DNA of 63,165 nucleotides, the filler included. It is 4 parts of 4 records of this genome, joined end to end, with 100 filler letters (N's around TTAATTAATTAA, not from the genome) between each part and the next. Parts side by side here need not be neighbours in the genome. Positions count along the whole stretch, not along the records: positions 1 to 27,593 come from DRR723986_5611; 3 more parts are not named here. One strand, given 5' to 3'. The translations under genes and the position numbers were made by a program. Under the pieces are notes generated by a model. That model was given only the letters and a program-made list of their open reading frames with translations. It was not told the origin of the DNA and did not search any database. Shown piece after piece: positions 1-63,165 of this stretch. Each line of letters starts with the position of its first letter. Position 1 is the stretch's first letter.

Positions 1-28
1 TCAGGTTCGAATCCTGACGGGCGGGCCA
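1..28 (+). tRNA. 3' portion of a tRNA (T-arm, acceptor strand, CCA), Arg-like; truncated by the window edge or an att duplicate
   Basis: TCAGG-TTCGAAT-CCTGA T-arm, then CGGGCGG-G-CCA; resembles the 3' end of proteobacterial tRNA-Arg; anticodon not visible. Confidence 0.8.
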
Positions 29-36
29 TTATTATC

Positions 37-67
37 AAAGGCTTGCGTGAAAACGCAGGCCTTTTTT
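37..67 (+). terminator. Rho-independent terminator after the tRNA
   Basis: AAAGGCTTGCGT-GAAA-ACGCAGGCCTTT hairpin followed by a T-run. Confidence 0.8.
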
Positions 68-221
68 GTTTGTATGTGACCAAATAGTGCCGTGACAGCG
101 CCCGATCATTTTAGGCTCGAGCACAACCGCTCATCAGGTTGAGCCTTTGCACGGATTCCACCTCACAGTATTTGTGACTCAGCCACAATTAACTATCCAA
201 GCAAAAAAGCTTACTAGGTGT

Positions 222-247
222 TGTCAGCTTTGGTCGCAAAGCCGACA
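222..247. repeat. Short REP-like palindrome
   Basis: TGTCAGCTTT-GGTCGC-AAAGCCGACA, 10-bp arms with 1 mismatch; related arms at 3991-4053. Confidence 0.5.
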
Positions 248-365
248 CTCGGGTCTTGGATCCACACCCAAGCTGGCCAGCCCCAGAACCAGTAAAAACG
301 GAGTTCTATGCATCTTGTAAGGTGCCCGTTAGAAACATTGTCGGGAGTCACAGAGCTATAAGCCA

Positions 366-737
366 CTAGCGCTTGCCGGACCATTGACCGTCCACGTTAA
401 TAATCCTGCACGGGTGATCCGCTTCATGCCTCCCATTATTCTTCCGACAATCGATCAAGGCATTTTGTATGGCGTGCGTTGCTGACGTGCGGTTTGATTT
501 CCAGGACCAGGCACCAACAGCAGACTGGGCAAACGCCTTGTGCCTGGTGGCACTGACGTAGCCCTCCCGGTACGACTTTAGGGCTTGATTAGTCATGATC
601 CAGTCCTCACCGACGGCAGCCTGTTCAAAAACAGGCTCTGCGGCGCTCACTTCGCTGGATGAAGTGGCTACAGGCTTTTCATAGGAAGCACAGCCGGCCA
701 GTAAGGCGACAGACAAAACTAGAATTCCCTGTTTCAC
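366..737 (-). CDS. Hypothetical lipoprotein
   Basis: GTG start after AAGGAG; signal peptide with lipobox LLAGC; 123 aa. Confidence 0.75.
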   Translation of the reverse strand: MKQGILVLSVALLAGCASYEKPVATSSSEVSAAEPVFEQAAVGEDWIMTNQALKSYREGYVSATRHKAFAQSAVGAWSWKSNRTSATHAIQNALIDCRKNNGRHEADHPCRIINVDGQWSGKR

Positions 738-1589
738 ATTTGACTCCTTGATTGAATGATTGTCTCACTCTTCTTCAAACATCGTTTCATAATTCTGATC
801 GTTTTTCGGTTTACATTCCGCTCGATCAGCCTCGGTTTTGCTCTTTTTTAGCTATAAATCAGCGAGGTAGGCTTCATCAACTCTGGTTTCCGGTAACCGT
901 AGCGAATCAGCGATGGAACTGAAACAGGAATGCTCACACATTGGCTAGAACGGCAGGGTTCATATGAAATTGCGCCCAAGTTCACACCGCCTGAAAACCC
1001 GTAACGCAACAAATGCCACGCCCCCAACCAACGCAATATTCAAAGATAGGTTAGCAAATGATACCCATGTCGGATATTCCTGGGGAAGCATGAGAGCATG
1101 GGCGAAGGACGTAAGTTCCTGAGCCCGGTGCGTTGAAACAAAAAGCTCCGGGCCCGTTCTGCACAGGTAAACAACAGTTCGCTATCCACCGGTAGGCAGA
1201 CCGTTTCACGCCGTTCAGTTTGAGAGTGTTGACGAGTCAATAGATAACCCCATTCGCCACCTTTTAGTCAGGAGCCGGCAACAGCATATCAATAGCAATT
1301 GTAGGTTACGGGATAACACTATGCGCAACTGGAACTCATAGCATAGACGTCAGATTTATTTACAGAACTGATAGGTTATCAACGCGCCTTCTGAAATTTT
1401 ATATATAAATCAGAATAGTAGGATATGGACTCTAAATTGCATATTTTGGAAAGGGTTTAACGGGCGATTACCGTTTTTTCTCATAAGCAAACAACGCAAT
1501 CACAAAGTCCAGTGCTGTATAGCTAGCCACCAATCATAGATTTACCGCCTCTGCGGTGATTTGGATATCAAATAGAGCGAAATATAAAG

Positions 1590-2576
1590 ATGACACTACT
1601 ATTCAGAATACTTATTACTGTTTTCGTACTATCGCTAGCCGGTTGTGGCGGTGGTGGTGGAGGCACAAACAGCGGCACTAGTGCTGACGACGGCAGCGGT
1701 GCCATCGACGGCGGCCAGACTGACGAGGACTCAACCGCCGATTCGGACAGCACTACAATAACATTGGGCGGCTCGGATATTACATCGCTGGGTAGTACCG
1801 CCGAAGTTAGTTTCTATGCCTTCCGAGAAGGCATAGCCGGCTCCAACTTGTTTCTCTCTGCTACCAGTAGCGGGACAGCGATGAATTTTGTGCGTTTCGG
1901 CCTGGGCGAGCTCACGGAGTCAGATGTGGACCCGACGTCGTTTGCTTCCGATCAGTCAGATGCCGTGGTTTTTAATATTACTGACATTGGGGTTTCAATT
2001 CGCATTAACAAAAATGGCGTGTCATACCTTTACAGCGCTACGTGTTTATCAGGTTGCAGTGGCGTCAATTTTGATACTTCATCCAGAACTCTGATACTGG
2101 ATGAGGTGGTATTGGCCCCCACTATTGGAGGCGAATCAAATAGCCAGGCGACCGACAATTTAACACTTGATGGAACCATTATCTGGACAGAAGCTGACGA
2201 AAACCCACTTACCCCTCCCTATGACTCCGGCACCGGGGAAGCCCCTGATCGGACTTCCGGTGTTACTCTTGCCGATATTACTGGAGTCTGGGACAGCGGG
2301 GTCGGCGACGATGAGGTCTACACCGTGTTGAAAGCTGATGGGACCTATATATCCTATGACTATATGGGTGACGCGGTCGATATGGGTGCAAATTGCTACG
2401 ACGTAGAAACTGACAGCATTACCGACTTGGGTAGTGGCCGGTTCCGACTCGGTGAAGACCGATTTGGCACCTTCTATTTTTCTGGTGACTCACTTGCTTT
2501 TGAGGCACCAGAAGGGACCTATTTCCTCGAAAGCACCACTCTGCTTGAAACAGATTTTTCTCCGCTGTGTAACTGA
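1590..2576 (+). CDS. Hypothetical lipoprotein with Gly/Ser/Asp-rich linker
   Basis: Lipobox LAGC followed by poly-Gly; 328 aa. Confidence 0.8.
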   Translation: MTLLFRILITVFVLSLAGCGGGGGGTNSGTSADDGSGAIDGGQTDEDSTADSDSTTITLGGSDITSLGSTAEVSFYAFREGIAGSNLFLSATSSGTAMNFVRFGLGELTESDVDPTSFASDQSDAVVFNITDIGVSIRINKNGVSYLYSATCLSGCSGVNFDTSSRTLILDEVVLAPTIGGESNSQATDNLTLDGTIIWTEADENPLTPPYDSGTGEAPDRTSGVTLADITGVWDSGVGDDEVYTVLKADGTYISYDYMGDAVDMGANCYDVETDSITDLGSGRFRLGEDRFGTFYFSGDSLAFEAPEGTYFLESTTLLETDFSPLCN

Positions 2577-2583
2577 TCGTTGA

Positions 2584-2613
2584 GGCCTGGTAGTGGTTAT
2601 GGCCTACCAGGCC
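2584..2613 (+). terminator. Hairpin after the lipoprotein gene
   Basis: GGCCTGGTAG-N10-CTACCAGGCC; weak U-tract. Confidence 0.45.
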
Positions 2614-2902
2614 GATCTCGTTTTTCCGATAAAGTGATAATCTCTGGTGGGTTCCATGTCTCTACCAATTAACAGCTCGTTACAGAGGCTCCCTGTTAAA
2701 AATCTGCAGCACAGTGCAGATTAATAAACAGCACTAAATGGGCCGGTTTTAGGTAATTTTCATTATACGCTCAGTAGAGCTACGGGCAGATTTGTACACC
2801 AAATTGGCCTCTGAACCAGGTCAATTGTGTTGCTTACATCCAGTCTTTCCGTCAGGGCAATTGCCGAAGGCAGGCAACACACGAAACAATCAGGAGTCAG
2901 AG

Positions 2903-3886
2903 GTGACGGTAAAAGGCGGGTTGGCATGGCTGTGTCTTCTGGTACTACCCGTCATGCAAGTGCATGGCGACACACTAAAAATACTCAATACAGAACAACA
3001 GGCGCTGTACGACCAGGCAGTCCGGCAAAACTCAATTGATTCGCTGATTCAGGTAAAAACGAAAGATTCACTGATGGTACTGGCTGTCATCTATTCCAGT
3101 GATCACATCAGAGGCCTGCCCCGGGATTACACCAAATCTGCCCACTACGCCCACATGGCCTGGAAGCAGGGCGCTGAATTTGCCCCGATGCTTCATCTCG
3201 CAGCCTGTGGCTCACTCAATGCACAAAAGAGCAAAAAGCGTTCGGTGGTGTACCCTGAATACTGTGAACAGGCGATATCGTATGAGGTCATGGGCGCGCT
3301 CCTGGAGCGCGCACAGAAGGCCGCAAACCAGCGTGAACTGGCCGCAGCCAAAGCCCGGATACGAGAGAGGGAAAGACGGGAAACTCCAGCCAGGATTAGC
3401 TCACCCGATGGATGGTATCTGGTATCCGGTAACGGCGTGTCAAAAATGTCCGTCACTTTGCCGGTCGATCAATCCGGCCGGTATAAGTTTAAGGCAGTCG
3501 TCGTAGAGACCGCCTACCCCCAATACTTCAAGACCGGGTATGACTATGAGAGAGGTTGGTGGTACCCGTCGACTCAACAAATATACAGCCACCATTACAA
3601 CATCAAACTGGGAAACGAGCACTGCAATGACTGGGGCAATTACAATTGGGGGTTCCAGTTCAAGCCGGAAAAAGTCTGGGTGGGCGTGGAACTGATGCCT
3701 GCCTTTAAAGCGTCCTGGGACTACCCTCGCAACCGCGCGCCCCAAAGGCAATGTGTCAATGAAACCACTGACAGAAACAATTGCCAGGTGGTGCGCTGCG
3801 CCGAATGGAGAGACCCGGAACCCCACAGATACATTGTGCGCTCCAAAGAAGACGCGATCGAATTGTATCACTCGATTTCCCGCTAG
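2903..3886 (+). CDS. Hypothetical exported protein with one Sel1-like repeat and a Cys-rich C-terminus
   Basis: GTG at 2903 after CAGGAG; signal-peptide-like N-terminus; LAVIYSSDHIRGLPRDYTKSAHYAHMAWKQG resembles Sel1. Confidence 0.65.
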   Translation: MTVKGGLAWLCLLVLPVMQVHGDTLKILNTEQQALYDQAVRQNSIDSLIQVKTKDSLMVLAVIYSSDHIRGLPRDYTKSAHYAHMAWKQGAEFAPMLHLAACGSLNAQKSKKRSVVYPEYCEQAISYEVMGALLERAQKAANQRELAAAKARIRERERRETPARISSPDGWYLVSGNGVSKMSVTLPVDQSGRYKFKAVVVETAYPQYFKTGYDYERGWWYPSTQQIYSHHYNIKLGNEHCNDWGNYNWGFQFKPEKVWVGVELMPAFKASWDYPRNRAPQRQCVNETTDRNNCQVVRCAEWRDPEPHRYIVRSKEDAIELYHSISR

Positions 3887-3990
3887 AGTCTGTATTTGGC
3901 TTGGTGGGCCTTCGATTTCCCCCTCCCTTTGATTATCCCTTTCAGATCCGCAGGTGATTGGCTTGAAGGCTCTGGAGCAAAGCCCTAACG

Positions 3991-4053
3991 CGAATGTCCG
4001 CTTTTGTTTCCAGTGCCGGCTGGAATGTGGGGTGGTCGTAAAGCGAACATTCG
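3991..4053. repeat. Inverted repeat element
   Basis: CGAATGTCCGCTTT ... AAAGCGAACATTCG, 14-bp arms with 1 mismatch. Confidence 0.55.
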
Positions 4054-4060
4054 GTGTACG

Positions 4061-4128
4061 GGATAACGTCTTGTTTACCGAAAAATAGGAGTGCAGCGAG
4101 TCATTTCCCGAGTGCAGTCATGGGATGA
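4061..4128 (-). other. Degenerate attC-like site 1
   Basis: Minus strand CATCCCATGACTGCACTCGGGAAATGACTCGCTGCACTCCTATTTTTCGGTAAACAAGACGTTATCC; imperfect palindrome ending in GTTA, just after the stop codon. Confidence 0.55.
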
Positions 4129-4136
4129 CCCACCGC

Positions 4137-4529
4137 CTAGTTTGTGTGAGGTGCCTGGAAGAGCTCAAAAAAATCGCCGGCAGAATACAAAGTCATCACC
4201 CCAAGAAAACCGAACCCTGCGAAGACACCAGCGGCATACACACGCCACGCATACTGCCGGATACCATCATCGTGGTTACCAGCAGCGACCCAAAGCCGGA
4301 TCGCACTATAAGGAAGCCAGAAATATAGAACTGCAGCTATTGGGATCATCGTGAACGCTGGCAAAATCCAAATTGAGACTTGCGGCGGTACGACATCGGC
4401 ATAACGAATTAACAATTTTGGTATGACAAAAGCCGCCAACACCAGCCAAACGAACAGATACACCGAATACAGCAAGTGCTCGATCAAAAATATACGAACA
4501 GGTTTCCTGGTCACATTCATGAAAATCAC
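4137..4529 (-). CDS. Hypothetical membrane protein (cassette)
   Basis: Three hydrophobic segments; lies between attC-like sites; alternative ATG at 4520. Confidence 0.65.
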   Translation of the reverse strand: MIFMNVTRKPVRIFLIEHLLYSVYLFVWLVLAAFVIPKLLIRYADVVPPQVSIWILPAFTMIPIAAVLYFWLPYSAIRLWVAAGNHDDGIRQYAWRVYAAGVFAGFGFLGVMTLYSAGDFFELFQAPHTN

Positions 4530-4601
4530 TCATAGCGCTGAGCGCACGGGTGGCGTTTTTCGAGCGGAGAAAAGGCCTTCTGCGGACGCTCTTGGTTAAT
4601 C
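4530..4601 (-). other. Degenerate attC-like site 2
   Basis: Minus strand GATTAAC CAAGAGCG...GTGCGCTCAGC GCTATGA; the cupin stop TAA lies inside the inverse core. Confidence 0.55.
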
Positions 4602-4910
4602 GGCTTGTTCAAACCAGAACTCTATTTCGTCGGTATCCTGTTCGAATTCGGCTGCGTGCTCCACTCCTGCCGGAACGCAATACCAATCACCTACACCATA
4701 TCGCTCGACTCGCCCCTGTATGGTGAGAATCAATTCACCCCGTATAATCACACCATAATTCTCGGTCTCATGGGAGTGAAGTGGGATACTGGTTCCTGAA
4801 GGATAAGAGGCAAACAATACATCTGCACCCTCCGCAGCGAGCTTGTAAGCATCGAACCGCCCATCGAAAAGAGGCAGTGTACGAATTTTATCTGGATAAT
4901 TCCCTGGCAT
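4596..4910 (-). CDS. Cupin-domain protein (cassette)
   Basis: PLHSH-E and PAGVEH cupin motifs; GGAGG RBS. Confidence 0.85.
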   Translation of the reverse strand: MPGNYPDKIRTLPLFDGRFDAYKLAAEGADVLFASYPSGTSIPLHSHETENYGVIIRGELILTIQGRVERYGVGDWYCVPAGVEHAAEFEQDTDEIEFWFEQAD

Positions 4911-5003
4911 TGAAACCTCCTTTGTTTCGACCAAAAATATGGGAGTGTAGCGGTCAAAAACAGGTTGATATACCGCCGTGCTCCTAGGCTAATTTTTATA
5001 ATG

Positions 5004-5087
5004 CTATGACGCCGCCAGCATGCGCGACGGCAAAATGGAGGCGAAGCCGCAAGGTAGTAGGCGTCGCTGTAACCGGTATGGTTATGT
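5004..5087 (-). other. Degenerate attC-like site 3
   Basis: Minus strand ACATAAC...CAGCGACG...GCGGCTTCGCCTCC...CGTCGCGCATGCTGGCGGC GTCATAG; the glyoxalase stop lies inside the inverse core. Confidence 0.7.
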
Positions 5088-5447
5088 GGTTGAGCATTCA
5101 TTGAACAAGATTCTGTTTGAGAACGGATCTACCACTTCAAATATTCTGTCGCCCCACGGGGCTATTGTCATTTCCGGGCGACTGTACCTGTAACCATGCG
5201 AAGTTACTTCATCATACAAGCCGTCGAGATCATCAGTATTCACAAAAGTTTTGGAGCCGGGTGTGCAGTCTCCGGAATGTTCGCTAAGGTGAAGAACCAG
5301 ATCACCCTTAGAAACTTGAATATAGATGGGAAAGCCCACCTCGAAACGGTGCTCCCAGTCCAACGACATGCCGAGAAATTCTAGATAAAACTCCTTGGCC
5401 TTGGCCTCATCAAAAATTCGGATTACCGGGATGGTTTGAAATCGCAT
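5082..5447 (-). CDS. Glyoxalase/bleomycin-resistance (VOC) family protein (cassette)
   Basis: IPVIRIFDEAKAKEFY, LHLSEHSGD and PWG..VVDPFSNRI motifs. Confidence 0.9.
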   Translation of the reverse strand: MRFQTIPVIRIFDEAKAKEFYLEFLGMSLDWEHRFEVGFPIYIQVSKGDLVLHLSEHSGDCTPGSKTFVNTDDLDGLYDEVTSHGYRYSRPEMTIAPWGDRIFEVVDPFSNRILFNECSTT

Positions 5448-5462
5448 CCATGCTCTCCCTAC

Positions 5463-5541
5463 GCAAAACGCGCGGCTTACGCTCTGTTTTGGAACCGTCA
5501 AAAAGCGGAAGACCGGTCGCTGTGCAGCCGATTTATTAAAT
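5463..5541 (-). other. Degenerate attC-like site 4
   Basis: Minus strand ATTTAAT AAATCGGCTGCACAGCGACCGG...GCGTAAGCCGCGC GTTTTGC; the methyltransferase stop lies inside the inverse core. Confidence 0.7.
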
Positions 5542-6123
5542 GATTTTCTGGGCAACTACAGAGTAGGTGTGCCAGTGCTTCTTCCGCCCGACTAAGGTCA
5601 CGCCCTCGGAATTATGCTCACAAACATCGATAATTTCATAGCTGCCACCAAACAGCTCCTCCAAAGCAGATCGCGTGTGAATGGTCAGGTCACCACGCCC
5701 TAGCTTTGCCCATGAATCGTCAGGCCCCATAAAGTGTCCGCAAAATACGCCCCCAGACACTAGTGACTGGGAGATACCGTCCCAGGTCCGAGAAAACAGT
5801 TCCGGCTTACAAAAGAATAAGCTGGAGCATGCGTTAACTAGCGATGACTTCGGGTACTCATAGTTTTCGAAGCTACAAACTTGAGGCAATAATCTCTCGC
5901 TGGAACGCCCTCGCCCCATCAAACTAGCTATCGCAGCTTCACTTTTGTCAAATGCGTATACTGTGAAGCCACGATCAACTAAAAACAGTGCATCGCGACC
6001 AGCTCCGCAACCCACATCTACCGCAACCTTTGGCAGCAAGGGGTCAATTAACTCGAGGGCGGTCTTTAGGTGAGGATATACCTCCACTTCCAACGACCGT
6101 TCATGGTATATCTGCTCACTCAT
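5536..6123 (-). CDS. Class I SAM-dependent methyltransferase, TehB-like (cassette)
   Basis: VDVGCGAGRD motif I; C-terminal KHWH.YSVVA. Confidence 0.9.
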   Translation of the reverse strand: MSEQIYHERSLEVEVYPHLKTALELIDPLLPKVAVDVGCGAGRDALFLVDRGFTVYAFDKSEAAIASLMGRGRSSERLLPQVCSFENYEYPKSSLVNACSSLFFCKPELFSRTWDGISQSLVSGGVFCGHFMGPDDSWAKLGRGDLTIHTRSALEELFGGSYEIIDVCEHNSEGVTLVGRKKHWHTYSVVAQKII

Positions 6124-6139
6124 CCTCAACTCCATGTGC

Positions 6140-6213
6140 ATTTAACGCCCGCCATCACCGACGAGAAAACCGGAGCGAAGCGAAGGTTTGGCCTGTGCAT
6201 GGCCTTGGTACAG
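6140..6213 (-). other. attC-like site 5 with intact GTTRRRY core
   Basis: Minus strand ...CCATGCACAGGCCAAACCTTCGCTTCGCTCCGGTTTTCTCGTCGGTGATGGCGGGC GTTAAAT. Confidence 0.7.
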
Positions 6214-6260
6214 TAAACACCTGATAATGTTACACTAAACTCAAATCTACAAGTGTTGGC

Positions 6261-6454
6261 AAGAGCGGAAAGCGACACTCCGAACAATTCAAGGTTGAGG
6301 CGGTCAAACAGGTCACGGCTCGTGACTATAAAGTAACCGATATGTGTCGGAGGCTGGGAACTTCCTCGGCCCGTCTGAACAAATAGATCAAGCTGTGTGG
6401 TGATGCTAACAGTAAACATCAAAAGATATTGAGCAGCAGGATGAGCTGCGCAGG
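6261..6454 (+). pseudogene. IS3-family transposase orfA remnant
   Basis: Manual translation SGKRHSEQFKVEAVKQVTARDYKVTDMCRRLGTSSARLNK*IKL...EQQDELRR; lost start, TAG at 6384, frameshift. Confidence 0.75.
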
Positions 6455-6489
6455 TACTTGTACGATAATTAGCCCACTCTTTCCCTTAT

Positions 6490-6591
6490 AAGGTGTTTGT
6501 CCAATGCGCTATTGATGCCGCCGTTGTTGTGACGGCCAGTCTCCACCAGCCCCCAGTAGCGGGGGAGTTCTTGGCATCTTTGGAATAGAGC
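6490..6591 (+). promoter_or_regulatory. Putative leader-peptide attenuator upstream of ABC-F
   Basis: AAGGTG then ATG CGC TAT TGA (MRY*, 6504-6515); GATGCC can pair with GGCATC near the ABC-F RBS; CCCCC-AGTAGC-GGGGG hairpin. Confidence 0.45.
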
Positions 6592-8205
6592 ATGACGAAT
6601 CCTCATCTCGTACTGAAAAACGTATCCCACGTTCTGTCAGACGGCAGAACTCTTTTCTCCGGCCTTCACGAGCAGTTCGATATGCGCTCAACAGGACTGG
6701 TCGGACGCAATGGTGTCGGTAAAACTCTGCTGGCACGAATCCTGGCTGGGTTGTTACAACCAACCACCGGCCACTGCCAGTGCTCCGGCAGCGTGCATTA
6801 TCTCGCCCAGCAAGTGGTCCACCCTGATGGTTCTACAGTGGCCGAGTTGGCGGGGGTAAAGCACACGCTGGATGCGCTAGCACGTATTGGGTCAGGCAGC
6901 ACAGCACCGGAGGATTTCGATGCCGTGGGTGATCACTGGGACATACACCAGCGACTCCGCTATGAACTTGAGCGCAATAACTTGAGCCACCTTGAAACAG
7001 ATACGCCTGCCAGCATCCTGAGCGGCGGAGAGGCAATGCGAATTTCCTTGATTGGTGCCATGCTCTCGGATGCAGACTTCCTGATTCTCGATGAGCCGAG
7101 CAACCATCTCGACCGACCAAACCGAAAGGCGCTGATCAAACAATTACAACGCTGGCCGCGTGGGCTGATCGTGATCAGCCATGATAGACAATTGCTGAAG
7201 TCCATGGAGCGCATCGTGGAATTGTCTTCCCTTGGGCTGCAAAGCTATGGAGGCAACTACTCATTTTACGCTGAGGCTAAGGCACACGAACGACAGAACG
7301 CTCTGCAAAACCTGAGTGACCGCAAACTTGAACGCCAGCGGCAGGAACAGGCGATGCGGAAGCAGCGTGTACGGCAGGAACAACGGCAAGCACGCGGTAA
7401 CCGGCGAGGCAAAGAGGCCAATCAAGCCAAGATTCTGTTGGATCGTCAGAAAGAGCGCAGCGAAACATCGTCAGGCGCGCTGCGCCAGAAACAGGCCTCC
7501 AACCGGGCACAACTCAACCAACGCGTGCGTGAAGCCTCACAGCAAGTTGAAGATGAGCCACAAATAACCCTGCATGAGATACCAACCAAGCAGGCCACAA
7601 AGCGGCGCGTGGCCGAACTGAATGACGTGGTGCTACCGTACGTATCGGGAGCAAGCCAAACCATCAACCTGGTCTTGGGTGGAACACAGCGCATAGGTGT
7701 AGTCGGCCCGAACGGTTGTGGCAAATCCACGTTGCTTAAAGTGATCTCGGGCCTGGTTTCGCCTTTGGCTGGGGTATCCAAGGTAACGTCGGAGAGCGCG
7801 TATCTCGATCAGAGATTAGAAAATCTGAACCCAGAGAGTACGGTTCTGGAACAGTTACGATTAGCCAATCGCAAAGCTGACGACGGGGACCTACGCATGC
7901 GCTTGGCGCAACTGGGACTTGACGCGCAGAAGGTAGTGATACCCAGCGGCTCGCTGAGCGGCGGTGAGCGCCTAAAGGGAGCTCTCGCTTGCATACTCTA
8001 CGCCGATTCACCACCGCAACTGCTGTTACTCGATGAACCGAATAACCACCTTGATTTGCCCTCAGTACAGGCATTGGAACTCATGTTGCGTAGTTACCAT
8101 GGCACGTTGATCGTGGTGTCGCATGATGACACATTTCTGGAAAACCTCGAACTAACAGATCGCTTGCTTGCTACTGAAAACGGCTGGAGTTTGGAGCCAC
8201 TTTGA
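6592..8205 (+). CDS. ABC-F family ribosome-associated ATPase
   Basis: Two ABC domains (GRNGVGKT / LSGGE / DEPSNHLD; GPNGCGKS / LSGGE / DEPNNHLD) with a coiled linker and no TM segments. Confidence 0.92.
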   Translation: MTNPHLVLKNVSHVLSDGRTLFSGLHEQFDMRSTGLVGRNGVGKTLLARILAGLLQPTTGHCQCSGSVHYLAQQVVHPDGSTVAELAGVKHTLDALARIGSGSTAPEDFDAVGDHWDIHQRLRYELERNNLSHLETDTPASILSGGEAMRISLIGAMLSDADFLILDEPSNHLDRPNRKALIKQLQRWPRGLIVISHDRQLLKSMERIVELSSLGLQSYGGNYSFYAEAKAHERQNALQNLSDRKLERQRQEQAMRKQRVRQEQRQARGNRRGKEANQAKILLDRQKERSETSSGALRQKQASNRAQLNQRVREASQQVEDEPQITLHEIPTKQATKRRVAELNDVVLPYVSGASQTINLVLGGTQRIGVVGPNGCGKSTLLKVISGLVSPLAGVSKVTSESAYLDQRLENLNPESTVLEQLRLANRKADDGDLRMRLAQLGLDAQKVVIPSGSLSGGERLKGALACILYADSPPQLLLLDEPNNHLDLPSVQALELMLRSYHGTLIVVSHDDTFLENLELTDRLLATENGWSLEPL

Positions 8206-8320
8206 CAGAAATGTCGCGTTTCCCATGAAAAACCATAGCTGCCTGACCCTACCCCAGAATTTAGGTCCATTTAAAACTGGAAAATCCGGCATGATAGAGC
8301 CCTGAGCAGGAGATCATGCC

Positions 8321-8587
8321 ATGAAGCGATCCCGTTACACCGAAGAGCAGATTGCCTTTGCCCTGAAGCAGGCCGAGCTGGGTATCCCGGTTCCCGAAGT
8401 CTGTCGCAAGATGGGCGTCTCGGATGCCACGTTCTACAACTGGCGCAAGAAGTATGGCGGCCTTGGCCCGTCCGAGCTGAAGCGGCTCAAGCAACTGGAG
8501 GAGGAAAACCATCGCCTCAAGAAGCTGGTGGCCGACTTGAGCCTGGACAAGGCTATGCTCCAGGATGTGGTGGCAAAAAAGCTCTGA
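8321..8587 (+). CDS. IS3 transposase OrfA (HTH)
   Basis: MKRSRYTEEQIAFALKQ...ATFYNWRKKYGG. Confidence 0.95.
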   Translation: MKRSRYTEEQIAFALKQAELGIPVPEVCRKMGVSDATFYNWRKKYGGLGPSELKRLKQLEEENHRLKKLVADLSLDKAMLQDVVAKKL

Positions 8588-8610
8588 GACCGCCTCGTAA
8601 ACGCCAACTG

Positions 8611-9462
8611 GTGGCTGACTTACAAGCACGGTACGGAGTCAGCGAACGCCAGGCGTGTGCGGTCTTGCAGTTTTCTCGGGCGTCTTGTCGATACCAATCA
8701 GTGGCGAGGGATTCATCGGCATTGTCGATGAGGATCCGCGAGATTACTCTCACGCGGCTTCACTACGGTTACCGGCGTGTGCATGTCCAACTCCAACGAG
8801 AGGGCTGGCGTGATAACCACAAGCGGGTTTACCGGCTTTATCGGGACCAGGGATTGTCGCTTCGCCTCAAGCGTCCCAGGCGCAACAAGGCAGCCAAGAA
8901 CCGTCAGCCACTTCAACAAGCCAACCATCCCAATCACATCTGGGGCATGGATTTTGTCTCGGATGCGCTGTTTGATGGCCGCAGGCTACGCCTGCTGACG
9001 ATCATCGACCTTTTCACCCGGGAGTGCCTTGGCATTGTGGTTGGTCAGAGCCTGAAGGGCCACGATGTTCAAGAAGCCCTGACGGCGATTGCACGGTTTC
9101 GAGGTAATCCTGAAGTTCTTAAGACCGATAACGGTTCGGAGTTTGCCGGCAAGGTCATGGATCGCTGGGCCTATGAGCGAAACATCGAAATCGACTTCTC
9201 GCGACCGGGCAAGCCTACCGACAATGCGACGGTAGAGTCCTTCAATGGACGACTCCGGCAGGAGTGTCTGAACGAAAACTGGTTCTTGTCACTGGCCGAC
9301 GCCCGGGAGAAAATCGAAGCATGGAGGGCGTTCTATAACCAAGTCAGACCCCATTCCGCATTGGAGTGGTCCACGCCCTCGGACTACGCAAGGAAACATG
9401 CGGTTTCACGAAGAAAACAGAAGCAACTGGAGCCGGATTTTTCCAACTCTGGGTGGACCTAA
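8611..9462 (+). CDS. IS3 transposase OrfB (DDE), expressed as OrfAB by -1 frameshift
   Basis: WGMDF, TDNGSEF, ESFNGRLRQECLN. Confidence 0.95.
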   Translation: MADLQARYGVSERQACAVLQFSRASCRYQSVARDSSALSMRIREITLTRLHYGYRRVHVQLQREGWRDNHKRVYRLYRDQGLSLRLKRPRRNKAAKNRQPLQQANHPNHIWGMDFVSDALFDGRRLRLLTIIDLFTRECLGIVVGQSLKGHDVQEALTAIARFRGNPEVLKTDNGSEFAGKVMDRWAYERNIEIDFSRPGKPTDNATVESFNGRLRQECLNENWFLSLADAREKIEAWRAFYNQVRPHSALEWSTPSDYARKHAVSRRKQKQLEPDFSNSGWT

Positions 9463-9480
9463 TACGGGGTCAGGGTCACT

Positions 9481-9657
9481 CTAGTGGCAACCGAAATAGA
9501 TCTTTTTCATCTGCGGTGGTGGGGCATTAACGAGCTGACTCTTGCACTGAAGGACGCGGGCTTCCATAACGTTTCGGTTTCGGGCGATTACCGCCCAGGC
9601 AAGCCACTAACCAACGAGGACCTGGTCTTCAGCTTTGAGGCTCAGCGGCCGTTATAA
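9481..9657 (+). pseudogene. C-terminal fragment of a probable SAM-dependent methyltransferase truncated by the IS
   Basis: Manual translation LVATEIDLFHLRWWGINELTLALKDAGFHNVSVSGDY...FSFEAQRPL*, starting at the IS end. Confidence 0.6.
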
Positions 9658-9731
9658 ACCAGCTCTTATGTGTCCCCCGACCAAACCGGCAGCGACGTAG
9701 GCAATTAGTTTTCAATCACCCGCCTTTCCTG

Positions 9732-12056
9732 TTACTCACCTTTCCGCACCACCGGGGGCACAAAAGCCCCCACCGGCATCACCGGCCCGCTATACACTTC
9801 GATATCAACAAGGCAAGACATCGCACTGGGCCCCTGAGCCAAACGTGAGGTTCCCTCATCCCGAGTGAGGACATTGGGATTGCCATGCAAACAGGAGAGA
9901 TCTGCCATTCCCTCAGTGGGTGGGTCATACCAGGCGCCGGTACTCAATTGCAGAACACCCGGGCGAACCTCATCGCTGATCACTGCGGTGCAGAGGCAGG
10001 CACCGCGAGGACTAAACAGACGGACCAGACTTCCGTCGTTTATCCCTCTTTCCGCCGCATCCTGCGGGTGAATCACCACCGGCTCACGGCCGTTGATCTT
10101 CGATGCCCGGCTATAGGAGCCGTGGTCCAGTTGCGAATGCAGTTTGTTCTTTGGTTGGTTTGAAATCAGGTGCAGCCGGTATTTGCCGGCAGTCTGACCG
10201 GCCCACTCGGCCGGCTCCCTCCAGAATGGAAATCCCGGACACTCCTCGTAACCAAAAGCGGCGACCTGCTCTGAGTAGAGTTCGATTTTTCCGCTCGGCG
10301 TCTTCAGCGGATAACGAACCGGATCGTCCCGAAACCGTTTCAGCAAAACTTGGGGTTCCTCCGGTAACGAATTCTCAAACCATCCGCGCGCCACAAACTC
10401 CGGAAACGCTGGCAGATCGATATTGCTGGCTTTGGCTTTCTCGCGGGTCTCATCATAAAGCGCCTGCAGCCAGTCCGACTCATCCCGGTTTTCGGTAAAG
10501 GCACCCTGAACCCCCAAGGCACCGGCCAGTCGCCCGAAAATTTCGTAATCCGTCAGACTCTCGCCAACCGGTTCCCTGGCCTTTTCCATGAAAATCAGAA
10601 AAGGGTCCCGGCTGGACGAGGCAATATCGTTGCGCTCAAGAGATGTGGCCGCGGGCAGAACAATGTCCGCATGCTTGGCCTGAGCATTCCAGCACCATTC
10701 ATGAACGATCACCGTGTCGGGTTTCTGCCAGGCCTGACGCAACCGGTCCAAATCCTGATGATGGTGGAACGGGTTGCCGCCGGCCCAATACACCAGCCGA
10801 ATCTCCGGATACGTTCCCTTCAGGCCGTTGTACTCAAACGTCTCTCCGGGTTTCAGCAGCATGTCTGCAATCCGGGCGACCGGTATAAAGCTTTTTACCG
10901 GGTTGCGCCCCTGGGGCAGCGACGCTCCGGGAATGCCCTGGTAATTGGCGCCGATGGCATTCATGGCACTGTATCCGAAACCGATCCCTCCGCCGGGTGT
11001 GCCCAACTGACCGAGCATCGCCGCCACCGCGATGGCTGCCCAGTAGGGCTGTTCCCCATTATCCTGCCGGGTGAGTGACCAACTCACTGAAATCATGGTC
11101 CGCTTGCGGGCCATCTCACGCGCAAGCTCCCGTATGTCGTCTGCCGACAGGCCGGTGCGCACTGCAGCCCAGTCTGCGGACTTGGGCTGACCATCTGTCG
11201 CACCCAGAAGATACGGGAGGAACCGGTCAAAACCGGTTGTATACCGGGCCAGAAACGCGTGATCCGCCAAGCCTTCCTCGTTCAAGGTATGGGCAATACC
11301 CAGTAACAACGCGACATCACTGCCCGGATAAATCGGACACCACTGAGCCCCAGCCTCTTCAAGAACGTCCGAGCGTATCGGCCCGACATTCACAAACTTC
11401 AGGCCATTCGCCGCGGCCGCCAGCATTCCTTGCTTCTGAACATGGCGCCCGACGCCGCCATTGGTCACCTGCCCATTTCGGACCGGCACCCCTCCAAAGG
11501 CCATAAACAGCTCACAGTGTTCCTTAAGAACGTCCCAACTGGTGGCACCATTGACCATGGAGTAAAAGTCGCCGAGAACATACGGCAACGTGACTTCCGC
11601 CGCCGCATAACTGTAGGTGTTGACCGAGTATGTGAACCCGCCAATGGTATTGAGGAAACGCTTTAACTGACTTTGTGCATGGTGGAACCGCCCGGCACTG
11701 GACCAACCGTAGGAGCCTCCGTAGATGGCCTCATTGCCATACTGACTCCGAACCCGGTCAAGCTCACCGCTCACAAGTTCAATCGCCCGGGGCCAGGACA
11801 CCTCGACAAATTCATCCTGCCCACGCGATCCTTCGGCGCCACCCGGGCCACGTTCAAGCCACCCCTTGCGGACCATCGGCCGGGTAATTCGCAACGGACC
11901 TTCCAGAACATCCACGATACCCTGACCAATCGGGGAGGGATCAGGATCCAACTCAAATCCTTCCAGCGCAGTAACGGCTCCGTTGTGGGTGTGAACCCGG
12001 TAGGTGCCCCAATGGCTGCTGGTGAGTGTACCTTTGACTGGACGTGCAGAGTTCAT
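9732..12056 (-). CDS. Mo-bisPGD S/N-oxide reductase, BisC/TorZ/DorA-like, cytoplasmic
   Basis: SSHWG, GGSYGW, TYS (Ser ligand region), GGNPFHHHQD, LHSQLD; no twin-Arg signal and no Fe-S motif; CAGGAG RBS. Confidence 0.9.
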   Translation of the reverse strand: MNSARPVKGTLTSSHWGTYRVHTHNGAVTALEGFELDPDPSPIGQGIVDVLEGPLRITRPMVRKGWLERGPGGAEGSRGQDEFVEVSWPRAIELVSGELDRVRSQYGNEAIYGGSYGWSSAGRFHHAQSQLKRFLNTIGGFTYSVNTYSYAAAEVTLPYVLGDFYSMVNGATSWDVLKEHCELFMAFGGVPVRNGQVTNGGVGRHVQKQGMLAAAANGLKFVNVGPIRSDVLEEAGAQWCPIYPGSDVALLLGIAHTLNEEGLADHAFLARYTTGFDRFLPYLLGATDGQPKSADWAAVRTGLSADDIRELAREMARKRTMISVSWSLTRQDNGEQPYWAAIAVAAMLGQLGTPGGGIGFGYSAMNAIGANYQGIPGASLPQGRNPVKSFIPVARIADMLLKPGETFEYNGLKGTYPEIRLVYWAGGNPFHHHQDLDRLRQAWQKPDTVIVHEWCWNAQAKHADIVLPAATSLERNDIASSSRDPFLIFMEKAREPVGESLTDYEIFGRLAGALGVQGAFTENRDESDWLQALYDETREKAKASNIDLPAFPEFVARGWFENSLPEEPQVLLKRFRDDPVRYPLKTPSGKIELYSEQVAAFGYEECPGFPFWREPAEWAGQTAGKYRLHLISNQPKNKLHSQLDHGSYSRASKINGREPVVIHPQDAAERGINDGSLVRLFSPRGACLCTAVISDEVRPGVLQLSTGAWYDPPTEGMADLSCLHGNPNVLTRDEGTSRLAQGPSAMSCLVDIEVYSGPVMPVGAFVPPVVRKGE

Positions 12057-12127
12057 GCTCATGCTCCTGTTTTTGTTGTACAGGCATGAAAGCACAAACG
12101 TTGACCAATGACAAATACCTGGATATG

Positions 12128-12766
12128 CTAACCGAAATCGAGGGTTTTTACCTGGCCCAGACCAATCGCGACCTGAACCAGCTCGGCGAACGAGTCCACC
12201 TGCATTTTGGCCATCATATTGGCCCGATGGCCCTCAACCGTCTTGCGATTAATGCCAAGTTCGTCCGCGGCTTCCTGGTTGGAGAAACCCTTGACGATCA
12301 ATTCCAGAACCTGGCGCTCTCGGCGGGTGAGACTGTCGTAACGCTCCCGGATCCGTGCCTGTGAATTCCGGCGGGCAAACCTTGCACGGTCTTTTTCGAG
12401 AGCATTGTGAACGTGATCGATCAGAACCTGATCGTCGAAAGGTTTCTCTATGAAGGTGAGAGCGCCTTGGGTCAGCGCCCTGACGGCCATGTCAACATTC
12501 CCATGGGCGGAAATCATGATCACAGGCAGCTCAATATTGTGTTCCGGCAGTTTTTTCTGGGCATTGATACCGCTCAGGCCGGGCATACGCACGTCCATGA
12601 CGATACAACCACTTTGCTGCTCATCGAACGCGTCAAAAAACGTCAGCGCATCCTCGAAAGTTCGGACCTTAAGCCCGACGGACTCCAGCAACCACTGCAG
12701 AGAATCACGGACATCAGCATCGTCGTCGATCACGAAAACCGTTTGAGCTTCGTTATTGGAGGTCAT
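12128..12766 (-). CDS. FixJ/TodT-like response regulator (REC + LuxR HTH)
   Basis: IDDD, MDVRMPG, LTRRERQVL..TVEGHRANMMAK. Confidence 0.93.
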   Translation of the reverse strand: MTSNNEAQTVFVIDDDADVRDSLQWLLESVGLKVRTFEDALTFFDAFDEQQSGCIVMDVRMPGLSGINAQKKLPEHNIELPVIMISAHGNVDMAVRALTQGALTFIEKPFDDQVLIDHVHNALEKDRARFARRNSQARIRERYDSLTRRERQVLELIVKGFSNQEAADELGINRKTVEGHRANMMAKMQVDSFAELVQVAIGLGQVKTLDFG

Positions 12767-12773
12767 GAGTTGT

Positions 12774-14297
12774 TCAATCGGCAGTATTCAATGTGAATGA
12801 AAAGCACGCGCCACCCTCTGAGAGGTTTGTCGCCCACAGCTCGCCCCCCAGATTCTCTACCAATGAGCGACTGATGGCCAGCCCCATACCCAGTCCGGAC
12901 TGTTTGGTGGAGAAAAAACGGTCGAACAGTCGGGACATATCGTCATCTGATATACCAGGCCCTTCATCTGACACACTGACCCGAATCTGATCAGCATCCT
13001 GCACGGCGACACGTACCCGAACCGTTCTTGGTTCGGTTTCCGCTTCTGGGCTTTCACTTGCCTCAATCGCGTTCACGATAAGGTTCAACAGTACCTGCTC
13101 CAGCTGAATTCTGTCACCAAGAACCGGCGGCAATCGATCGGGGATATCGGTTACCACGCGGACATGACTACGGTCCGCCATGGACTCACAGAACTCAATC
13201 ATATCGTTGATTAGCTCGGGTAGAGCCAGCGATGTAATGACAGGCTCCTGTTTGCGGGTAAAATCCATCATCCGATGAATGATCTCTCCTGCCCTCAAGG
13301 CGGTTCGTATACTTCGAGTGATAGGTAGCTCAACATCACCCCAGGCAATACTGTCATTGCCTGCGAAACGACGCTCGATACCCCGCAGGTAGTTCACCAT
13401 CGCAGATAGCGGCTGGTTGAGTTCATGGGCAAGGCTGGAGGCAAGCTCGCCCATGGTCACAAGACGGCTGGCATGGTCAATGTCTGCGCGGTACTGCTTC
13501 AACTGTTCCTCGGCCGCTTTTTTATCGGTTAGGTCATGCGCAACGATTGAGAAGTATTCGATGTCACCATGTAATGATCGGTGCGCAAGCAGTTCAAGAA
13601 GCACGGGAATCCGGCCCCCCCTCAGACTGCGCATCATCACTTCACCCCGCCAATGCCCCGTGCTCCGTGCTACCGGAAACCCTTCACCTTCTATCAGGCG
13701 CTGACCCTTATCTGTCAAAAACCGAGTCACCTCAAACGACGTATAGTCGATCTGTTCCAACCCCAACGCCCTTCGAGCCGCCTCATTCAGGTGGGACACG
13801 GTCTGGTCCAGGTTCACGAACACCACAAGATCCTGAGTACTCTCGAGCACCCTCGCTAACCTTCGGTTCGCCTTGTCAGCCTTGATTCTGTGTGTGGCAT
13901 CCCGGGAAACAACCAGAATCTCCCGGATGTCGTTGGTGTCGGGATCCCTGATCGTCCGGCTGGTGCTTTCCAGCCATATGTAGTGCCCGTCCTTGCAACG
14001 GAATCGGTAGGTATGGGTATATAGACCCCGGTCATAAGTGACCGTTGGTGCGCGAAGCCGGAAGTCCTCGACATCATCAGGATGGTAAAGGTCGTAAGCT
14101 GACATACCGACAATTTCTTCAACGCTATAACCCAGCAAATGGGTAACGGCGGGTGAAGCATAGATGAACCGCCAGTCATCCGGGGTGTGGCGGGAAATCA
14201 TGTCGGTCGATTGCTCCGCCATCTCCGCCAGCAACCGGTTCCTTTCTGCATCATCAGTCAGTGCAGAGAAACCCTCTTCCGGGGTGCGGGTTTTCAT
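12774..14297 (-). CDS. Cytoplasmic PAS-PAS sensor histidine kinase (FixL-like)
   Basis: Two PAS domains; AHELNQPL H-box; N, G1 and G2 boxes; no TM segments. Confidence 0.93.
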   Translation of the reverse strand: MKTRTPEEGFSALTDDAERNRLLAEMAEQSTDMISRHTPDDWRFIYASPAVTHLLGYSVEEIVGMSAYDLYHPDDVEDFRLRAPTVTYDRGLYTHTYRFRCKDGHYIWLESTSRTIRDPDTNDIREILVVSRDATHRIKADKANRRLARVLESTQDLVVFVNLDQTVSHLNEAARRALGLEQIDYTSFEVTRFLTDKGQRLIEGEGFPVARSTGHWRGEVMMRSLRGGRIPVLLELLAHRSLHGDIEYFSIVAHDLTDKKAAEEQLKQYRADIDHASRLVTMGELASSLAHELNQPLSAMVNYLRGIERRFAGNDSIAWGDVELPITRSIRTALRAGEIIHRMMDFTRKQEPVITSLALPELINDMIEFCESMADRSHVRVVTDIPDRLPPVLGDRIQLEQVLLNLIVNAIEASESPEAETEPRTVRVRVAVQDADQIRVSVSDEGPGISDDDMSRLFDRFFSTKQSGLGMGLAISRSLVENLGGELWATNLSEGGACFSFTLNTAD

Positions 14298-14393
14298 GTG
14301 CGGGAACTCTCCGGGATCTGGTAGTTTTTTTCAGCCTTCGTGCACTGTGGGTATCCGGGGCCATGACCGCGCAAGTCACAGCCCCCTAGCATA

Positions 14394-14939
14394 CTACCTC
14401 AGGAATTCCTTGCTGAAAGTTCTGAACTCGGCGGCATCGGAACCACGAAGCCATTCAAAACCCACCATTTCCCGAGTAACCAACTGAGCACCCGCACGCT
14501 CGACGCGCCGCAGAGCAATCTCGGTGTCCAGAGGGTTACGGGCAGAGATAGCATCTGCCACAACAAAAACCTCTAACCCTTTATCAAGCATGCTCAACAC
14601 AGACTGTACAACACAGGCATGGGACTCCATTCCACATAGAACAACCTGCTGCCGGTCGTGGGCATTAAATGCCGCTTCAAAACCTGAATCATCGATGCAG
14701 GAGAACAGTGTTTTACCATGCAGATTGGCTTCGCCAACCAGGTCGCGCAGTGCCTCTTCGGTGTGTCCCAAACCATCCGGGTATTGCTCTGAGCCAATAA
14801 CCGGCACATCCATCAGATGCGCCAGCCGAACCAGCCATCTACAGTTGTCCACCAGTTGGTCGTGTTCGTGAACACCTGGCAATAAACGGGCCTGAACATC
14901 AACGACGGTAACGATCGATTTGTTTTTGCTCAACAACAT
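14394..14939 (-). CDS. Isochorismatase-family cysteine hydrolase
   Basis: VDVQ, SEQYPDGLG, KTLFS, GMESHACV (Asp-Lys-Cys triad). Confidence 0.9.
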   Translation of the reverse strand: MLLSKNKSIVTVVDVQARLLPGVHEHDQLVDNCRWLVRLAHLMDVPVIGSEQYPDGLGHTEEALRDLVGEANLHGKTLFSCIDDSGFEAAFNAHDRQQVVLCGMESHACVVQSVLSMLDKGLEVFVVADAISARNPLDTEIALRRVERAGAQLVTREMVGFEWLRGSDAAEFRTFSKEFLR

Positions 14940-14952
14940 AGTTCACTCCTGT

Positions 14953-15384
14953 TTATGCCGGACGACGGTCGACCATATTCGTTGCAACGCCTTCGGCCAC
15001 CACGGTATCGCCAACCTTGCAGACTGTTTCAAGCTTGACCCGACGCCGCTCCTCATTGATTTCGATGACTTTTGCAGAAGCGATAACGGTATCGCCAATG
15101 TGTACTGGCGCCTTGAAGCGGATTTGTTGATCGATATAGATCGCGCCCGGTCCAGGCAACCTGGTACCAAGTACCGCGGAGATCAGTGCGGCACTGAACA
15201 TGCCATGAACGATGCGTTCCTTGAATGGCGTGGTCTTGGCGTACTCGTCATTAATGTGGACCGGGTTATCGTCACCACTGATACCGGCAAAAAGCACAAC
15301 ATCAGCATCAGTGATGGTCTTGGCGTAGCACGCTTCCATGCCGATTTCGAGATCTTCCAGATAGTAACCATGTAACTCTTGCAT
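14953..15384 (-). CDS. phaJ: MaoC/PhaJ-type (R)-specific enoyl-CoA hydratase
   Basis: FAGISGDDNPVH and IVHGM hydratase-2 motifs; AGGAG RBS. Confidence 0.85.
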   Translation of the reverse strand: MQELHGYYLEDLEIGMEACYAKTITDADVVLFAGISGDDNPVHINDEYAKTTPFKERIVHGMFSAALISAVLGTRLPGPGAIYIDQQIRFKAPVHIGDTVIASAKVIEINEERRRVKLETVCKVGDTVVAEGVATNMVDRRPA

Positions 15385-15434
15385 TGTAACTCTCCTAAGA
15401 TTAATCCATGAGCCTGTTACACTAATGGTTTGCA

Positions 15435-15470
15435 ATCGATAAACCAAGTATTTTTACTTGGTTTTTTCGA
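15435..15470. promoter_or_regulatory. Palindromic operator in the divergent phaJ/mcd promoter
   Basis: Perfect IR AAACCAAGTA-TTTT-TACTTGGTTT at 15441-15464; both halves extend toward TCGA. Confidence 0.65.
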
Positions 15471-15535
15471 ATCCCTCTGATAGCCTTCTGCTCAACAACA
15501 AAGACAACACCGCTTTGCAGAAGAGGAAACGCGGT

Positions 15536-16903
15536 ATGCAAACTCAACCTGTGAATATCTTTGAAAGAGCCTTCAAAAAGCTGGTGCCGGGAGGGCTGGA
15601 CTCAGGCATTCGCCGCGAATCTGACGTGATGAGTATTTCCGAGGAGCTCAATGATTCGGACATCACAACGGTGAAGGAATGGATCAATAACTGCCTTTCC
15701 GAAAATGGTGGTCAGGTAGAAGCAAGAAATCGGGCCGCGCTGCTCGGTCGGGCCTATCTCAAACTATCTCGGACGGGTAAGGTTCGATTTCTCGGTCTCC
15801 TCGCGGAAGAATATGGTGTCAACGAAGGCGTGGTAGAGACCTCTATTGCGGAATGGCACAGCGCGCCAGCCTCAAAGAAAACGGAAAAAGCGCAAACACT
15901 GCGCAAGGCGCTTGAGCCAAGCCGAACAACGCTTCTGAAGCAATTTAACGGAGTACCATCCGGCGTAAAGTTCCTGGTCGATATGCGAGAGGAACTACTC
16001 GCGTTCTGCAAGGACTACCCATCGCTTAAACCCCTCGAGACCGACCTTCGAGACTTGCTGGCAACCTGGTTTGATGTAGGTCTTCTTCAGTTGGAAGAAA
16101 TCAGCTGGAACTCAAGTGCGGCAATCCTTGAAAAGCTGATCGCTTACGAAGCCGTCCATGCGATCAAAAGCTGGAGCGATTTGAAAAATCGACTTGACTC
16201 AGACCGGCGCTGTTTCGCCTTCATTCATCCCAATATGCCGGAAGAGCCATTGATCTTTGTAGAGGTCGCTCTGGTAAACGGGCTTGCAGGGAATGTGCAG
16301 AAACTGCTTGATGAAGATGCTCCAACGCAGGAGATCGAAACAGCCGATACTGCGATTTTCTACTCCATCTCCAATGCGCAAAAGGGTCTGGCAGGCATCA
16401 GTTTTGGTAATTTCCTGATCAAGCAAGTGGTCAAAAAGCTCAGTGACGAATTCCCTCAGCTTAAACAGTTCGCAACCCTCTCTCCTATCCCCGGGTTTGC
16501 AAAGTGGCTTGAGAGCTGCGCTCCGGCAACTTTATGCAACCTTCCGGGAGGTGAAGATTGGCTGAGCCTGCCGCCACCGAGGGTGCCTTCAATTATAGAA
16601 GCCAACGATTCTCTCCAGACGAAGCAAGATGCACTTATCAAGCTGGCAGCTTCATATCTGTGCCTCTGCCAAAAGAGCTCCAAGCGTGCGATGGATCCGG
16701 TTGCCCACTTCCACTTGAGTAACGGTGCCCAGGTTGCGCGGATCAACTGGATGGCAGATACGTCGAGAAAGGGATTGGAACAGTCGGGCGGGCTGATGGT
16801 GAATTACGTTTATGAACTCCCGCGAATTGAATCCCGAAGCCAACAGTACATTTCTGAAGGCGTGATATCGAAGTCGTCCTCTGTAAAGAAACTACTCAAG
16901 TAA
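15536..16903 (+). CDS. Malonyl-CoA decarboxylase
   Basis: YEAVH, DRRCFAF.HP.MP.EPLIFVEVAL, FYSISN, GISFGNFLIK, TLSPIPGF, DPVAHFHLSNGA. Confidence 0.93.
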   Translation: MQTQPVNIFERAFKKLVPGGLDSGIRRESDVMSISEELNDSDITTVKEWINNCLSENGGQVEARNRAALLGRAYLKLSRTGKVRFLGLLAEEYGVNEGVVETSIAEWHSAPASKKTEKAQTLRKALEPSRTTLLKQFNGVPSGVKFLVDMREELLAFCKDYPSLKPLETDLRDLLATWFDVGLLQLEEISWNSSAAILEKLIAYEAVHAIKSWSDLKNRLDSDRRCFAFIHPNMPEEPLIFVEVALVNGLAGNVQKLLDEDAPTQEIETADTAIFYSISNAQKGLAGISFGNFLIKQVVKKLSDEFPQLKQFATLSPIPGFAKWLESCAPATLCNLPGGEDWLSLPPPRVPSIIEANDSLQTKQDALIKLAASYLCLCQKSSKRAMDPVAHFHLSNGAQVARINWMADTSRKGLEQSGGLMVNYVYELPRIESRSQQYISEGVISKSSSVKKLLK

Positions 16904-16930
16904 CCCCCAAAAAAGTGAAAGGAGAGTCCC

Positions 16931-17680
16931 ATGACTAATCGAATTGCTGTTGTAACCGGAGCCACAGGCGGTCTAGGCACAAGCATGTGCAAGGCGCTGG
17001 CAAATCAGGGGCGATCCGTCGTCGCCTCACATCTGCCGGATCAAAAGTCGACAGATGAAGCTCTGACATGGCAAGAGATGATGCGCAAAGACGGTGTCGA
17101 AGTTGCCGTCTACCCACTCGATGTCACGAGCTTCGAAGACTGCCAGTCTTTTATTTCTCTTGTGGAAGATAACCATGGTCCGGTTGATATTCTCGTTAAC
17201 AACGCGGGAATTACCAATGATGCGCCGCTCAAGAAGATGCAGCCAGAGCAGTGGAATCAGGTAATCAACGTAAACCTCAACTCAATGTTTAACATGTGCC
17301 GGCAAGTATTTGAGGGAATGTGTGAGCGTGGCTTCGGTCGCATCGTTAATATTTCATCCCTGAACGGCGAGAAGGGGCAATTTGGGCAGTCAAATTATGC
17401 CGCGACAAAAGCCGGGATTTATGGATTCACCAAGTCCATTGCCCTTGAGGGCGCTCGAAAGGGGGTCACGGCCAACTCCGTTTCTCCCGGCTACATCGAT
17501 ACACCAATGGTTCGAAAAGTACCCGAAAAGGTTCTCCACAGCATTATTGAAGGCATCCCCGTCGGTCGGCTGGGTAAGCCGGACGATATCGCAAGAGCCG
17601 TTGTATTTTTGACTGCAGACGATGCCGGTTTCGTAACGGGCACGAACCTGTCAGTCAACGGCGGCCAGTACATGAGCTAA
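16931..17680 (+). CDS. phaB: Acetoacetyl-CoA reductase-like SDR
   Basis: TGATGGLG, NNAGIT.D, NGEKGQFGQSNYAATK, PGYIDT. Confidence 0.88.
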   Translation: MTNRIAVVTGATGGLGTSMCKALANQGRSVVASHLPDQKSTDEALTWQEMMRKDGVEVAVYPLDVTSFEDCQSFISLVEDNHGPVDILVNNAGITNDAPLKKMQPEQWNQVINVNLNSMFNMCRQVFEGMCERGFGRIVNISSLNGEKGQFGQSNYAATKAGIYGFTKSIALEGARKGVTANSVSPGYIDTPMVRKVPEKVLHSIIEGIPVGRLGKPDDIARAVVFLTADDAGFVTGTNLSVNGGQYMS

Positions 17681-17691
17681 GGGAGCGGACA

Positions 17692-19470
17692 ATGACAGAG
17701 TACAGAGCACCGACGCGGGAAATGGTTTTCACACTCCAGCACGTAGCTGGATTCTCCGAAATGGTCAAAGCCTGCGGCTATGAAGAAGCTTCCGAGGATG
17801 TCGTTAGGGCGATTCTGGAAGAAGCTGCAAGATTCTCAACTTCAGTGATTGCACCGACGAATGCCGTCGGTGATCGACAAGGCGTGAAGCTTGACCAGAA
17901 CGGCGTTGTCAAAACCCCCGAGGGTTTTCGTGAAGCCTATCAGCAGTATGCCGATAGTGGTTGGGCCAGTTTGCAATTCAACCCTGAATTTGAGGGTCAA
18001 GGCCTGCCGTTTTCTCTGGCGATACCGGTACAGGAAATGTGGCATGCTGCCAACATGGCCTGGGGGCTCTGTCCTCTGTTGTCTCAAGGCGCCGTCGAAG
18101 CACTTTCAGAAAATGCGAGCGACGAACTCAAACGAAAACTACTGCCTAAAATGGTCTCCGGCCATTGGACCGGAACCATGAACCTTACCGAGCCTCAGTC
18201 TGGCTCTGACCTCTCCGGTATTAGAACCCAAGCTGTTCGAGACGGCGATATCTATCGGATTAAAGGCCAGAAGATATTCATCACCTGGGGTGAACACGAT
18301 CTGGCAGAGAATATTGTACATCTGGTGCTGGCCCGCCTACCGGATGCACCCGCCGGGGTAAAAGGCATCTCACTGTTTGCCGTGCCCAAATTTATCCCGG
18401 ACGATCATGGCAACATCGGCACCAGAAATGACTGTCGTGCGGTATCCCTCGAGCACAAGTTGGGCATCCATGCCAGCCCCACGTGTGTGATGAGCTATGG
18501 AGACAATGACGGCGCCGTTGGCTACCTGGTAGGGGAAGAAAACCGAGGCCTGGCGTGTATGTTCACGATGATGAACAATGCCCGCCTTACCGTAGGCCTT
18601 CAGGGCGTTTCGATATCAGAACGGGCTTACCAGCAGGCCCTCGCTTACACCCGTGAACGAACTCAGGGAACAGCCCCGGGTGATACCGGACTCTCAGCAA
18701 TCATCAGGCACCCAGACGTGCGTCGGATGCTGATGACCATGAAAGCGCTGACCGAAGCCGCGCGAGCTCTCGCATATAAAGGGTGCGTCGCCGTCGATTT
18801 TGCCAAAGGCAAACACCTGCCTGATGATCTCAGGGCCCGTCAGCAACGCCGGGCGGACCTGCTGACACCGTTGGTTAAAGGCTGGTGCACGGAGATCGCA
18901 CAAGAAGTGACTTCGTTAGCGATCCAGTGCCACGGCGGAATGGGTTTTGTGGAAGAGACGGGTATAGCCCAGCATTACCGTGATGCTCGTATTTTGCCCA
19001 TCTATGAGGGAACCAATGGTATTCAGGCACTAGACCTCATTGGCAGAAAGACCATTCGTGACAACGGGATGGCGGTTCGGGAACTGTTGGCGGATATGCA
19101 GGCATCTGCTGATACAGCTCGCGAACAGTCTCTGCTCACTCAGGAACGACAGTCCAGATTTGATCAAGCGGTAGCGTTTGTAGAGGATGCGACCAAGATA
19201 GTACTTGAGCACCGGGCAGACGAGGCCTTTACCGGCTCCGTCGCGTTCAACTATCTGATGCTGAGTTCAACCGTTACAGCTGCCTGGCTCATGCTGGAGT
19301 CCGCATCAAAGGCGAACGGTACCAAATCGAACGATGACAAGTTCGCTGCCCAAAAACTGACTACCACAAATTTCTTTTTCGATCATATTCTGCCCCGTTG
19401 CTCCGGATACCTAACGGCATTGCGCTCGGGAGACGAGGCGGTCATGGCATTGTCAGAAACAGACTTATAA
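17692..19470 (+). CDS. Acyl-CoA dehydrogenase, FadE5/DmdC-type
   Basis: WTGTMNLTEPQSGSDL, KIFITWGEHD, EHKLGIHASPT, IYEGTNGIQA. Confidence 0.92.
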   Translation: MTEYRAPTREMVFTLQHVAGFSEMVKACGYEEASEDVVRAILEEAARFSTSVIAPTNAVGDRQGVKLDQNGVVKTPEGFREAYQQYADSGWASLQFNPEFEGQGLPFSLAIPVQEMWHAANMAWGLCPLLSQGAVEALSENASDELKRKLLPKMVSGHWTGTMNLTEPQSGSDLSGIRTQAVRDGDIYRIKGQKIFITWGEHDLAENIVHLVLARLPDAPAGVKGISLFAVPKFIPDDHGNIGTRNDCRAVSLEHKLGIHASPTCVMSYGDNDGAVGYLVGEENRGLACMFTMMNNARLTVGLQGVSISERAYQQALAYTRERTQGTAPGDTGLSAIIRHPDVRRMLMTMKALTEAARALAYKGCVAVDFAKGKHLPDDLRARQQRRADLLTPLVKGWCTEIAQEVTSLAIQCHGGMGFVEETGIAQHYRDARILPIYEGTNGIQALDLIGRKTIRDNGMAVRELLADMQASADTAREQSLLTQERQSRFDQAVAFVEDATKIVLEHRADEAFTGSVAFNYLMLSSTVTAAWLMLESASKANGTKSNDDKFAAQKLTTTNFFFDHILPRCSGYLTALRSGDEAVMALSETDL

Positions 19471-19494
19471 TTCAGCGTTCTTAGGTGACCAACC

Positions 19495-20916
19495 ATGTTC
19501 ATAAATGGCGAGTGGGTGACCAACCGACAACAGTTTCCCGTTACAAATCCTGCAACAGGTGAAACAATCGGAGAGGTCCCCGACTGCACAGATGAAGACA
19601 TTGAATCGGCCATAACGGCCGCTGATACAGCGTTTGGAGATTGGAAGAAGACCACAACTTACCAGCGATCTCAGCTGTTATACCGAGCCTGGGAGTTAAT
19701 GATACGCCGCAAGCGAGAACTCGCGGTGCTGATGACCCGAGAGCAAGGCAAACCGCTTAAGGCCTCTCTCAACGAGGTCCAGTATGGTGCCGATTTCCTT
19801 TTATGGTTCGCAGAGGAAGCAAAGCGAACTTACGGACAAACGATACCATCATCCAGAGAGAACCAGAGGTTTATTGTCCACAAGTCACCTGTTGGCGTTG
19901 TGGGCGCCATCACGCCGTGGAATTATCCAATTTCGATGATAACTCGGAAGCTAGCCCCCGCTCTGGCGGCGGGCTGCACGGTAATTCTGAAGCCTGCTGA
20001 AAGCACGCCTCTATGCGCTAAAGCCATGATGGAGATTTTTGCTGAGGCAGGTTTTCCTGCAGGCGTGATTAATTGTATTACTGTTCAGAATCCCGCTCGG
20101 GTTGGCACAGCATTCTGCACCGATCCACGCATCCGAAAGCTAACGTTTACAGGCTCAACACCGATTGGCAAAGAACTTAACGGACTGGCTGCAGCCAACA
20201 TGAAAAGGGTTTCGATGGAACTAGGTGGTCATGCGCCTGCCATTGTCTTTCCCGATGCAGACCCAGTGCACGCAGCCAAAGGTCTCTCCTTGGTCAAGTA
20301 CTTGAATACAGGCCAGGCTTGCATAAGCCCCAACCGCATCTTTGTTCACGAAGACCATCTGGAACCATTCATCTCAGAACTTACCAGCCGCACAAAGCGG
20401 CTAAAGGCCGGCAATGGCATGAATGAAGGCGTCGGGATTGGACCATTAATAAACGAACTGGCACTCCAGAAGGTGGATCGGCAGGTCAAAGATGCTGTTG
20501 CCCGGGGCGCGAAGATCGAAACTGGCGGCCAACGTCTGACTGAAGGAGAGTTGGGTGCCGGGTTCTTTTACGCACCAACCGTTCTCTCCGGCGTAACCGA
20601 GGCTATGGCGATATACCAGGAGGAGACTTTCGGGCCGGTCGCGCCAATAATCGCGTACAAATCCGAAGATGACGTCATTGCTATGGCGAATGATACCGAT
20701 TATGGGCTGGCCGCCTATATCTACAGCAACAATATCAGCACTGCCATTAGAGCATTCGAGGCTCTGGATTTCGGAATCATTGGCATTAACGACATAAACC
20801 CGACCAGCGCTGCCGCCCCCTTTGGCGGAATGAAAAACAGCGGTCTGGGAAGAGAGGGTGCTCAGGAGGGCATTGAAGAGTATTTGGAAACCAAACTTGG
20901 CGGTCTCGTCATCTAA
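19495..20916 (+). CDS. NAD(P)-dependent aldehyde dehydrogenase, GabD/SSADH-like
   Basis: ITPWNYP, FTGST, MELGG, GQAC, EETFGP. Confidence 0.92.
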   Translation: MFINGEWVTNRQQFPVTNPATGETIGEVPDCTDEDIESAITAADTAFGDWKKTTTYQRSQLLYRAWELMIRRKRELAVLMTREQGKPLKASLNEVQYGADFLLWFAEEAKRTYGQTIPSSRENQRFIVHKSPVGVVGAITPWNYPISMITRKLAPALAAGCTVILKPAESTPLCAKAMMEIFAEAGFPAGVINCITVQNPARVGTAFCTDPRIRKLTFTGSTPIGKELNGLAAANMKRVSMELGGHAPAIVFPDADPVHAAKGLSLVKYLNTGQACISPNRIFVHEDHLEPFISELTSRTKRLKAGNGMNEGVGIGPLINELALQKVDRQVKDAVARGAKIETGGQRLTEGELGAGFFYAPTVLSGVTEAMAIYQEETFGPVAPIIAYKSEDDVIAMANDTDYGLAAYIYSNNISTAIRAFEALDFGIIGINDINPTSAAAPFGGMKNSGLGREGAQEGIEEYLETKLGGLVI

Positions 20917-20932
20917 AGACCATCCTCCTTTT

Positions 20933-20957
20933 GCCCGGCTACATGCCGGGCTTTTTT
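20933..20957 (+). terminator. Rho-independent terminator of the mcd-phaB-acd-ald operon
   Basis: GCCCGGC-TACAT-GCCGGGC-TTTTTT. Confidence 0.85.
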
Positions 20958-20995
20958 AACCTTCCTGAACCGTCTGAACTCGAAAGCTCACTTAC

Positions 20996-21019
20996 AAAAA
21001 ACCCCGGCATGCGCCGGGG
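20996..21019 (-). terminator. Rho-independent terminator of the permease/ligase operon
   Basis: AAAAAA-CCCCGGC-ATGC-GCCGGGG on the plus strand. Confidence 0.8.
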
Positions 21020-21051
21020 AAATACCTACACCAGGTTCACACCATCTTCTA

Positions 21052-22677
21052 CTATGTCATCAGTTGGCTTCTCAGCAGGTGCTTCTGAAGTTTTCCCGTT
21101 GACGTTTTCGGCAATTCCTCCGCAAAAACAACCTTCTTCGGGACTTTAAAACCAGCAAGGTTCGCACGGCAATGGGCAACGATATCTTCTGCTGTCAGCC
21201 CCTCGTTATTCGGCTTGAGCGTAATAAAAGCGCAAGGGATTTCGCCCCAGTGATCATCGGGCGCTGCCACCACCGCGGCTTCCATCACAGCGGGGTGATC
21301 ATACAAAGTGCTTTCAACCTCAAGGGTAGAAATGTTCTCGCCGCCAGATATGATGATATCTTTGGATCTGTCCTTAATCTCAACGTAGCCGTCTGGGTGC
21401 CAAACGCCCAGGTCACCAGTATGAAACCATCCACCCTTGAGAGACTTATTCGTTTCCTCGGGGTTGTTTAAATATCCCTTCATCACTGCATTGCCACGAA
21501 CGAAGAGTTCCCCGATGGAGATACCATCCTGAGCAACCGGCTCCATCGTATTGGGATCGGCGACCATCATGTCGGCCATTGACAGAGAAAGAATTCCTTG
21601 CCGAGCCATTTTGACAGCCTTCTGTTTCAAACCCAGCGTATGCCAGTCGTCCTGGAACTCACAAATGAGGCTTGGTCCGTAGGTTTCCGTCAGGCCATAG
21701 AGATGAACCACTTTGATTCCCATGGATTCCATCGATTCAATAGTCGCTGCAGGGGGGGCTGCGCCGCCCGTTGCAGCCGTAATGGACTGATTGAAAGGCC
21801 GCTTCTGATCTTCCGGCGCGTTGATGAGCATGTTCAAAACGACGGGAGCGGCACAGAAATGGGTAACACCGTGCTTCTCAAAAGCTTCAAACACCGGCTT
21901 CGGGTGTGGTGACCTGAGGCACACGTGGGTGCCAGCCGCTGCCGTGACCGCCCAGGGATAACACCAGCCATTGCAATGAAACATTGGCAGTGTCCAGAGA
22001 TACACGGCACCTGCCGGCAATCCGAACCCGATGACGTTGCTCAATGCATTCAAGTGAGCTCCGCGATGATGATAAACAACACCTTTGGGATTTCCGGTCG
22101 TTCCTGATGTGTAGTTCAGTGCAATGGCTTGCCATTCATCGCTCGGCATTTCCCACTCGAAATTGTCCTCGCCGGTCGAGAGCAATTCATCGTAGGTCAT
22201 ACGACCAATCAACTCGCCTCCCTCAAAGCATGGATCATCAACGTCCACGACAATGGGCTTTGCGTCACACCCCGAGAGCGCTTCGCGGGACCGATCGCTG
22301 TACTCTTTGTCGGTAAAGAACACCTTGGCACGACCATGATTCAGCATGAATGTCATGGTCTTGGAGTCGAGGCGTGTGTTCTGGGCGTTCAGAACGGCAC
22401 CGATCATTGGCACGGCAAAATGCAACTCCAACATCTCCGGAATATTGGGAAGCAAAGCGGCAACCGTATCGCCTTTTCGAACACCCAGCTTGCGAAGCGC
22501 TGAAGCCATTTTCAGACAGCGCTGATAGGTTTCTGCCCACGATCGGCGAATATCGCCGTGGATGACGGCGGTTCGGGAGGGGTGAGCCAACGCTGTTCTT
22601 TGGATGAACGTGATCGGTGTCAGAGGTGTGTAATTAGCCTCCAACCTATCCAGCCCGAGCTCAAACATATTTTCCAT
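21052..22677 (-). CDS. Short/medium-chain acyl-CoA synthetase (AMP-forming)
   Basis: ANYTPLTP, YTSGTTGNPKG, LPMFHCNGW, YGLTE, LPKTSTGK. Confidence 0.92.
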   Translation of the reverse strand: MENMFELGLDRLEANYTPLTPITFIQRTALAHPSRTAVIHGDIRRSWAETYQRCLKMASALRKLGVRKGDTVAALLPNIPEMLELHFAVPMIGAVLNAQNTRLDSKTMTFMLNHGRAKVFFTDKEYSDRSREALSGCDAKPIVVDVDDPCFEGGELIGRMTYDELLSTGEDNFEWEMPSDEWQAIALNYTSGTTGNPKGVVYHHRGAHLNALSNVIGFGLPAGAVYLWTLPMFHCNGWCYPWAVTAAAGTHVCLRSPHPKPVFEAFEKHGVTHFCAAPVVLNMLINAPEDQKRPFNQSITAATGGAAPPAATIESMESMGIKVVHLYGLTETYGPSLICEFQDDWHTLGLKQKAVKMARQGILSLSMADMMVADPNTMEPVAQDGISIGELFVRGNAVMKGYLNNPEETNKSLKGGWFHTGDLGVWHPDGYVEIKDRSKDIIISGGENISTLEVESTLYDHPAVMEAAVVAAPDDHWGEIPCAFITLKPNNEGLTAEDIVAHCRANLAGFKVPKKVVFAEELPKTSTGKLQKHLLRSQLMT

Positions 22678-22719
22678 TTCATCTAGCCTCTTGTTTTTGT
22701 ACAACAACCTTCTTTTACA

Positions 22720-24120
22720 TCAACTCCGATCAGCGACCGCATCCTCTCCAACGCCATCATCGTGGTGATGCGTAGCCTCATATGCATCAGCAAACCAGTT
22801 TTTCTCGAGGAAGAACCAAAGCACCAGCCCGACCCCAAGCCCCCAGGCGGCACCTTTCACCGCCAGCACCGAGCCCACGATCACGGCCACGCCCCGCTCG
22901 AGATTGGTTTGGCGATCCAGCATTTCGATCGCCAGATAGCCACACAGATAGCCCTGAATCAGCAGAGTCAGCGCCATACCGATGTTCAGTCCAGGCTTGA
23001 AGAGCGTCACCACGGGCACCAGCACAATCGCAATGGTCATGCCCCAGTACAGGCTGGTTGCCCCACCCCAGTAACTGTCCATAACGGAGCGGGGATTGTT
23101 CATATACCGGTTAATCACCAAAGCCTGACCACCGGTCCAGCCCGGCCCGGACAGGCTTATAAAAGGTGCAAACAAGGCGTGCAGCATATTGCGAATACCC
23201 ACAATGATGCTGTTTCGGCGTGGGCTGAACACAAGTTTTTCATCCTTGCGTACACCGTCGGCATTCTTGAAGAGCGAATCCATTACCAGAATGTCGCCAA
23301 ACGCGATGATGTAAGCTGCCAATGCCAGGGGAATTGCATCGATAAAGTATTCAAGAGGAGGAAATCCCAGACCGAATAGACTGTAATCCCGGAAGATCGT
23401 GGAAAAGGGAATAGTGGTGAACCCCCACTCGATGACCGGCGCATTAACCTCGCCAATGATGATGCCGAATACGTAGGCAATCAGAAACGGCACGGCGATA
23501 CCGTACTGCGCAACAAACCGGAAAAAACCGTAGCGCGCACGCAGAGGCCCGGCTGTTTCGGAAAACAGCATGAAAAAGCCAAGAACGGCACCAGTCAGAA
23601 TCGTGATAGGCATGCTCCATACGCGACCGTCCGCCGCAAATTCGCCCATCACGGCGGACACTCCGGCCCCAATCAGGATGCCGGACTTGAGCGACATGGG
23701 CATCTTGCGCACCAATGCATCGGCACCTTTAAACACCCCCAGCCCAAGAAAAATCACCGCGACCGTTAGCTGCAGCGCAATGAGTGCGAGCAAACGCTCG
23801 TCCCCCTCTGGATAGCCAGTCAGAAAGGCGATGTAAAGGGGAATGCCGGCGGTAATCCACCCTGCTACCGCCGGGTCGCCAAAATGTGAATGCACCAGAT
23901 AAAGAATATTGTTTAACAAAACAAAAGCGACAGCGATTTCAAAGGGTATACCGAGAACCGACGTCATCAAGGCGGTGATACTGAGTGGAACCACGCACAG
24001 GATAGCCCCCTGCAGCACATCCGGAATTTCCACTTTGTAGTGCACAAAGGGAACACGCAATTTCAGTGCACCCAACATCGATGGTTGCTCACCACCGGTC
24101 GGTCTTTTGTGTAAGGACAT
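22720..24120 (-). CDS. Multi-pass membrane transporter (distant NCS2/SLC23-like permease)
   Basis: About 12 hydrophobic segments; co-oriented directly upstream of the acyl-CoA synthetase; GGAG RBS. Confidence 0.75.
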   Translation of the reverse strand: MSLHKRPTGGEQPSMLGALKLRVPFVHYKVEIPDVLQGAILCVVPLSITALMTSVLGIPFEIAVAFVLLNNILYLVHSHFGDPAVAGWITAGIPLYIAFLTGYPEGDERLLALIALQLTVAVIFLGLGVFKGADALVRKMPMSLKSGILIGAGVSAVMGEFAADGRVWSMPITILTGAVLGFFMLFSETAGPLRARYGFFRFVAQYGIAVPFLIAYVFGIIIGEVNAPVIEWGFTTIPFSTIFRDYSLFGLGFPPLEYFIDAIPLALAAYIIAFGDILVMDSLFKNADGVRKDEKLVFSPRRNSIIVGIRNMLHALFAPFISLSGPGWTGGQALVINRYMNNPRSVMDSYWGGATSLYWGMTIAIVLVPVVTLFKPGLNIGMALTLLIQGYLCGYLAIEMLDRQTNLERGVAVIVGSVLAVKGAAWGLGVGLVLWFFLEKNWFADAYEATHHHDDGVGEDAVADRS

Positions 24121-24204
24121 TGTTTTTGTTCTCCATCCAATTGAATTCATGAAAGGATATACCTCGATCGAAATACTAGGCATTATCACGGATACATTCA
24201 ATGG

Positions 24205-24226
24205 TTTTTACTTGGTTTTTCGAGTA
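24205..24226. promoter_or_regulatory. Further copy of the cluster operator motif upstream of the permease
   Basis: TTTTTACTTGGTTTTTCGAGTA, near-identical to 15451-15470. Confidence 0.6.
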
Positions 24227-24543
24227 TTTTTAATTGAATCCATTGCCAGCATTCCAAGCGGGAGGCATAAACGCCTGATTGCGTTACATGTATGAGTGAG
24301 CAGAAGACGTCGACAGGGCCCCGAAACTCTTTCGGGGCTCTTGGGAAGGGCTGATATAGTGACAGACAGGATCTGGAGCCGGGCACAGAAACACTGTAAG
24401 TGTTCCAACGCCCGTTCTAACCATGCGATGCAGTCAGAATCTCCGGCGCGGGGAATCGCCTCAATGTGGGCTTGAGAGTCCGAGGTAGTATCGACTCACC
24501 TCAACATAAATCAAATACAGTAGATTATGGTTAGGTCGGTTAA

Positions 24544-26127
24544 CTAACGCTGTCCACGATCTGTTTCTCCGGAGAACTTAAACCTCACTACCAACTCGTG
24601 TAATTCGGCCGCGATCTTCTCCATCTTTTGAACACTGGCTGCGGACTGTTCGCCTTTCTCAAAGTTCACCGATGCGAGCGAGGAAATGCTCTCGACCTGC
24701 TCGTTAATCTGGTCGGAAACCTGCGCCTGTTCCTCCACAGCGGTGGCCATCTGAATCGCCATTTCTGCAATGGTATTCACTGAGTCTGCAATCTGGTTCA
24801 GGGTCTTTTCCGCATCCAGCATACGATCCAGCCCACTGTCTGAAGCCAGATTACCCTGTTCGGCGACCTTCACCGATTCGGACGACCTTGAGAGAAGCTT
24901 GTCGATGATCCCGTGAATCTCACGGGTGGAATTCTGGGTCCGTTGGGCCAGGTTCCGGACCTCATCCGCCACCACCGCGAAGCCACGCCCGTGTTCCCCG
25001 GCTCTGGCAGCTTCAATCGCCGCGTTCAGAGCCAGCAGATTGGTCTGCTCGGCGATGTCTTCAATGATCTTCGCCACATCTGCAATCTTTTCACTCTCCG
25101 TCGCCAACTCACCGACGGAGCGACTGATGCCATGAACGGTGGTTTTCAGTTCTTCAATAGACTGCCTGGTTGAGGCGACAACCTGGCTGCCCTGTTCCGC
25201 CAATACCCTGGCCCCATCGGCTTTGTCGGCGGTTCGCTGCACGTTTTCGGAGACTTCGCCGATGGTCTGCGACATTTCATGAACTGCCGCGGCCACCTGC
25301 TCGGTCTCGGCCTGCTGTTTCCTCATGGTGTCCTGGGCCTGAGAGGAGTATTCCAGACCTCTGACTGCGGCAGTCTTTACACCGGCGGCAGAATCTTCAA
25401 TTCGGGTCAATACGGCGTCAAGGTGGGCTTGTTGCGCTCTGACCGCCACCTTGATGCGCCCTAACTGCAGGTCATCATCGGTGTAGCTTCGCGCTGCCAG
25501 GTTGTCTGTAAAGGTATTACCCATCATATCGGTAACCGACTGAATCAACCGGTGCCTCGCTATATTCATCCAGATCGCATAGACGAGCACACCCACCGAC
25601 AGCAAAAGCTCTGACAACACTTGTTGGCCCGAGAGGAATAATCCCCCGGCTGCCATCAACAATCCCAAAAGGCACCAGGTGCTTGGCGCCACCCGATGCC
25701 AGAACGGGATCCCGGTTTTCCCTTCCCTAATCGACTTGTAGAGTTTCTCAGCCCTGGCCACATCCTCCCGGCCCGGACAAGAGCGAACGGATTCATAACC
25801 GACAACCTCGCCATTTGCGGTCACCGGTGTGACGTAGGCACTGACCCAATAGAAGTCGCCGTTCTTGCAGCGGTTTTTCACCAGGCCCATCCAGGGTCGG
25901 CCGGCCTTAAGGTGAGACCACATGTTCTCATAGGCTTTCGGAGGCATATCCGGATGACGAACGATATTGTGCGGTTGCCCGATCAACTCATCCCGGGAAA
26001 AACCGCTGACCGCCACGAAAGCGTCGTTACAGTGCAAGATCTTTCCCCGCAGATCCGTTGAGGAAATCAGTTTTTGCGATTCCGGAAACGTTCTTTCGTT
26101 CCCGGTTATGGGTAGATTCTGTCGCAC
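24544..26127 (-). CDS. aer: Aerotaxis receptor (PAS + MCP)
   Basis: [61 protein letters not shown]. Confidence 0.92.
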
Positions 26128-26459
26128 GAGGTTCGTCCTTTTCAGCCTGGCCGGTTGTTGTCGGTGGGGCGGCGATTATCGCTGTCCCGTTGCCCAGTTC
26201 CAGTTTGTTTTGTAACGAACAGCCACAAGTCCCATAGGCCTCTCTCAGGCGCTCCATACCTTTTTAATCGGGGTGTGGTTTCAATGAAAAGGTTATTCAG
26301 GGAGGTGGCAATATCAGGCAGCCTGCGAGAACAATCCCTTTCCTCACAGGTTAAAGAATAGACGATTTCGGAATTTCTGCGCGACAGCAGCAAAAAATAT
26401 GTAGCCACTCGCACCAAAAAAGCAGTTTGGCCGCAGAGCGTCGCAGTTCGACCTTAAAA

Positions 26460-27083
26460 TCAGGCTACGCGGAAACCCTTGGCCACCAGATACACCTCCC
26501 GGGATCTGGCCCGGGACGAATCCGGCTTGCGAATCACCACCTTATCGAAGGACTCGCGCACGGTTTTCACATACTCATCATAGCCTTCACCATGGAACAC
26601 CTTGGCAACAAAACTGCCTTTGGGTTTGAGCACCTGGCAGGCCATATCCAGGGCCAGTTCCACCAGATACATGGAGGCTGCCTGGTCTGCGGCGTTTACG
26701 CCACTGATGTTGGGGGCCATATCCGAGATCACGACGTCAGCACGGGCCCCGTCCAGTATCGCCATGATCTGGTCGAAGACCTCCTGTTCGGTGAAGTCGC
26801 CCTGGATGAATTCGACGCCGGCAATCGGATCCATCGGCAAAATGTCAGACGCCACCACACGGCCCTTGTGGCCCACCAGTTTCGCCGCCACCTGGGACCA
26901 GCCGCCCGGGGCCGAACCCAGATCGACGACTAGGTCCGTGGGTTTAATCAGCCGATCCTTGTTGTTGATTTCCAGCAGTTTGTAACTGGCACGGGAACGA
27001 TAGCCATCCTGTTGCGCCTGTTTTACAAAGGGGTCGTTTACGTGCTCTTCGAGCCACCGGTTACTGCTTTTCGAGCGTGCCAT
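26460..27083 (-). CDS. rlmE: 23S rRNA Um2552 methyltransferase
   Basis: [36 protein letters not shown]. Confidence 0.96.
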
Positions 27084-27263
27084 CGCCTGCCTTCTGTTCA
27101 CTGCGGGAAAACCGGCATTGTACGCCGGCGTCAGTGACGCCGCAAAAACCAGCCACTTCCTGACAAGCCAGCCAAGCCCCCGTACAATAGCGCCTGATCA
27201 CATGCCTCATTAAAACCATCATCGCCCGGCCCCGGCCGTGCCAGGCACCATGGAAAGCAGACC

Positions 27264-27593
27264 GTGAAACTGGACGACATCAAAAAGCTGCATCAAAAGA
27301 AATACCGCCAGTCGTTCGGACAGTTTCTGGTGGAAGGCGAGCATCTGGTACTGGAGCTGGAAAAAGCGGCGAAGCAGGTGCCCCACTGGCGCAACGCCCA
27401 ACTGTATGTGACCGGCGCCTACGAGCACTGGCCCAGCCTCTGGCCCAAGCACGTCATAAGTGACCGGCAGATGGCCCAGCTTTCCGATACCAGAACGCCT
27501 CAGGGCATCCTGGCGTTGGTGCCACTGCCACCGGCTGCCCGCGGAGAAAACGCCTCCCGGGAAAAAGCGCTTTACCTTCACGAGGTCCAGGAT
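27264..27593 (+). CDS. TrmH/SpoU-family RNA methyltransferase, 5' part (contig end)
   Basis: KKLHQKKYR...FLVEGEHLV..TPQGILA..LHEVQD. Confidence 0.8.
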
Positions 27594-27693
27594 NNNNNNN
27601 NNNNNNNNNNNNNNNNNNNNNNNNNNNNNNNNNNNNNTTAATTAATTAANNNNNNNNNNNNNNNNNNNNNNNNNNNNNNNNNNNNNNNNNNNN
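27594..27693. other. Artificial contig spacer
   Basis: 44 N + TTAATTAATTAA (stops in all frames) + 44 N. Confidence 0.98.
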
Positions 27694-27726
27694 AGAGCTG
27701 GGAAGAGGGGCGAAGCGCTCAAGAAT

Positions 27727-28509
27727 TCAGGTGGTTTTCAACAAAGCCCACACCAGATCCAGGACGCCGAACATGTAGAGCGCCGAAAGTGACACAATTA
27801 TCAGTAAAACCCAGCGAACGAACTTTGGGCCCCACGACACCGCCATGCGCGCAGCCAGAATCGCTCCCAGCACATTACCAATCGAAAGATATAAGGCCGC
27901 TGTCCAGTCAACTAAATCATTAAACATAAACACGGCCAGGGCAAACGGCGTGTAGAGCAAAACGATTAACAATTTTAAGGCGTTGGCGCGCACCAGGTCG
28001 TAACCCACACTCATTACAAGTCCAGCCAGCATAAATATGCCGATGCCGGCCTGAATAAAACCGCCGTACAGTCCAATACAAAAAAGTGCAATTCCCTGTG
28101 TCCAGTTGAGCTTGTCCGAAATTTCGAGGTGCTCGGAGGGAAGCCAGCGCCTGGGTTTAATGATCATGACCAAAAGCATCATGACCATGACGCCGCCGAT
28201 TACAATACGCAGGACTTCCTCGTTAAGTTCTACCGCAAATGCCGCGCCAATCAAGGCACCAACAATTGCCGGAATCGAAAGTTTAACACCGTGTTTGGTC
28301 GGCAACCGATCGTGCTGTTTAAAACTTAACACGCCCGTAGCACATTGCAATAAAATTGCCACGCGGTTTGTGCCATTCGCAACAGTTGCCGGTAATCCCG
28401 CCAACATCAGCGCCGGTAAAGTCACGAGTGAACCGCTGCCGGCCAATGTGTTAACAACACCGGCTACCAAACCCGCAAGCAGCAGAATGACGATTTGATA
28501 GAGTTCCAT
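27727..28509 (-). CDS. TauE/SafE (sulfite exporter) family membrane protein
   Basis: VNTLAGSGSL, ANGTNR, GLYGGFIQAG.G. Confidence 0.9.
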   Translation of the reverse strand: MELYQIVILLLAGLVAGVVNTLAGSGSLVTLPALMLAGLPATVANGTNRVAILLQCATGVLSFKQHDRLPTKHGVKLSIPAIVGALIGAAFAVELNEEVLRIVIGGVMVMMLLVMIIKPRRWLPSEHLEISDKLNWTQGIALFCIGLYGGFIQAGIGIFMLAGLVMSVGYDLVRANALKLLIVLLYTPFALAVFMFNDLVDWTAALYLSIGNVLGAILAARMAVSWGPKFVRWVLLIIVSLSALYMFGVLDLVWALLKTT

Positions 28510-28607
28510 GCAGTCAAGGTTCCGTGCAGTCCAGATTCCATGCGAAAAAGATGCGCAGATCTCAAAGCAAAAAGTCTGCGCTGCTGTGCATGCGTAAAGG
28601 CAAATCC

Positions 28608-29156
28608 TTAGACCGAGACCAGCTCTGCTTTGCGACGTCCATGCACCGAAGTTGAGTTGGCTGCGGATGTACTTGGCGTATCCGCTGCTGTACCGTCTGT
28701 CATTTTAAGAGATGTGACGTCAACTGCAGGTGCATTTTCCAGGTACTGCGCTTCGAGTAGGGCGGCGAGCGTGCGCATATACAAGACCACATCCTCGCGT
28801 TTGCGATGGTCCAGATTGCGTTGTTCAGGCGGCAAACGACGCAGGACATTGCGGTCGGACAATTTTTCCAGGTGCGCCAGATCGTCGAGCGTCATTCCAA
28901 TTTCGAGCATCGAAGCAATCACGTGGTCGATAGGATGTCCGCTGGTGGGGCAGTAGTCCACTGTGTGCTCACCCCAGTCGCCGGCTTTCTGCAAGGCGCG
29001 TTTATGGATTTCGGCACGTGAAAGATTTGTGACGGTTTGCGCCAGGTGCCCACAGTTGCAAGCTCCCTGATGTGACCAGGAATACTTTGCACCTTGGCTA
29101 AGACGATCGGCGCTTGTGCGCAATGCGGTGATAAGTTCAACCTGGGGACGGGCCAT
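28608..29156 (-). CDS. Hypothetical protein with a CNCG motif
   Basis: 182 aa; YSWSHQGACNCGHLAQ and YCPTSG; CAGGAAG RBS. Confidence 0.75.
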   Translation of the reverse strand: MARPQVELITALRTSADRLSQGAKYSWSHQGACNCGHLAQTVTNLSRAEIHKRALQKAGDWGEHTVDYCPTSGHPIDHVIASMLEIGMTLDDLAHLEKLSDRNVLRRLPPEQRNLDHRKREDVVLYMRTLAALLEAQYLENAPAVDVTSLKMTDGTAADTPSTSAANSTSVHGRRKAELVSV

Positions 29157-29442
29157 ATTGATTCTTCCTGCTGATGCTACTGTCCAAAACGACCTTGGCT
29201 AGATTCGCACAAGAGCGCCGCGGATATCCGCGAGGCATTTGTACGATCAGGCAATGCAAACGAACATGTGCACCCCTAAGTGCTGTCTGGAAATTTTTCG
29301 GCACCTGCTTTTTGCGCATTTTTGCACGCAGACGTGACATGAAGCTTGTGATGTGCGCCCTTATAAATCTTGTTTGAATCCGCATGCTGAAATCCACATG
29401 CTGCATTCAGCCGGCGGCGGCAGAAGAACCAAAGAGGAAAAT

Positions 29443-29868
29443 ATGTCGATTTGGAAGGTAGACATTGATATTGACGCGATGAATGCGATGCGCGCAGATT
29501 CGATGCTGGACACCTGTGGAGTGGAATTTGTAGCCAAAGGTGAGAATTGGTTGGAGGCGCGCATGCCGGTAGACAAACGCACACATCAGCCTTTTGGGAT
29601 TTTGCATGGCGGCGCTTCGGTAATGCTGGCAGAAACGATTGGCAGTGCGGCGGCCTCGCTCTGTGTTGATCCGGCTGAATTCCGCTGTGTGGGGCTGGAA
29701 ATTAACGCCAATCACATGCGCTCGGTGCGTTCGGGCTGGGTGACCGGGCGCGGCGAGCCGGTCCACATCGGCAAACGCACACAAGTCTGGTCGATCCAGA
29801 TAGTAGATGAGGAAGGCCACAAAGTTTGTATTTCGCGCATTACGGTGGCTGTGATTCCAGCGGCCTGA
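29443..29868 (+). CDS. menI: Hotdog thioesterase, probable DHNA-CoA hydrolase
   Basis: QPFGILHGGAS..LAET, GLEINANH; adjacent to men genes. Confidence 0.85.
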   Translation: MSIWKVDIDIDAMNAMRADSMLDTCGVEFVAKGENWLEARMPVDKRTHQPFGILHGGASVMLAETIGSAAASLCVDPAEFRCVGLEINANHMRSVRSGWVTGRGEPVHIGKRTQVWSIQIVDEEGHKVCISRITVAVIPAA

Positions 29869-30158
29869 ACCGCGAAAAATGCGCAGAATTGACGGCGCAG
29901 AACGCGGAAGTTGATTTGCTGAAATTTCTTCAAAAAGTGGGGAAACATTCGGCAGACTTATCCGTCAAAGAGGTCAACGCAGAACGTATGCGTTAAAGCA
30001 CAACGGGAGGACCGGCTTGAGTTCCGAAGGATTCATGACGGCGTTGCGCGAGTCAGGCCCCTTTTTGTTACGTTCCTTAGTCGTATATTTGCCGCTTGGT
30101 CTGATGCTGCATCAGCTTTGTGGCAGTTCAACAATCAATTGGGGGCAGAGACCGAACC

Positions 30159-31193
30159 ATGGTCATCATATTAAACCCAGATGCGAGTGAAAACGACATC
30201 CAGGCACTAAGTGCGGCACTGGCCTCCCGTGGCCACCGTATCTTCTGCTCGTCGTTTGACGGACGTTACGTCCTGTCACTCCAGGCCGACGCCACAATCG
30301 ACGACCAATTATTTAGGTCGTTCAGCTGCATAGACCGCGTTGTTCCCATCAAAACTGATTACCGTTTAGTCCATCGTGACGTCAAACCTGAAGGTACAAA
30401 GATTCAGGTGGGAGAGGCTGTTTTTGGTGGCGGCGCACCCGTGGTGATTGCCGGGCCCTGCTCGGTGGAAAGCCGCGATCAGATCATGCGTTCTGCCGAA
30501 ATTGTAGCGCGCCACGGAGCGCACATTCTGCGTGCCGGCGCCTTTAAGCCGCGCACCAGCCCGTATTCCTTCCAAGGTCTGGAAGAACGCGGCCTGGAGC
30601 TGCTCGCCGAAGCGCGTGAGAAGTTTGGCTTGCCGATTATCACCGAAGTTCTTGACGCTGCCGACATTGACATGGTTGCCGGATATGCCGACATCCTGCA
30701 GATTGGCAGCCGCAACATGAAAAACTACAAACTGCTCAAAGCGCTTGGCAAACTCGACAAGCCCATCATGCTCAAACGCGGCATGGCTTCTGAGCTGAAT
30801 GAACTGCTTTTGAGCGCCGAATACATCCTGAGCGGCGGCAATGGCAAAGTAATTTTATGCGAGCGCGGAATTCGCACCTTCAGCGATTTCAGCCGCAATA
30901 CACTCGACCTCAACATTGTTCCGGCTGTCAAACAGGCAAGTCACCTGCCGATAATCGTTGATCCCAGCCACGGGACTGGTCGCCGAAATCTGGTAGCACC
31001 CATGAGTCTCGCCGCACTGGCCTGCGGTGCCGATGGCCTTATCGTAGAAGTCCATCCGGAACCAGACGCGTCGCTGTCCGATGCCGACCAGGCTATCGGT
31101 GAGGAAACGTTCGCCCGATTGATGATCCAGTCACGCGAAGTATTCTCCTGGCGCACACAGCATGACGCGACACCTGTCAATTCACTTGGCTGA
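30159..31193 (+). CDS. aroF: DAHP synthase type I-beta with N-terminal regulatory (ACT-like) domain
   Basis: [36 protein letters not shown]. Confidence 0.95.
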
Positions 31194-32250
31194 AGCCACG
31201 CGCAACATTCCTCTTTGTGTTGGGTCGGATGCTCTGGCCCAACTTTCGGCCTATGTTAGAACACACTATGCGCAGCATCGCATCTGTGCGGTTGTTGACT
31301 CCAAAGTTCTAGACCTGCATTCAGACGCGCTGCGCCGCACTTTTGCGCACTTTGAACATTTCACCGAATTTTTGACTGTTGCGGGCGGTGAGGCATCCAA
31401 GAGCCGCGCGATGCTCGAAGCTCTGCATGATCAGATGCTGGCAGCCGGTTTTGGGCGTGATACGCTTGTGATAGCTGTCGGCGGCGGCGTGATTGGTGAT
31501 CTGGTGGGATTTGCAGCCGCAACCCTCCACCGCGGTTTGCCCTTTATTCAGGTGCCGACGACGGTGCTGGCACAAGTCGATGCATCAATTGGCGGCAAAG
31601 TTGGCATCAACCATCCGCGCGGCAAAAACCTGCTGGGCGCTTTCCATCAACCCGTGGCAATTTTCAGCGATGTACGTTTCCTTGCGACTCTCGAACCTGT
31701 CGAATTCACCAACGGCATGGCCGAAGTCATCAAAATTGCGGCGGTGGCTGATCCGGATTTTGTGAGCTTTTTGGAAGCCGAGCGCAGCGCGATTCTACAG
31801 CTGTCAGCTGAGCAACTCAGCCAAGCGATTGTGCATGCGGCCGACCTCAAGTCTCAAGTCGTGATGTCGGATGAACTGGAAACAGGACGGCGCGCGATTC
31901 TCAACTTCGGCCACACCGCCGGGCATGCGCTCGAAGCGCTCAGCAGCTACAAAGTCAAACATGGATTTGCTGTGGCGGCGGGCATGCGTGTGGCCTTGCA
32001 GCTCTCACGAAGGCTGCGCGCGTTAGGGCAGGTTCCCGCCCAGCGAATAACAGAATTATTGGCAGACTATTCGCTTGACACTGTTAGCCTTAAGTCTTTT
32101 GACAGCAAAGAGTTATGGCAGGTGATTCAAAGTGATAAAAAGGTGCGCGGCGGCCGGCCGCGCTTTGTTCTACTCAGTGCCCTGGGGCTACCGGCATTTA
32201 ATTTGCCCGTCACCTATGAGGAGTTTGCCGATGCAATTGCCGCCACTTGA
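31162..32250 (+). CDS. aroB: 3-dehydroquinate synthase
   Basis: [30 protein letters not shown]. Confidence 0.95.
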
Positions 32251-33736
32251 AATGCCCTTTAAGTTTGATCCGGAAAACAGTACACGCACCCAAATCTGCT
32301 TGAGCATCATGCTCGAACGCGATTGGAATGTCGAGGATATTTTAGCACGTGCGGCCAATGCCGATGCCCTGGAGTTGCGCCTGGACAAAGTTCCGCAGGC
32401 CGATGTTGCCGAGCTGTGCAGGCGCTTCGCAGGGGAAACTATCGCAACAATCCGCAGAGCGCGCGACGGCGGTGTTTGGCGTGGACATGCCGGCGACCGG
32501 CTCAAACAGCTCAAACGACTGGCGGCGACCGTCACCTATGTTGATGTCGAGTTTGACCTGTTTGATAAGTTCATGGCGCTGATGCAAAACCAGCCACAGG
32601 ATTTTGGGGTCATCTGTTCATGGCATGTCCAGACTGAAGAACTGGCGACTCTGTATGAAAATCTCGCTGTATTCACCGAATGTATTCCCAACGTGCATAA
32701 GCTCGTTTTGCCTGCGGGCATGCCGCTGCATCATTACCTTGACATACAGTCCTACTTCTTTCGCATTCCCACGGTGAACTTGGCAGTTGTACATGGTCTG
32801 GGCGCAAATGCCGGCTGCACACGGATTTTAGGATCGACGCAGTTTAACCTCTGGACCTATGTAGCCGAAGATGCGGCGAATGCAACCGCAAGTGGGCAGG
32901 TCACACTCGCTGAGGCGCGTGACCTCTACGGCCTGCATCTGCGCGACTTTGATGCGCGCCGCTGCGGCATCATCGGTTATCCGCTGGGGCAGAGCAAGAG
33001 TCTAGAGCTGCACAACCGCCTGGCGAGCACCATGGGCCTCAACCTGTGTTACGTGGCCTGTGAGGTGGAATCTGAACTGGAGGCGATGGACCTGCTGCCT
33101 GAGCTGAGTTGCTGGAGTGTAACCCTGCCACATAAAGAACTTGCCGCGAAAATGGCGCAGGAAATGAGCGTTGAAGCCCAGCGGTCCGGCGTCTGTAACA
33201 CACTTATCTATCGGCCCGACGGCACGACTTACGGAACCAATACCGATGTTCTGGCGATGATGAACCTGCTGATGGAGCATGTGGACAGCGTCTCGAATGC
33301 CCTCGTCTACGGCAGCGGCGCTACGGCACGCTCCGCAATCGCCACCCTCAGATTGCTTGGCATCAATGATATCAGCCTGGCGGCGCGCAATCCGGCAGCA
33401 TGTGACGAGCTGATCGAGAAATTTGAGCTTCAGGCTGCCGAGCTCGGCACGCCGTACGATCTCGTCATCCAGAGCAGTGCCGCCGGAATGTGGCCCAAAT
33501 CAGACGAACTTTCACCTGCAGCGCAATACCTGCCGGGCGCAAAATTTGCACTTGACGTGGTCTACAATCCAGCGCAAACGCGCTTCCTGGAACGTGCTGC
33601 CGAACTGGGCGTTGAGACGCGAATTTCTGGTGAACGCATGTTCCTCTTGCAGGCGCGCCATCAGTTTGAGCTGTTCACCGGACACCTGCCGGAGATGCAA
33701 CTCCTCGAAAAAATCTGGGGAGAAATCCACACGTGA
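32231..33736 (+). CDS. aroE: Bifunctional type I 3-dehydroquinate dehydratase / shikimate dehydrogenase (AroD-AroE fusion)
   Basis: N-terminal ELRLD, YVDVE, SWH, HKLV, SGQ; C-terminal SVTLPHK, CNT, NTD, GSGATAR, DVVYNP; GAGGAG RBS. Confidence 0.88.
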   Translation: MQLPPLEMPFKFDPENSTRTQICLSIMLERDWNVEDILARAANADALELRLDKVPQADVAELCRRFAGETIATIRRARDGGVWRGHAGDRLKQLKRLAATVTYVDVEFDLFDKFMALMQNQPQDFGVICSWHVQTEELATLYENLAVFTECIPNVHKLVLPAGMPLHHYLDIQSYFFRIPTVNLAVVHGLGANAGCTRILGSTQFNLWTYVAEDAANATASGQVTLAEARDLYGLHLRDFDARRCGIIGYPLGQSKSLELHNRLASTMGLNLCYVACEVESELEAMDLLPELSCWSVTLPHKELAAKMAQEMSVEAQRSGVCNTLIYRPDGTTYGTNTDVLAMMNLLMEHVDSVSNALVYGSGATARSAIATLRLLGINDISLAARNPAACDELIEKFELQAAELGTPYDLVIQSSAAGMWPKSDELSPAAQYLPGAKFALDVVYNPAQTRFLERAAELGVETRISGERMFLLQARHQFELFTGHLPEMQLLEKIWGEIHT

Positions 33737-35004
33737 GGCGCACAATTCCCACCGGATTTATCGCGGGAGACATCGCCGCTCCGCCCTCCAAAAGTTACTC
33801 ACATCGCCGGCTGATTATCAGTGCCTTGGCCGGTGGCGGACGTGTGCTGCGTCCACTTGACGCCGATGATGTGCAGGTGACCTTAAGTGCCTTAAAATCA
33901 TTGTCTTATGACTTTGAACGTGAAGCTGATTCGATCGTGTTTCACGGTCGTAATTCCGCACCTGTCAGTCCAAATTTGGATGCGGGCGAAAGTGGTACGA
34001 GTGCGCGTTTTTTGACGGCATTGGCGGCGCTGGAATCCACCGAAATTCGGCTGAGCGGCAGTGGACGGATGCACAAACGCCCCTTCAAACCTCTGCTGGA
34101 TGTTCTGCGCCAATTGGGTGTCGCCTGCACCTCAAAAGATGGTTTTCCACCTCTGCAGATTCGCGGTCCCCTGCGTCAGGGTGGTCGTGTGGTGGTCAGC
34201 GCTGCGCAGTCTTCGCAGTTTGTTTCGGCCCTGATGCTGGTTGCGCCGCTGCTGCGTGATGGCCTGCAATTGAGCCTCGAAGGCCCCGTGCGTTCACGTC
34301 CCTACATTGAAATTACAGCGGTCTGCATGCGTGAAGCGGGGATTGATGTGCGGCTCAGCGAGCGCGAAATTCAGGTGTCGCCGGGCAAGTACATTCCGCG
34401 CGACTACGTGGTTGAGGGCGACTGGTCCAACGCCGCGTACTGGCTTATTGGAGCTGCCATCGGTGGCTCTTCTTTACGCGTTTCCAATTTGCGTTCCGAC
34501 TCTGTGCAAGGTGATCGCGCGCTTGTCGACATCTTGCGTGGCTGTGGTGTGGACCTGACCTGGCAGAGCAAACCTAAGCATGAGTTTCTTGTTTTGCACC
34601 GATCCGGAAGACTGAAGTCATTCAGTGCAGATATTGAGTCAACACCCGATCTTGCTCCGAGTCTGGCGGTGCTGGCGCTCTTCTGTGAGGGCAGGTCTGA
34701 ATTGCACAATGTGGCCATCTTACGCCACAAAGAGTCTGACAGGCTGGCGGCTTTAGTCCATAATTTGCAACAACTTGGAGCTACAGCTGAAAGTGATGGT
34801 CGAACTCTGCACATCACACCGCCGCCGCAAATTCAGCCGGCACAACTGCGCACATTTGGTGACCATCGCATCGCAATGAGCTTTGCCATGGCCGGCCTGC
34901 GCACAGCTGGAATTGAGCTGGATGACGCCTCAGTCGTCAGTAAATCCTATCCGCATTTCTGGCGCGATTTTGAGCAGGTGCACCATGCCGCGGAGGCTGT
35001 ATGA
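33733..35004 (+). CDS. aroA: EPSP synthase
   Basis: PSKS.SHR, GESGTSAR, SSQFVSAL, KESDR, DHRIAM. Confidence 0.95.
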   Translation: MRRTIPTGFIAGDIAAPPSKSYSHRRLIISALAGGGRVLRPLDADDVQVTLSALKSLSYDFEREADSIVFHGRNSAPVSPNLDAGESGTSARFLTALAALESTEIRLSGSGRMHKRPFKPLLDVLRQLGVACTSKDGFPPLQIRGPLRQGGRVVVSAAQSSQFVSALMLVAPLLRDGLQLSLEGPVRSRPYIEITAVCMREAGIDVRLSEREIQVSPGKYIPRDYVVEGDWSNAAYWLIGAAIGGSSLRVSNLRSDSVQGDRALVDILRGCGVDLTWQSKPKHEFLVLHRSGRLKSFSADIESTPDLAPSLAVLALFCEGRSELHNVAILRHKESDRLAALVHNLQQLGATAESDGRTLHITPPPQIQPAQLRTFGDHRIAMSFAMAGLRTAGIELDDASVVSKSYPHFWRDFEQVHHAAEAV

Positions 35005-35576
35005 CGCCGAATGGCCGGCATGTTGGCCGCGCGCCTGCAGCGCAGAAACGGCTCGACAAAATAGTACTGATTGGATACCGCGCGGCGGGTAAATCGACCC
35101 TGGCGCGACATCTGGCGCAGGTCTCGGGGCTCGCGGCCCATTCGACAGATGTAATCATCGCACGGCGCGCAGGCATGCGGCTCGAGGACCTGATCGAATC
35201 CAAAGGCTGGCCGGCATTCCGTGAGATGGAAGTGCAGGTGGTCCAGCAGCTCTGCCGTCAGGCATCAATAATTGTGGACTGTGGCGGCGGAGTAGCTACC
35301 TCAGCCGCGTCAATGGAATGTCTGGCGGCGCATGGTCTGCTGGTGCACGTGCACGCCGATATTGACCTGATTCGGCAGCGTCTGCATGCGGCTCCGCGGC
35401 CGCTCCTGGCAGCCACCAATGTGGACGCAGATATTGCGTCCACCTACGAGGCGCGCCACAGACTCTACCAGCGCTGGGCGGACATACGAGTTGATACCGG
35501 CGCTGCCGCTGCGGCAGAACTGGCGGAAAATATTTGGCGAAAATTCACGCAACTGCGATCGGCATATGAGCGCTAA
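35001..35576 (+). CDS. aroK: Shikimate kinase
   Basis: GYRAAGKS P-loop, FRE.E, CGGG, RPL. Confidence 0.9.
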   Translation: MTPNGRHVGRAPAAQKRLDKIVLIGYRAAGKSTLARHLAQVSGLAAHSTDVIIARRAGMRLEDLIESKGWPAFREMEVQVVQQLCRQASIIVDCGGGVATSAASMECLAAHGLLVHVHADIDLIRQRLHAAPRPLLAATNVDADIASTYEARHRLYQRWADIRVDTGAAAAAELAENIWRKFTQLRSAYER

Positions 35577-36978
35577 TCTCTTCGGTGAAATCTTCAGAGT
35601 TACGACCTTTGGTGAGAGCCATGGGCCGGCAATCGGTGTCCTGATTGACGGTGTACAGCCCAACCTGCCGATAGATCAGGCGGCGATTCAAGCCGAACTG
35701 GACAGGCGCCGGCCGGGGCAGAGCAGTATCACCACGCAGCGCAGCGAGGATGATCGCGTCGAGATTTTGAGTGGAGTTTTTGAAGGCCTGACGACAGGAA
35801 CACCGATTTGTATGCTGATCCGCAACAAGGATCAGCGCTCACGTGATTATGGCAATCTGGCTCAAGTGCTGCGGCCTGGACATGCCAGCTACACCTACCT
35901 GCGCAAATACGGCATATTTGACTACCGCGGTGGCGGACGTGCCAGTGGACGCGAAACCGCCACACGTGTAGCTGCCGGAGCGCTTGCCAAACAATTTCTG
36001 GCGCAGCGCGGCATCCAGATTAATGCGTATACCCACTCAATTGCCGATGTGACCATTGCGACATTTGATGCGGCGATCATTGAAGAAAACAGCGTGCGCG
36101 CTCCCGATGCAATCGCCGCAGACGCCATGATTAAAGCCATCGAACAAGCCCGCGATGCCGGTGATTCGCTCGGCGGCACAATTGGCATTCGCGTCAGTGG
36201 ACTACCGGTCGGATTGGGTGAGCCCGTCTTCCACAAGCTGGAAGCCGAAATGGCGGGGGCGCTGCTTTCAATTGGTGCAGTCAAGGCTTTTGAGATTGGC
36301 AGCGGCGTGCAGGCGGCGGTCCTGCCGGGATCGGAACACAATGACAGTTGGTATTTTGATGAGGCGCTGCAGCGTCCACGCACGCGCAGCAATAATGCAG
36401 GTGGTACCCTTGGCGGCATTTCCAATGGGGAAGACCTTGAGATGCGCATTGCCGTCAAGCCGCCATCTTCAATCCGCAAAGACCAGGAAACAATTAACCA
36501 GCAGGGAGAGTCGGTGCGTCTGAGCACCGGCGGGCGCCACGATCCATGCATCTGCCCGCGCGTAGTACCTGTAGCCGAATCGATGGTCGCACTGGTGCTG
36601 ATTGATCAGATACTTCTGCAGGAACGGCTGGAGACTTCCAGTCCTGAACCGGCAGACCCTCAAGCCAAAATCTCCGAGGCTGCACGCAAAATTGAGACGA
36701 TAGATGTGCAGCTGGCCATGCTGGTAGCGCAGCGGCGCGCACTACAGACGGCCGGATCGGACGTCTCCGCGGCTTCCGCCAATCCAGCACTTGAGCAAGC
36801 TGAGCACCTTCTGGAGTTAACCCCGGCTGAGCGCCGCGCGCTGAATTCACTGCGCCGGGCGCAGATGGATCAGAGTCTGGCGGGTCAAGCCTCCGCGCAC
36901 TCAACAGAACACGCGCAGCAAACCACTAGCAGCCGCTCCGTTAACAACAGCCAAACTGCAAACGAGAATTCAAAATGA
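35566..36978 (+). CDS. aroC: Chorismate synthase with a ~110-aa C-terminal extension
   Basis: TTFGESHG, RPGHA, GGGRASGRET, GGISNG, GRHDPC; tail resembles AroQ helix 1. Confidence 0.93.
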   Translation: MSANLFGEIFRVTTFGESHGPAIGVLIDGVQPNLPIDQAAIQAELDRRRPGQSSITTQRSEDDRVEILSGVFEGLTTGTPICMLIRNKDQRSRDYGNLAQVLRPGHASYTYLRKYGIFDYRGGGRASGRETATRVAAGALAKQFLAQRGIQINAYTHSIADVTIATFDAAIIEENSVRAPDAIAADAMIKAIEQARDAGDSLGGTIGIRVSGLPVGLGEPVFHKLEAEMAGALLSIGAVKAFEIGSGVQAAVLPGSEHNDSWYFDEALQRPRTRSNNAGGTLGGISNGEDLEMRIAVKPPSSIRKDQETINQQGESVRLSTGGRHDPCICPRVVPVAESMVALVLIDQILLQERLETSSPEPADPQAKISEAARKIETIDVQLAMLVAQRRALQTAGSDVSAASANPALEQAEHLLELTPAERRALNSLRRAQMDQSLAGQASAHSTEHAQQTTSSRSVNNSQTANENSK

Positions 36979-38375
36979 TTCAGCCCTTACAGGATGCCCT
37001 CCGCCAGGCGCAGCAGACACTTAAACCTTCAGCCCTGGCACCAGGGGAAAAGCGCGTTTTTAGAATCGAAGTCCCGATTGATTCGCTCGACTGTCTGCAT
37101 TGGCTGCACGCGCAGCAAGGTGCGCGCAAATTCTATTGGAAAACGCGCGACGGTAGTTTTGAAGTTGCAGGGTTTGGAGTTGCCGATGCAATCAACTGTG
37201 ACGAACATGGCCGTAGCGCGGATGTTTTCACGAACATTCAGGAGCGTCTTGGCAATCAGTCCGGCCGCGCACGTTATTTCGGCGGCTTGCGCTTTGATCC
37301 GCAGCGCCGTGCCGACAAAAACTGGCTTGCCTTTGGCCGCGCCGCTTTTGTGTTGCCGGAGATTGAGATAAGCCGTCGCAAGGAACGCTCGGTTCTGGCA
37401 TGGCAGGCATTGTTGGATCGCGATAGTGACCTGGATGCCATTTTGGCGGCCGCACAGCAAAGCTGCGCGGCAATCAGGGCCGTCAAAACGCCCGTCGTTC
37501 GGTCTATTGATGTAAGGGCGCGCCGTGATGTACCAGACTTAAACGGCTGGACCAAAATGATTGAACGCGTGGTGGATGCGGCGTCAATTGAAGATGTTTC
37601 CAAAGTTGTGCTGGCACGCTGCAGTTCTTTGTACTGCTCTGAAGTGCCGGACCCGATTGATATTCTTGTTAATATGCGCAGCGTAGATCCGAACACCTAT
37701 CTGTTTGCCTTCAGTCTGGAAGACCGCACCTTCCTGGGCGCACCGCCGGAACGCTTGTACAAACGCGCCGGCACCAGCATTGAGACTGAAGCTCTGGCCG
37801 GCACGCGGCCGCGGGGCCGCACAGATGCCGAGGACGAAAATCTTGGTGATGAACTCCTGCAGTCCGCGAAGGACCGTTATGAGCACGCCCTGGTCTGGGA
37901 ACGCATCAGCCGCCAGCTTAAGATGCTGGGAGTAACGGTGGATGAACAGCGCGAAGTCAGGTTGATGCGTCTGGCGCGTGTGCAGCACCTCTACAGTTTT
38001 GTAGATGGGCGCATGAGCAGTTCTATTGCTGAGTCGCATTTACTTGAGGCTTTGCACCCGACGCCTGCCGTTGGTGGTGAGCCGCGCGGCATGGCGCGCG
38101 ATTTGATTGAAGAACTTGAAGATGTTGACCGCGGCTGGTACGCTGGACCGATTGGCTGGGTGGCGAATGATGCCAGTGAGTTTGCGGTGGCAATCCGTTC
38201 GGCATTGCTGCACGGCCCTGCCTTACATTACTATTCCGGGGCCGGCATTGTCGCGGCTTCGGATCCAATTTCTGAGTGGAGTGAGATTGAGAACAAGATG
38301 TCGGCTTTCCTGAGCGCTCTGGCGGGAAACGGGGGCCGGACTGACAATCGCAGCGATGCAAATGATGATGCCTGA
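36975..38375 (+). CDS. menF: Isochorismate synthase
   Basis: KVVLAR, PERL, ALAGT, LHPTPAVGG, GWYAG, GAGIV. Confidence 0.92.
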   Translation: MIQPLQDALRQAQQTLKPSALAPGEKRVFRIEVPIDSLDCLHWLHAQQGARKFYWKTRDGSFEVAGFGVADAINCDEHGRSADVFTNIQERLGNQSGRARYFGGLRFDPQRRADKNWLAFGRAAFVLPEIEISRRKERSVLAWQALLDRDSDLDAILAAAQQSCAAIRAVKTPVVRSIDVRARRDVPDLNGWTKMIERVVDAASIEDVSKVVLARCSSLYCSEVPDPIDILVNMRSVDPNTYLFAFSLEDRTFLGAPPERLYKRAGTSIETEALAGTRPRGRTDAEDENLGDELLQSAKDRYEHALVWERISRQLKMLGVTVDEQREVRLMRLARVQHLYSFVDGRMSSSIAESHLLEALHPTPAVGGEPRGMARDLIEELEDVDRGWYAGPIGWVANDASEFAVAIRSALLHGPALHYYSGAGIVAASDPISEWSEIENKMSAFLSALAGNGGRTDNRSDANDDA

Positions 38376-38419
38376 GCCAGAATCGTCAAAGACTTTTGGC
38401 TTCTAACCCAGTGCAAAAC

Positions 38420-40318
38420 ATGAAAAAACACCTAAACGGTTCAGACAAAAAGTTGCCCGCATCCAAGCCCAAACAGAAGACAGAGATGCCCGTGAACAAA
38501 GCCCATGAAATAGCCGAAGCCAATGTGCAGCGTGGGAATGTGCTGGTCGAAGAGCTGGTGGCCTGCAAGGCCGATTATGCTGTAATCTCGCCCGGGTCGC
38601 GTTCAACGCCACTAACAAGTGCTGTGGCGCGCAACCCACATATGCGAAGTTTTGTGGCCCTGGATGAACGTGGGGCGGCATTCCATGCTCTAGGGTATGC
38701 GCGTGCTACCGGCAAAGCCGCAGTCGTGATTTGTACATCCGGATCTGCGCTGGCAAATTATTTTCCGGCAATCGTTGAAGCGTATAATGACCGCGTGCCC
38801 CTGATTGTAGTGAGTGCGGACCGTCCGCCGGAACTGCGTCAAACCGGCGCCAATCAAACCATGGATCAGGTCAAACCGTTTGGTTCGGCCCTGCGTTTTC
38901 AGGCCGAATTGCCATGTCCGGATGCGCAGCTTGATGAAGACCACGTGCGCACCCTGGTGGCACAATTGGTCTATCGTTCACGGCATTCCACACCCGGACC
39001 GGTGCATCTCAACTGCCAGTTTCGTGAGCCTTTACTGCCGCCGACACCCGCGCTTGCGCCGACCAAGGCCAGGACTGATGAGCGGGTACCACGCAGGCAG
39101 GCACATACGAATTACGTTGCGCCAATCTCTATCCCCCCGGCTGCCGAAATCGAAGCGCTGGCCAAACTCCTGGCAGGGCACGAGCGCGGCGTAATTGTGC
39201 TTGGCCGCCTGAGTGATGCGGTGGATGCTGCGCCGTCTGTTTTGGCCGCCGTACAGAAATTGTCCGAAACACTGAACTGGCCCGTTCTGGCGGACGTACG
39301 CTCGGCTGCGCGCCGCAACGGTGTGCTGCGCAATCGAATCGCGTTTTTTGATAGGATCCTGACGGACCCGACAATGTGTGAGGAGTTGCGCCCGCAAACA
39401 ATTCTGCATCTGGGAGACCAGCTCTGCTCCAAGTCCTATTTACAATGGACGGCGAACTACGCTCCCAAACGGTATATCACAGTCAAAGACCATGCCGAGC
39501 GGCATGACCCGACACACGCAGTTACGGTTCGTTTTCAAGCGGATATTGAGCAGTTTTGCCGCGTTCTGCTGGATGACCTGGAGCGGCAGCCGGCTGGTGA
39601 GTGGAGCCGCCGCTGGCTGGAAGCCTCGGAGCGGGTTGAAAAAGTTGTGCAGGCGCGCACGGATGCGGCTGCGGAGCTGAGTGAGGCTACCGTGGCGCGC
39701 ATTGTGGCTCAGCACATACCACGCCAATGGGCGCTCTTCAGCGCCAGTAGCATGCCGATTCGATATCTGGATATGTACTGTGCGGGCACTGAAGCCAGGG
39801 CTGTAGTGGCAAACCGTGGAGTCAGCGGCATCGACGGGATTGTGGCGTCGGCAGGTGGATATTGTGCCGGCTCCGGAACGGGAGTGACGCTCCTGATCGG
39901 CGATCTGGCATTGATTCACGATTTAAACTCCTTACTGCATGTGAGCGACCTGGCGGTTCCGCTGGTGATTGTTGTGATTAACAACAGCGGCGGCGGGATA
40001 TTTTCGCTCTTGCCGATTGTTAAACAGCGCGACATTTTTGAACGTTTCTTTGGCACGCCGCATGCGGCCGACTTTGGCTCGGGTGCGCAGTTTGCAGGGC
40101 TGACGCATCATTTGGCATCCGACCGCGCGGATTTTGTAGCCCGCTATCGCGCTGCGGTAGAACGCAATCAGAGCTGTGTGATCGAAGTGCGGACCGACCG
40201 CGAACAAAACGCCGAAATGTTAAAAACGCTCAATGCTGAAATATTGGTGGCGCTGTCCGGATCTGGGTTGTCCGGATCTGGGCAATCTGGCGCTGAGAGC
40301 GGAGAAGCGCAGTCATGA
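38420..40318 (+). CDS. menD: SEPHCHC synthase (start may be 38486)
   Basis: SPGSRSTPL, DERGAAF, ADRPPEL, ANRGVSGIDG, NNSGGGIF. Confidence 0.95.
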   Translation: MKKHLNGSDKKLPASKPKQKTEMPVNKAHEIAEANVQRGNVLVEELVACKADYAVISPGSRSTPLTSAVARNPHMRSFVALDERGAAFHALGYARATGKAAVVICTSGSALANYFPAIVEAYNDRVPLIVVSADRPPELRQTGANQTMDQVKPFGSALRFQAELPCPDAQLDEDHVRTLVAQLVYRSRHSTPGPVHLNCQFREPLLPPTPALAPTKARTDERVPRRQAHTNYVAPISIPPAAEIEALAKLLAGHERGVIVLGRLSDAVDAAPSVLAAVQKLSETLNWPVLADVRSAARRNGVLRNRIAFFDRILTDPTMCEELRPQTILHLGDQLCSKSYLQWTANYAPKRYITVKDHAERHDPTHAVTVRFQADIEQFCRVLLDDLERQPAGEWSRRWLEASERVEKVVQARTDAAAELSEATVARIVAQHIPRQWALFSASSMPIRYLDMYCAGTEARAVVANRGVSGIDGIVASAGGYCAGSGTGVTLLIGDLALIHDLNSLLHVSDLAVPLVIVVINNSGGGIFSLLPIVKQRDIFERFFGTPHAADFGSGAQFAGLTHHLASDRADFVARYRAAVERNQSCVIEVRTDREQNAEMLKTLNAEILVALSGSGLSGSGQSGAESGEAQS

Positions 40319-41136
40319 AACTGGCGCTGGAAATATGCGCGCCGCAAAACAGCGTGGGACCGCCGCTCGTGTTTCTGCACGGTTTTATGGGTTCGCGCGC
40401 CGACTGGCAAGCGGTCCGCAATTTTTTGGATGCTGAGTTCACGACTGTCAGCTGTGATTTGCCGGGGCATGGCGGGCAGGTTGAAATCCCAGAGAGTTTG
40501 GACTCCGTGCCTGAAGTCGCAGACTGGATTCACCAGGAGTTGCGCCGGCAGCTTGGCCGCCGATACATTCTGGTTGCTTATTCGATGGGTGGGCGCGTTG
40601 CGCTGCACATCGCATTACAAGAGCCGGATTCACTTGCGGGATTGTTGCTGTGTGGCGCATCGCCAGGCATTGAAGATGCGGCGGAACGCGCCGCGCGCCG
40701 CAAGTGGGATGACGCGCAGGCAGAGGCGATCGAAAGCGATTATGCCGCGTTTCTGGAGCGTTGGTATCAAATGCCGCTGTTCGCAAAATTGCGCGAACGT
40801 GCAGGTTTTGATACAACTCGGCAACGCCGCCTGGCGCAGAACCCCGCCAGCCTGGCCCGCGTGATGCGCACCCTGGGCAGTGGACGTATGCAGCCTCTTT
40901 GGCACGATTTGGCGCGCTTCAGCGTCCCGTCGCTTTTTGTAGCCGGTAGCCTGGATCAGAAATATTGCGCTCTGGCAGAGAGATTTAGTGCTGCGGTGTC
41001 AGTTGAGACGCCGCCGGTGCGGGCCGAGATAGTAGAAGACTGCGGACATGCTGTTCACCTGGAACGGCCTGACCGCTTTGCAGACATTGTTCGACGGTTT
41101 TGTTTAATACTTGCTGAAAAGGATCAGGGAACATGA
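40315..41136 (+). CDS. menH: SHCHC synthase
   Basis: LHGFMG, YSMGGR, SPG, G.LD.K, GHAVH. Confidence 0.92.
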
Positions 41137-41954
41137 GTAGCGTCGCGTGGCAATCAGCCGGAGAATTTACGGATATTCGATATGAAAAAGCGGAGGGCAT
41201 CGCCAAGATCACGATAAACCGTCCTGAGGTGCGGAATGCCTTTCGGCCCCTGACAGTTCGTGAGATGATCAAAGCGCTGGACGACGCACGTGACGATGAG
41301 ACTATCGGCGTTATCGTTCTGACCGGCGAGGGCGAAAAAGCCTTTTGTTCAGGCGGTGACCAGCGCATTCGCGGAGATGCCGGGTACAAAGATTCTGGTG
41401 GCATTCACCGCTTAAATGTGCTCGACTTTCAGCGTCAGATTCGCACATGTCCCAAGCCCGTGATCGCCATGGTGGCCGGATATGCAATCGGTGGTGGGCA
41501 CGTTCTGCACATTATGTGTGACCTGACAATTGCCGCCGACAATGCGGTCTTTGGCCAAACGGGGCCGCGCGTTGGTTCGTTTGACGGCGGTTACGGTTCT
41601 TCATATCTGGCGCGCATGGTCGGCCAGAAAAAGGCGCGTGAGATCTGGTTCCTTTGCCGCCAGTACAGTGCGCAGGAAGCACTCGATATGGGTATGGTCA
41701 ATACAGTCGTGCCGTACGAAAAACTCGAAGAAGAAACCGTGCAATGGTGCCGTGAAATTCTGGCGAATTCACCATTGGCAATCCGCTGCCTCAAGTCTGC
41801 CCTCAACGCCGATTGTGACGGTCAGTCCGGTCTGCAGGAATTGGCGGGTAATGCCACCATGCTGTTCTATATGACGGAGGAAGGACAGGAAGGTCGGAAT
41901 GCCTTTAACGAAAAGCGCGAACCCGACTTCGGCAAGTTTCCCAAGCGTCCTTAA
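41133..41954 (+). CDS. menB: DHNA-CoA (naphthoate) synthase
   Basis: [22 protein letters not shown]. Confidence 0.97.
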
Positions 41955-41978
41955 GTAAATCGTTATGAGTAATTCGCT

Positions 41979-43112
41979 ATGTCCCAAACTCTGAAAATTT
42001 TGGGTCTGCAATTGCGGCAGTTTCGGCTGCCGCTCAACTCTGTACTTAACATCGCGGGTACGAACCTTAGCGAACGCCGGGGATACCTTTTTGTTTTGCA
42101 CAGCGGAGTAGATGCTGCACAATCTGTTTGCTCGTGGGGTGAAATGTCGCCGCTTCCGGGTGTTCATCCGGAAACCTTTGAGCAAATGGCGGCGCAGGCC
42201 GAGCGCTTGTTAACAGGTTTTACCGCACGTGTGCTACCGAACACGCGGCAGGAGATGTTTGAATTTCTCAAGGGCCTGCTGCCCGAATCCTACTGCGCCT
42301 CACTGCGCTTTGGAGTCGAATCTGCATTTCTGCAGGCGGCGGCGCGCGCTCAGGGAAAGCCCCTCGCTCATTTTTTGCGGCCATCAGGTTCTGAACCACT
42401 GGGCAGTGTAGCCATTAATGCCTTAGTGCCGGCCGGGCAGGAAATCACAGCAGCAGTTAACAGTTTGAGCACGTACAGTTCAGTTAAACTGAAGGTAGGG
42501 CGCGGCAGCAGTGCGCAGGATGTGCAGCGCGTCAAAGCTGTCAGTACAGCTTTGCGCCCCGGCCAAACGCTGCGTCTGGATGCGAATCGCTCCTGGGACC
42601 TTAAGACTGCGCTTGGGTTCGCCAGGGCTGTAGAGAGCTGCCCGATTGAGTATATCGAAGAACCGCTGAGTGAACCCGACAAGCTGGCACAATTTTATGC
42701 GCAGAGTGGAATGCCGGTAGCACTGGACGAGAGCCTGCGCGAAACCACCGCGGTGAATCTGCAACTGTTTGAAGGACTCGCCGCATTTGTGATTAAGCCG
42801 CAGTCATTCGGTGGATGGCTGGGGATGCAGCCGCTGCTGCGTGTGGCGCGCACATCCAAAATCAAAGCTGTAATCAGCAGTGTCTATGAGTCGGGACTGG
42901 GGCTTCACATATTGGCTCACTATGCCGCTGCAGCAAATCCCGAATCCGTTCCGGCCGGGCTGGACACCTACAAAGAGCTGGGCCAGGATCTTGTGATGCC
43001 TGCATTCCAGCCCTCCGGCCGGCCCGCAGCTGTAGAGCTGGAAGAATTGGCACGTATCCAGCTGAATGACCAGTTTACGGAAACGATCTCACTGCGCGAG
43101 TCACTATGCTGA
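41979..43112 (+). CDS. menC: o-succinylbenzoate synthase
   Basis: KLKVG, LRLDAN, IEEP, ALDES, GLDT. Confidence 0.92.
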   Translation: MSQTLKILGLQLRQFRLPLNSVLNIAGTNLSERRGYLFVLHSGVDAAQSVCSWGEMSPLPGVHPETFEQMAAQAERLLTGFTARVLPNTRQEMFEFLKGLLPESYCASLRFGVESAFLQAAARAQGKPLAHFLRPSGSEPLGSVAINALVPAGQEITAAVNSLSTYSSVKLKVGRGSSAQDVQRVKAVSTALRPGQTLRLDANRSWDLKTALGFARAVESCPIEYIEEPLSEPDKLAQFYAQSGMPVALDESLRETTAVNLQLFEGLAAFVIKPQSFGGWLGMQPLLRVARTSKIKAVISSVYESGLGLHILAHYAAAANPESVPAGLDTYKELGQDLVMPAFQPSGRPAAVELEELARIQLNDQFTETISLRESLC

Positions 43113-44554
43113 ATGCCGAAACCGAACGTGGAGCACGCAGCGGCCAGGCGCCGGACCAGACGCTGGACCTGGGAGCATATCTGCGCAGCCATGCCGGGGC
43201 GACCGCCGTCCAGCTGCGGAATGATCACATCACGTATGCGCAACTTTTTGGCGCGGCATTGCGGCGGGCAAAGGCGTATGACGCCGCGCGCATCCCGCAA
43301 AACGCTCGTGTGCTGATAGACTGCGCGCAGCAGTTGCGGACGATTGTTGAATGCTGGGCTCTATGGATTTCTGGCCGATGTGCTGTACCGCTCAACTCAC
43401 ACTGGAATGCGGCTCAGCGGCAGGAGTTTGCGGAGTCGTTTTCTGCTGAATACGCGATTAGTACGCAGCCGGACTTTGTGGCGGGCATACATCAAGTCTC
43501 ACTGGTGGACCTGAAATCTGTTGATTCAAAGGTTTGGGATCGGACTTGGGACCTGAGACTGAACTTCTCAGCGCCGGCGAGCATTATTGCTACTTCCGGC
43601 AGCACGGGAGCGCCCAAGGCCGCGCAGCACAGTATTGCCAATCATTATTGGAGCGCCGTGGGGGCCAACTTAAACATTCCCCTGAGTGTTGGGGATTTTA
43701 ATTTGCTGAATCTGCCGCTCTATCACGTGGGCGGAATGGCCCTGCTTTGGCGCAGTGTGTTGAGTGGCGCGGGCCTGCTGATTCCGCAATCGGCAGAAGT
43801 CGGAAAACTGTCTCTTCCACCTGTTGCAGCCACACATATTTCGATGGTGCCGACGCAGTTATATCGCGCGCTGCGCAACGGCTGGCAGCCCGCAAAGAGC
43901 AGGCTGAAGGCGCTATTGATCGGTGGCGGGGCAATCACACCGGCACTGCTTACAAGCGCACTTGCACATGGTTTGCCGCTTCACACGACCTATGGCAGCA
44001 CAGAAATGAGCTCTCAGGTGACGACAACTCCTGCCGGAGCAGACAAGCAGACGCTGCAAAGCTCCGGTAGAATCCTGCAGGGACGTGAAGTGTGTATTGA
44101 CAGCAACAATCAAATTCTGCTGCGCGGCCAGACCTTGTTTAACGGTTACGTGGTGCAGGCACACAAGCTACATACTGCCCGCGATACTGATGGCTGGTAT
44201 CTCAGCGGTGACCTGGGGCGTCTTGACAAGGCGGGGAACTTACATGTAATTGGACGCAAGGACAACATGTTCATCTGTGGTGGCGAAAACATTCAGCCCG
44301 AAACTATTGAGCGCGAATTGCTGCAGCTGCCAGGCATAGTACAGGCCGTCGTCCTCGGAAAAAGTGATGCAGAATATGGCCATCGGCCGTATGCATTTCT
44401 TGAATGTGAACGTGGCATCGACGCCGACTCAATTCAGAGTGCACTGCGTGAGCGACTTCCAGGCCTTTGGATCCCGATCGCGTTCACAGACCTACCGTTG
44501 AATTCGCCAGGATTGAAACCGCAGCGCAAAGTATTGAAGGAATTAATCAATTGA
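43106..44554 (+). CDS. menE: OSB-CoA ligase
   Basis: TSGSTGAPK, LPLYHVGG, YGSTEMSSQ, GRKDNMFI.GGENI. Confidence 0.92.
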   Translation: MLNAETERGARSGQAPDQTLDLGAYLRSHAGATAVQLRNDHITYAQLFGAALRRAKAYDAARIPQNARVLIDCAQQLRTIVECWALWISGRCAVPLNSHWNAAQRQEFAESFSAEYAISTQPDFVAGIHQVSLVDLKSVDSKVWDRTWDLRLNFSAPASIIATSGSTGAPKAAQHSIANHYWSAVGANLNIPLSVGDFNLLNLPLYHVGGMALLWRSVLSGAGLLIPQSAEVGKLSLPPVAATHISMVPTQLYRALRNGWQPAKSRLKALLIGGGAITPALLTSALAHGLPLHTTYGSTEMSSQVTTTPAGADKQTLQSSGRILQGREVCIDSNNQILLRGQTLFNGYVVQAHKLHTARDTDGWYLSGDLGRLDKAGNLHVIGRKDNMFICGGENIQPETIERELLQLPGIVQAVVLGKSDAEYGHRPYAFLECERGIDADSIQSALRERLPGLWIPIAFTDLPLNSPGLKPQRKVLKELIN

Positions 44555-44974
44555 CTACACCGTGTTACCCTGGTCAAAGAACTGAGACAGGTAAATTTGT
44601 TTGGTCCTGAGCTCAAAAAATGCTCTATTGCAATAACTGTTGTCGTCACAACATTGATAACGCTCGTTCTGTGTACAAGAGTCACTGCATTTTTTCCAGC
44701 TGAACGCCGCTGCGCAACCAAACGCACTTGCAATTGGCACCACAAAATGCTATCGTGCTCTGACGAACAAATACTCTCCGATGTTATCATGTGTGCCGCC
44801 TGTCACCTGCATTTTGGTCAAGTCGAATTCACCTACGGGGAAAATGGGTGTACTGACTGGCCGATAGGGTTAGCGATCTGGTACAAGAGGTTCTTGTCCG
44901 GGATGTGATGGTATTCCGATCGTTACGCGCACATTTTTACTGACATACGCTTGTAATCATTCAGAAGAGGTCGC

Positions 44975-47026
44975 ATGACTGATTCAGAAGAAGCTGCTGG
45001 AACCGGAACCGGTTCCAGGCACGAGGAACTAGCTGGAAACAGTACTGCCAACGAGCCTACGCCCGCGCAGTTGACTGCGGAAATTGCCGCGCTAAAAGCT
45101 GAGCTCCAAAGCTTTCAGGACTTGTATGACAATGCCCCAGACATGTTTGCATCCGTATCGGCCGAGACAAAATGCGTCTTGCGCTGCAACCAGACTCTGG
45201 CCGATCAGTTAGGATATAGCAAGGCAGAAATAATCGGCCGGCCCGTAATGGAACTCTATGCGCCTGACTGCCATGACGATGTCAAGGCAGCATTAATCAA
45301 GTTTACTGCCACGGGTGTTGTCGAAGATGCTCAACTGAAGTTACAGTGCAAAGATGGTTCGAAATTGCCGGTCAGTTTGAATGTTTCGTCGGTCAGAGAC
45401 GCGCAGGGCAAGATTTTATACAGCCGTTCAATCTGGCGCGATGCCACCATGCGTCACGCCAATGAAGCCGCGGCCATAGAACTCAATCAAAGTTTGGAGT
45501 CCGACAAACAGGTCCTGGCGGGCAAAACACGGTCTGCCGAAGATCTTTTTGCCTCCCTGTTTAGATTTGCCGGGATGGGGATTGCACTTGTCAGTTCCGA
45601 AGGCCGGGTCTTTGAAAGCAATCCGGCGCTGCAGGAGATCCTGGGTTACACCGGAGAGGAGCTTGCGGGCAAGTCCTTTGTTGAATTCACACATCCGGAG
45701 GATGTTGAAAAAGATTTGGGACTGTACCAGGAGTTGATGCAAGGCAAGCGCAACTTCTACAATTTAGACAAGCGCTATGTCCACGCATCAGGCAAAATTG
45801 TGCACGGCCGATTGACAGTTTCGCTGATTCGCGATGCCGTTGAAGGACAGCAATTCGGAATCGGTATGGTTGAAGATGTTACCGAGCAGCGTGAAATGGA
45901 AGCCAAGCTCCACGAGAGTCAAAAACGCTTTGAGCTGGCTGTTGAGGGCGCCGCCGACGGTATTTGGGATTACCAGCCGGACTCTACTTCAGTCTTTGCT
46001 TCCCGGCGCCTATTCCAAATGTTGGGAATAAAACTTAACGAAAACCGCGCGCCGCTCGCGTTTTGGTGCAATCGCCTGCACGAGTTGGACCGGCCGGTCC
46101 TGGAGCAAATCGTTGGTGAAGCCCTTGTTCACAAAAAGCGCTTTTCGCTGGAATGTAGAATCAAACATGAAAGCGGCACCTATAAGTGGTTTCAGATTCG
46201 CGGCGGGGTGGCCGTCACAGCCGAGAATGAGCCGGTGCGAGTTATCGGAGCACTAAGTGACATCGCGTTGCGCAAAAAAGCCGAGTCAACGATGAAGTCA
46301 ATCAATGAAAAGCTGGAGCGCCGCGTGCGCGAACGAACCGGAGCGCTGGAACAGGTCAACCAGGAGCTTGAGGCTTTCAGCTATTCCGTGTCCCACGATT
46401 TGCGTGCACCCTTGCGCGCACTCGACGGCTTCAGCATGCTGTTGATTGAAGACTATGCGGACTCAGTCGATGATACCGGTAAAGACTACCTGCAGCGCAT
46501 CCGCAAGGCCGCGCAGACAATGGGTAATCTGATTGATGACATCCTGCGGCTTTCCCGTGTGTCACGCCTCGAACTAAAATACAAGGACGTCAATCTCAGC
46601 GACATTGCACAATCAATTGCGCGCTCCATAAACAACAACTTCCCGGAGCGCAACATTGAATGGAAAGTTGAGCCAAATATTGTTGCGAAAGGGGATTCGC
46701 AGCTGCTCAAAATATTACTGGACAACCTGATGGGCAACGCCGTCAAATATTCGGCAGTGCGTGAGCTTGCCATAATTGAGTTTGGCAAAGAGCAAACGCC
46801 TGATGGTGAGCGTTACTTTGTGCGCGACAACGGCGTGGGCTTTGACCAGCGTTATGCAGGCAAATTGTTTAAAGCATTTCAGCGCCTGCACAACAGTGCT
46901 GACTATGAAGGAACCGGAATTGGCCTGGCCACAGTCGCCAGGATCGTTAACAAACACAGCGGTAAAGTTTCTGCCGCAGCTGAGCCTGATAAAGGGGCCA
47001 CATTTTATTTCACGCTAGGTATATGA
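44975..47026 (+). CDS. Multi-PAS sensor histidine kinase
   Basis: Three PAS domains; FSYSVSHDLRAPLR; DNGVG; GTGIGLA. Confidence 0.93.
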   Translation: MTDSEEAAGTGTGSRHEELAGNSTANEPTPAQLTAEIAALKAELQSFQDLYDNAPDMFASVSAETKCVLRCNQTLADQLGYSKAEIIGRPVMELYAPDCHDDVKAALIKFTATGVVEDAQLKLQCKDGSKLPVSLNVSSVRDAQGKILYSRSIWRDATMRHANEAAAIELNQSLESDKQVLAGKTRSAEDLFASLFRFAGMGIALVSSEGRVFESNPALQEILGYTGEELAGKSFVEFTHPEDVEKDLGLYQELMQGKRNFYNLDKRYVHASGKIVHGRLTVSLIRDAVEGQQFGIGMVEDVTEQREMEAKLHESQKRFELAVEGAADGIWDYQPDSTSVFASRRLFQMLGIKLNENRAPLAFWCNRLHELDRPVLEQIVGEALVHKKRFSLECRIKHESGTYKWFQIRGGVAVTAENEPVRVIGALSDIALRKKAESTMKSINEKLERRVRERTGALEQVNQELEAFSYSVSHDLRAPLRALDGFSMLLIEDYADSVDDTGKDYLQRIRKAAQTMGNLIDDILRLSRVSRLELKYKDVNLSDIAQSIARSINNNFPERNIEWKVEPNIVAKGDSQLLKILLDNLMGNAVKYSAVRELAIIEFGKEQTPDGERYFVRDNGVGFDQRYAGKLFKAFQRLHNSADYEGTGIGLATVARIVNKHSGKVSAAAEPDKGATFYFTLGI

Positions 47027-47039
47027 GTGAGCAGCAGCT

Positions 47040-47489
47040 ATGATTCCCAAAAAACCAATATTGTTGGTTGAAGATAATCCGGACGACCAGTTGCTGGCCG
47101 TACGGGCACTAAAATCGCATAACATTCTCAATGAAGTTAAAGTGATGAGCGACGGTGTTGAAGCTCTGGAGTACCTGTTTGGAAGCGACGGTACACCAGA
47201 CAAAGCCAATGTGATGCCGCAGCTGATATTGTTGGATATCAACCTTCCTAGAATCAGCGGTTTGGAAGTCTTACGCGAGCTTCGCGCACATGAGAGGACC
47301 AAACTACTCCCGGTTGTGATTCTGACCTCATCGCGCGAGGACCAGGATCTGGTTGAGAGTTATGAACTCGGTGTTAACTCATACATCCGCAAACCGGTCG
47401 ATTTCATTCAATTTTCTGATCTGGTACGGCAGCTGGGCTTTTATTGGTTGGTGTTGAACGAAGTTCCGGACCTACCGAATCCTGAATGA
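47040..47489 (+). CDS. Single-domain response regulator (Rcp-like)
   Basis: LVEDNPDD, LLDINLP, SYIRKPVDF. Confidence 0.93.
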   Translation: MIPKKPILLVEDNPDDQLLAVRALKSHNILNEVKVMSDGVEALEYLFGSDGTPDKANVMPQLILLDINLPRISGLEVLRELRAHERTKLLPVVILTSSREDQDLVESYELGVNSYIRKPVDFIQFSDLVRQLGFYWLVLNEVPDLPNPE

Positions 47490-47732
47490 TTTGGCTACCT
47501 GCAGATGTGTCTCAGAAGAGCATGTAATGAACTAACACTACGCGAGCGGCAGACGCTTGTGAATTCCAGCTAAGTGCTTCATGGTATTTCCACTCCCATG
47601 CAGCCGGGATAATCTTAAAGCATCATATGCTAAGATGAAAGACCCCACTTTGCTCAACTACCAGTTTTTCAATCACGTCGGCATAGGCACTTTCACTCAG
47701 TTGCTTCAACCATTGCGATTTAGAGGAGGATT

Positions 47733-49652
47733 ATGATGGATAAGTTAAAAGTATTAATAATCGATGACTCTTCTGATGACGCCTTACTCCTGGAACGTCA
47801 GTTGAAAAGAGATAATTTTGACTGTGAAGTTCAAGTAGCTGATTCGCGCACCTCCTTACATACCGCCCTTGACTCGATGCCACACCTGGACGTGGTGTTT
47901 TGTGATTATACTATGCCCGAACTCGGTTTTGTAGAAGCCAACAGAATTGTTCGTGGAAAGTATAATCTCGTTCCAATGATCCTCGTAACCGGTACAATCA
48001 GCGAGGAAATGGCTGCCGACGCGCTCAGAAGTGGAGTGCAGGACTTCCTGATCAAAGGGAAATTTACGCGTCTCAAGTCTATTGTTGAACGCGAATTGCG
48101 CACGGCACGCGCTCGCAGAATGCATCATCAAGCGGAAAACAAGATCAGCCGACTGGCCAGGATGTTAGATAAAGCTCAGGTAGCGATTATCGCGTTTGAT
48201 CTGGATTTCACGATTTCATTCTGGAATACCGGTGCCGCTGAACTCTATGGCTGGACGGAGTCTGAAATTGCATTTAACAAACTTGATGAATTGTTGTTTT
48301 CACATGCACCGGCTGAACATTCGCAGGCTTTTGAAACCACCTTACGCGACGGCAAATGGCAGGGAGAATTAACTCAAATTACGCGTGACAGCCAGCCGCG
48401 AATCGTGCAGTGTACATGGACGGTGCTTGAAAATGAGCTGGAAGAAACCGCAGGTATGCTGATGACATGTATTGACGTCACCAGTGGAAAAGAACGCGAG
48501 GAGTATTTCCTGCGCAATCAGCGTGTTCAGACAATGGGACTTTTGGCCAGTGGCATGGCGCATGACTTAAACAATCTGCTATCCCCAATTTTACTGGCCA
48601 GCAACCTCTTAAAAACACGTACAGATGATGAGCAGGCACTTAAACTTTTACACACTGTAGAACAATGTGTCAACCGGTCAACAAACCTGATCAAACAGGC
48701 TTTGCATTTCACCAAAGGGCAGGGACACAGGAAGAAGATTGTACGCGTGCGCTTTCTGCTGGAAGAGTTTGTACAACTCATTCGTAGGACGTTCCCAAAG
48801 AAGATTGAAATCAATCTTAAGGTTCAAAAGAAAAATATGCCAAAGATGCTCTGCAATCCAACGCAATTTGAACAGGTGATGATGAACCTTTGCGTTAATG
48901 CACGTGACGTTATGCCCAGGGGTGGCAAGCTTGAGATAACAGCCGAATCGGTGCATTTTGAACCCAATCAGACTGATCCACAGGAATTGAAGGAATTGGC
49001 TAAAGGAGACTACGTCGTTGTTAGAGTCGCCGACAGTGGACCGGGTATTCCCACATCGGTGCGCCCCAGTCTTTTTGAGCCATTCCAAACCTCAAAAGCG
49101 CCTGAAGAAGGCTCCGGACTTGGATTGTACACCGTCAAAAATATCATGACTGAATACCATGGAGCCGTCACGGTAGCCAATAATGAAGACGGCGGCGCTA
49201 TCTTTTCACTGTACTTTCCTGCAGAGATTGTTCATCAGGACCATAGCCAAGCTGCAGAAAAAGAACAACTGGCCGGGCGTCGTGAAGTCATCTTGCTGGT
49301 TGATAAAAATGAAGATTTCTTGCACGAGTTGCAAAACAAGTTAGAGCAGGAAAACTACGTGGTCTTAACTGCCACCGATGGTCCGGCGGCTGTGGCTATG
49401 TATGCCCAGTTCAAAACTTCCATCAGAATTCTGGTCACCACGTTTAACTTGCGGCGCATGGATGGTGACGCGCTCGTGCAAGCCTTGCGCAGCCTCAATC
49501 CCGAACTGCCCGTAGTTCTGATGAGCGCCGACCCTAAAAAAGTAGAACTGGGAGATCTGGGGAAGATTGAGCGAATTCGGTTCATCAAGAAACCGTTTGA
49601 AACTACTCAACTCCTTCGCGAAGTCCGCCATCAACTGAATGCCGCCAACTGA
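47733..49652 (+). CDS. Hybrid REC-PAS-histidine kinase-REC
   Basis: IIDDS..FCDY; AHDLNNLL; DSGPG; degenerate C-terminal receiver. Confidence 0.9.
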   Translation: MMDKLKVLIIDDSSDDALLLERQLKRDNFDCEVQVADSRTSLHTALDSMPHLDVVFCDYTMPELGFVEANRIVRGKYNLVPMILVTGTISEEMAADALRSGVQDFLIKGKFTRLKSIVERELRTARARRMHHQAENKISRLARMLDKAQVAIIAFDLDFTISFWNTGAAELYGWTESEIAFNKLDELLFSHAPAEHSQAFETTLRDGKWQGELTQITRDSQPRIVQCTWTVLENELEETAGMLMTCIDVTSGKEREEYFLRNQRVQTMGLLASGMAHDLNNLLSPILLASNLLKTRTDDEQALKLLHTVEQCVNRSTNLIKQALHFTKGQGHRKKIVRVRFLLEEFVQLIRRTFPKKIEINLKVQKKNMPKMLCNPTQFEQVMMNLCVNARDVMPRGGKLEITAESVHFEPNQTDPQELKELAKGDYVVVRVADSGPGIPTSVRPSLFEPFQTSKAPEEGSGLGLYTVKNIMTEYHGAVTVANNEDGGAIFSLYFPAEIVHQDHSQAAEKEQLAGRREVILLVDKNEDFLHELQNKLEQENYVVLTATDGPAAVAMYAQFKTSIRILVTTFNLRRMDGDALVQALRSLNPELPVVLMSADPKKVELGDLGKIERIRFIKKPFETTQLLREVRHQLNAAN

Positions 49653-49662
49653 GCTTGCATCC

Positions 49663-50907
49663 TTACTGTGGGGGCGCTGCGGCCGGCGGGATTTCCAACT
49701 TTTTTAATATTCGAATTGGCTCAATGACGGTTTCGTGCTTGGCGATGTAATGTAGTCGGATCAGTTCCGCTTCCGAAATTTCATGCTTTTTGGGCATAAT
49801 CAGAATGTCATTTTGGTTAAAAACATCCTGAGCCAGAATCATTCCGGGCTGCAATCCCAATAGTGGGAGTTCTGCCACTACGTAACCCGATTCCGCCTGC
49901 AAAATTTCGGCTTGCAGTGCCGCCAATAACTCTGGATGATACTTCTTTTTGGTTTGTTTTAATGCGTGGAACGCGTCCATTTCACTGTCATATTGGCGCT
50001 GTAACATTTCATAGTCATGCGCCAACTGGACTGTGGCATGCAGCAAATTTGCACGTTCCAGGCTTGTTAACTTCTGGCCTGTAGTTACAACATCCCGGCC
50101 CGAGCCGTGCATTCCAATTGCCAGGGCTACATTTTCCAGTCGTGGAATTTTGCTCAGCAGTGATTCACCAATCCTGGGATACGTTGTTATCAGTGCCCGC
50201 TCAGTGCCGGCTAATTCATCACCTTCTATCCAGCGATGCACCAGATCATTGGGAAGGGAGAGGCATCCGATGTGGGAAAGGAGTGAAGTCACATCAAACT
50301 CCCAGATATCCTGTAGCTGGAGCCGGGTCGCAATCCGGCGTGCGCGGCGGCAGACAAGGCGTGAGCGCTGGAAAACAACGGGGTTGGCCATTGAGAGCAG
50401 TTCAACCAAAAGTTTGATTGAGCCGCTCAGAGTTCTTTCCAGCAACTCCTGTTCAGCTTTGAGCAGTTGTGCCTGCGCCAGGGCTTCCGTGATCGCCAGT
50501 TCAAGATCTTCAAATGTGCCGGACTTCATCAGAAAACGAAACACATGGCCGCGGTTTACAGCCTGAACTGCATTGGTGAGGTCGGCTGCACCAGTCAGGA
50601 AGATGCGCATGCTGTGCGCTGCCAACTGTCTGGCTTCTTCCAAAAACTGGATGCCGTTCATCCCGGGAAGGTTGAAGTCCGAAATGATAACATCAAAGTT
50701 TTGATCGTGTTTGAGTAGCTCTAGTGCCGCCTCCGCTGAGCTGGCTTCGGCAATTTTGTAGGTCTTGGAAAGGCGGGCTATCAGAAGCGCCAGGAAATTC
50801 TCATCGTCTTCAACGAGCAAAACGCGTTTGCAAGCCGCTTCCAGCTGATCATCTGCGGTTCCGCTGACGGTTTTTGAAGATCCTTGCCCAGATCCTTGCC
50901 CAGATCC
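49663..50907 (-). CDS. Response regulator with an HD/HDOD-like output domain; 5' end cut by the contig edge
   Basis: Frame open to 50907 (GSGQGSGQGSSKT...KRVLLVEDD); ISDFNLPGMNG; LLSHIG. Confidence 0.85.
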   Translation of the reverse strand, partial: GSGQGSGQGSSKTVSGTADDQLEAACKRVLLVEDDENFLALLIARLSKTYKIAEASSAEAALELLKHDQNFDVIISDFNLPGMNGIQFLEEARQLAAHSMRIFLTGAADLTNAVQAVNRGHVFRFLMKSGTFEDLELAITEALAQAQLLKAEQELLERTLSGSIKLLVELLSMANPVVFQRSRLVCRRARRIATRLQLQDIWEFDVTSLLSHIGCLSLPNDLVHRWIEGDELAGTERALITTYPRIGESLLSKIPRLENVALAIGMHGSGRDVVTTGQKLTSLERANLLHATVQLAHDYEMLQRQYDSEMDAFHALKQTKKKYHPELLAALQAEILQAESGYVVAELPLLGLQPGMILAQDVFNQNDILIMPKKHEISEAELIRLHYIAKHETVIEPIRILKKLEIPPAAAPPQ

Positions 50908-51007
50908 NNNNNNNNNNNNNNNNNNNNNNNNNNNNNNNNNNNNNNNNNNNNTTAATTAATTAANNNNNNNNNNNNNNNNNNNNNNNNNNNNNNNNNNNNN
51001 NNNNNNN
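50908..51007. other. Artificial contig spacer
   Basis: 44 N + TTAATTAATTAA + 44 N. Confidence 0.98.
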
Positions 51008-51480
51008 CGCCCCCCTGCCGACAGGTCCCTGCCGGGGCCGCGCCGACGCCTGCCCCACCGCAGACGCCGGCTTGGCCCCCCTTCCGACAAACCCGCAATC
51101 GCGCGGACCCCTGCCGCACGGGAGGAGCCCGACACGCCGGGCGACGCCCTTCGAGGCGGCTGCGACCACCGAAGCCGCATAGGGCGACGGCGGCAAGGCT
51201 GTCATACGGACGGGTTTCCTCGGCGTGCCCGACGGCGCGGGCCAGAGCCGCGCTGGTGCGACCCCGTCCACACCAAAGGCCCCCGCACGAGCCGGACACG
51301 CCACGCGTTCGACGCTGCAAAAAGCGCGCCCGACCGGCCTCGCAACGACCACCCTTCAGCCTGATTCGGCGGAAAACGCTCCGCACGTGACCCCAGAAAC
51401 CGGCATGATGAACGCCCTACGCTGCCAAAATTTGCAGCATGACCCCCGATTTTCCGGGATTTTCGCCCGCAAACCTTGAT

Positions 51481-51521
51481 TTATATCATTTTTGAATTGA
51501 TCGGCCCGATTAATTCGAAAA
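51481..51521. promoter_or_regulatory. AT-rich inverted repeat, probable LysR operator
   Basis: TTTTGAATTGATCGG-C-CCGATTAATTCGAAA just upstream of lysR in otherwise GC-rich DNA. Confidence 0.55.
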
Positions 51522-51531
51522 TCCTCGACTC

Positions 51532-52482
51532 ATGAACCCCAAGGATCTCGCCACCTTCCTGAAAGTCGCCGAAACCGGCTCCGTCACATTGGCGGCGGAT
51601 CTGCTCGGCCGGTCCCAGCCTTCGGTCACGCGCTGCCTGAAGGACCTTGAGGAGACCCTCGGATTTCCGCTGGTCGAGCGGGTCGGACGGCGCATCCAGC
51701 TGACCGCCGAAGGCGTCGCCTTCGAGGAAGAGGCCGGCCGCCTGCTCGCCCAGTTCGACGACCTGCGCGCCCGCACCCTCGCCCGCGCCTCGGGGGCCGA
51801 GCAGCCGCTGTCGATCTCGGCGACCTATGCGCTTGGCGCCGGTCTGGTGCCCCACGCGCTGGCGCGCTGGCCCGAGACCCACCGCCCCCGCGAAGTGCGC
51901 CTGATGCAGGCCGCCCCCAACGCGGTCGCACAGGACCTGCTGAGCGGCAACGCGCGGGTCGGCTTCGCCTCCCTGCCGCTGGACGTGCCGGGCATCGTCG
52001 CCGAACGCGTCTTTTCCGCCCCGCTGGTCGCCGCCCTGCCCGAAAGCCGCGCCGCCGAGTTCCCCGAAGGCCAGCCGGTTTCCCTTGCCCGGGTTGCCAC
52101 GGAGACGGTGGTGACCATGCTGGACCAGACCCGCCTGCAGGGCCGCATCCGGCAGGCGCTTGAAACCGCCGGCGTGCATCCCGCCCGCGCCATGCGGGCC
52201 AATTCCTCGGTCTCCGCCCTGCAATTCGCCCGGCTGACCGGCGCCACCGCCATCGTCGAGCCGGTGACGGCCTATGGCACCTGCCCCAGCGGGGTCATCC
52301 TGCGCCCGCTGACAGAGCAGGTGGATTTCACCTTCGGTTTCTTCGTCGCCGCCGGGGGCAACGCCGCCCGCGCGACGAAGGACTTCTTCGACCTGTGCGA
52401 AGCGGCCCTGTTCGACCTGATCCCTCAGGTCCGCCGCATCGACGCCCTGCCCTCTTCCCAACCAGAGACCGACCATGAGTGA
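51532..52482 (+). CDS. LysR-family transcriptional regulator
   Basis: VAETGSVT.AA..LGRSQPSVTR..LEETLG..LTAEG. Confidence 0.93.
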   Translation: MNPKDLATFLKVAETGSVTLAADLLGRSQPSVTRCLKDLEETLGFPLVERVGRRIQLTAEGVAFEEEAGRLLAQFDDLRARTLARASGAEQPLSISATYALGAGLVPHALARWPETHRPREVRLMQAAPNAVAQDLLSGNARVGFASLPLDVPGIVAERVFSAPLVAALPESRAAEFPEGQPVSLARVATETVVTMLDQTRLQGRIRQALETAGVHPARAMRANSSVSALQFARLTGATAIVEPVTAYGTCPSGVILRPLTEQVDFTFGFFVAAGGNAARATKDFFDLCEAALFDLIPQVRRIDALPSSQPETDHE

Positions 52483-53932
52483 CACATGCCGCGGCCTTCC
52501 GGCCCTCGAAGCCCGCCTCGCCAAGGACCTGACCCTGCTGGAGCTGCCCTCCAAGTCCTGGGTTCCCGCGCGGGAGCACGCCGGCCAGCGCGTGCGCGAC
52601 GTGATCTTCGTCGGGGCCGGCATGTGCGGGCTGGCGGGGGCGGCGCGCCTGATGCTGTCGGGCGTGGACAACATCCGGCTCTACGACGCCGCGCCCGAGG
52701 GGCGCGAAGGGCCGTGGGACACCTTCGCGCGGATGAAGACCCTGCGCTCTCCCAAGACGCTCGCCGGGCCCTGCCTCGGAATCCCGGCCCTGACCTTCCG
52801 CGCATGGTTCGAGGCGCAATGGGGCGAAGCGGCCTTCGATGCGCTCGACAAGATCCCGAAGGGCATGTGGATGGACTACCTGCGCTGGTATCGCGCCGTG
52901 CTGAACCTGCCGGTGGTGAACGAAACCCGCGTCACCGACGTGCAGGAGGCCGAAGGCGGCCTGATCGCCGTGACCCTGACCGATGCGTCGGGCCCGCGCG
53001 TCGAGCATTGCCGCCATCTGGTGCTGGCCACCGGCCGCTCGGGCCTTGGCGGCGGGGCCGTGCCCGCCTTTCTCGCGGGGGTCGACCGCCGCTACTGGGC
53101 GCATAGCGCCGACGAGATCGACTTTGCCGGGCTGAAGGACAAGCGGGTCATCGTGATCGGCGCCGGGGCCTCGGCCATGGACAACGCCGCCACAGCGCTG
53201 GAGTCCGGCGCGGCCCGGCTCGACATGCTGATCCGCCGCAAGGTCATGCCGCGCGTCAACAAGATGACCGGCATCGGCAGTCAGGGCGTGGTGCACGGGA
53301 TGCGCCATCTGCCCGACGCGTGGAAGTACCGCTTCAACGACTACGTCAACAGCCAGCAGGTGCCGCCGCCGCGCAGCTCCACCCTGCGCGTGACCGAACA
53401 TCCGAACGCCCGCATCTTTCTGGGCTGCCCCGTCGAGGCGGTGCAGGAGGCTGGCGACCATATCGTGGTAAAGACCCCCCACGCCGATTTCGACGCCGAT
53501 TTCGTGATCGCCGCCACCGGGTTCCGCAACGATTTCTCCGGGCGCGGCGAGTTCAGCGCCTTCGCGCCCTACATCAAGACGTGGAAGGACGGGGTCTTCG
53601 ACCCCTCCATGGGCAAGCCCGTCCCCTTCATGACCGATGCCCCCTATCTGGGCGACGCCTACGAGTTCCTCGAAAAGGAACCGGGCCGCTGCCCGATGCT
53701 GGCGCGCATCCACTGTTTCAACGACGCCGCGATGTTGAGCCACGGCAAGCTGTCGGGCGACATCCCCGCGATCTCCGCCGGGGCCGACCGGCTGATGCGC
53801 GGCATCGTCGCAGACCTCTTCGCCGCGGATGTAGAGATCCATTTCGAGGGGTTGCAGGCCTACGACGTGCCCGAACTGCAGGGCGACGAATGGGTCGATG
53901 CCACCCCCGGCCTGCTGGAAACCGCGACATGA
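52475..53932 (+). CDS. FAD/NAD(P)H-dependent class B monooxygenase, HpyO-like
   Basis: GAGMCG and GAGASA Rossmann motifs, GPW..ARM.TLRSPK, ATG. Confidence 0.85.
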   Translation: MSDTCRGLPALEARLAKDLTLLELPSKSWVPAREHAGQRVRDVIFVGAGMCGLAGAARLMLSGVDNIRLYDAAPEGREGPWDTFARMKTLRSPKTLAGPCLGIPALTFRAWFEAQWGEAAFDALDKIPKGMWMDYLRWYRAVLNLPVVNETRVTDVQEAEGGLIAVTLTDASGPRVEHCRHLVLATGRSGLGGGAVPAFLAGVDRRYWAHSADEIDFAGLKDKRVIVIGAGASAMDNAATALESGAARLDMLIRRKVMPRVNKMTGIGSQGVVHGMRHLPDAWKYRFNDYVNSQQVPPPRSSTLRVTEHPNARIFLGCPVEAVQEAGDHIVVKTPHADFDADFVIAATGFRNDFSGRGEFSAFAPYIKTWKDGVFDPSMGKPVPFMTDAPYLGDAYEFLEKEPGRCPMLARIHCFNDAAMLSHGKLSGDIPAISAGADRLMRGIVADLFAADVEIHFEGLQAYDVPELQGDEWVDATPGLLETAT

Positions 53933-54792
53933 GCCTCTCGGGTCGCGAAGCCTACATCACCCTGAACGGGTGCCGCTTCCGCTACCGCATCGCGGGCGAG
54001 GAGAACGCCGAGACGATCTTCCTGCTGCATGGCGGTCGCGGAGCGGGCGACCACATCGGCGAATGGACCGCCTATGCGGCCCTCGCGGATCGTTACCGGG
54101 TCATCGCCTTCGACCAGCGCGGCTGCGGGCTGTCGGACATCGCCTACCCGCTGACCTTCCGCCAGTATGCCGAGGACGTAGAGGCCTTTCGCCGCCATTT
54201 CTGCGGCGAGGATGGCAGGATCATCCTGCAGGGCGGCAGCTTTGGCGGGATGATCGCCCTGACCTACGCGGTGCATCACCAGAACCGTCTGACCCACCTG
54301 ATCCTGCGCGGCACCGCCCCCAGCCACCACCACGAGGCGGAGGCGATCGAGACCTTCAAGGCGCGCATCGACAAGGTGCCCTCGGCCTCGCCCGAGATGA
54401 TCGACAAGCTCTTCGGCACGACGATCACCGACGACACCGAGTTCCGCCTGATCTGGTTCGCGCTGCAACCGCTCTATTTCGAGGTCTTCGACCCGAACGC
54501 GGCGCTGGAGCGCACGCGCACGATGCATCTGCACGCCGAGACCCACAACGCCATGTTCCGCGAGAAGGACCATGACCTGCGGGACGCGCTGAAGGACATG
54601 AGGGTGCCCACCCTCGCCTTCTGCGGCGAAAGGGACTGGATCTGCCCGCCCAGCCAGACCCGGCTGATCGCCGAGCTTTGCCCCAATGCCACCGGCTGGG
54701 AAGTGCCGGGGGCGAACCACTCCTGCCATCAGGAACAGAATGCCCTCGTCCTGCAACGGATCCGGGCCTTTCTGAACAACGAGGCCCCATGA
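53929..54792 (+). CDS. Alpha/beta hydrolase (proline iminopeptidase-like)
   Basis: HGGRG, DQRGCG.S, GGSFG nucleophile, Asp/His triad; ATGA overlap. Confidence 0.88.
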   Translation: MSLSGREAYITLNGCRFRYRIAGEENAETIFLLHGGRGAGDHIGEWTAYAALADRYRVIAFDQRGCGLSDIAYPLTFRQYAEDVEAFRRHFCGEDGRIILQGGSFGGMIALTYAVHHQNRLTHLILRGTAPSHHHEAEAIETFKARIDKVPSASPEMIDKLFGTTITDDTEFRLIWFALQPLYFEVFDPNAALERTRTMHLHAETHNAMFREKDHDLRDALKDMRVPTLAFCGERDWICPPSQTRLIAELCPNATGWEVPGANHSCHQEQNALVLQRIRAFLNNEAP

Positions 54793-55709
54793 CCGGTTTC
54801 ATCCTGCGCCGCCTTGGCGAATCCCTGCTGGCCATCTGGGGCGTAGTGACGATCGTCTTCTTCGTCACCCGCATTCTGGGCGATCCGGCGGCCCTCCTGC
54901 TGCCCATCGGCGCGACCGAGGCCGACATTCAGGCCCTGCGCGCGCAACTGGGTCTCGATCAGCCGCTGCTGGTGCAATACGGCCAGTTCCTGCTGAACGC
55001 CGTCCGGGGCGATTTCGGCGTGTCCTTCCAGCATGGCCGCGATGCCATGCAGGTGGTGCTGGAACGCCTGCCCGCCACCGCGCAACTGGCGCTGACGGCC
55101 ATCGTCCTCGGGCTGGTCATCGGCAGCATCGCGGGCTCCATCGCGGCGCTGAAGCGCGGCAAGGCCATCGAACTGGTGGTCATGGCCGTGGCCCTGCTGG
55201 GTCAGGCGACGCCGGTCTTCTGGCTGGGGATCATGCTGATCCTCTTCTTCGCGGTGAACCTCGGCTGGCTGCCGACGGGGGGCTACGGCACGCTGGCGCA
55301 TCTGGTGCTGCCGGCCTTCACGCTGGCGGTCTTCGTCTCCGCCTCCATCGCGCGTCTGCTGCGCTCCTCGATGCTGGAGATCCTGAAAGAGGACTACATC
55401 CGCACCGCCCGGGCCAAGGGGCTGCTGCCACACACGGTCTTCTTCTGGCACGTGGCGCGCAACGCGCTGATCCCGGTGGTGACCATGACCGCGATCCTGA
55501 CCGGAGAACTGCTGGGCGGCTCGGTCGTGACCGAAACGGTCTTCTCATGGCCTGGCATCGGGCGGCTGATCATCCAGGCCATCGAGGCCAAGGATTTCCC
55601 CGTCATCCAGGCCGGCATCACCCTGATCGCCACGATCTTCGTCCTCATCAACTTCCTGGTCGACCTGCTCTACGGCGTGCTCGATCCCCGCATCCGCGCG
55701 AACCGCTGA
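54789..55709 (+). CDS. Dpp/Opp ABC transporter permease (DppB-like)
   Basis: GDFGVS, TPVFWLG, YIRTARAKGL, ETVFSWPGIG. Confidence 0.93.
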   Translation: MTGFILRRLGESLLAIWGVVTIVFFVTRILGDPAALLLPIGATEADIQALRAQLGLDQPLLVQYGQFLLNAVRGDFGVSFQHGRDAMQVVLERLPATAQLALTAIVLGLVIGSIAGSIAALKRGKAIELVVMAVALLGQATPVFWLGIMLILFFAVNLGWLPTGGYGTLAHLVLPAFTLAVFVSASIARLLRSSMLEILKEDYIRTARAKGLLPHTVFFWHVARNALIPVVTMTAILTGELLGGSVVTETVFSWPGIGRLIIQAIEAKDFPVIQAGITLIATIFVLINFLVDLLYGVLDPRIRANR

Positions 55710-55721
55710 GGAGACGGACAG

Positions 55722-56579
55722 ATGAAACATTTCCTCAGGGATCTCTCCCGCTCCAAGGCCGGTCTCTTCGGCTTCGCCCTGCTGCTGGTCATCGTCGCCC
55801 TCGCGCTGCTGGCCCCGCTGCTGGACCTGCCCGACCCGACGCGCGGAGACCTGCGCGCGCGCCTCGCCGGTCCGACGTGGGAGGGGCTCTTCTCTCCCGG
55901 CGCGCACCCCCTCGGCACCGACGAGGTGGGCCGCGACATCCTCTCGCGGCTGATCCACGGCTCTCGCATGACGCTGATGGTGGCCTCCACCGCCGTGGTG
56001 CTGGGCGGCATCGTGGGCACCGTGCTGGGCATCCTCGCGGGCTACAAGGGCGGCATCGTCGACCGGCTTCTGATGCGGCTCGTCGACATCCAGCTGGCGA
56101 TCCCGCTGATGCTGCTGGCGCTGCTGGTGGTGGCCGCCCTCGGCCCGTCGATCCGCAACGTGGTGCTGGTGCTCGCGCTGACGTCGTGGATCCGCTACGC
56201 CCGCATCATCCGCGCGCAGGTCCTGAGCCTGCGGGAACGCGAGTTCGTGCAATCCGCCCGCGCCATCGGCGCCTCCACCGCGCGGATCATGTTCCTGCAC
56301 ATCCTGCCCAACGTGCTGACGCCCGCGCTGGTCGTGGGCACGCTGGAACTGGCCCGGGTCATCATCATGGACGCCGCGCTCTCCTTCCTCGGGCTGGGCG
56401 TGCAGCCCCCGACCCCGTCGTGGGGCCGGATGCTGGCCGACGGCCGCGTCTACCTGTCCTCGGCCTGGTGGGCGGTGACCTTTCCCGGCCTCGCCATCGT
56501 GCTGACCGTCCTGTCCGTGAACCTCTTCGGCGACTGGCTGCGCGACTACTTCGACCCCAAGACACGGAGCGCCAAATGA
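55722..56579 (+). CDS. Dpp/Opp ABC transporter permease (DppC-like)
   Basis: HPLGTD..GRD, EFVQSARAIGA, LSFLGLG..PP.PSWG. Confidence 0.93.
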   Translation: MKHFLRDLSRSKAGLFGFALLLVIVALALLAPLLDLPDPTRGDLRARLAGPTWEGLFSPGAHPLGTDEVGRDILSRLIHGSRMTLMVASTAVVLGGIVGTVLGILAGYKGGIVDRLLMRLVDIQLAIPLMLLALLVVAALGPSIRNVVLVLALTSWIRYARIIRAQVLSLREREFVQSARAIGASTARIMFLHILPNVLTPALVVGTLELARVIIMDAALSFLGLGVQPPTPSWGRMLADGRVYLSSAWWAVTFPGLAIVLTVLSVNLFGDWLRDYFDPKTRSAK

Positions 56580-57769
56580 GCCTCGACACCGACAGCCCCC
56601 GCCCCCGCATCACCCGCCTGAGGGCCGCGATGGCCAAGAAGGGCATCGACGCGCTGGTCACCTTCAAGCCGGAACACACCTTCTACATGTCCGGCTTCAA
56701 CCCGGTGCTCTACTCGCATCCGGTGGTCATGATCCTGCCCGCCGAGGGCGCGCCGACCATGCTGGTGCACGCCCTGCGCGACGCCCACGGGCGCGACGAG
56801 GGCTTCGTCGCGGACACCCGCGCCTATGGCGTCTGGTCCACGACGAAGACCATGGGTCCGACCTGGCCCGAGGCGCTGAAGGCGATCCTTGCCGAGAAGG
56901 GGCTGACCGAGGCGGTGATCGGCATGGAGGCCGACAGCACCCCCATGGCCCGCTGGGCGCAGGTTCAGGCGCTGGTGCCCGGCGCCCGGTTCGAGGACAG
57001 CTCGAAGCTGATCGACCGCTGCCGCCTCATCAAGGACCCCGACGAGATCGCGATGGCGCGCGTCGCGGCGGATCTGGCCGACCGGGGCATGGACGCCGCC
57101 ATCGCCAGCCTCGCCGCGGGCGGCACGGAGCGCGAGGCGCATACCGCCTCGCAGGCGGCGATGAACGCGCATTGGACCCACCATCTGCCCGACACCGTCG
57201 AGGTGGCCGACTTCGGCGGGCTCGAAGGCGGCATGGTCAACGGTCTGGCGACCTGGGTGCTGTCGGGCGACCGCATGTTCCGCAACTGCGACAACTCCAT
57301 CCGCCGCAAACCCGAGCGGGGCGAGACGGTGGCGATCTTCATCTGGGCCGTGGCCAACGGCATCCACGCCGAGAACGAGCGCACCGTCGCCATGGGCCCC
57401 CTCCCCGAGAAGCGGCGGCGCGCGCTGGACACCATCCTGCAGATCCGCGAGCGGATCGTCCCGGTGATGAAACCCGGCACGCCGCTGGCCGAGCTTTACG
57501 ACATCACCAAGTCGGGCCTGATCGAGGCCGGCTACGACGCCAACATCCCCGGCCGCATCGGCCACACCATCGGCATCGGCGCGCACGAGCATTTCTCGCT
57601 CGACGGCAAGACCGACGTGGTGCTGGAACCGGGCATGCTGTTCACTCTGGAACCCAACCTGCGCGTCCCCGATCAGGGCGTGGCCACCCAGATCTCGGAC
57701 ACCATCCTGATCACCGCGGACGGCCATGAATTCCTGACGAAATCGCGCGGCGGCTACATCGAGGTCTGA
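56576..57769 (+). CDS. M24 (pita-bread) fold hydrolase, creatinase/prolidase-like
   Basis: Creatinase N-domain; RLIKDPDEI; GHTIG..HE; FTLEP; ATGA overlap. Confidence 0.85.
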   Translation: MSLDTDSPRPRITRLRAAMAKKGIDALVTFKPEHTFYMSGFNPVLYSHPVVMILPAEGAPTMLVHALRDAHGRDEGFVADTRAYGVWSTTKTMGPTWPEALKAILAEKGLTEAVIGMEADSTPMARWAQVQALVPGARFEDSSKLIDRCRLIKDPDEIAMARVAADLADRGMDAAIASLAAGGTEREAHTASQAAMNAHWTHHLPDTVEVADFGGLEGGMVNGLATWVLSGDRMFRNCDNSIRRKPERGETVAIFIWAVANGIHAENERTVAMGPLPEKRRRALDTILQIRERIVPVMKPGTPLAELYDITKSGLIEAGYDANIPGRIGHTIGIGAHEHFSLDGKTDVVLEPGMLFTLEPNLRVPDQGVATQISDTILITADGHEFLTKSRGGYIEV

Positions 57770-57770
57770 C

Positions 57771-58062
57771 GTGGCACTTCTCGAGATCAAGAACCTCACG
57801 GTCGAGTTCGACACCCCGGGCGGGGTCGTGCACGCCGTCAACGACCTGAACTACAGCGTCGAGGCGGGCGAGACGCTGGGCATCGTGGGGGAAAGCGGCT
57901 CGGGGAAATCCGTGCATATCCTCGCCCTGCTGGGACTGCTGCCCTGCCCGCCCGGGCGCATCGTCTCGGGCGAGGCCCGGTTCGACGGCCGCGACCTGAT
58001 GGCCCTGTCGGACCGCGAACTGCGGTCGATCCGCGGCGGCGAGATCGGCATGGTCTTTCAGG
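57771..58062 (+). CDS. Dpp/Opp ABC ATPase (DppD-like), 5' part
   Basis: GIVGESGSGKS, IGMVFQ at the contig end. Confidence 0.9.
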
Positions 58063-58162
58063 NNNNNNNNNNNNNNNNNNNNNNNNNNNNNNNNNNNNNN
58101 NNNNNNTTAATTAATTAANNNNNNNNNNNNNNNNNNNNNNNNNNNNNNNNNNNNNNNNNNNN
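58063..58162. other. Artificial contig spacer
   Basis: 44 N + TTAATTAATTAA + 44 N. Confidence 0.98.
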
Positions 58163-58163
58163 C

Positions 58164-58331
58164 CGCTCCGTCTGGACCCTGCCGGCAGACCTTGACGTGC
58201 CCGCCGACCTGACCGTCGGAGACCGTCTCGACATCGTCTTCCGCTCGGGCGGAGAGAACGGGATCGTGGGCATCGACGCCCTGTACCGCACGGCGCAGCC
58301 GATCCCCGAAGGGGCCGACGGCGGCGCCTGA
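58164..58331 (+). CDS. 3' end of a hypothetical protein
   Basis: Open frame RSVWTLPADLDVPADLTVGDRLDIVF...GADGGA* with GC-rich third positions. Confidence 0.5.
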   Translation, partial: RSVWTLPADLDVPADLTVGDRLDIVFRSGGENGIVGIDALYRTAQPIPEGADGGA

Positions 58332-58339
58332 TCCATACG

Positions 58340-58374
58340 AAAAAGCCCCCTGCGCGATCTGCACAGGGGGCCTT
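58340..58374. terminator. Terminator between convergent genes
   Basis: AAAAA-GCCCCCTG...CAGGGGGC-CTT. Confidence 0.65.
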
Positions 58375-58397
58375 GTCGTTCAAGTATATTCAATGAC

Positions 58398-58679
58398 TTA
58401 CGAGTCGTCCGCGGGCGGGTTGACGCTCACCGTGGGGACCTTGACTTCGGCTTCCTTGGTGTCGATGTCGACATCCGGAACGGTCACGGTCTCGGTTTCG
58501 GTGCCCACGTCGATCGAGCCGACCTCGGCGTCGACCTCGGGCAGCTCGCCGCCATCGACGGCCACGTCCACGTCGGGCATGCGCCCCTCTTCGGTCACGT
58601 CGAAATCCACCATGTAGATGCCGAAGGCCACGGCCACCACGGCCACGAGTGCGAGAATGATTCCACCAGTCCTGTTCAT
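58398..58679 (-). CDS. Small acidic membrane-anchored hypothetical protein
   Basis: One TM helix, then DVDV/PEVD repeats; AAGGA RBS. Confidence 0.75.
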   Translation of the reverse strand: MNRTGGIILALVAVVAVAFGIYMVDFDVTEEGRMPDVDVAVDGGELPEVDAEVGSIDVGTETETVTVPDVDIDTKEAEVKVPTVSVNPPADDS

Positions 58680-58726
58680 CTGTCGTTCCTTTCGTTCCTG
58701 ATCGTTTGCGATCGTTCTGAGCTGCA

Positions 58727-58752
58727 AACCGCGCTGCGAGACAAAAGGTTCC
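58727..58752 (-). promoter_or_regulatory. EcfG-type general stress promoter
   Basis: Minus strand GGAAC-N17-GGTT. Confidence 0.6.
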
Positions 58753-58799
58753 CGGGGCGGCGCGCATTCCCGCCACCCCCCTCGAGGAGAAGATTTCCG

Positions 58800-58824
58800 G
58801 GAACCTCTGGCGCGCTTCCCCGTT
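58800..58824 (+). promoter_or_regulatory. EcfG-type general stress promoter
   Basis: GGAAC-N16-CGTT. Confidence 0.7.
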
Positions 58825-58869
58825 GTCGCAGCAGACACGCACAGCACACACGAACAGGGAGAAACCCTA

Positions 58870-59055
58870 ATGGAATATGGCATTCTCGGCCTTCTGATCC
58901 TTATCGCGGACCTTTACGCGATCTACCAGACCGTCACCTCTCCGGCCTCGACCGTGGCCAAGATCGTCTGGGTTCTGGCCATCCTCATCCTGCCGGTTCT
59001 GGGCTTCATCGCCTGGCTGGTGGCCGGGCCGCGCGGCCGCGCCGCTCACGTCTGA
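58870..59055 (+). CDS. PLDc N-terminal domain small membrane protein
   Basis: DLYAI...KIVW..ILILPVLG.IAW..AGPR. Confidence 0.85.
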   Translation: MEYGILGLLILIADLYAIYQTVTSPASTVAKIVWVLAILILPVLGFIAWLVAGPRGRAAHV

Positions 59056-59075
59056 GACGCTGCAAACCACACTGG

Positions 59076-59103
59076 AACGGGCCCCCATCGCGGGGCCCGT
59101 TTT
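59076..59103 (+). terminator. Rho-independent terminator
   Basis: AACGGGCCCC-CATCGC-GGGGCCCGTT-TT. Confidence 0.75.
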
Positions 59104-59126
59104 GCTTGACCGGATGCATCGAGGCC

Positions 59127-59407
59127 ATGACACTCCTCCCGAGACCACCGGGGGCCTACCTGCGCATCCTTCTTCTGCTTCACTGCCTTGCCGGCCCGGC
59201 CGCCGGGCAGAACGACGACTGGTCCACGCCGCCTATGGGCTGGTGGCGGATTCCCCGACGGAGATGGGGCTCGACGCCGGGCTTTACGTCAGCTGGATGA
59301 TGCAGGCGCCGCCGTCGGGGATGTTCACGCCAGAGCCCCGGCAGTGGTGCGACCCGAACCTCGCGACCTTCGTGCAGCGCATCTGCGCCAAGGGGAAACG
59401 GTTCTAA
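59127..59407 (+). pseudogene. Frameshifted small exported hypothetical protein
   Basis: Signal peptide in one frame; coding-like continuation in another frame after ATGGGC at 59235-59240. Confidence 0.45.
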
Positions 59408-59437
59408 GCCTTTGGGAACACACGGTCGCGCGCGGGC

Positions 59438-59989
59438 CTAGTGCAGCCCCTCGGCCCCGTGACGGAGGATGACCGGAACGATCAGATCCTCTTCGTCTTC
59501 CAGATGGCGGTGCAGGAAGCCCTCGAAGGCCCGCACCTCTTCCCGGAAGGCGCCCGCTTCGGTCTTGCCCTGCAACACGCCATTGGCGGAGCGCGTGAAC
59601 CGCTCCAGCAAACCGTCGAGCGCGTGGTGGTCCCGGTCGAGGATCTCGAAGCCCCGTTCCAGCCGCGCCTCGCGCTTCACCAGCACCGGAAAGTAATGCA
59701 TGTCCTCGATCTGGTGGTGGCCGTGCAGGTTCTGCACCAGCATCCCGCCATACCGCGACAGCCGCGCCTGCATCGCCTTGGGATCGAGAGTGCCGTCGAC
59801 GGCCTGTTCGGCATCCGCGCGCAGGGTCTCGCAGAGGCGCCGGAACATCATGTGCCGGTCGAGCCAGAATTCGACGAGCCCGGCGAAATTCGCATGGACC
59901 CGCCATCCGGCGCGGGGGTGCTCCGCAAGGAGCGCGCGCAGGGCCTCGGGCAGGCCGTCGCGGCTGAGAAGGTCGAGATCGTCGGTCAT
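59438..59989 (-). CDS. Hemerythrin (HHE) domain protein
   Basis: WLDRH, HGHHQIED..YFP, DH, HLEDEE. Confidence 0.88.
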   Translation of the reverse strand: MTDDLDLLSRDGLPEALRALLAEHPRAGWRVHANFAGLVEFWLDRHMMFRRLCETLRADAEQAVDGTLDPKAMQARLSRYGGMLVQNLHGHHQIEDMHYFPVLVKREARLERGFEILDRDHHALDGLLERFTRSANGVLQGKTEAGAFREEVRAFEGFLHRHLEDEEDLIVPVILRHGAEGLH

Positions 59990-60340
59990 GCCGCCAAGGT
60001 GGCCGCGGGCCGGGCAAAGTCAACGCATCCCGCGCACAGGGCCCTTCTGTCCGCGCACAGCCATCGTCCGGGCCGCACCGATAGGGCCGAGTTGCTTCGA
60101 ATGCGCCGGAGATTCTCCTTTCGGACAGGGGGTCCTGCCCGTCGGAGAGCCCTCCGGGCCAGCCCCGCGCCACAGTCTGACCATATTTCCCGCCTACCCC
60201 TTGGTCAGCGACAGAAGGCGCCGACACGGGGTCCCTGCCCGGCCAAGAAGGCCGGATCGGGACCCGAGACAGCCATGTGCGTGGCCCCGTCCGGGCCGCC
60301 TCGGGCGCCCCCCCACGCCCAAGATCGTGAGGACCGACAA

Positions 60341-61030
60341 ATGCGCTACCTGATCGCCGAAACCGACTGGACCCTTATGAGCCTCGCCGCCGAGATCGTC
60401 GGCACCGGCACGCTGCTGACGCGCGCCGACCGGATCGAGGACATCCCGCATTTCCTCAGCCTCGGAGGGGCCGATCTGCTGATCCTCGGCGCCGACCAGC
60501 TGGGCGTGCAGGGTCTCTCTCTGGCCGCGCTGCGCCGGGCCTCGGGTGGACTGCCCATCGCGCTGGTCGCGCGCAAGCCGACCTCGGCGCAGATGGCCAG
60601 CTGGCTCGAGGCCGGGGCCGACACGATCATCGCCGCCCACCGCCCGCTCGAAGAGGCGGTGGCCACGCTCGAGGCGGTTGCGCGGCGCGCCCACGGGCTG
60701 CCGGTGCCGCAGGTCGACTACGGCGCGCTGCGCATCGACCTCAGCCGCCGTCAGGCCTATGTGCTGGGCTGTCCGATGAAGCTGAGCCCGAAGTTGTACG
60801 AACTGCTGGAATACATCGCCCTCAGGCCCGGGCAACTGGTCACGCGGGCGTCGCTGCTCAGCCACATCTACGCCCTGGAGGGCGAACCCGATCCGCGCGT
60901 CTTCGACGTCTACATCTGCAACCTGCGTGCCTGTCTCGAAGCGGTCTCGGACCGCATCGACATAGAGACCGTGCGCGGGGCGGGCTTCCGGCTCGAGGTG
61001 CGCCGCGCCGAGGGCGCCATCGCCGCCTGA
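60341..61030 (+). CDS. OmpR/CtrA-like winged-helix regulator with an atypical receiver
   Basis: ATG at 60341 after GAGGA; LSPK.YELLE, EPD.RVFDVYIC.LR, IETVRG.G. Confidence 0.8.
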   Translation: MRYLIAETDWTLMSLAAEIVGTGTLLTRADRIEDIPHFLSLGGADLLILGADQLGVQGLSLAALRRASGGLPIALVARKPTSAQMASWLEAGADTIIAAHRPLEEAVATLEAVARRAHGLPVPQVDYGALRIDLSRRQAYVLGCPMKLSPKLYELLEYIALRPGQLVTRASLLSHIYALEGEPDPRVFDVYICNLRACLEAVSDRIDIETVRGAGFRLEVRRAEGAIAA

Positions 61031-61073
61031 CTGCGGCCCGGCCTCTGGACGGGGCCGGTGCCGCGCGCCACGC

Positions 61074-61391
61074 TCAATAGGTCGCCGCCACCTCGTAGAG
61101 CACCGGCTCGAAGCTGCGGCACAGCCCGTTCAGCCGCCGGTTCGTCTCTCGCATCCGGTCAGAGCGCAGCATGGCAAGGAAATCCTCGCGGCGCTCCCAT
61201 TGCGAGTAGTTGGCGATGCGTGTCTGCGCGTCGTTGACATGCAGGCCCGCCGCGATGAAGCCCGGCTGACGCGAGATGAACTCTGCATATGCGTCCTGCA
61301 GGGCCTCGAGCAGGTCCTGACAATTGCCCGGGTTGGTCTCGAAGGTGGTCAGGACGGTCTGGTGGCTGGCTTTGGCTGAGATGGTTGGCAT
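61074..61391 (-). CDS. Antibiotic biosynthesis monooxygenase (ABM) family protein
   Basis: ISRQPGF..A.LH...NYSQW; AGGAGG RBS. Confidence 0.85.
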   Translation of the reverse strand: MPTISAKASHQTVLTTFETNPGNCQDLLEALQDAYAEFISRQPGFIAAGLHVNDAQTRIANYSQWERREDFLAMLRSDRMRETNRRLNGLCRSFEPVLYEVAATY

Positions 61392-61586
61392 CGGTGGCTC
61401 CTCCTGCGACCACCCTGCCACGAAACGCGGGCGTGTCCAAACCTCCGCGACCCTGCGCGGGCTGCCCCTGCGGGGGCGGAAAACCTTGACAGGGCGCGGC
61501 GCCGGGGGCCAAACAGACGCAACCGCCCGCAAAGGGCAGAACCGGCGCGCCACGACGCCGGAGAGGCAGCACAGCACAGGACCACC

Positions 61587-62294
61587 ATGACAAATCCCAA
61601 GCGAATCGAGGAGTCCCTGCGCGAATCCATCATCTCCCGTCCGGACATGATCCTTGACGACAAGGACCTGATGCAGGCGCTGATTTCCGCCAACGAGCGG
61701 GCCATGGGCGGCAATATCGTCGACCTGCGCGGCATCGCGATGGAGCGGCTGGAGGCGCGGCTCGACCGGCTCGAGGACACGCACCGCAGCGTCATCGCCG
61801 CCGCCTACGAGAACCTCGCCGGGACCAACCAGATCCACCGCGCCGTCCTGCGGATGCTCGACCCGCTGGAGTTCGAGCCCTTCCTGAAGGACCTTGGCGG
61901 CGAGGTCGCGCAGATCCTGCGCGTCGACCGCGTCCGCCTTGTGCTGGAAACCGGGCAGGAGGACAGCGAGACCGTCACCGACCGGCTGGGCGGCGTGCTG
62001 ACCGTGGCGGCCCCCGGCTTCGTAGACCGCTTCGTGGCCGAGGGGCGCTCTGCCCCGGTGCGCCCCGTCACCCTGCGACAGATCGAGCGGGGCGACACCC
62101 GCATCTACGGCGAGGACGGCGGCTGGATCCGCTCCGAGGCCTGCCTGAAGCTCGACTTCGGCCCCGGGCGCCTGCCCGGCCTGCTGGTCATGGGCTCGGA
62201 GGATCCGCACCAGTTCACGCCGCAGCAGGGCACCGACCTGCTGGCCTTCTTCGGCGGCGTCTTCGAGCGCGCGATGCGCCGCTGGCTCGGCTGA
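61587..62294 (+). CDS. DUF484 family protein
   Basis: NIVDLR, AYEN, F.P.QGTDLL.FFG; typical position upstream of xerC. Confidence 0.88.
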   Translation: MTNPKRIEESLRESIISRPDMILDDKDLMQALISANERAMGGNIVDLRGIAMERLEARLDRLEDTHRSVIAAAYENLAGTNQIHRAVLRMLDPLEFEPFLKDLGGEVAQILRVDRVRLVLETGQEDSETVTDRLGGVLTVAAPGFVDRFVAEGRSAPVRPVTLRQIERGDTRIYGEDGGWIRSEACLKLDFGPGRLPGLLVMGSEDPHQFTPQQGTDLLAFFGGVFERAMRRWLG

Positions 62295-62382
62295 GAGACG
62301 ACGACCCGGGCGCGCCCCTGCCCTGCGCCCGGCCTTTCGGGGGACCAGACACCGGCCCGTGCCCGACGCGGAGGACGCCGCC

Positions 62383-63165
62383 ATGACCCTAGAGATTTCG
62401 CCCGCCGCCCGGGACGCCCTTGTTGGCTGGCTCGACACGCAGAAGGCCCTGAAGGACGCCAGCGCCAACACGCTGAACGCCTACCGCGCCGATGCGCTGG
62501 ATTTCGTGGCCTTCCTGACCGCGCACCACGCCGAACCGCAGGGACTGGCGCCCCTGGCGCGGGTCACGACCTCGGACATGCGGGCATGGATGGCGCATCT
62601 GCACCGCGACGGGCTGGCGGCGCGCTCGGTCGCGCGCAAGCTGTCGGCGGTCAAGAGCTTCTACCGCTGGCTGGCGCAGAAGCAGGGGTTCGAGCCGACC
62701 GCCGTCCTGTCGGCCCGGGCGCCGAAGTTCCAGAAGAAGCTGCCTCGCCCGCTGACCGAGGACGCCGCCCGCGCGATGATCGACACGGTGGGGATGCAGT
62801 CGCAGGACAGCTGGCACAGCGCGCGAGACATGGCGGTGGTGACGCTGCTCTACGGCTGCGGGCTGCGGATCTCCGAGGCGCTGGGGCTGATGGGCCGCGA
62901 CCTGCCGCTGGGTGAAAGCCTGCGCATCCTCGGCAAGGGCCGCAAGGAGCGGATCGTGCCGGTCCTGCCGGTGGCGCGGCGCGCGGTGGACAGCTACCTC
63001 GCGCTTTGCCCCTACCCGATGGAGCCGGACGCGGCGGTGTTTCGCGGCGCGCGCGGCGGGCCGCTGAACCCGCGCCTGATCGCCAAGGTGACAGAGAAGG
63101 CGCGGATGCAGCTTGGCCTGCCCGCCACGGCCACACCCCACGCCATGCGCCACAGCTTTGCCACG
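62383..63165 (+). CDS. xerC: Tyrosine recombinase XerC (runs off the window)
   Basis: Manual translation: LLYGCGLRISE, GKGRKERIVP, TPHAMRHSFAT; follows DUF484; absent from the ORF track. Confidence 0.92.
   Translation, partial: MTLEISPAARDALVGWLDTQKALKDASANTLNAYRADALDFVAFLTAHHAEPQGLAPLARVTTSDMRAWMAHLHRDGLAARSVARKLSAVKSFYRWLAQKQGFEPTAVLSARAPKFQKKLPRPLTEDAARAMIDTVGMQSQDSWHSARDMAVVTLLYGCGLRISEALGLMGRDLPLGESLRILGKGRKERIVPVLPVARRAVDSYLALCPYPMEPDAAVFRGARGGPLNPRLIAKVTEKARMQLGLPATATPHAMRHSFAT

What the first reader, a model, noticed from the sequence alone, without database searches (positions are those of the whole stretch)
9732..24120. Candidate undescribed thiolase-free, CoA-bound C3 (propionate/acrylate/3-substituted propionate) oxidation pathway
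Seen: permease, acyl-CoA ligase, FadE5/DmdC-type acyl-CoA dehydrogenase, MaoC hydratase, PhaB-like dehydrogenase, aldehyde dehydrogenase and malonyl-CoA decarboxylase, with a soluble PAS kinase/regulator pair, a cysteine hydrolase and a Mo oxide reductase. There is no thiolase, PHA synthase or malonate ligase/transporter in the cluster. Known: beta-oxidation of a C3 acyl-CoA gives an aldehyde (3-oxopropionyl-CoA); PhaJ and PhaB are a stereochemically matched (R) pair; methylthioacryloyl-CoA hydration in DMSP demethylation also yields 3-oxopropionyl-CoA. Inference: acid > acyl-CoA > enoyl-CoA > 3-hydroxy-CoA > 3-oxopropionyl-CoA > malonyl-CoA (ALDH) > acetyl-CoA + CO2. This accounts for all six core enzymes and would be an alternative to methylcitrate, DddABC or DmdD routes that routine labels (phaB, phaJ, gabD) would hide.
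Basis: partly seen in the sequence, partly recalled or inferred. Interest (0 to 1): 0.75.

Follow-up and report, generated by a model that had tools for sequence, protein, structure and literature searches.

The report
Conserved thiolase-less acyl-CoA oxidation cluster
A nine-gene cluster shared by three genera of marine bacteria looks built to burn a small organic acid down to acetyl-CoA by way of malonyl-CoA, possibly giving genes to an old, gene-less pathway, but which acid it burns is not settled.

Summary

**Conservation.** A core of nine genes is syntenic in 35 of 59 loci fetched with the decarboxylase, from Marinobacter, Marinobacterium and Motiliproteus. The core is response regulator, PAS kinase, cysteine hydrolase, MaoC hydratase, malonyl-CoA decarboxylase, PhaB-like reductase, DmdC/FadE1-like dehydrogenase, aldehyde dehydrogenase and acyl-CoA ligase. 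The permease (25/35) and the cytoplasmic BisC-like Mo reductase (15/35) are accessory.

**Supporting detail.**
- The divergent promoter region carries an invariant CCAAG-N8-CTTGG palindrome.
- The aldehyde dehydrogenase has Leu where all five solved succinate-semialdehyde dehydrogenases have a substrate-binding Arg, in 35 of 35 orthologues.
- The ligase is not MatB-like.

**Interpretation.** The C3 route (acyl-CoA, enoyl-CoA, 3-hydroxy-CoA, 3-oxopropionyl-CoA, malonyl-CoA, acetyl-CoA) is the most economical reading, but it is unproven (about 0.35).

**Counter-evidence.**
- The hydratase and reductase look C4-C6-typed.
- All five genomes tested carry prpB.
- Seven thiolases lie elsewhere in the genome, and one abuts the cluster in 5 Marinobacterium loci.
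- Odd-chain dicarboxylate oxidation is a serious rival.

**Novelty.** The chemistry is already in KEGG/MetaCyc-derived models. The new part would be the gene assignment.

The parts
9732..12062 (-). Cytoplasmic BisC-family molybdopterin S/N-oxide reductase. Accessory, not core.
   Evidence: Pfam PF00384/PF01568/PF18364. TIGR00509 scores 933 bits, below the cut-off of 1017. No twin-arginine leader; the likely start is the Met at 12062 or 12056. Present in 15 of 35 cluster loci, Marinobacter only.
12128..12766 (-). Response regulator, receiver plus LuxR/GerE helix-turn-helix (FixJ/NarL type).
   Evidence: PF00072 and PF00196. The FixJ model scores 223 bits, below the cut-off of 255. Present in 35/35 loci.
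12774..14297 (-). Soluble histidine kinase with two PAS domains.
   Evidence: PAS, HisKA and HATPase_c. Only the kinase core resembles FixL; the PAS domains do not match heme-PAS structures. Present in 35/35 loci.
14394..14939 (-). Isochorismatase-family cysteine hydrolase of the ISOC/MAR1/YcaC-like group. Substrate unknown.
   Evidence: PF00857 scores 94.8 bits. The best solved relatives are 2b34, 8rl0, 8rkz, 4wgf and 1yac. The Asp, Lys and Cys (SHACV) positions align. Present in 35/35 loci.
14953..15384 (-). (R)-specific enoyl-CoA hydratase, MaoC/PhaJ type, 143 aa.
   Evidence: PF01575. PDB 5cpg scores 111 bits and 1iq6 scores 91 bits. The D-x4-H dyad motif is kept, as are the residues aligned to the Ser and Leu of the 1iq6 pocket. 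The start was reset from the sequence.
15444..15461 (.). Palindrome CCAAG-N8-CTTGG in the divergent control region. Candidate operator of the LuxR-type regulator (inferred).
   Evidence: Invariant in 9 of 9 aligned intergenic regions from three genera. The stricter form AAGTA-N4-TACTT occurs at this place in 25 of 25 Marinobacter loci and 0 of 10 others.
15476..15486 (.). Second conserved intergenic block, TCTGnTAGCCT. Function not assigned.
   Evidence: All positions except the one written n are invariant in the 9-sequence alignment.
15537..16903 (+). Malonyl-CoA decarboxylase, 454 aa from the ATG at 15537.
   Evidence: PF05292 scores 335 bits and PF17408 scores 85 bits. PDB 4ks9, 4ksa and 4ksf score 294-303 bits, and the FHLxNGA motif is kept. 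It is the only MCD in the M. nauticus genome that holds L001.
16931..17680 (+). PhaB-like (R)-3-hydroxyacyl-CoA dehydrogenase / acetoacetyl-CoA reductase subfamily SDR.
   Evidence: TIGR01829 scores 352 bits, above the cut-off of 302. The PhaB equivalog NF042966 scores 191 bits, below 436.
17692..19470 (+). Long-form acyl-CoA dehydrogenase of the DmdC / FadE1-FadE2 / FadE5 type.
   Evidence: ACAD domains plus PF12806. PDB 8pns and 8png score 472 bits, 6ijc scores 443 bits and 6ks9 scores 279 bits.
19495..20916 (+). Hydrolytic aldehyde dehydrogenase. SSADH-like but with an altered substrate pocket.
   Evidence: PF00171 scores 559 bits. TIGR01780 scores 581 bits, below the cut-off of 646. The residue six before the catalytic Cys is Leu, against Arg in 5/5 solved SSADHs. 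It is Leu in 35/35 orthologues. The ELGG Glu and the Cys are kept.
20933..20951 (+). Terminator-like hairpin plus T-run after the ALDH gene.
   Evidence: 7 G-C pairs followed by TTTTTT. It lies 17 nt after the stop codon.
21002..21019 (-). Terminator-like hairpin plus T-run after the ligase gene.
   Evidence: 7 G-C pairs followed by TTTTTT on the minus strand.
21052..22677 (-). AMP-forming acyl-CoA ligase, PRK08162 subfamily, 541 aa.
   Evidence: PRK08162 scores 851 bits, above 677. The DmdB model scores 304 bits, below 822. The malonyl-CoA synthase model scores 217 bits, below 558. The database form is 541 aa. Present in 33/35 loci.
22720..24120 (-). Multi-pass permease upstream of the ligase gene. 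BenE/DUF3360-like by language-model features only.
   Evidence: No Pfam or NCBIfam hit. Atlas neighbours are 'benzoate transporter' and DUF3360 clusters at 0.98-0.99. Present in 25/35 loci.

Best explanation
This is a two-component-regulated catabolic regulon made of three transcription units: maoC-hydrolase-kinase-regulator(-Mo reductase), mcd-phaB-acad-aldh, and permease-ligase. It oxidises a small carboxylic acid entirely as CoA esters and ends in malonyl-CoA decarboxylation.

Most likely mechanism (all steps inferred, none assayed):
1. A C3-type acid is taken up by the permease. Candidates are propionate, acrylate, 3-hydroxypropionate or a 3-substituted propionate.
2. The ligase thioesterifies it.
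3. The DmdC/FadE-type dehydrogenase desaturates it to the enoyl-CoA.
4. The MaoC hydratase hydrates it.
5. The PhaB-like SDR oxidises the product to 3-oxopropionyl-CoA. For a 3-substituted substrate, the substituent would leave spontaneously instead.
6. The altered SSADH-like ALDH oxidises the CoA-bound aldehyde to malonyl-CoA.
7. The decarboxylase gives acetyl-CoA and CO2.

The cysteine hydrolase is core, but I cannot assign its step. It may be an upstream amidase or a clean-up enzyme.
For: **Shown**
- Nine-gene synteny in 35 loci of three genera.
- An invariant palindrome and a second conserved block in the divergent control region, 9/9 sequences from three genera, and the stricter palindrome in 25/25 Marinobacter loci.
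- In an RNA-seq library, one assembled contig covers 15519-21007, which is exactly mcd-phaB-acad-aldh. Separate contigs cover hydrolase plus maoC and kinase plus regulator, and the control region is uncovered. This is a weak hint only, because contigs cannot prove a transcript.
- Terminator-like hairpins lie after aldh and after the ligase gene.
- The decarboxylase is a full, motif-intact MCD and the only one in the genome.
- The ligase is not MatB-like: 217 bits against a cut-off of 558. By contrast, 13 of 32 other gammaproteobacterial MCD loci have a neighbouring ligase only 25-31% identical to this one, which I take to be MatB-type. That family was not scanned.
- The ALDH fails the SSADH cut-off and has Leu for the substrate Arg in 35/35 orthologues.
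- No thiolase lies within the fetched flanks of 30 of 35 loci.

**Established chemistry**
- Hydration of methylthioacryloyl-CoA gives malonate semialdehyde-CoA (PMC3660561 and PMC7934745, passages read).

**Recalled, from no call**
- ALDHs that oxidise CoA-ester semialdehydes exist (the PaaZ ALDH domain, BoxD).

**Inference**
- With these assignments every enzyme except the hydrolase is used once, and no missing enzyme is needed.
Against: - No assay, growth or induction data exist. I found no paper on this cluster. The four-term and five-term searches and 'malonyl-CoA decarboxylase' plus Marinobacter returned nothing relevant.
- The hydratase keeps the residues aligned to the pocket Ser and Leu of the C4-C6 PhaJ 1iq6. 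The identification of these as the chain-length determinants is recalled.
- The SDR passes the acetoacetyl-CoA reductase subfamily cut-off. Both this and the hydratase result point to C4-C6 intermediates rather than C3.
- 3-Hydroxypropionyl-CoA is achiral, so the (R)/(R) match says nothing for C3.
- The dehydrogenase is as close to fatty-acyl FadE1/FadE2-type structures (472 bits) as to DmdC (443 bits).
- The cluster ligase is not the best DmdB-like ligase in its genome, and no DmdB equivalog is present in the 3 genomes tested.
- prpB is above its cut-off in 5 of 5 cluster-bearing genomes tested, so a propionate route already exists.
- The genome holds 7 strong thiolases. A thiolase is convergent with the ligase gene, adjacent or within 3 kb, in 5 of 9 Marinobacterium loci.
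- One substrate Arg (MITRK) is retained in the ALDH, which also fits a free omega-carboxy aldehyde.
- The core hydrolase has no role in the scheme.
Confidence: 0.35

Rival explanations
1. Odd-chain dicarboxylate (or omega-oxo acid) beta-oxidation of the peroxisomal type.
1. The ALDH makes the dicarboxylate from its semialdehyde.
2. The ligase activates it.
3. The dehydrogenase, (R)-hydratase and (R)-dehydrogenase run the cycles.
4. A thiolase encoded elsewhere (or next door in Marinobacterium) cleaves 3-oxoglutaryl-CoA to acetyl-CoA plus malonyl-CoA.
5. The decarboxylase removes the malonyl-CoA.
For: - The enzyme set matches the peroxisomal logic: an MFE-2-type (R)-hydratase plus SDR, an ACOX-like feature in the dehydrogenase (PF22924, 34.8 bits), and MCD.
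- Peroxisomes are proposed to shorten C5-dicarboxylyl-CoA to malonyl-CoA, which MCD then converts (bioRxiv 10.1101/2025.02.13.637994, passages read).
- The ALDH is SSADH-like and keeps one carboxylate-binding Arg.
- The PhaJ and PhaB typing fits C5-C6-sized intermediates.
- There are 7 thiolases in the genome, and a thiolase neighbours the cluster in 5 loci.
Against: - No thiolase lies within the flanks of 30 of 35 loci. Where one is present it is a lone convergent gene next to unrelated genes.
- The dehydrogenase is not of the glutaryl-, pimeloyl- or dicarboxylyl-CoA types. PimC and PimD score 39 and 33 bits, and the non-decarboxylating glutaryl-CoA dehydrogenase scores 93 bits against a cut-off of 470.
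- The permease is BenE/DUF3360-like rather than a dicarboxylate carrier (a lead only).
- In four beta-proteobacteria, odd-chain dicarboxylates run through decarboxylating glutaryl-CoA dehydrogenase, with no role for MCD reported (PMC12543098, passages read).
- No omega-hydroxylase or alcohol dehydrogenase in the cluster would supply the aldehyde.
Confidence: 0.25
2. A C3 route that passes through free acids. 3-Oxopropionyl-CoA is hydrolysed, spontaneously or by the cysteine hydrolase, to malonate semialdehyde. The ALDH oxidises that to malonate. The same ligase re-activates malonate, and the decarboxylase finishes.
For: - It gives the core hydrolase a job.
- It lets the ALDH act on a small omega-carboxy aldehyde, as its family does.
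- DmdD shows that the 3-aldehyde favours thioester hydrolysis (PMC3660561, passage read).
Against: - The ligase scores far below the malonyl-CoA synthase model, 217 bits against 558.
- The route spends a second ATP.
- Isochorismatase-family enzymes are known as amide or vinyl-ether hydrolases, not thioesterases (family knowledge, recalled).
- Malonate semialdehyde decarboxylates readily (PMC3660561, passage read).
Confidence: 0.1
3. A general short-chain (C4-C6) (R)-specific beta-oxidation or PHA-monomer salvage module that uses household thiolases. The ALDH and decarboxylase serve side functions: aldehyde detoxification and removal of stray malonyl-CoA.
For: - PhaJ-like and PhaB-subfamily assignments.
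- The PRK08162 ligase family is widespread. 45 of 401 sampled Gammaproteobacteria have a homologue, and M. nauticus has a 57%-identical paralogue.
- A related ACAD-MaoC pair sits in a different fatty-acyl operon in L126.
Against: - It does not explain why the only MCD of the genome and a pocket-altered ALDH are locked in one operon with the SDR and dehydrogenase in 35/35 loci.
- It also does not explain why alphaproteobacterial MCDs sit alone among housekeeping genes.
Confidence: 0.15

Closest known systems
DMSP demethylation pathway, steps DmdB-DmdC-DmdD (Ruegeria and relatives)
   Same: A CoA ligase, a long-form DmdC-type acyl-CoA dehydrogenase and an enoyl-CoA hydratase. The chemistry passes through malonate semialdehyde-CoA (PMC3660561 and PMC7934745, passages read). 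The dehydrogenase scores 443 bits to the solved DmdC 6ijc.
   Different: - The hydratase is MaoC-type, not crotonase-type.
- The ligase is below the DmdB cut-off, 304 bits against 822. No DmdB equivalog was found in the 3 genomes tested.
- An SDR, an ALDH and an MCD are present. The aldehyde would therefore be oxidised and kept on CoA rather than hydrolysed to acetaldehyde plus CO2.
CoA-bound propionate oxidation via 3-oxopropionyl-CoA and malonyl-CoA. These are orphan reactions in KEGG/MetaCyc-derived models. I recall the original biochemistry as Vagelos and co-workers, Clostridium kluyveri, 1959, but did not see that paper.
   Same: The same order of intermediates. The reaction 3-oxopropionyl-CoA to malonyl-CoA is listed in models (PMC5234801, passage read) and was raised as a theoretical route (PMC6572756, passage read).
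   Different: I found no genes assigned to it in my searches. Here a specific conserved cluster would supply all the steps. In Cupriavidus necator, mcd played no part in 3-hydroxypropionate breakdown (PMC6572756, passage read).
Peroxisomal beta-oxidation of odd-chain dicarboxylic acids with MFE-2 and malonyl-CoA decarboxylase
   Same: (R)-specific MaoC-type hydratase plus SDR dehydrogenase, an oxidase/dehydrogenase, and MCD removing the final malonyl-CoA (bioRxiv 10.1101/2025.02.13.637994, passages read).
   Different: That route needs a thiolase, which the cluster lacks in 30/35 loci. It is eukaryotic and organellar. Here the enzymes are separate bacterial genes under a two-component system.
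MatABC malonate utilisation (MCD plus malonyl-CoA synthetase plus carrier)
   Same: The MCD belongs to the same family.
   Different: The ligase is not MatB-like. The MCD-with-distant-ligase arrangement (25-31% identity, taken as MatB-type but not scanned) is seen in 13 of 32 other gammaproteobacterial MCD loci, none of which has this cluster.
Succinate-semialdehyde dehydrogenase GabD
   Same: The closest solved relatives score 450-489 bits. The catalytic Cys and Glu and the first substrate Arg are kept.
   Different: It is below the TIGR01780 cut-off. The second substrate Arg is Leu in 35/35 orthologues. The motif is CIS rather than the CVC seen in four of the five solved SSADHs aligned (the fifth reads CVCIN). 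The genomic context is CoA-ester enzymes, not gabT.

Membership tests
Malonyl-CoA decarboxylase (PF05292/PF17408) | Both MCD domains present, above the curated cut-offs | tested here: met
   335 bits (cut-off 23.2) and 85 bits (cut-off 22.4).
Malonyl-CoA decarboxylase (PF05292/PF17408) | Conserved catalytic-site motifs, as in solved bacterial MCDs | tested here: met
   FYSISN and FHLxNGA align identically with 4ks9 and 4ksa. Which residues are catalytic is recalled, not from a call.
Malonyl-CoA decarboxylase (PF05292/PF17408) | Decarboxylates malonyl-CoA rather than an alkylmalonyl-CoA | not testable with these tools
   Needs an enzyme assay.
Succinate-semialdehyde dehydrogenase (TIGR01780 / GabD) | Score above the curated subfamily cut-off | tested here: not met
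   581 bits, below 646. The GabD equivalog NF008415 scores 503 bits, below 828.
Succinate-semialdehyde dehydrogenase (TIGR01780 / GabD) | Two Arg residues that hold the substrate carboxylate | tested here: not met
   The first (MITRK) is kept. The second, six residues before the catalytic Cys, is Arg in 5/5 solved SSADHs and Leu in 35/35 cluster ALDHs. The role of these residues is recalled from the human SSADH structure paper.
PhaJ-type (R)-specific enoyl-CoA hydratase | MaoC hot-dog domain with the Asp/His dyad | tested here: met
   PF01575 scores 85.7 bits. SGDDNPVH aligns with the dyad motif of 5cpg and 1iq6.
PhaB acetoacetyl-CoA reductase | Curated model cut-offs | tested here: inconclusive
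   The subfamily model TIGR01829 scores 352 bits, above 302 (met). The equivalog NF042966 scores 191 bits, below 436 (not met).
DmdC (3-methylmercaptopropionyl-CoA dehydrogenase) | Closer to DmdC than to fatty-acyl dehydrogenases of the same long form | tested here: not met
   6ijc scores 443 bits, against 472 bits for 8pns and 8png. That 6ijc is DmdC and that 8pns/8png are the Pseudomonas FadE1/FadE2 type is recalled.
DmdB (3-methylmercaptopropionyl-CoA ligase, NF005426) | Equivalog cut-off of 822 bits | tested here: not met
   The cluster ligase scores 304 bits. No hit above the cut-off in 3 cluster-bearing genomes.
MatB malonyl-CoA synthetase (PRK07514) | Subfamily cut-off of 558 bits | tested here: not met
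   217 bits.
FixL/FixJ oxygen-sensing pair | Equivalog scores and a heme-binding PAS domain | tested here: not met
   FixL scores 216 bits, below 850. FixJ scores 223 bits, below 255. The only solved chains with a FixL part that match are engineered chimeras, and they match through the kinase core alone. No heme-PAS chain is among the 60 listed matches.
BisC-family cytoplasmic S/N-oxide reductase (TIGR00509) | Subfamily score and absence of a Tat leader | tested here: inconclusive
   933 bits, just below 1017. No twin-arginine leader in the N-terminus.

The most novel reading that the evidence does not exclude
The cluster is the missing gene set for CoA-bound C3 oxidation. Its key novelty would be an SSADH-derived aldehyde dehydrogenase (Arg to Leu in the pocket) that oxidises 3-oxopropionyl-CoA to malonyl-CoA, an orphan activity with no assigned gene. 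It is coupled to an MCD recruited from a housekeeping lineage.

In the 15 Marinobacter genomes that add the cytoplasmic BisC-like reductase to the regulator operon, the route may also take sulfoxide forms of 3-substituted propionates, for example oxidised methylthiopropionate or products of DMSP oxidation. This would release the sulfur group without DmdD.
Probability: 0.3. Interest if true: 0.8.

Novelty: new variant of a known kind. Interest (0 to 1): 0.55.

Why it matters
If the C3 reading holds, a pathway drawn on metabolic maps for decades would get its genes. A new ALDH specificity (an aldehyde held on CoA) would be defined. A third bacterial way of disposing of propionate, acrylate, 3-hydroxypropionate or DMSP-derived C3 units would be added, beside the methylcitrate, AcuI/methylmalonyl and DddA/DddC routes. 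This bears on marine carbon and sulfur budgets and on engineering malonyl-CoA supply.

If the dicarboxylate reading holds, it would be a bacterial counterpart of peroxisomal odd-chain dicarboxylate oxidation that avoids glutaryl-CoA dehydrogenase.

Either way, routine labels (phaB, phaJ, gabD, fadD) hide a conserved, separately regulated unit. It is easy to test in culturable, genetically tractable Marinobacter.

Tried and rejected
- **FixL-like oxygen control.** Rejected. Only the kinase core matches FixL; the PAS domains do not.
- **Mo reductase as a core member.** Rejected (15/35).
- **The PAS chemoreceptor at 24544-26127 as a member.** Rejected. It was seen only in L001.
- **MCD context in more distant lineages.** The two alphaproteobacterial loci examined show housekeeping neighbours: trigger factor, ClpX, RF3 and YjeF. 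None of the 24 loci with a decarboxylase at most 53% identical has the cluster. In the sampled Gammaproteobacteria (MCD in 40 of 400), 32 loci were fetched and none carries the cluster. 13 have a neighbouring ligase only 25-31% identical to this one, taken as MatB-type but not scanned. L126 looked like a distant variant, but it is a phaB-phaR pair, a lone MCD and a TetR-nitroreductase-ACAD-MaoC-thioesterase-crotonase operon.
- **Ligase-based search for variants.** The family is widespread at 44-59% identity (45 of 401 genomes), with no closer orthologue in the sample. Source names are only generic.
- **Hydrolase function from the literature.** Nothing useful. YcaC-type enzymes remain unassigned (listing only).
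- **Earlier scan notes.** Nothing on this place or cluster. The one sequence hit concerned an unrelated PKS locus.
- **RNA runs.** Only contigs were available, so no expression levels, starts or conditions. Depth figures are not used to rank genes. The small-share runs X4-X6 are not used for habitat.
- **Searches of the window's own assembly.** Not possible because it is not held. The M. nauticus genome that holds L001 was used instead.
- **Papers.** Searches for a description of this cluster or of a gene for the 3-oxopropionyl-CoA step found none. Supplementary tables were closed and could hold transcriptome or fitness rows for these genes.

Full report
**What is there.** The window matches Marinobacter nauticus DSM 50418 (locus L001, 100% identity over the decarboxylase). 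On the minus strand, running leftwards from a short control region, lie five genes:
- a MaoC hydratase;
- an isochorismatase-family cysteine hydrolase;
- a soluble two-PAS histidine kinase;
- a FixJ/NarL-type regulator;
- a BisC-family molybdenum S/N-oxide reductase without a Tat leader.

On the plus strand, running rightwards, lie four genes:
- a malonyl-CoA decarboxylase;
- a PhaB-like SDR (TIGR01829, 352 bits, above the cut-off of 302);
- a 592-aa DmdC/FadE1-type acyl-CoA dehydrogenase;
- an aldehyde dehydrogenase.

Convergent on these is a permease-ligase pair. Reading the DNA moves the MaoC start to the ATG at 15384 and the decarboxylase start to the ATG at 15537. Both have ribosome-binding sites, and the move leaves a 152-bp divergent control region. 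Strong terminator-like hairpins follow the ALDH gene and the ligase gene.

**Is it a unit?** A scan of one genome per species with the decarboxylase returned 59 loci. tblastn with the window's proteins shows regulator, kinase, hydrolase, MaoC, decarboxylase, SDR, dehydrogenase and ALDH in the same order in 35 of them: 25 Marinobacter, 9 Marinobacterium and 1 Motiliproteus.
- The ligase is within the flank in 33 of 35. It moves between two positions, which shows it travels with the cluster rather than with the neighbourhood.
- The permease is present in 25 of 35.
- The Mo reductase is present in 15 of 35, all Marinobacter.
- The remaining 24 loci, with a decarboxylase at most 53% identical, do not have the cluster. 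The two alphaproteobacterial ones examined (L039, L048) sit among housekeeping genes.
- In an even sample of 400 Gammaproteobacteria the decarboxylase occurs in 40. Of 32 such loci fetched, none has the cluster. 13 instead have a neighbouring ligase only 25-31% identical to this one, which I take to be MatB-type although that family was not scanned.

The control region carries a palindrome, CCAAG-N8-CTTGG, and a second block, TCTGnTAGCCT. Both are invariant in nine aligned regions from all three genera. A stricter form of the palindrome is at this place in 25 of 25 Marinobacter loci. This suits a dimeric LuxR-type regulator, though binding is inferred.

In one RNA-seq library a single assembled contig spans 15519-21007, exactly the four plus-strand genes. 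Separate contigs cover hydrolase plus MaoC and kinase plus regulator, and the control region is uncovered. Contigs cannot prove transcripts, so I count this as a weak hint of the operon structure.

**What the individual proteins say.**
- *Decarboxylase.* It is complete, aligns with solved bacterial enzymes at about 300 bits with its conserved motifs intact, and is the only one in the genome.
- *Ligase.* It belongs to the PRK08162 subfamily (851 bits) and is far below the models for malonyl-CoA synthase and for the DMSP-pathway ligase DmdB.
- *Hydratase.* It is closest to short-chain PhaJ enzymes and keeps the dyad motif and the residues aligned to the pocket Ser and Leu of 1iq6.
- *Dehydrogenase.* It is about equally close to fatty-acyl enzymes of its long form (8pns and 8png, 472 bits) and to 6ijc (443 bits).
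- *ALDH.* This is the most informative protein. It is SSADH-like but below the subfamily cut-off. The residue six positions before the catalytic cysteine is arginine in all five solved succinate-semialdehyde dehydrogenases aligned and leucine in all 35 cluster orthologues. The other substrate arginine, the catalytic Cys and the general-base Glu are kept. It is therefore a hydrolytic ALDH with a remodelled, less cationic substrate pocket.
- *Hydrolase.* It has the Asp-Lys-Cys positions and belongs to the functionally unassigned ISOC/MAR1/YcaC-like group.
- *Kinase.* It resembles FixL only in its kinase core, so oxygen sensing is not indicated.

**Most likely mechanism.** Malonyl-CoA (or a close analogue) must be an intermediate, since a dedicated, sole-copy decarboxylase is locked into the operon. 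Within the cluster it cannot come from a MatB-type ligase. A thiolase is absent from the flanks of 30 of 35 loci. The remaining in-cluster source is oxidation of the aldehyde 3-oxopropionyl-CoA by the remodelled ALDH.

That aldehyde is what ordinary beta-oxidation steps give from a C3 acyl-CoA. It is also what hydration of a 3-substituted acryloyl-CoA gives after loss of the substituent, as established for methylthioacryloyl-CoA (PMC3660561 and PMC7934745, passages read). The oxidation to malonyl-CoA is already carried as a reaction in KEGG/MetaCyc-based models (PMC5234801, passage read) and was considered a theoretical route in Cupriavidus (PMC6572756, passage read). I recall, but did not see, the 1959 Clostridium kluyveri work that proposed it.

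It uses each enzyme once and needs none that is missing. My confidence is about 0.35.

**What speaks against it.**
- The (R)/(R) pairing is irrelevant for C3, because 3-hydroxypropionyl-CoA is achiral.
- The hydratase and SDR look like C4-C6 enzymes.
- All five cluster-bearing genomes tested have methylisocitrate lyase above its cut-off. M. nauticus also has a canonical methylmalonate-semialdehyde dehydrogenase elsewhere. The cluster is therefore not filling a gap for propionate.
- The cluster ligase is not the best DmdB-like ligase of its genome, and no DmdB equivalog exists in three genomes tested.
- The genome has seven strong thiolases. In five of nine Marinobacterium loci a lone thiolase gene lies convergent to the ligase gene, adjacent or within 3 kb.
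- The hydrolase, although core, has no place in the scheme.

**The main rival.** The main rival is an odd-chain dicarboxylate route modelled on peroxisomes. There, an (R)-hydratase/SDR system shortens C5-dicarboxylyl-CoA to malonyl-CoA, which MCD removes (bioRxiv 10.1101/2025.02.13.637994, passages read). The ALDH would make the dicarboxylate from its semialdehyde. Several points count against this rival:
- it needs a thiolase from outside the cluster;
- the dehydrogenase is not of a dicarboxylyl-CoA type;
- beta-proteobacteria handle such acids through glutaryl-CoA dehydrogenase (PMC12543098, passages read).

**Comparison and novelty.**
- The cluster works like the DmdB-DmdC-DmdD branch up to the CoA-bound aldehyde, but it fails the membership tests for DmdB and is not specifically DmdC-like.
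- It shares only the decarboxylase with MatABC.
- Its ALDH fails two defining tests for GabD.

No paper describing this cluster or a gene for the 3-oxopropionyl-CoA step turned up. Supplements were closed. I class it as a new variant of a known kind: known chemistry, a new and conserved gene arrangement, and possibly a new ALDH specificity. The function remains unproven, and a short set of enzyme assays and a reporter screen would settle it.

Noticed in passing
window 8261-9462: An IS3-family transposase (rve and HTH_21 domains) sits directly beside the Mo reductase gene. Contigs from other runs have loose ends at about 9440-9479. This suggests the insertion is strain-specific.
   Followed up: partly
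window about 51000-63165: G+C jumps from about 0.48-0.58 to 0.63-0.69. ORFs in this stretch include a creatinase/M24 peptidase-like protein, an OmpR-type regulator and an ABM-domain protein. It may be an acquired island or an assembly join. I did not examine it further.
   Followed up: no
window 24544-26127: A PAS-containing methyl-accepting chemotaxis protein lies next to the permease gene. Among the 59 loci it was found only in L001, so it is not part of the conserved unit.
   Followed up: partly
L016 17348-18598; L033, L031, L020, L021: A lone thiolase gene, about 50% identical to the best M. nauticus thiolase, lies convergent to the ligase gene in five Marinobacterium loci. It is adjacent in L016 and L033 and about 3 kb away in L020, L021 and L031. 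In L016 unrelated genes follow it.
   Followed up: partly
L126 (G321:C35) 12229-17109: A TetR-nitroreductase-ACAD(52% identity)-MaoC(46%)-4HBT thioesterase-crotonase operon lies 3 kb from a lone MCD and near a phaB-phaR pair in an unnamed gammaproteobacterium. This shows the ACAD-MaoC pair also occurs in another kind of acyl-CoA operon.
   Followed up: partly
window 30120-44554: A long plus-strand gene run includes a dehydroquinase/shikimate-dehydrogenase-like fusion and a TPP enzyme. Further on, at 44975-50820, there are two more PAS kinases and an HD-domain response regulator. It is unrelated to the finding.
   Followed up: no
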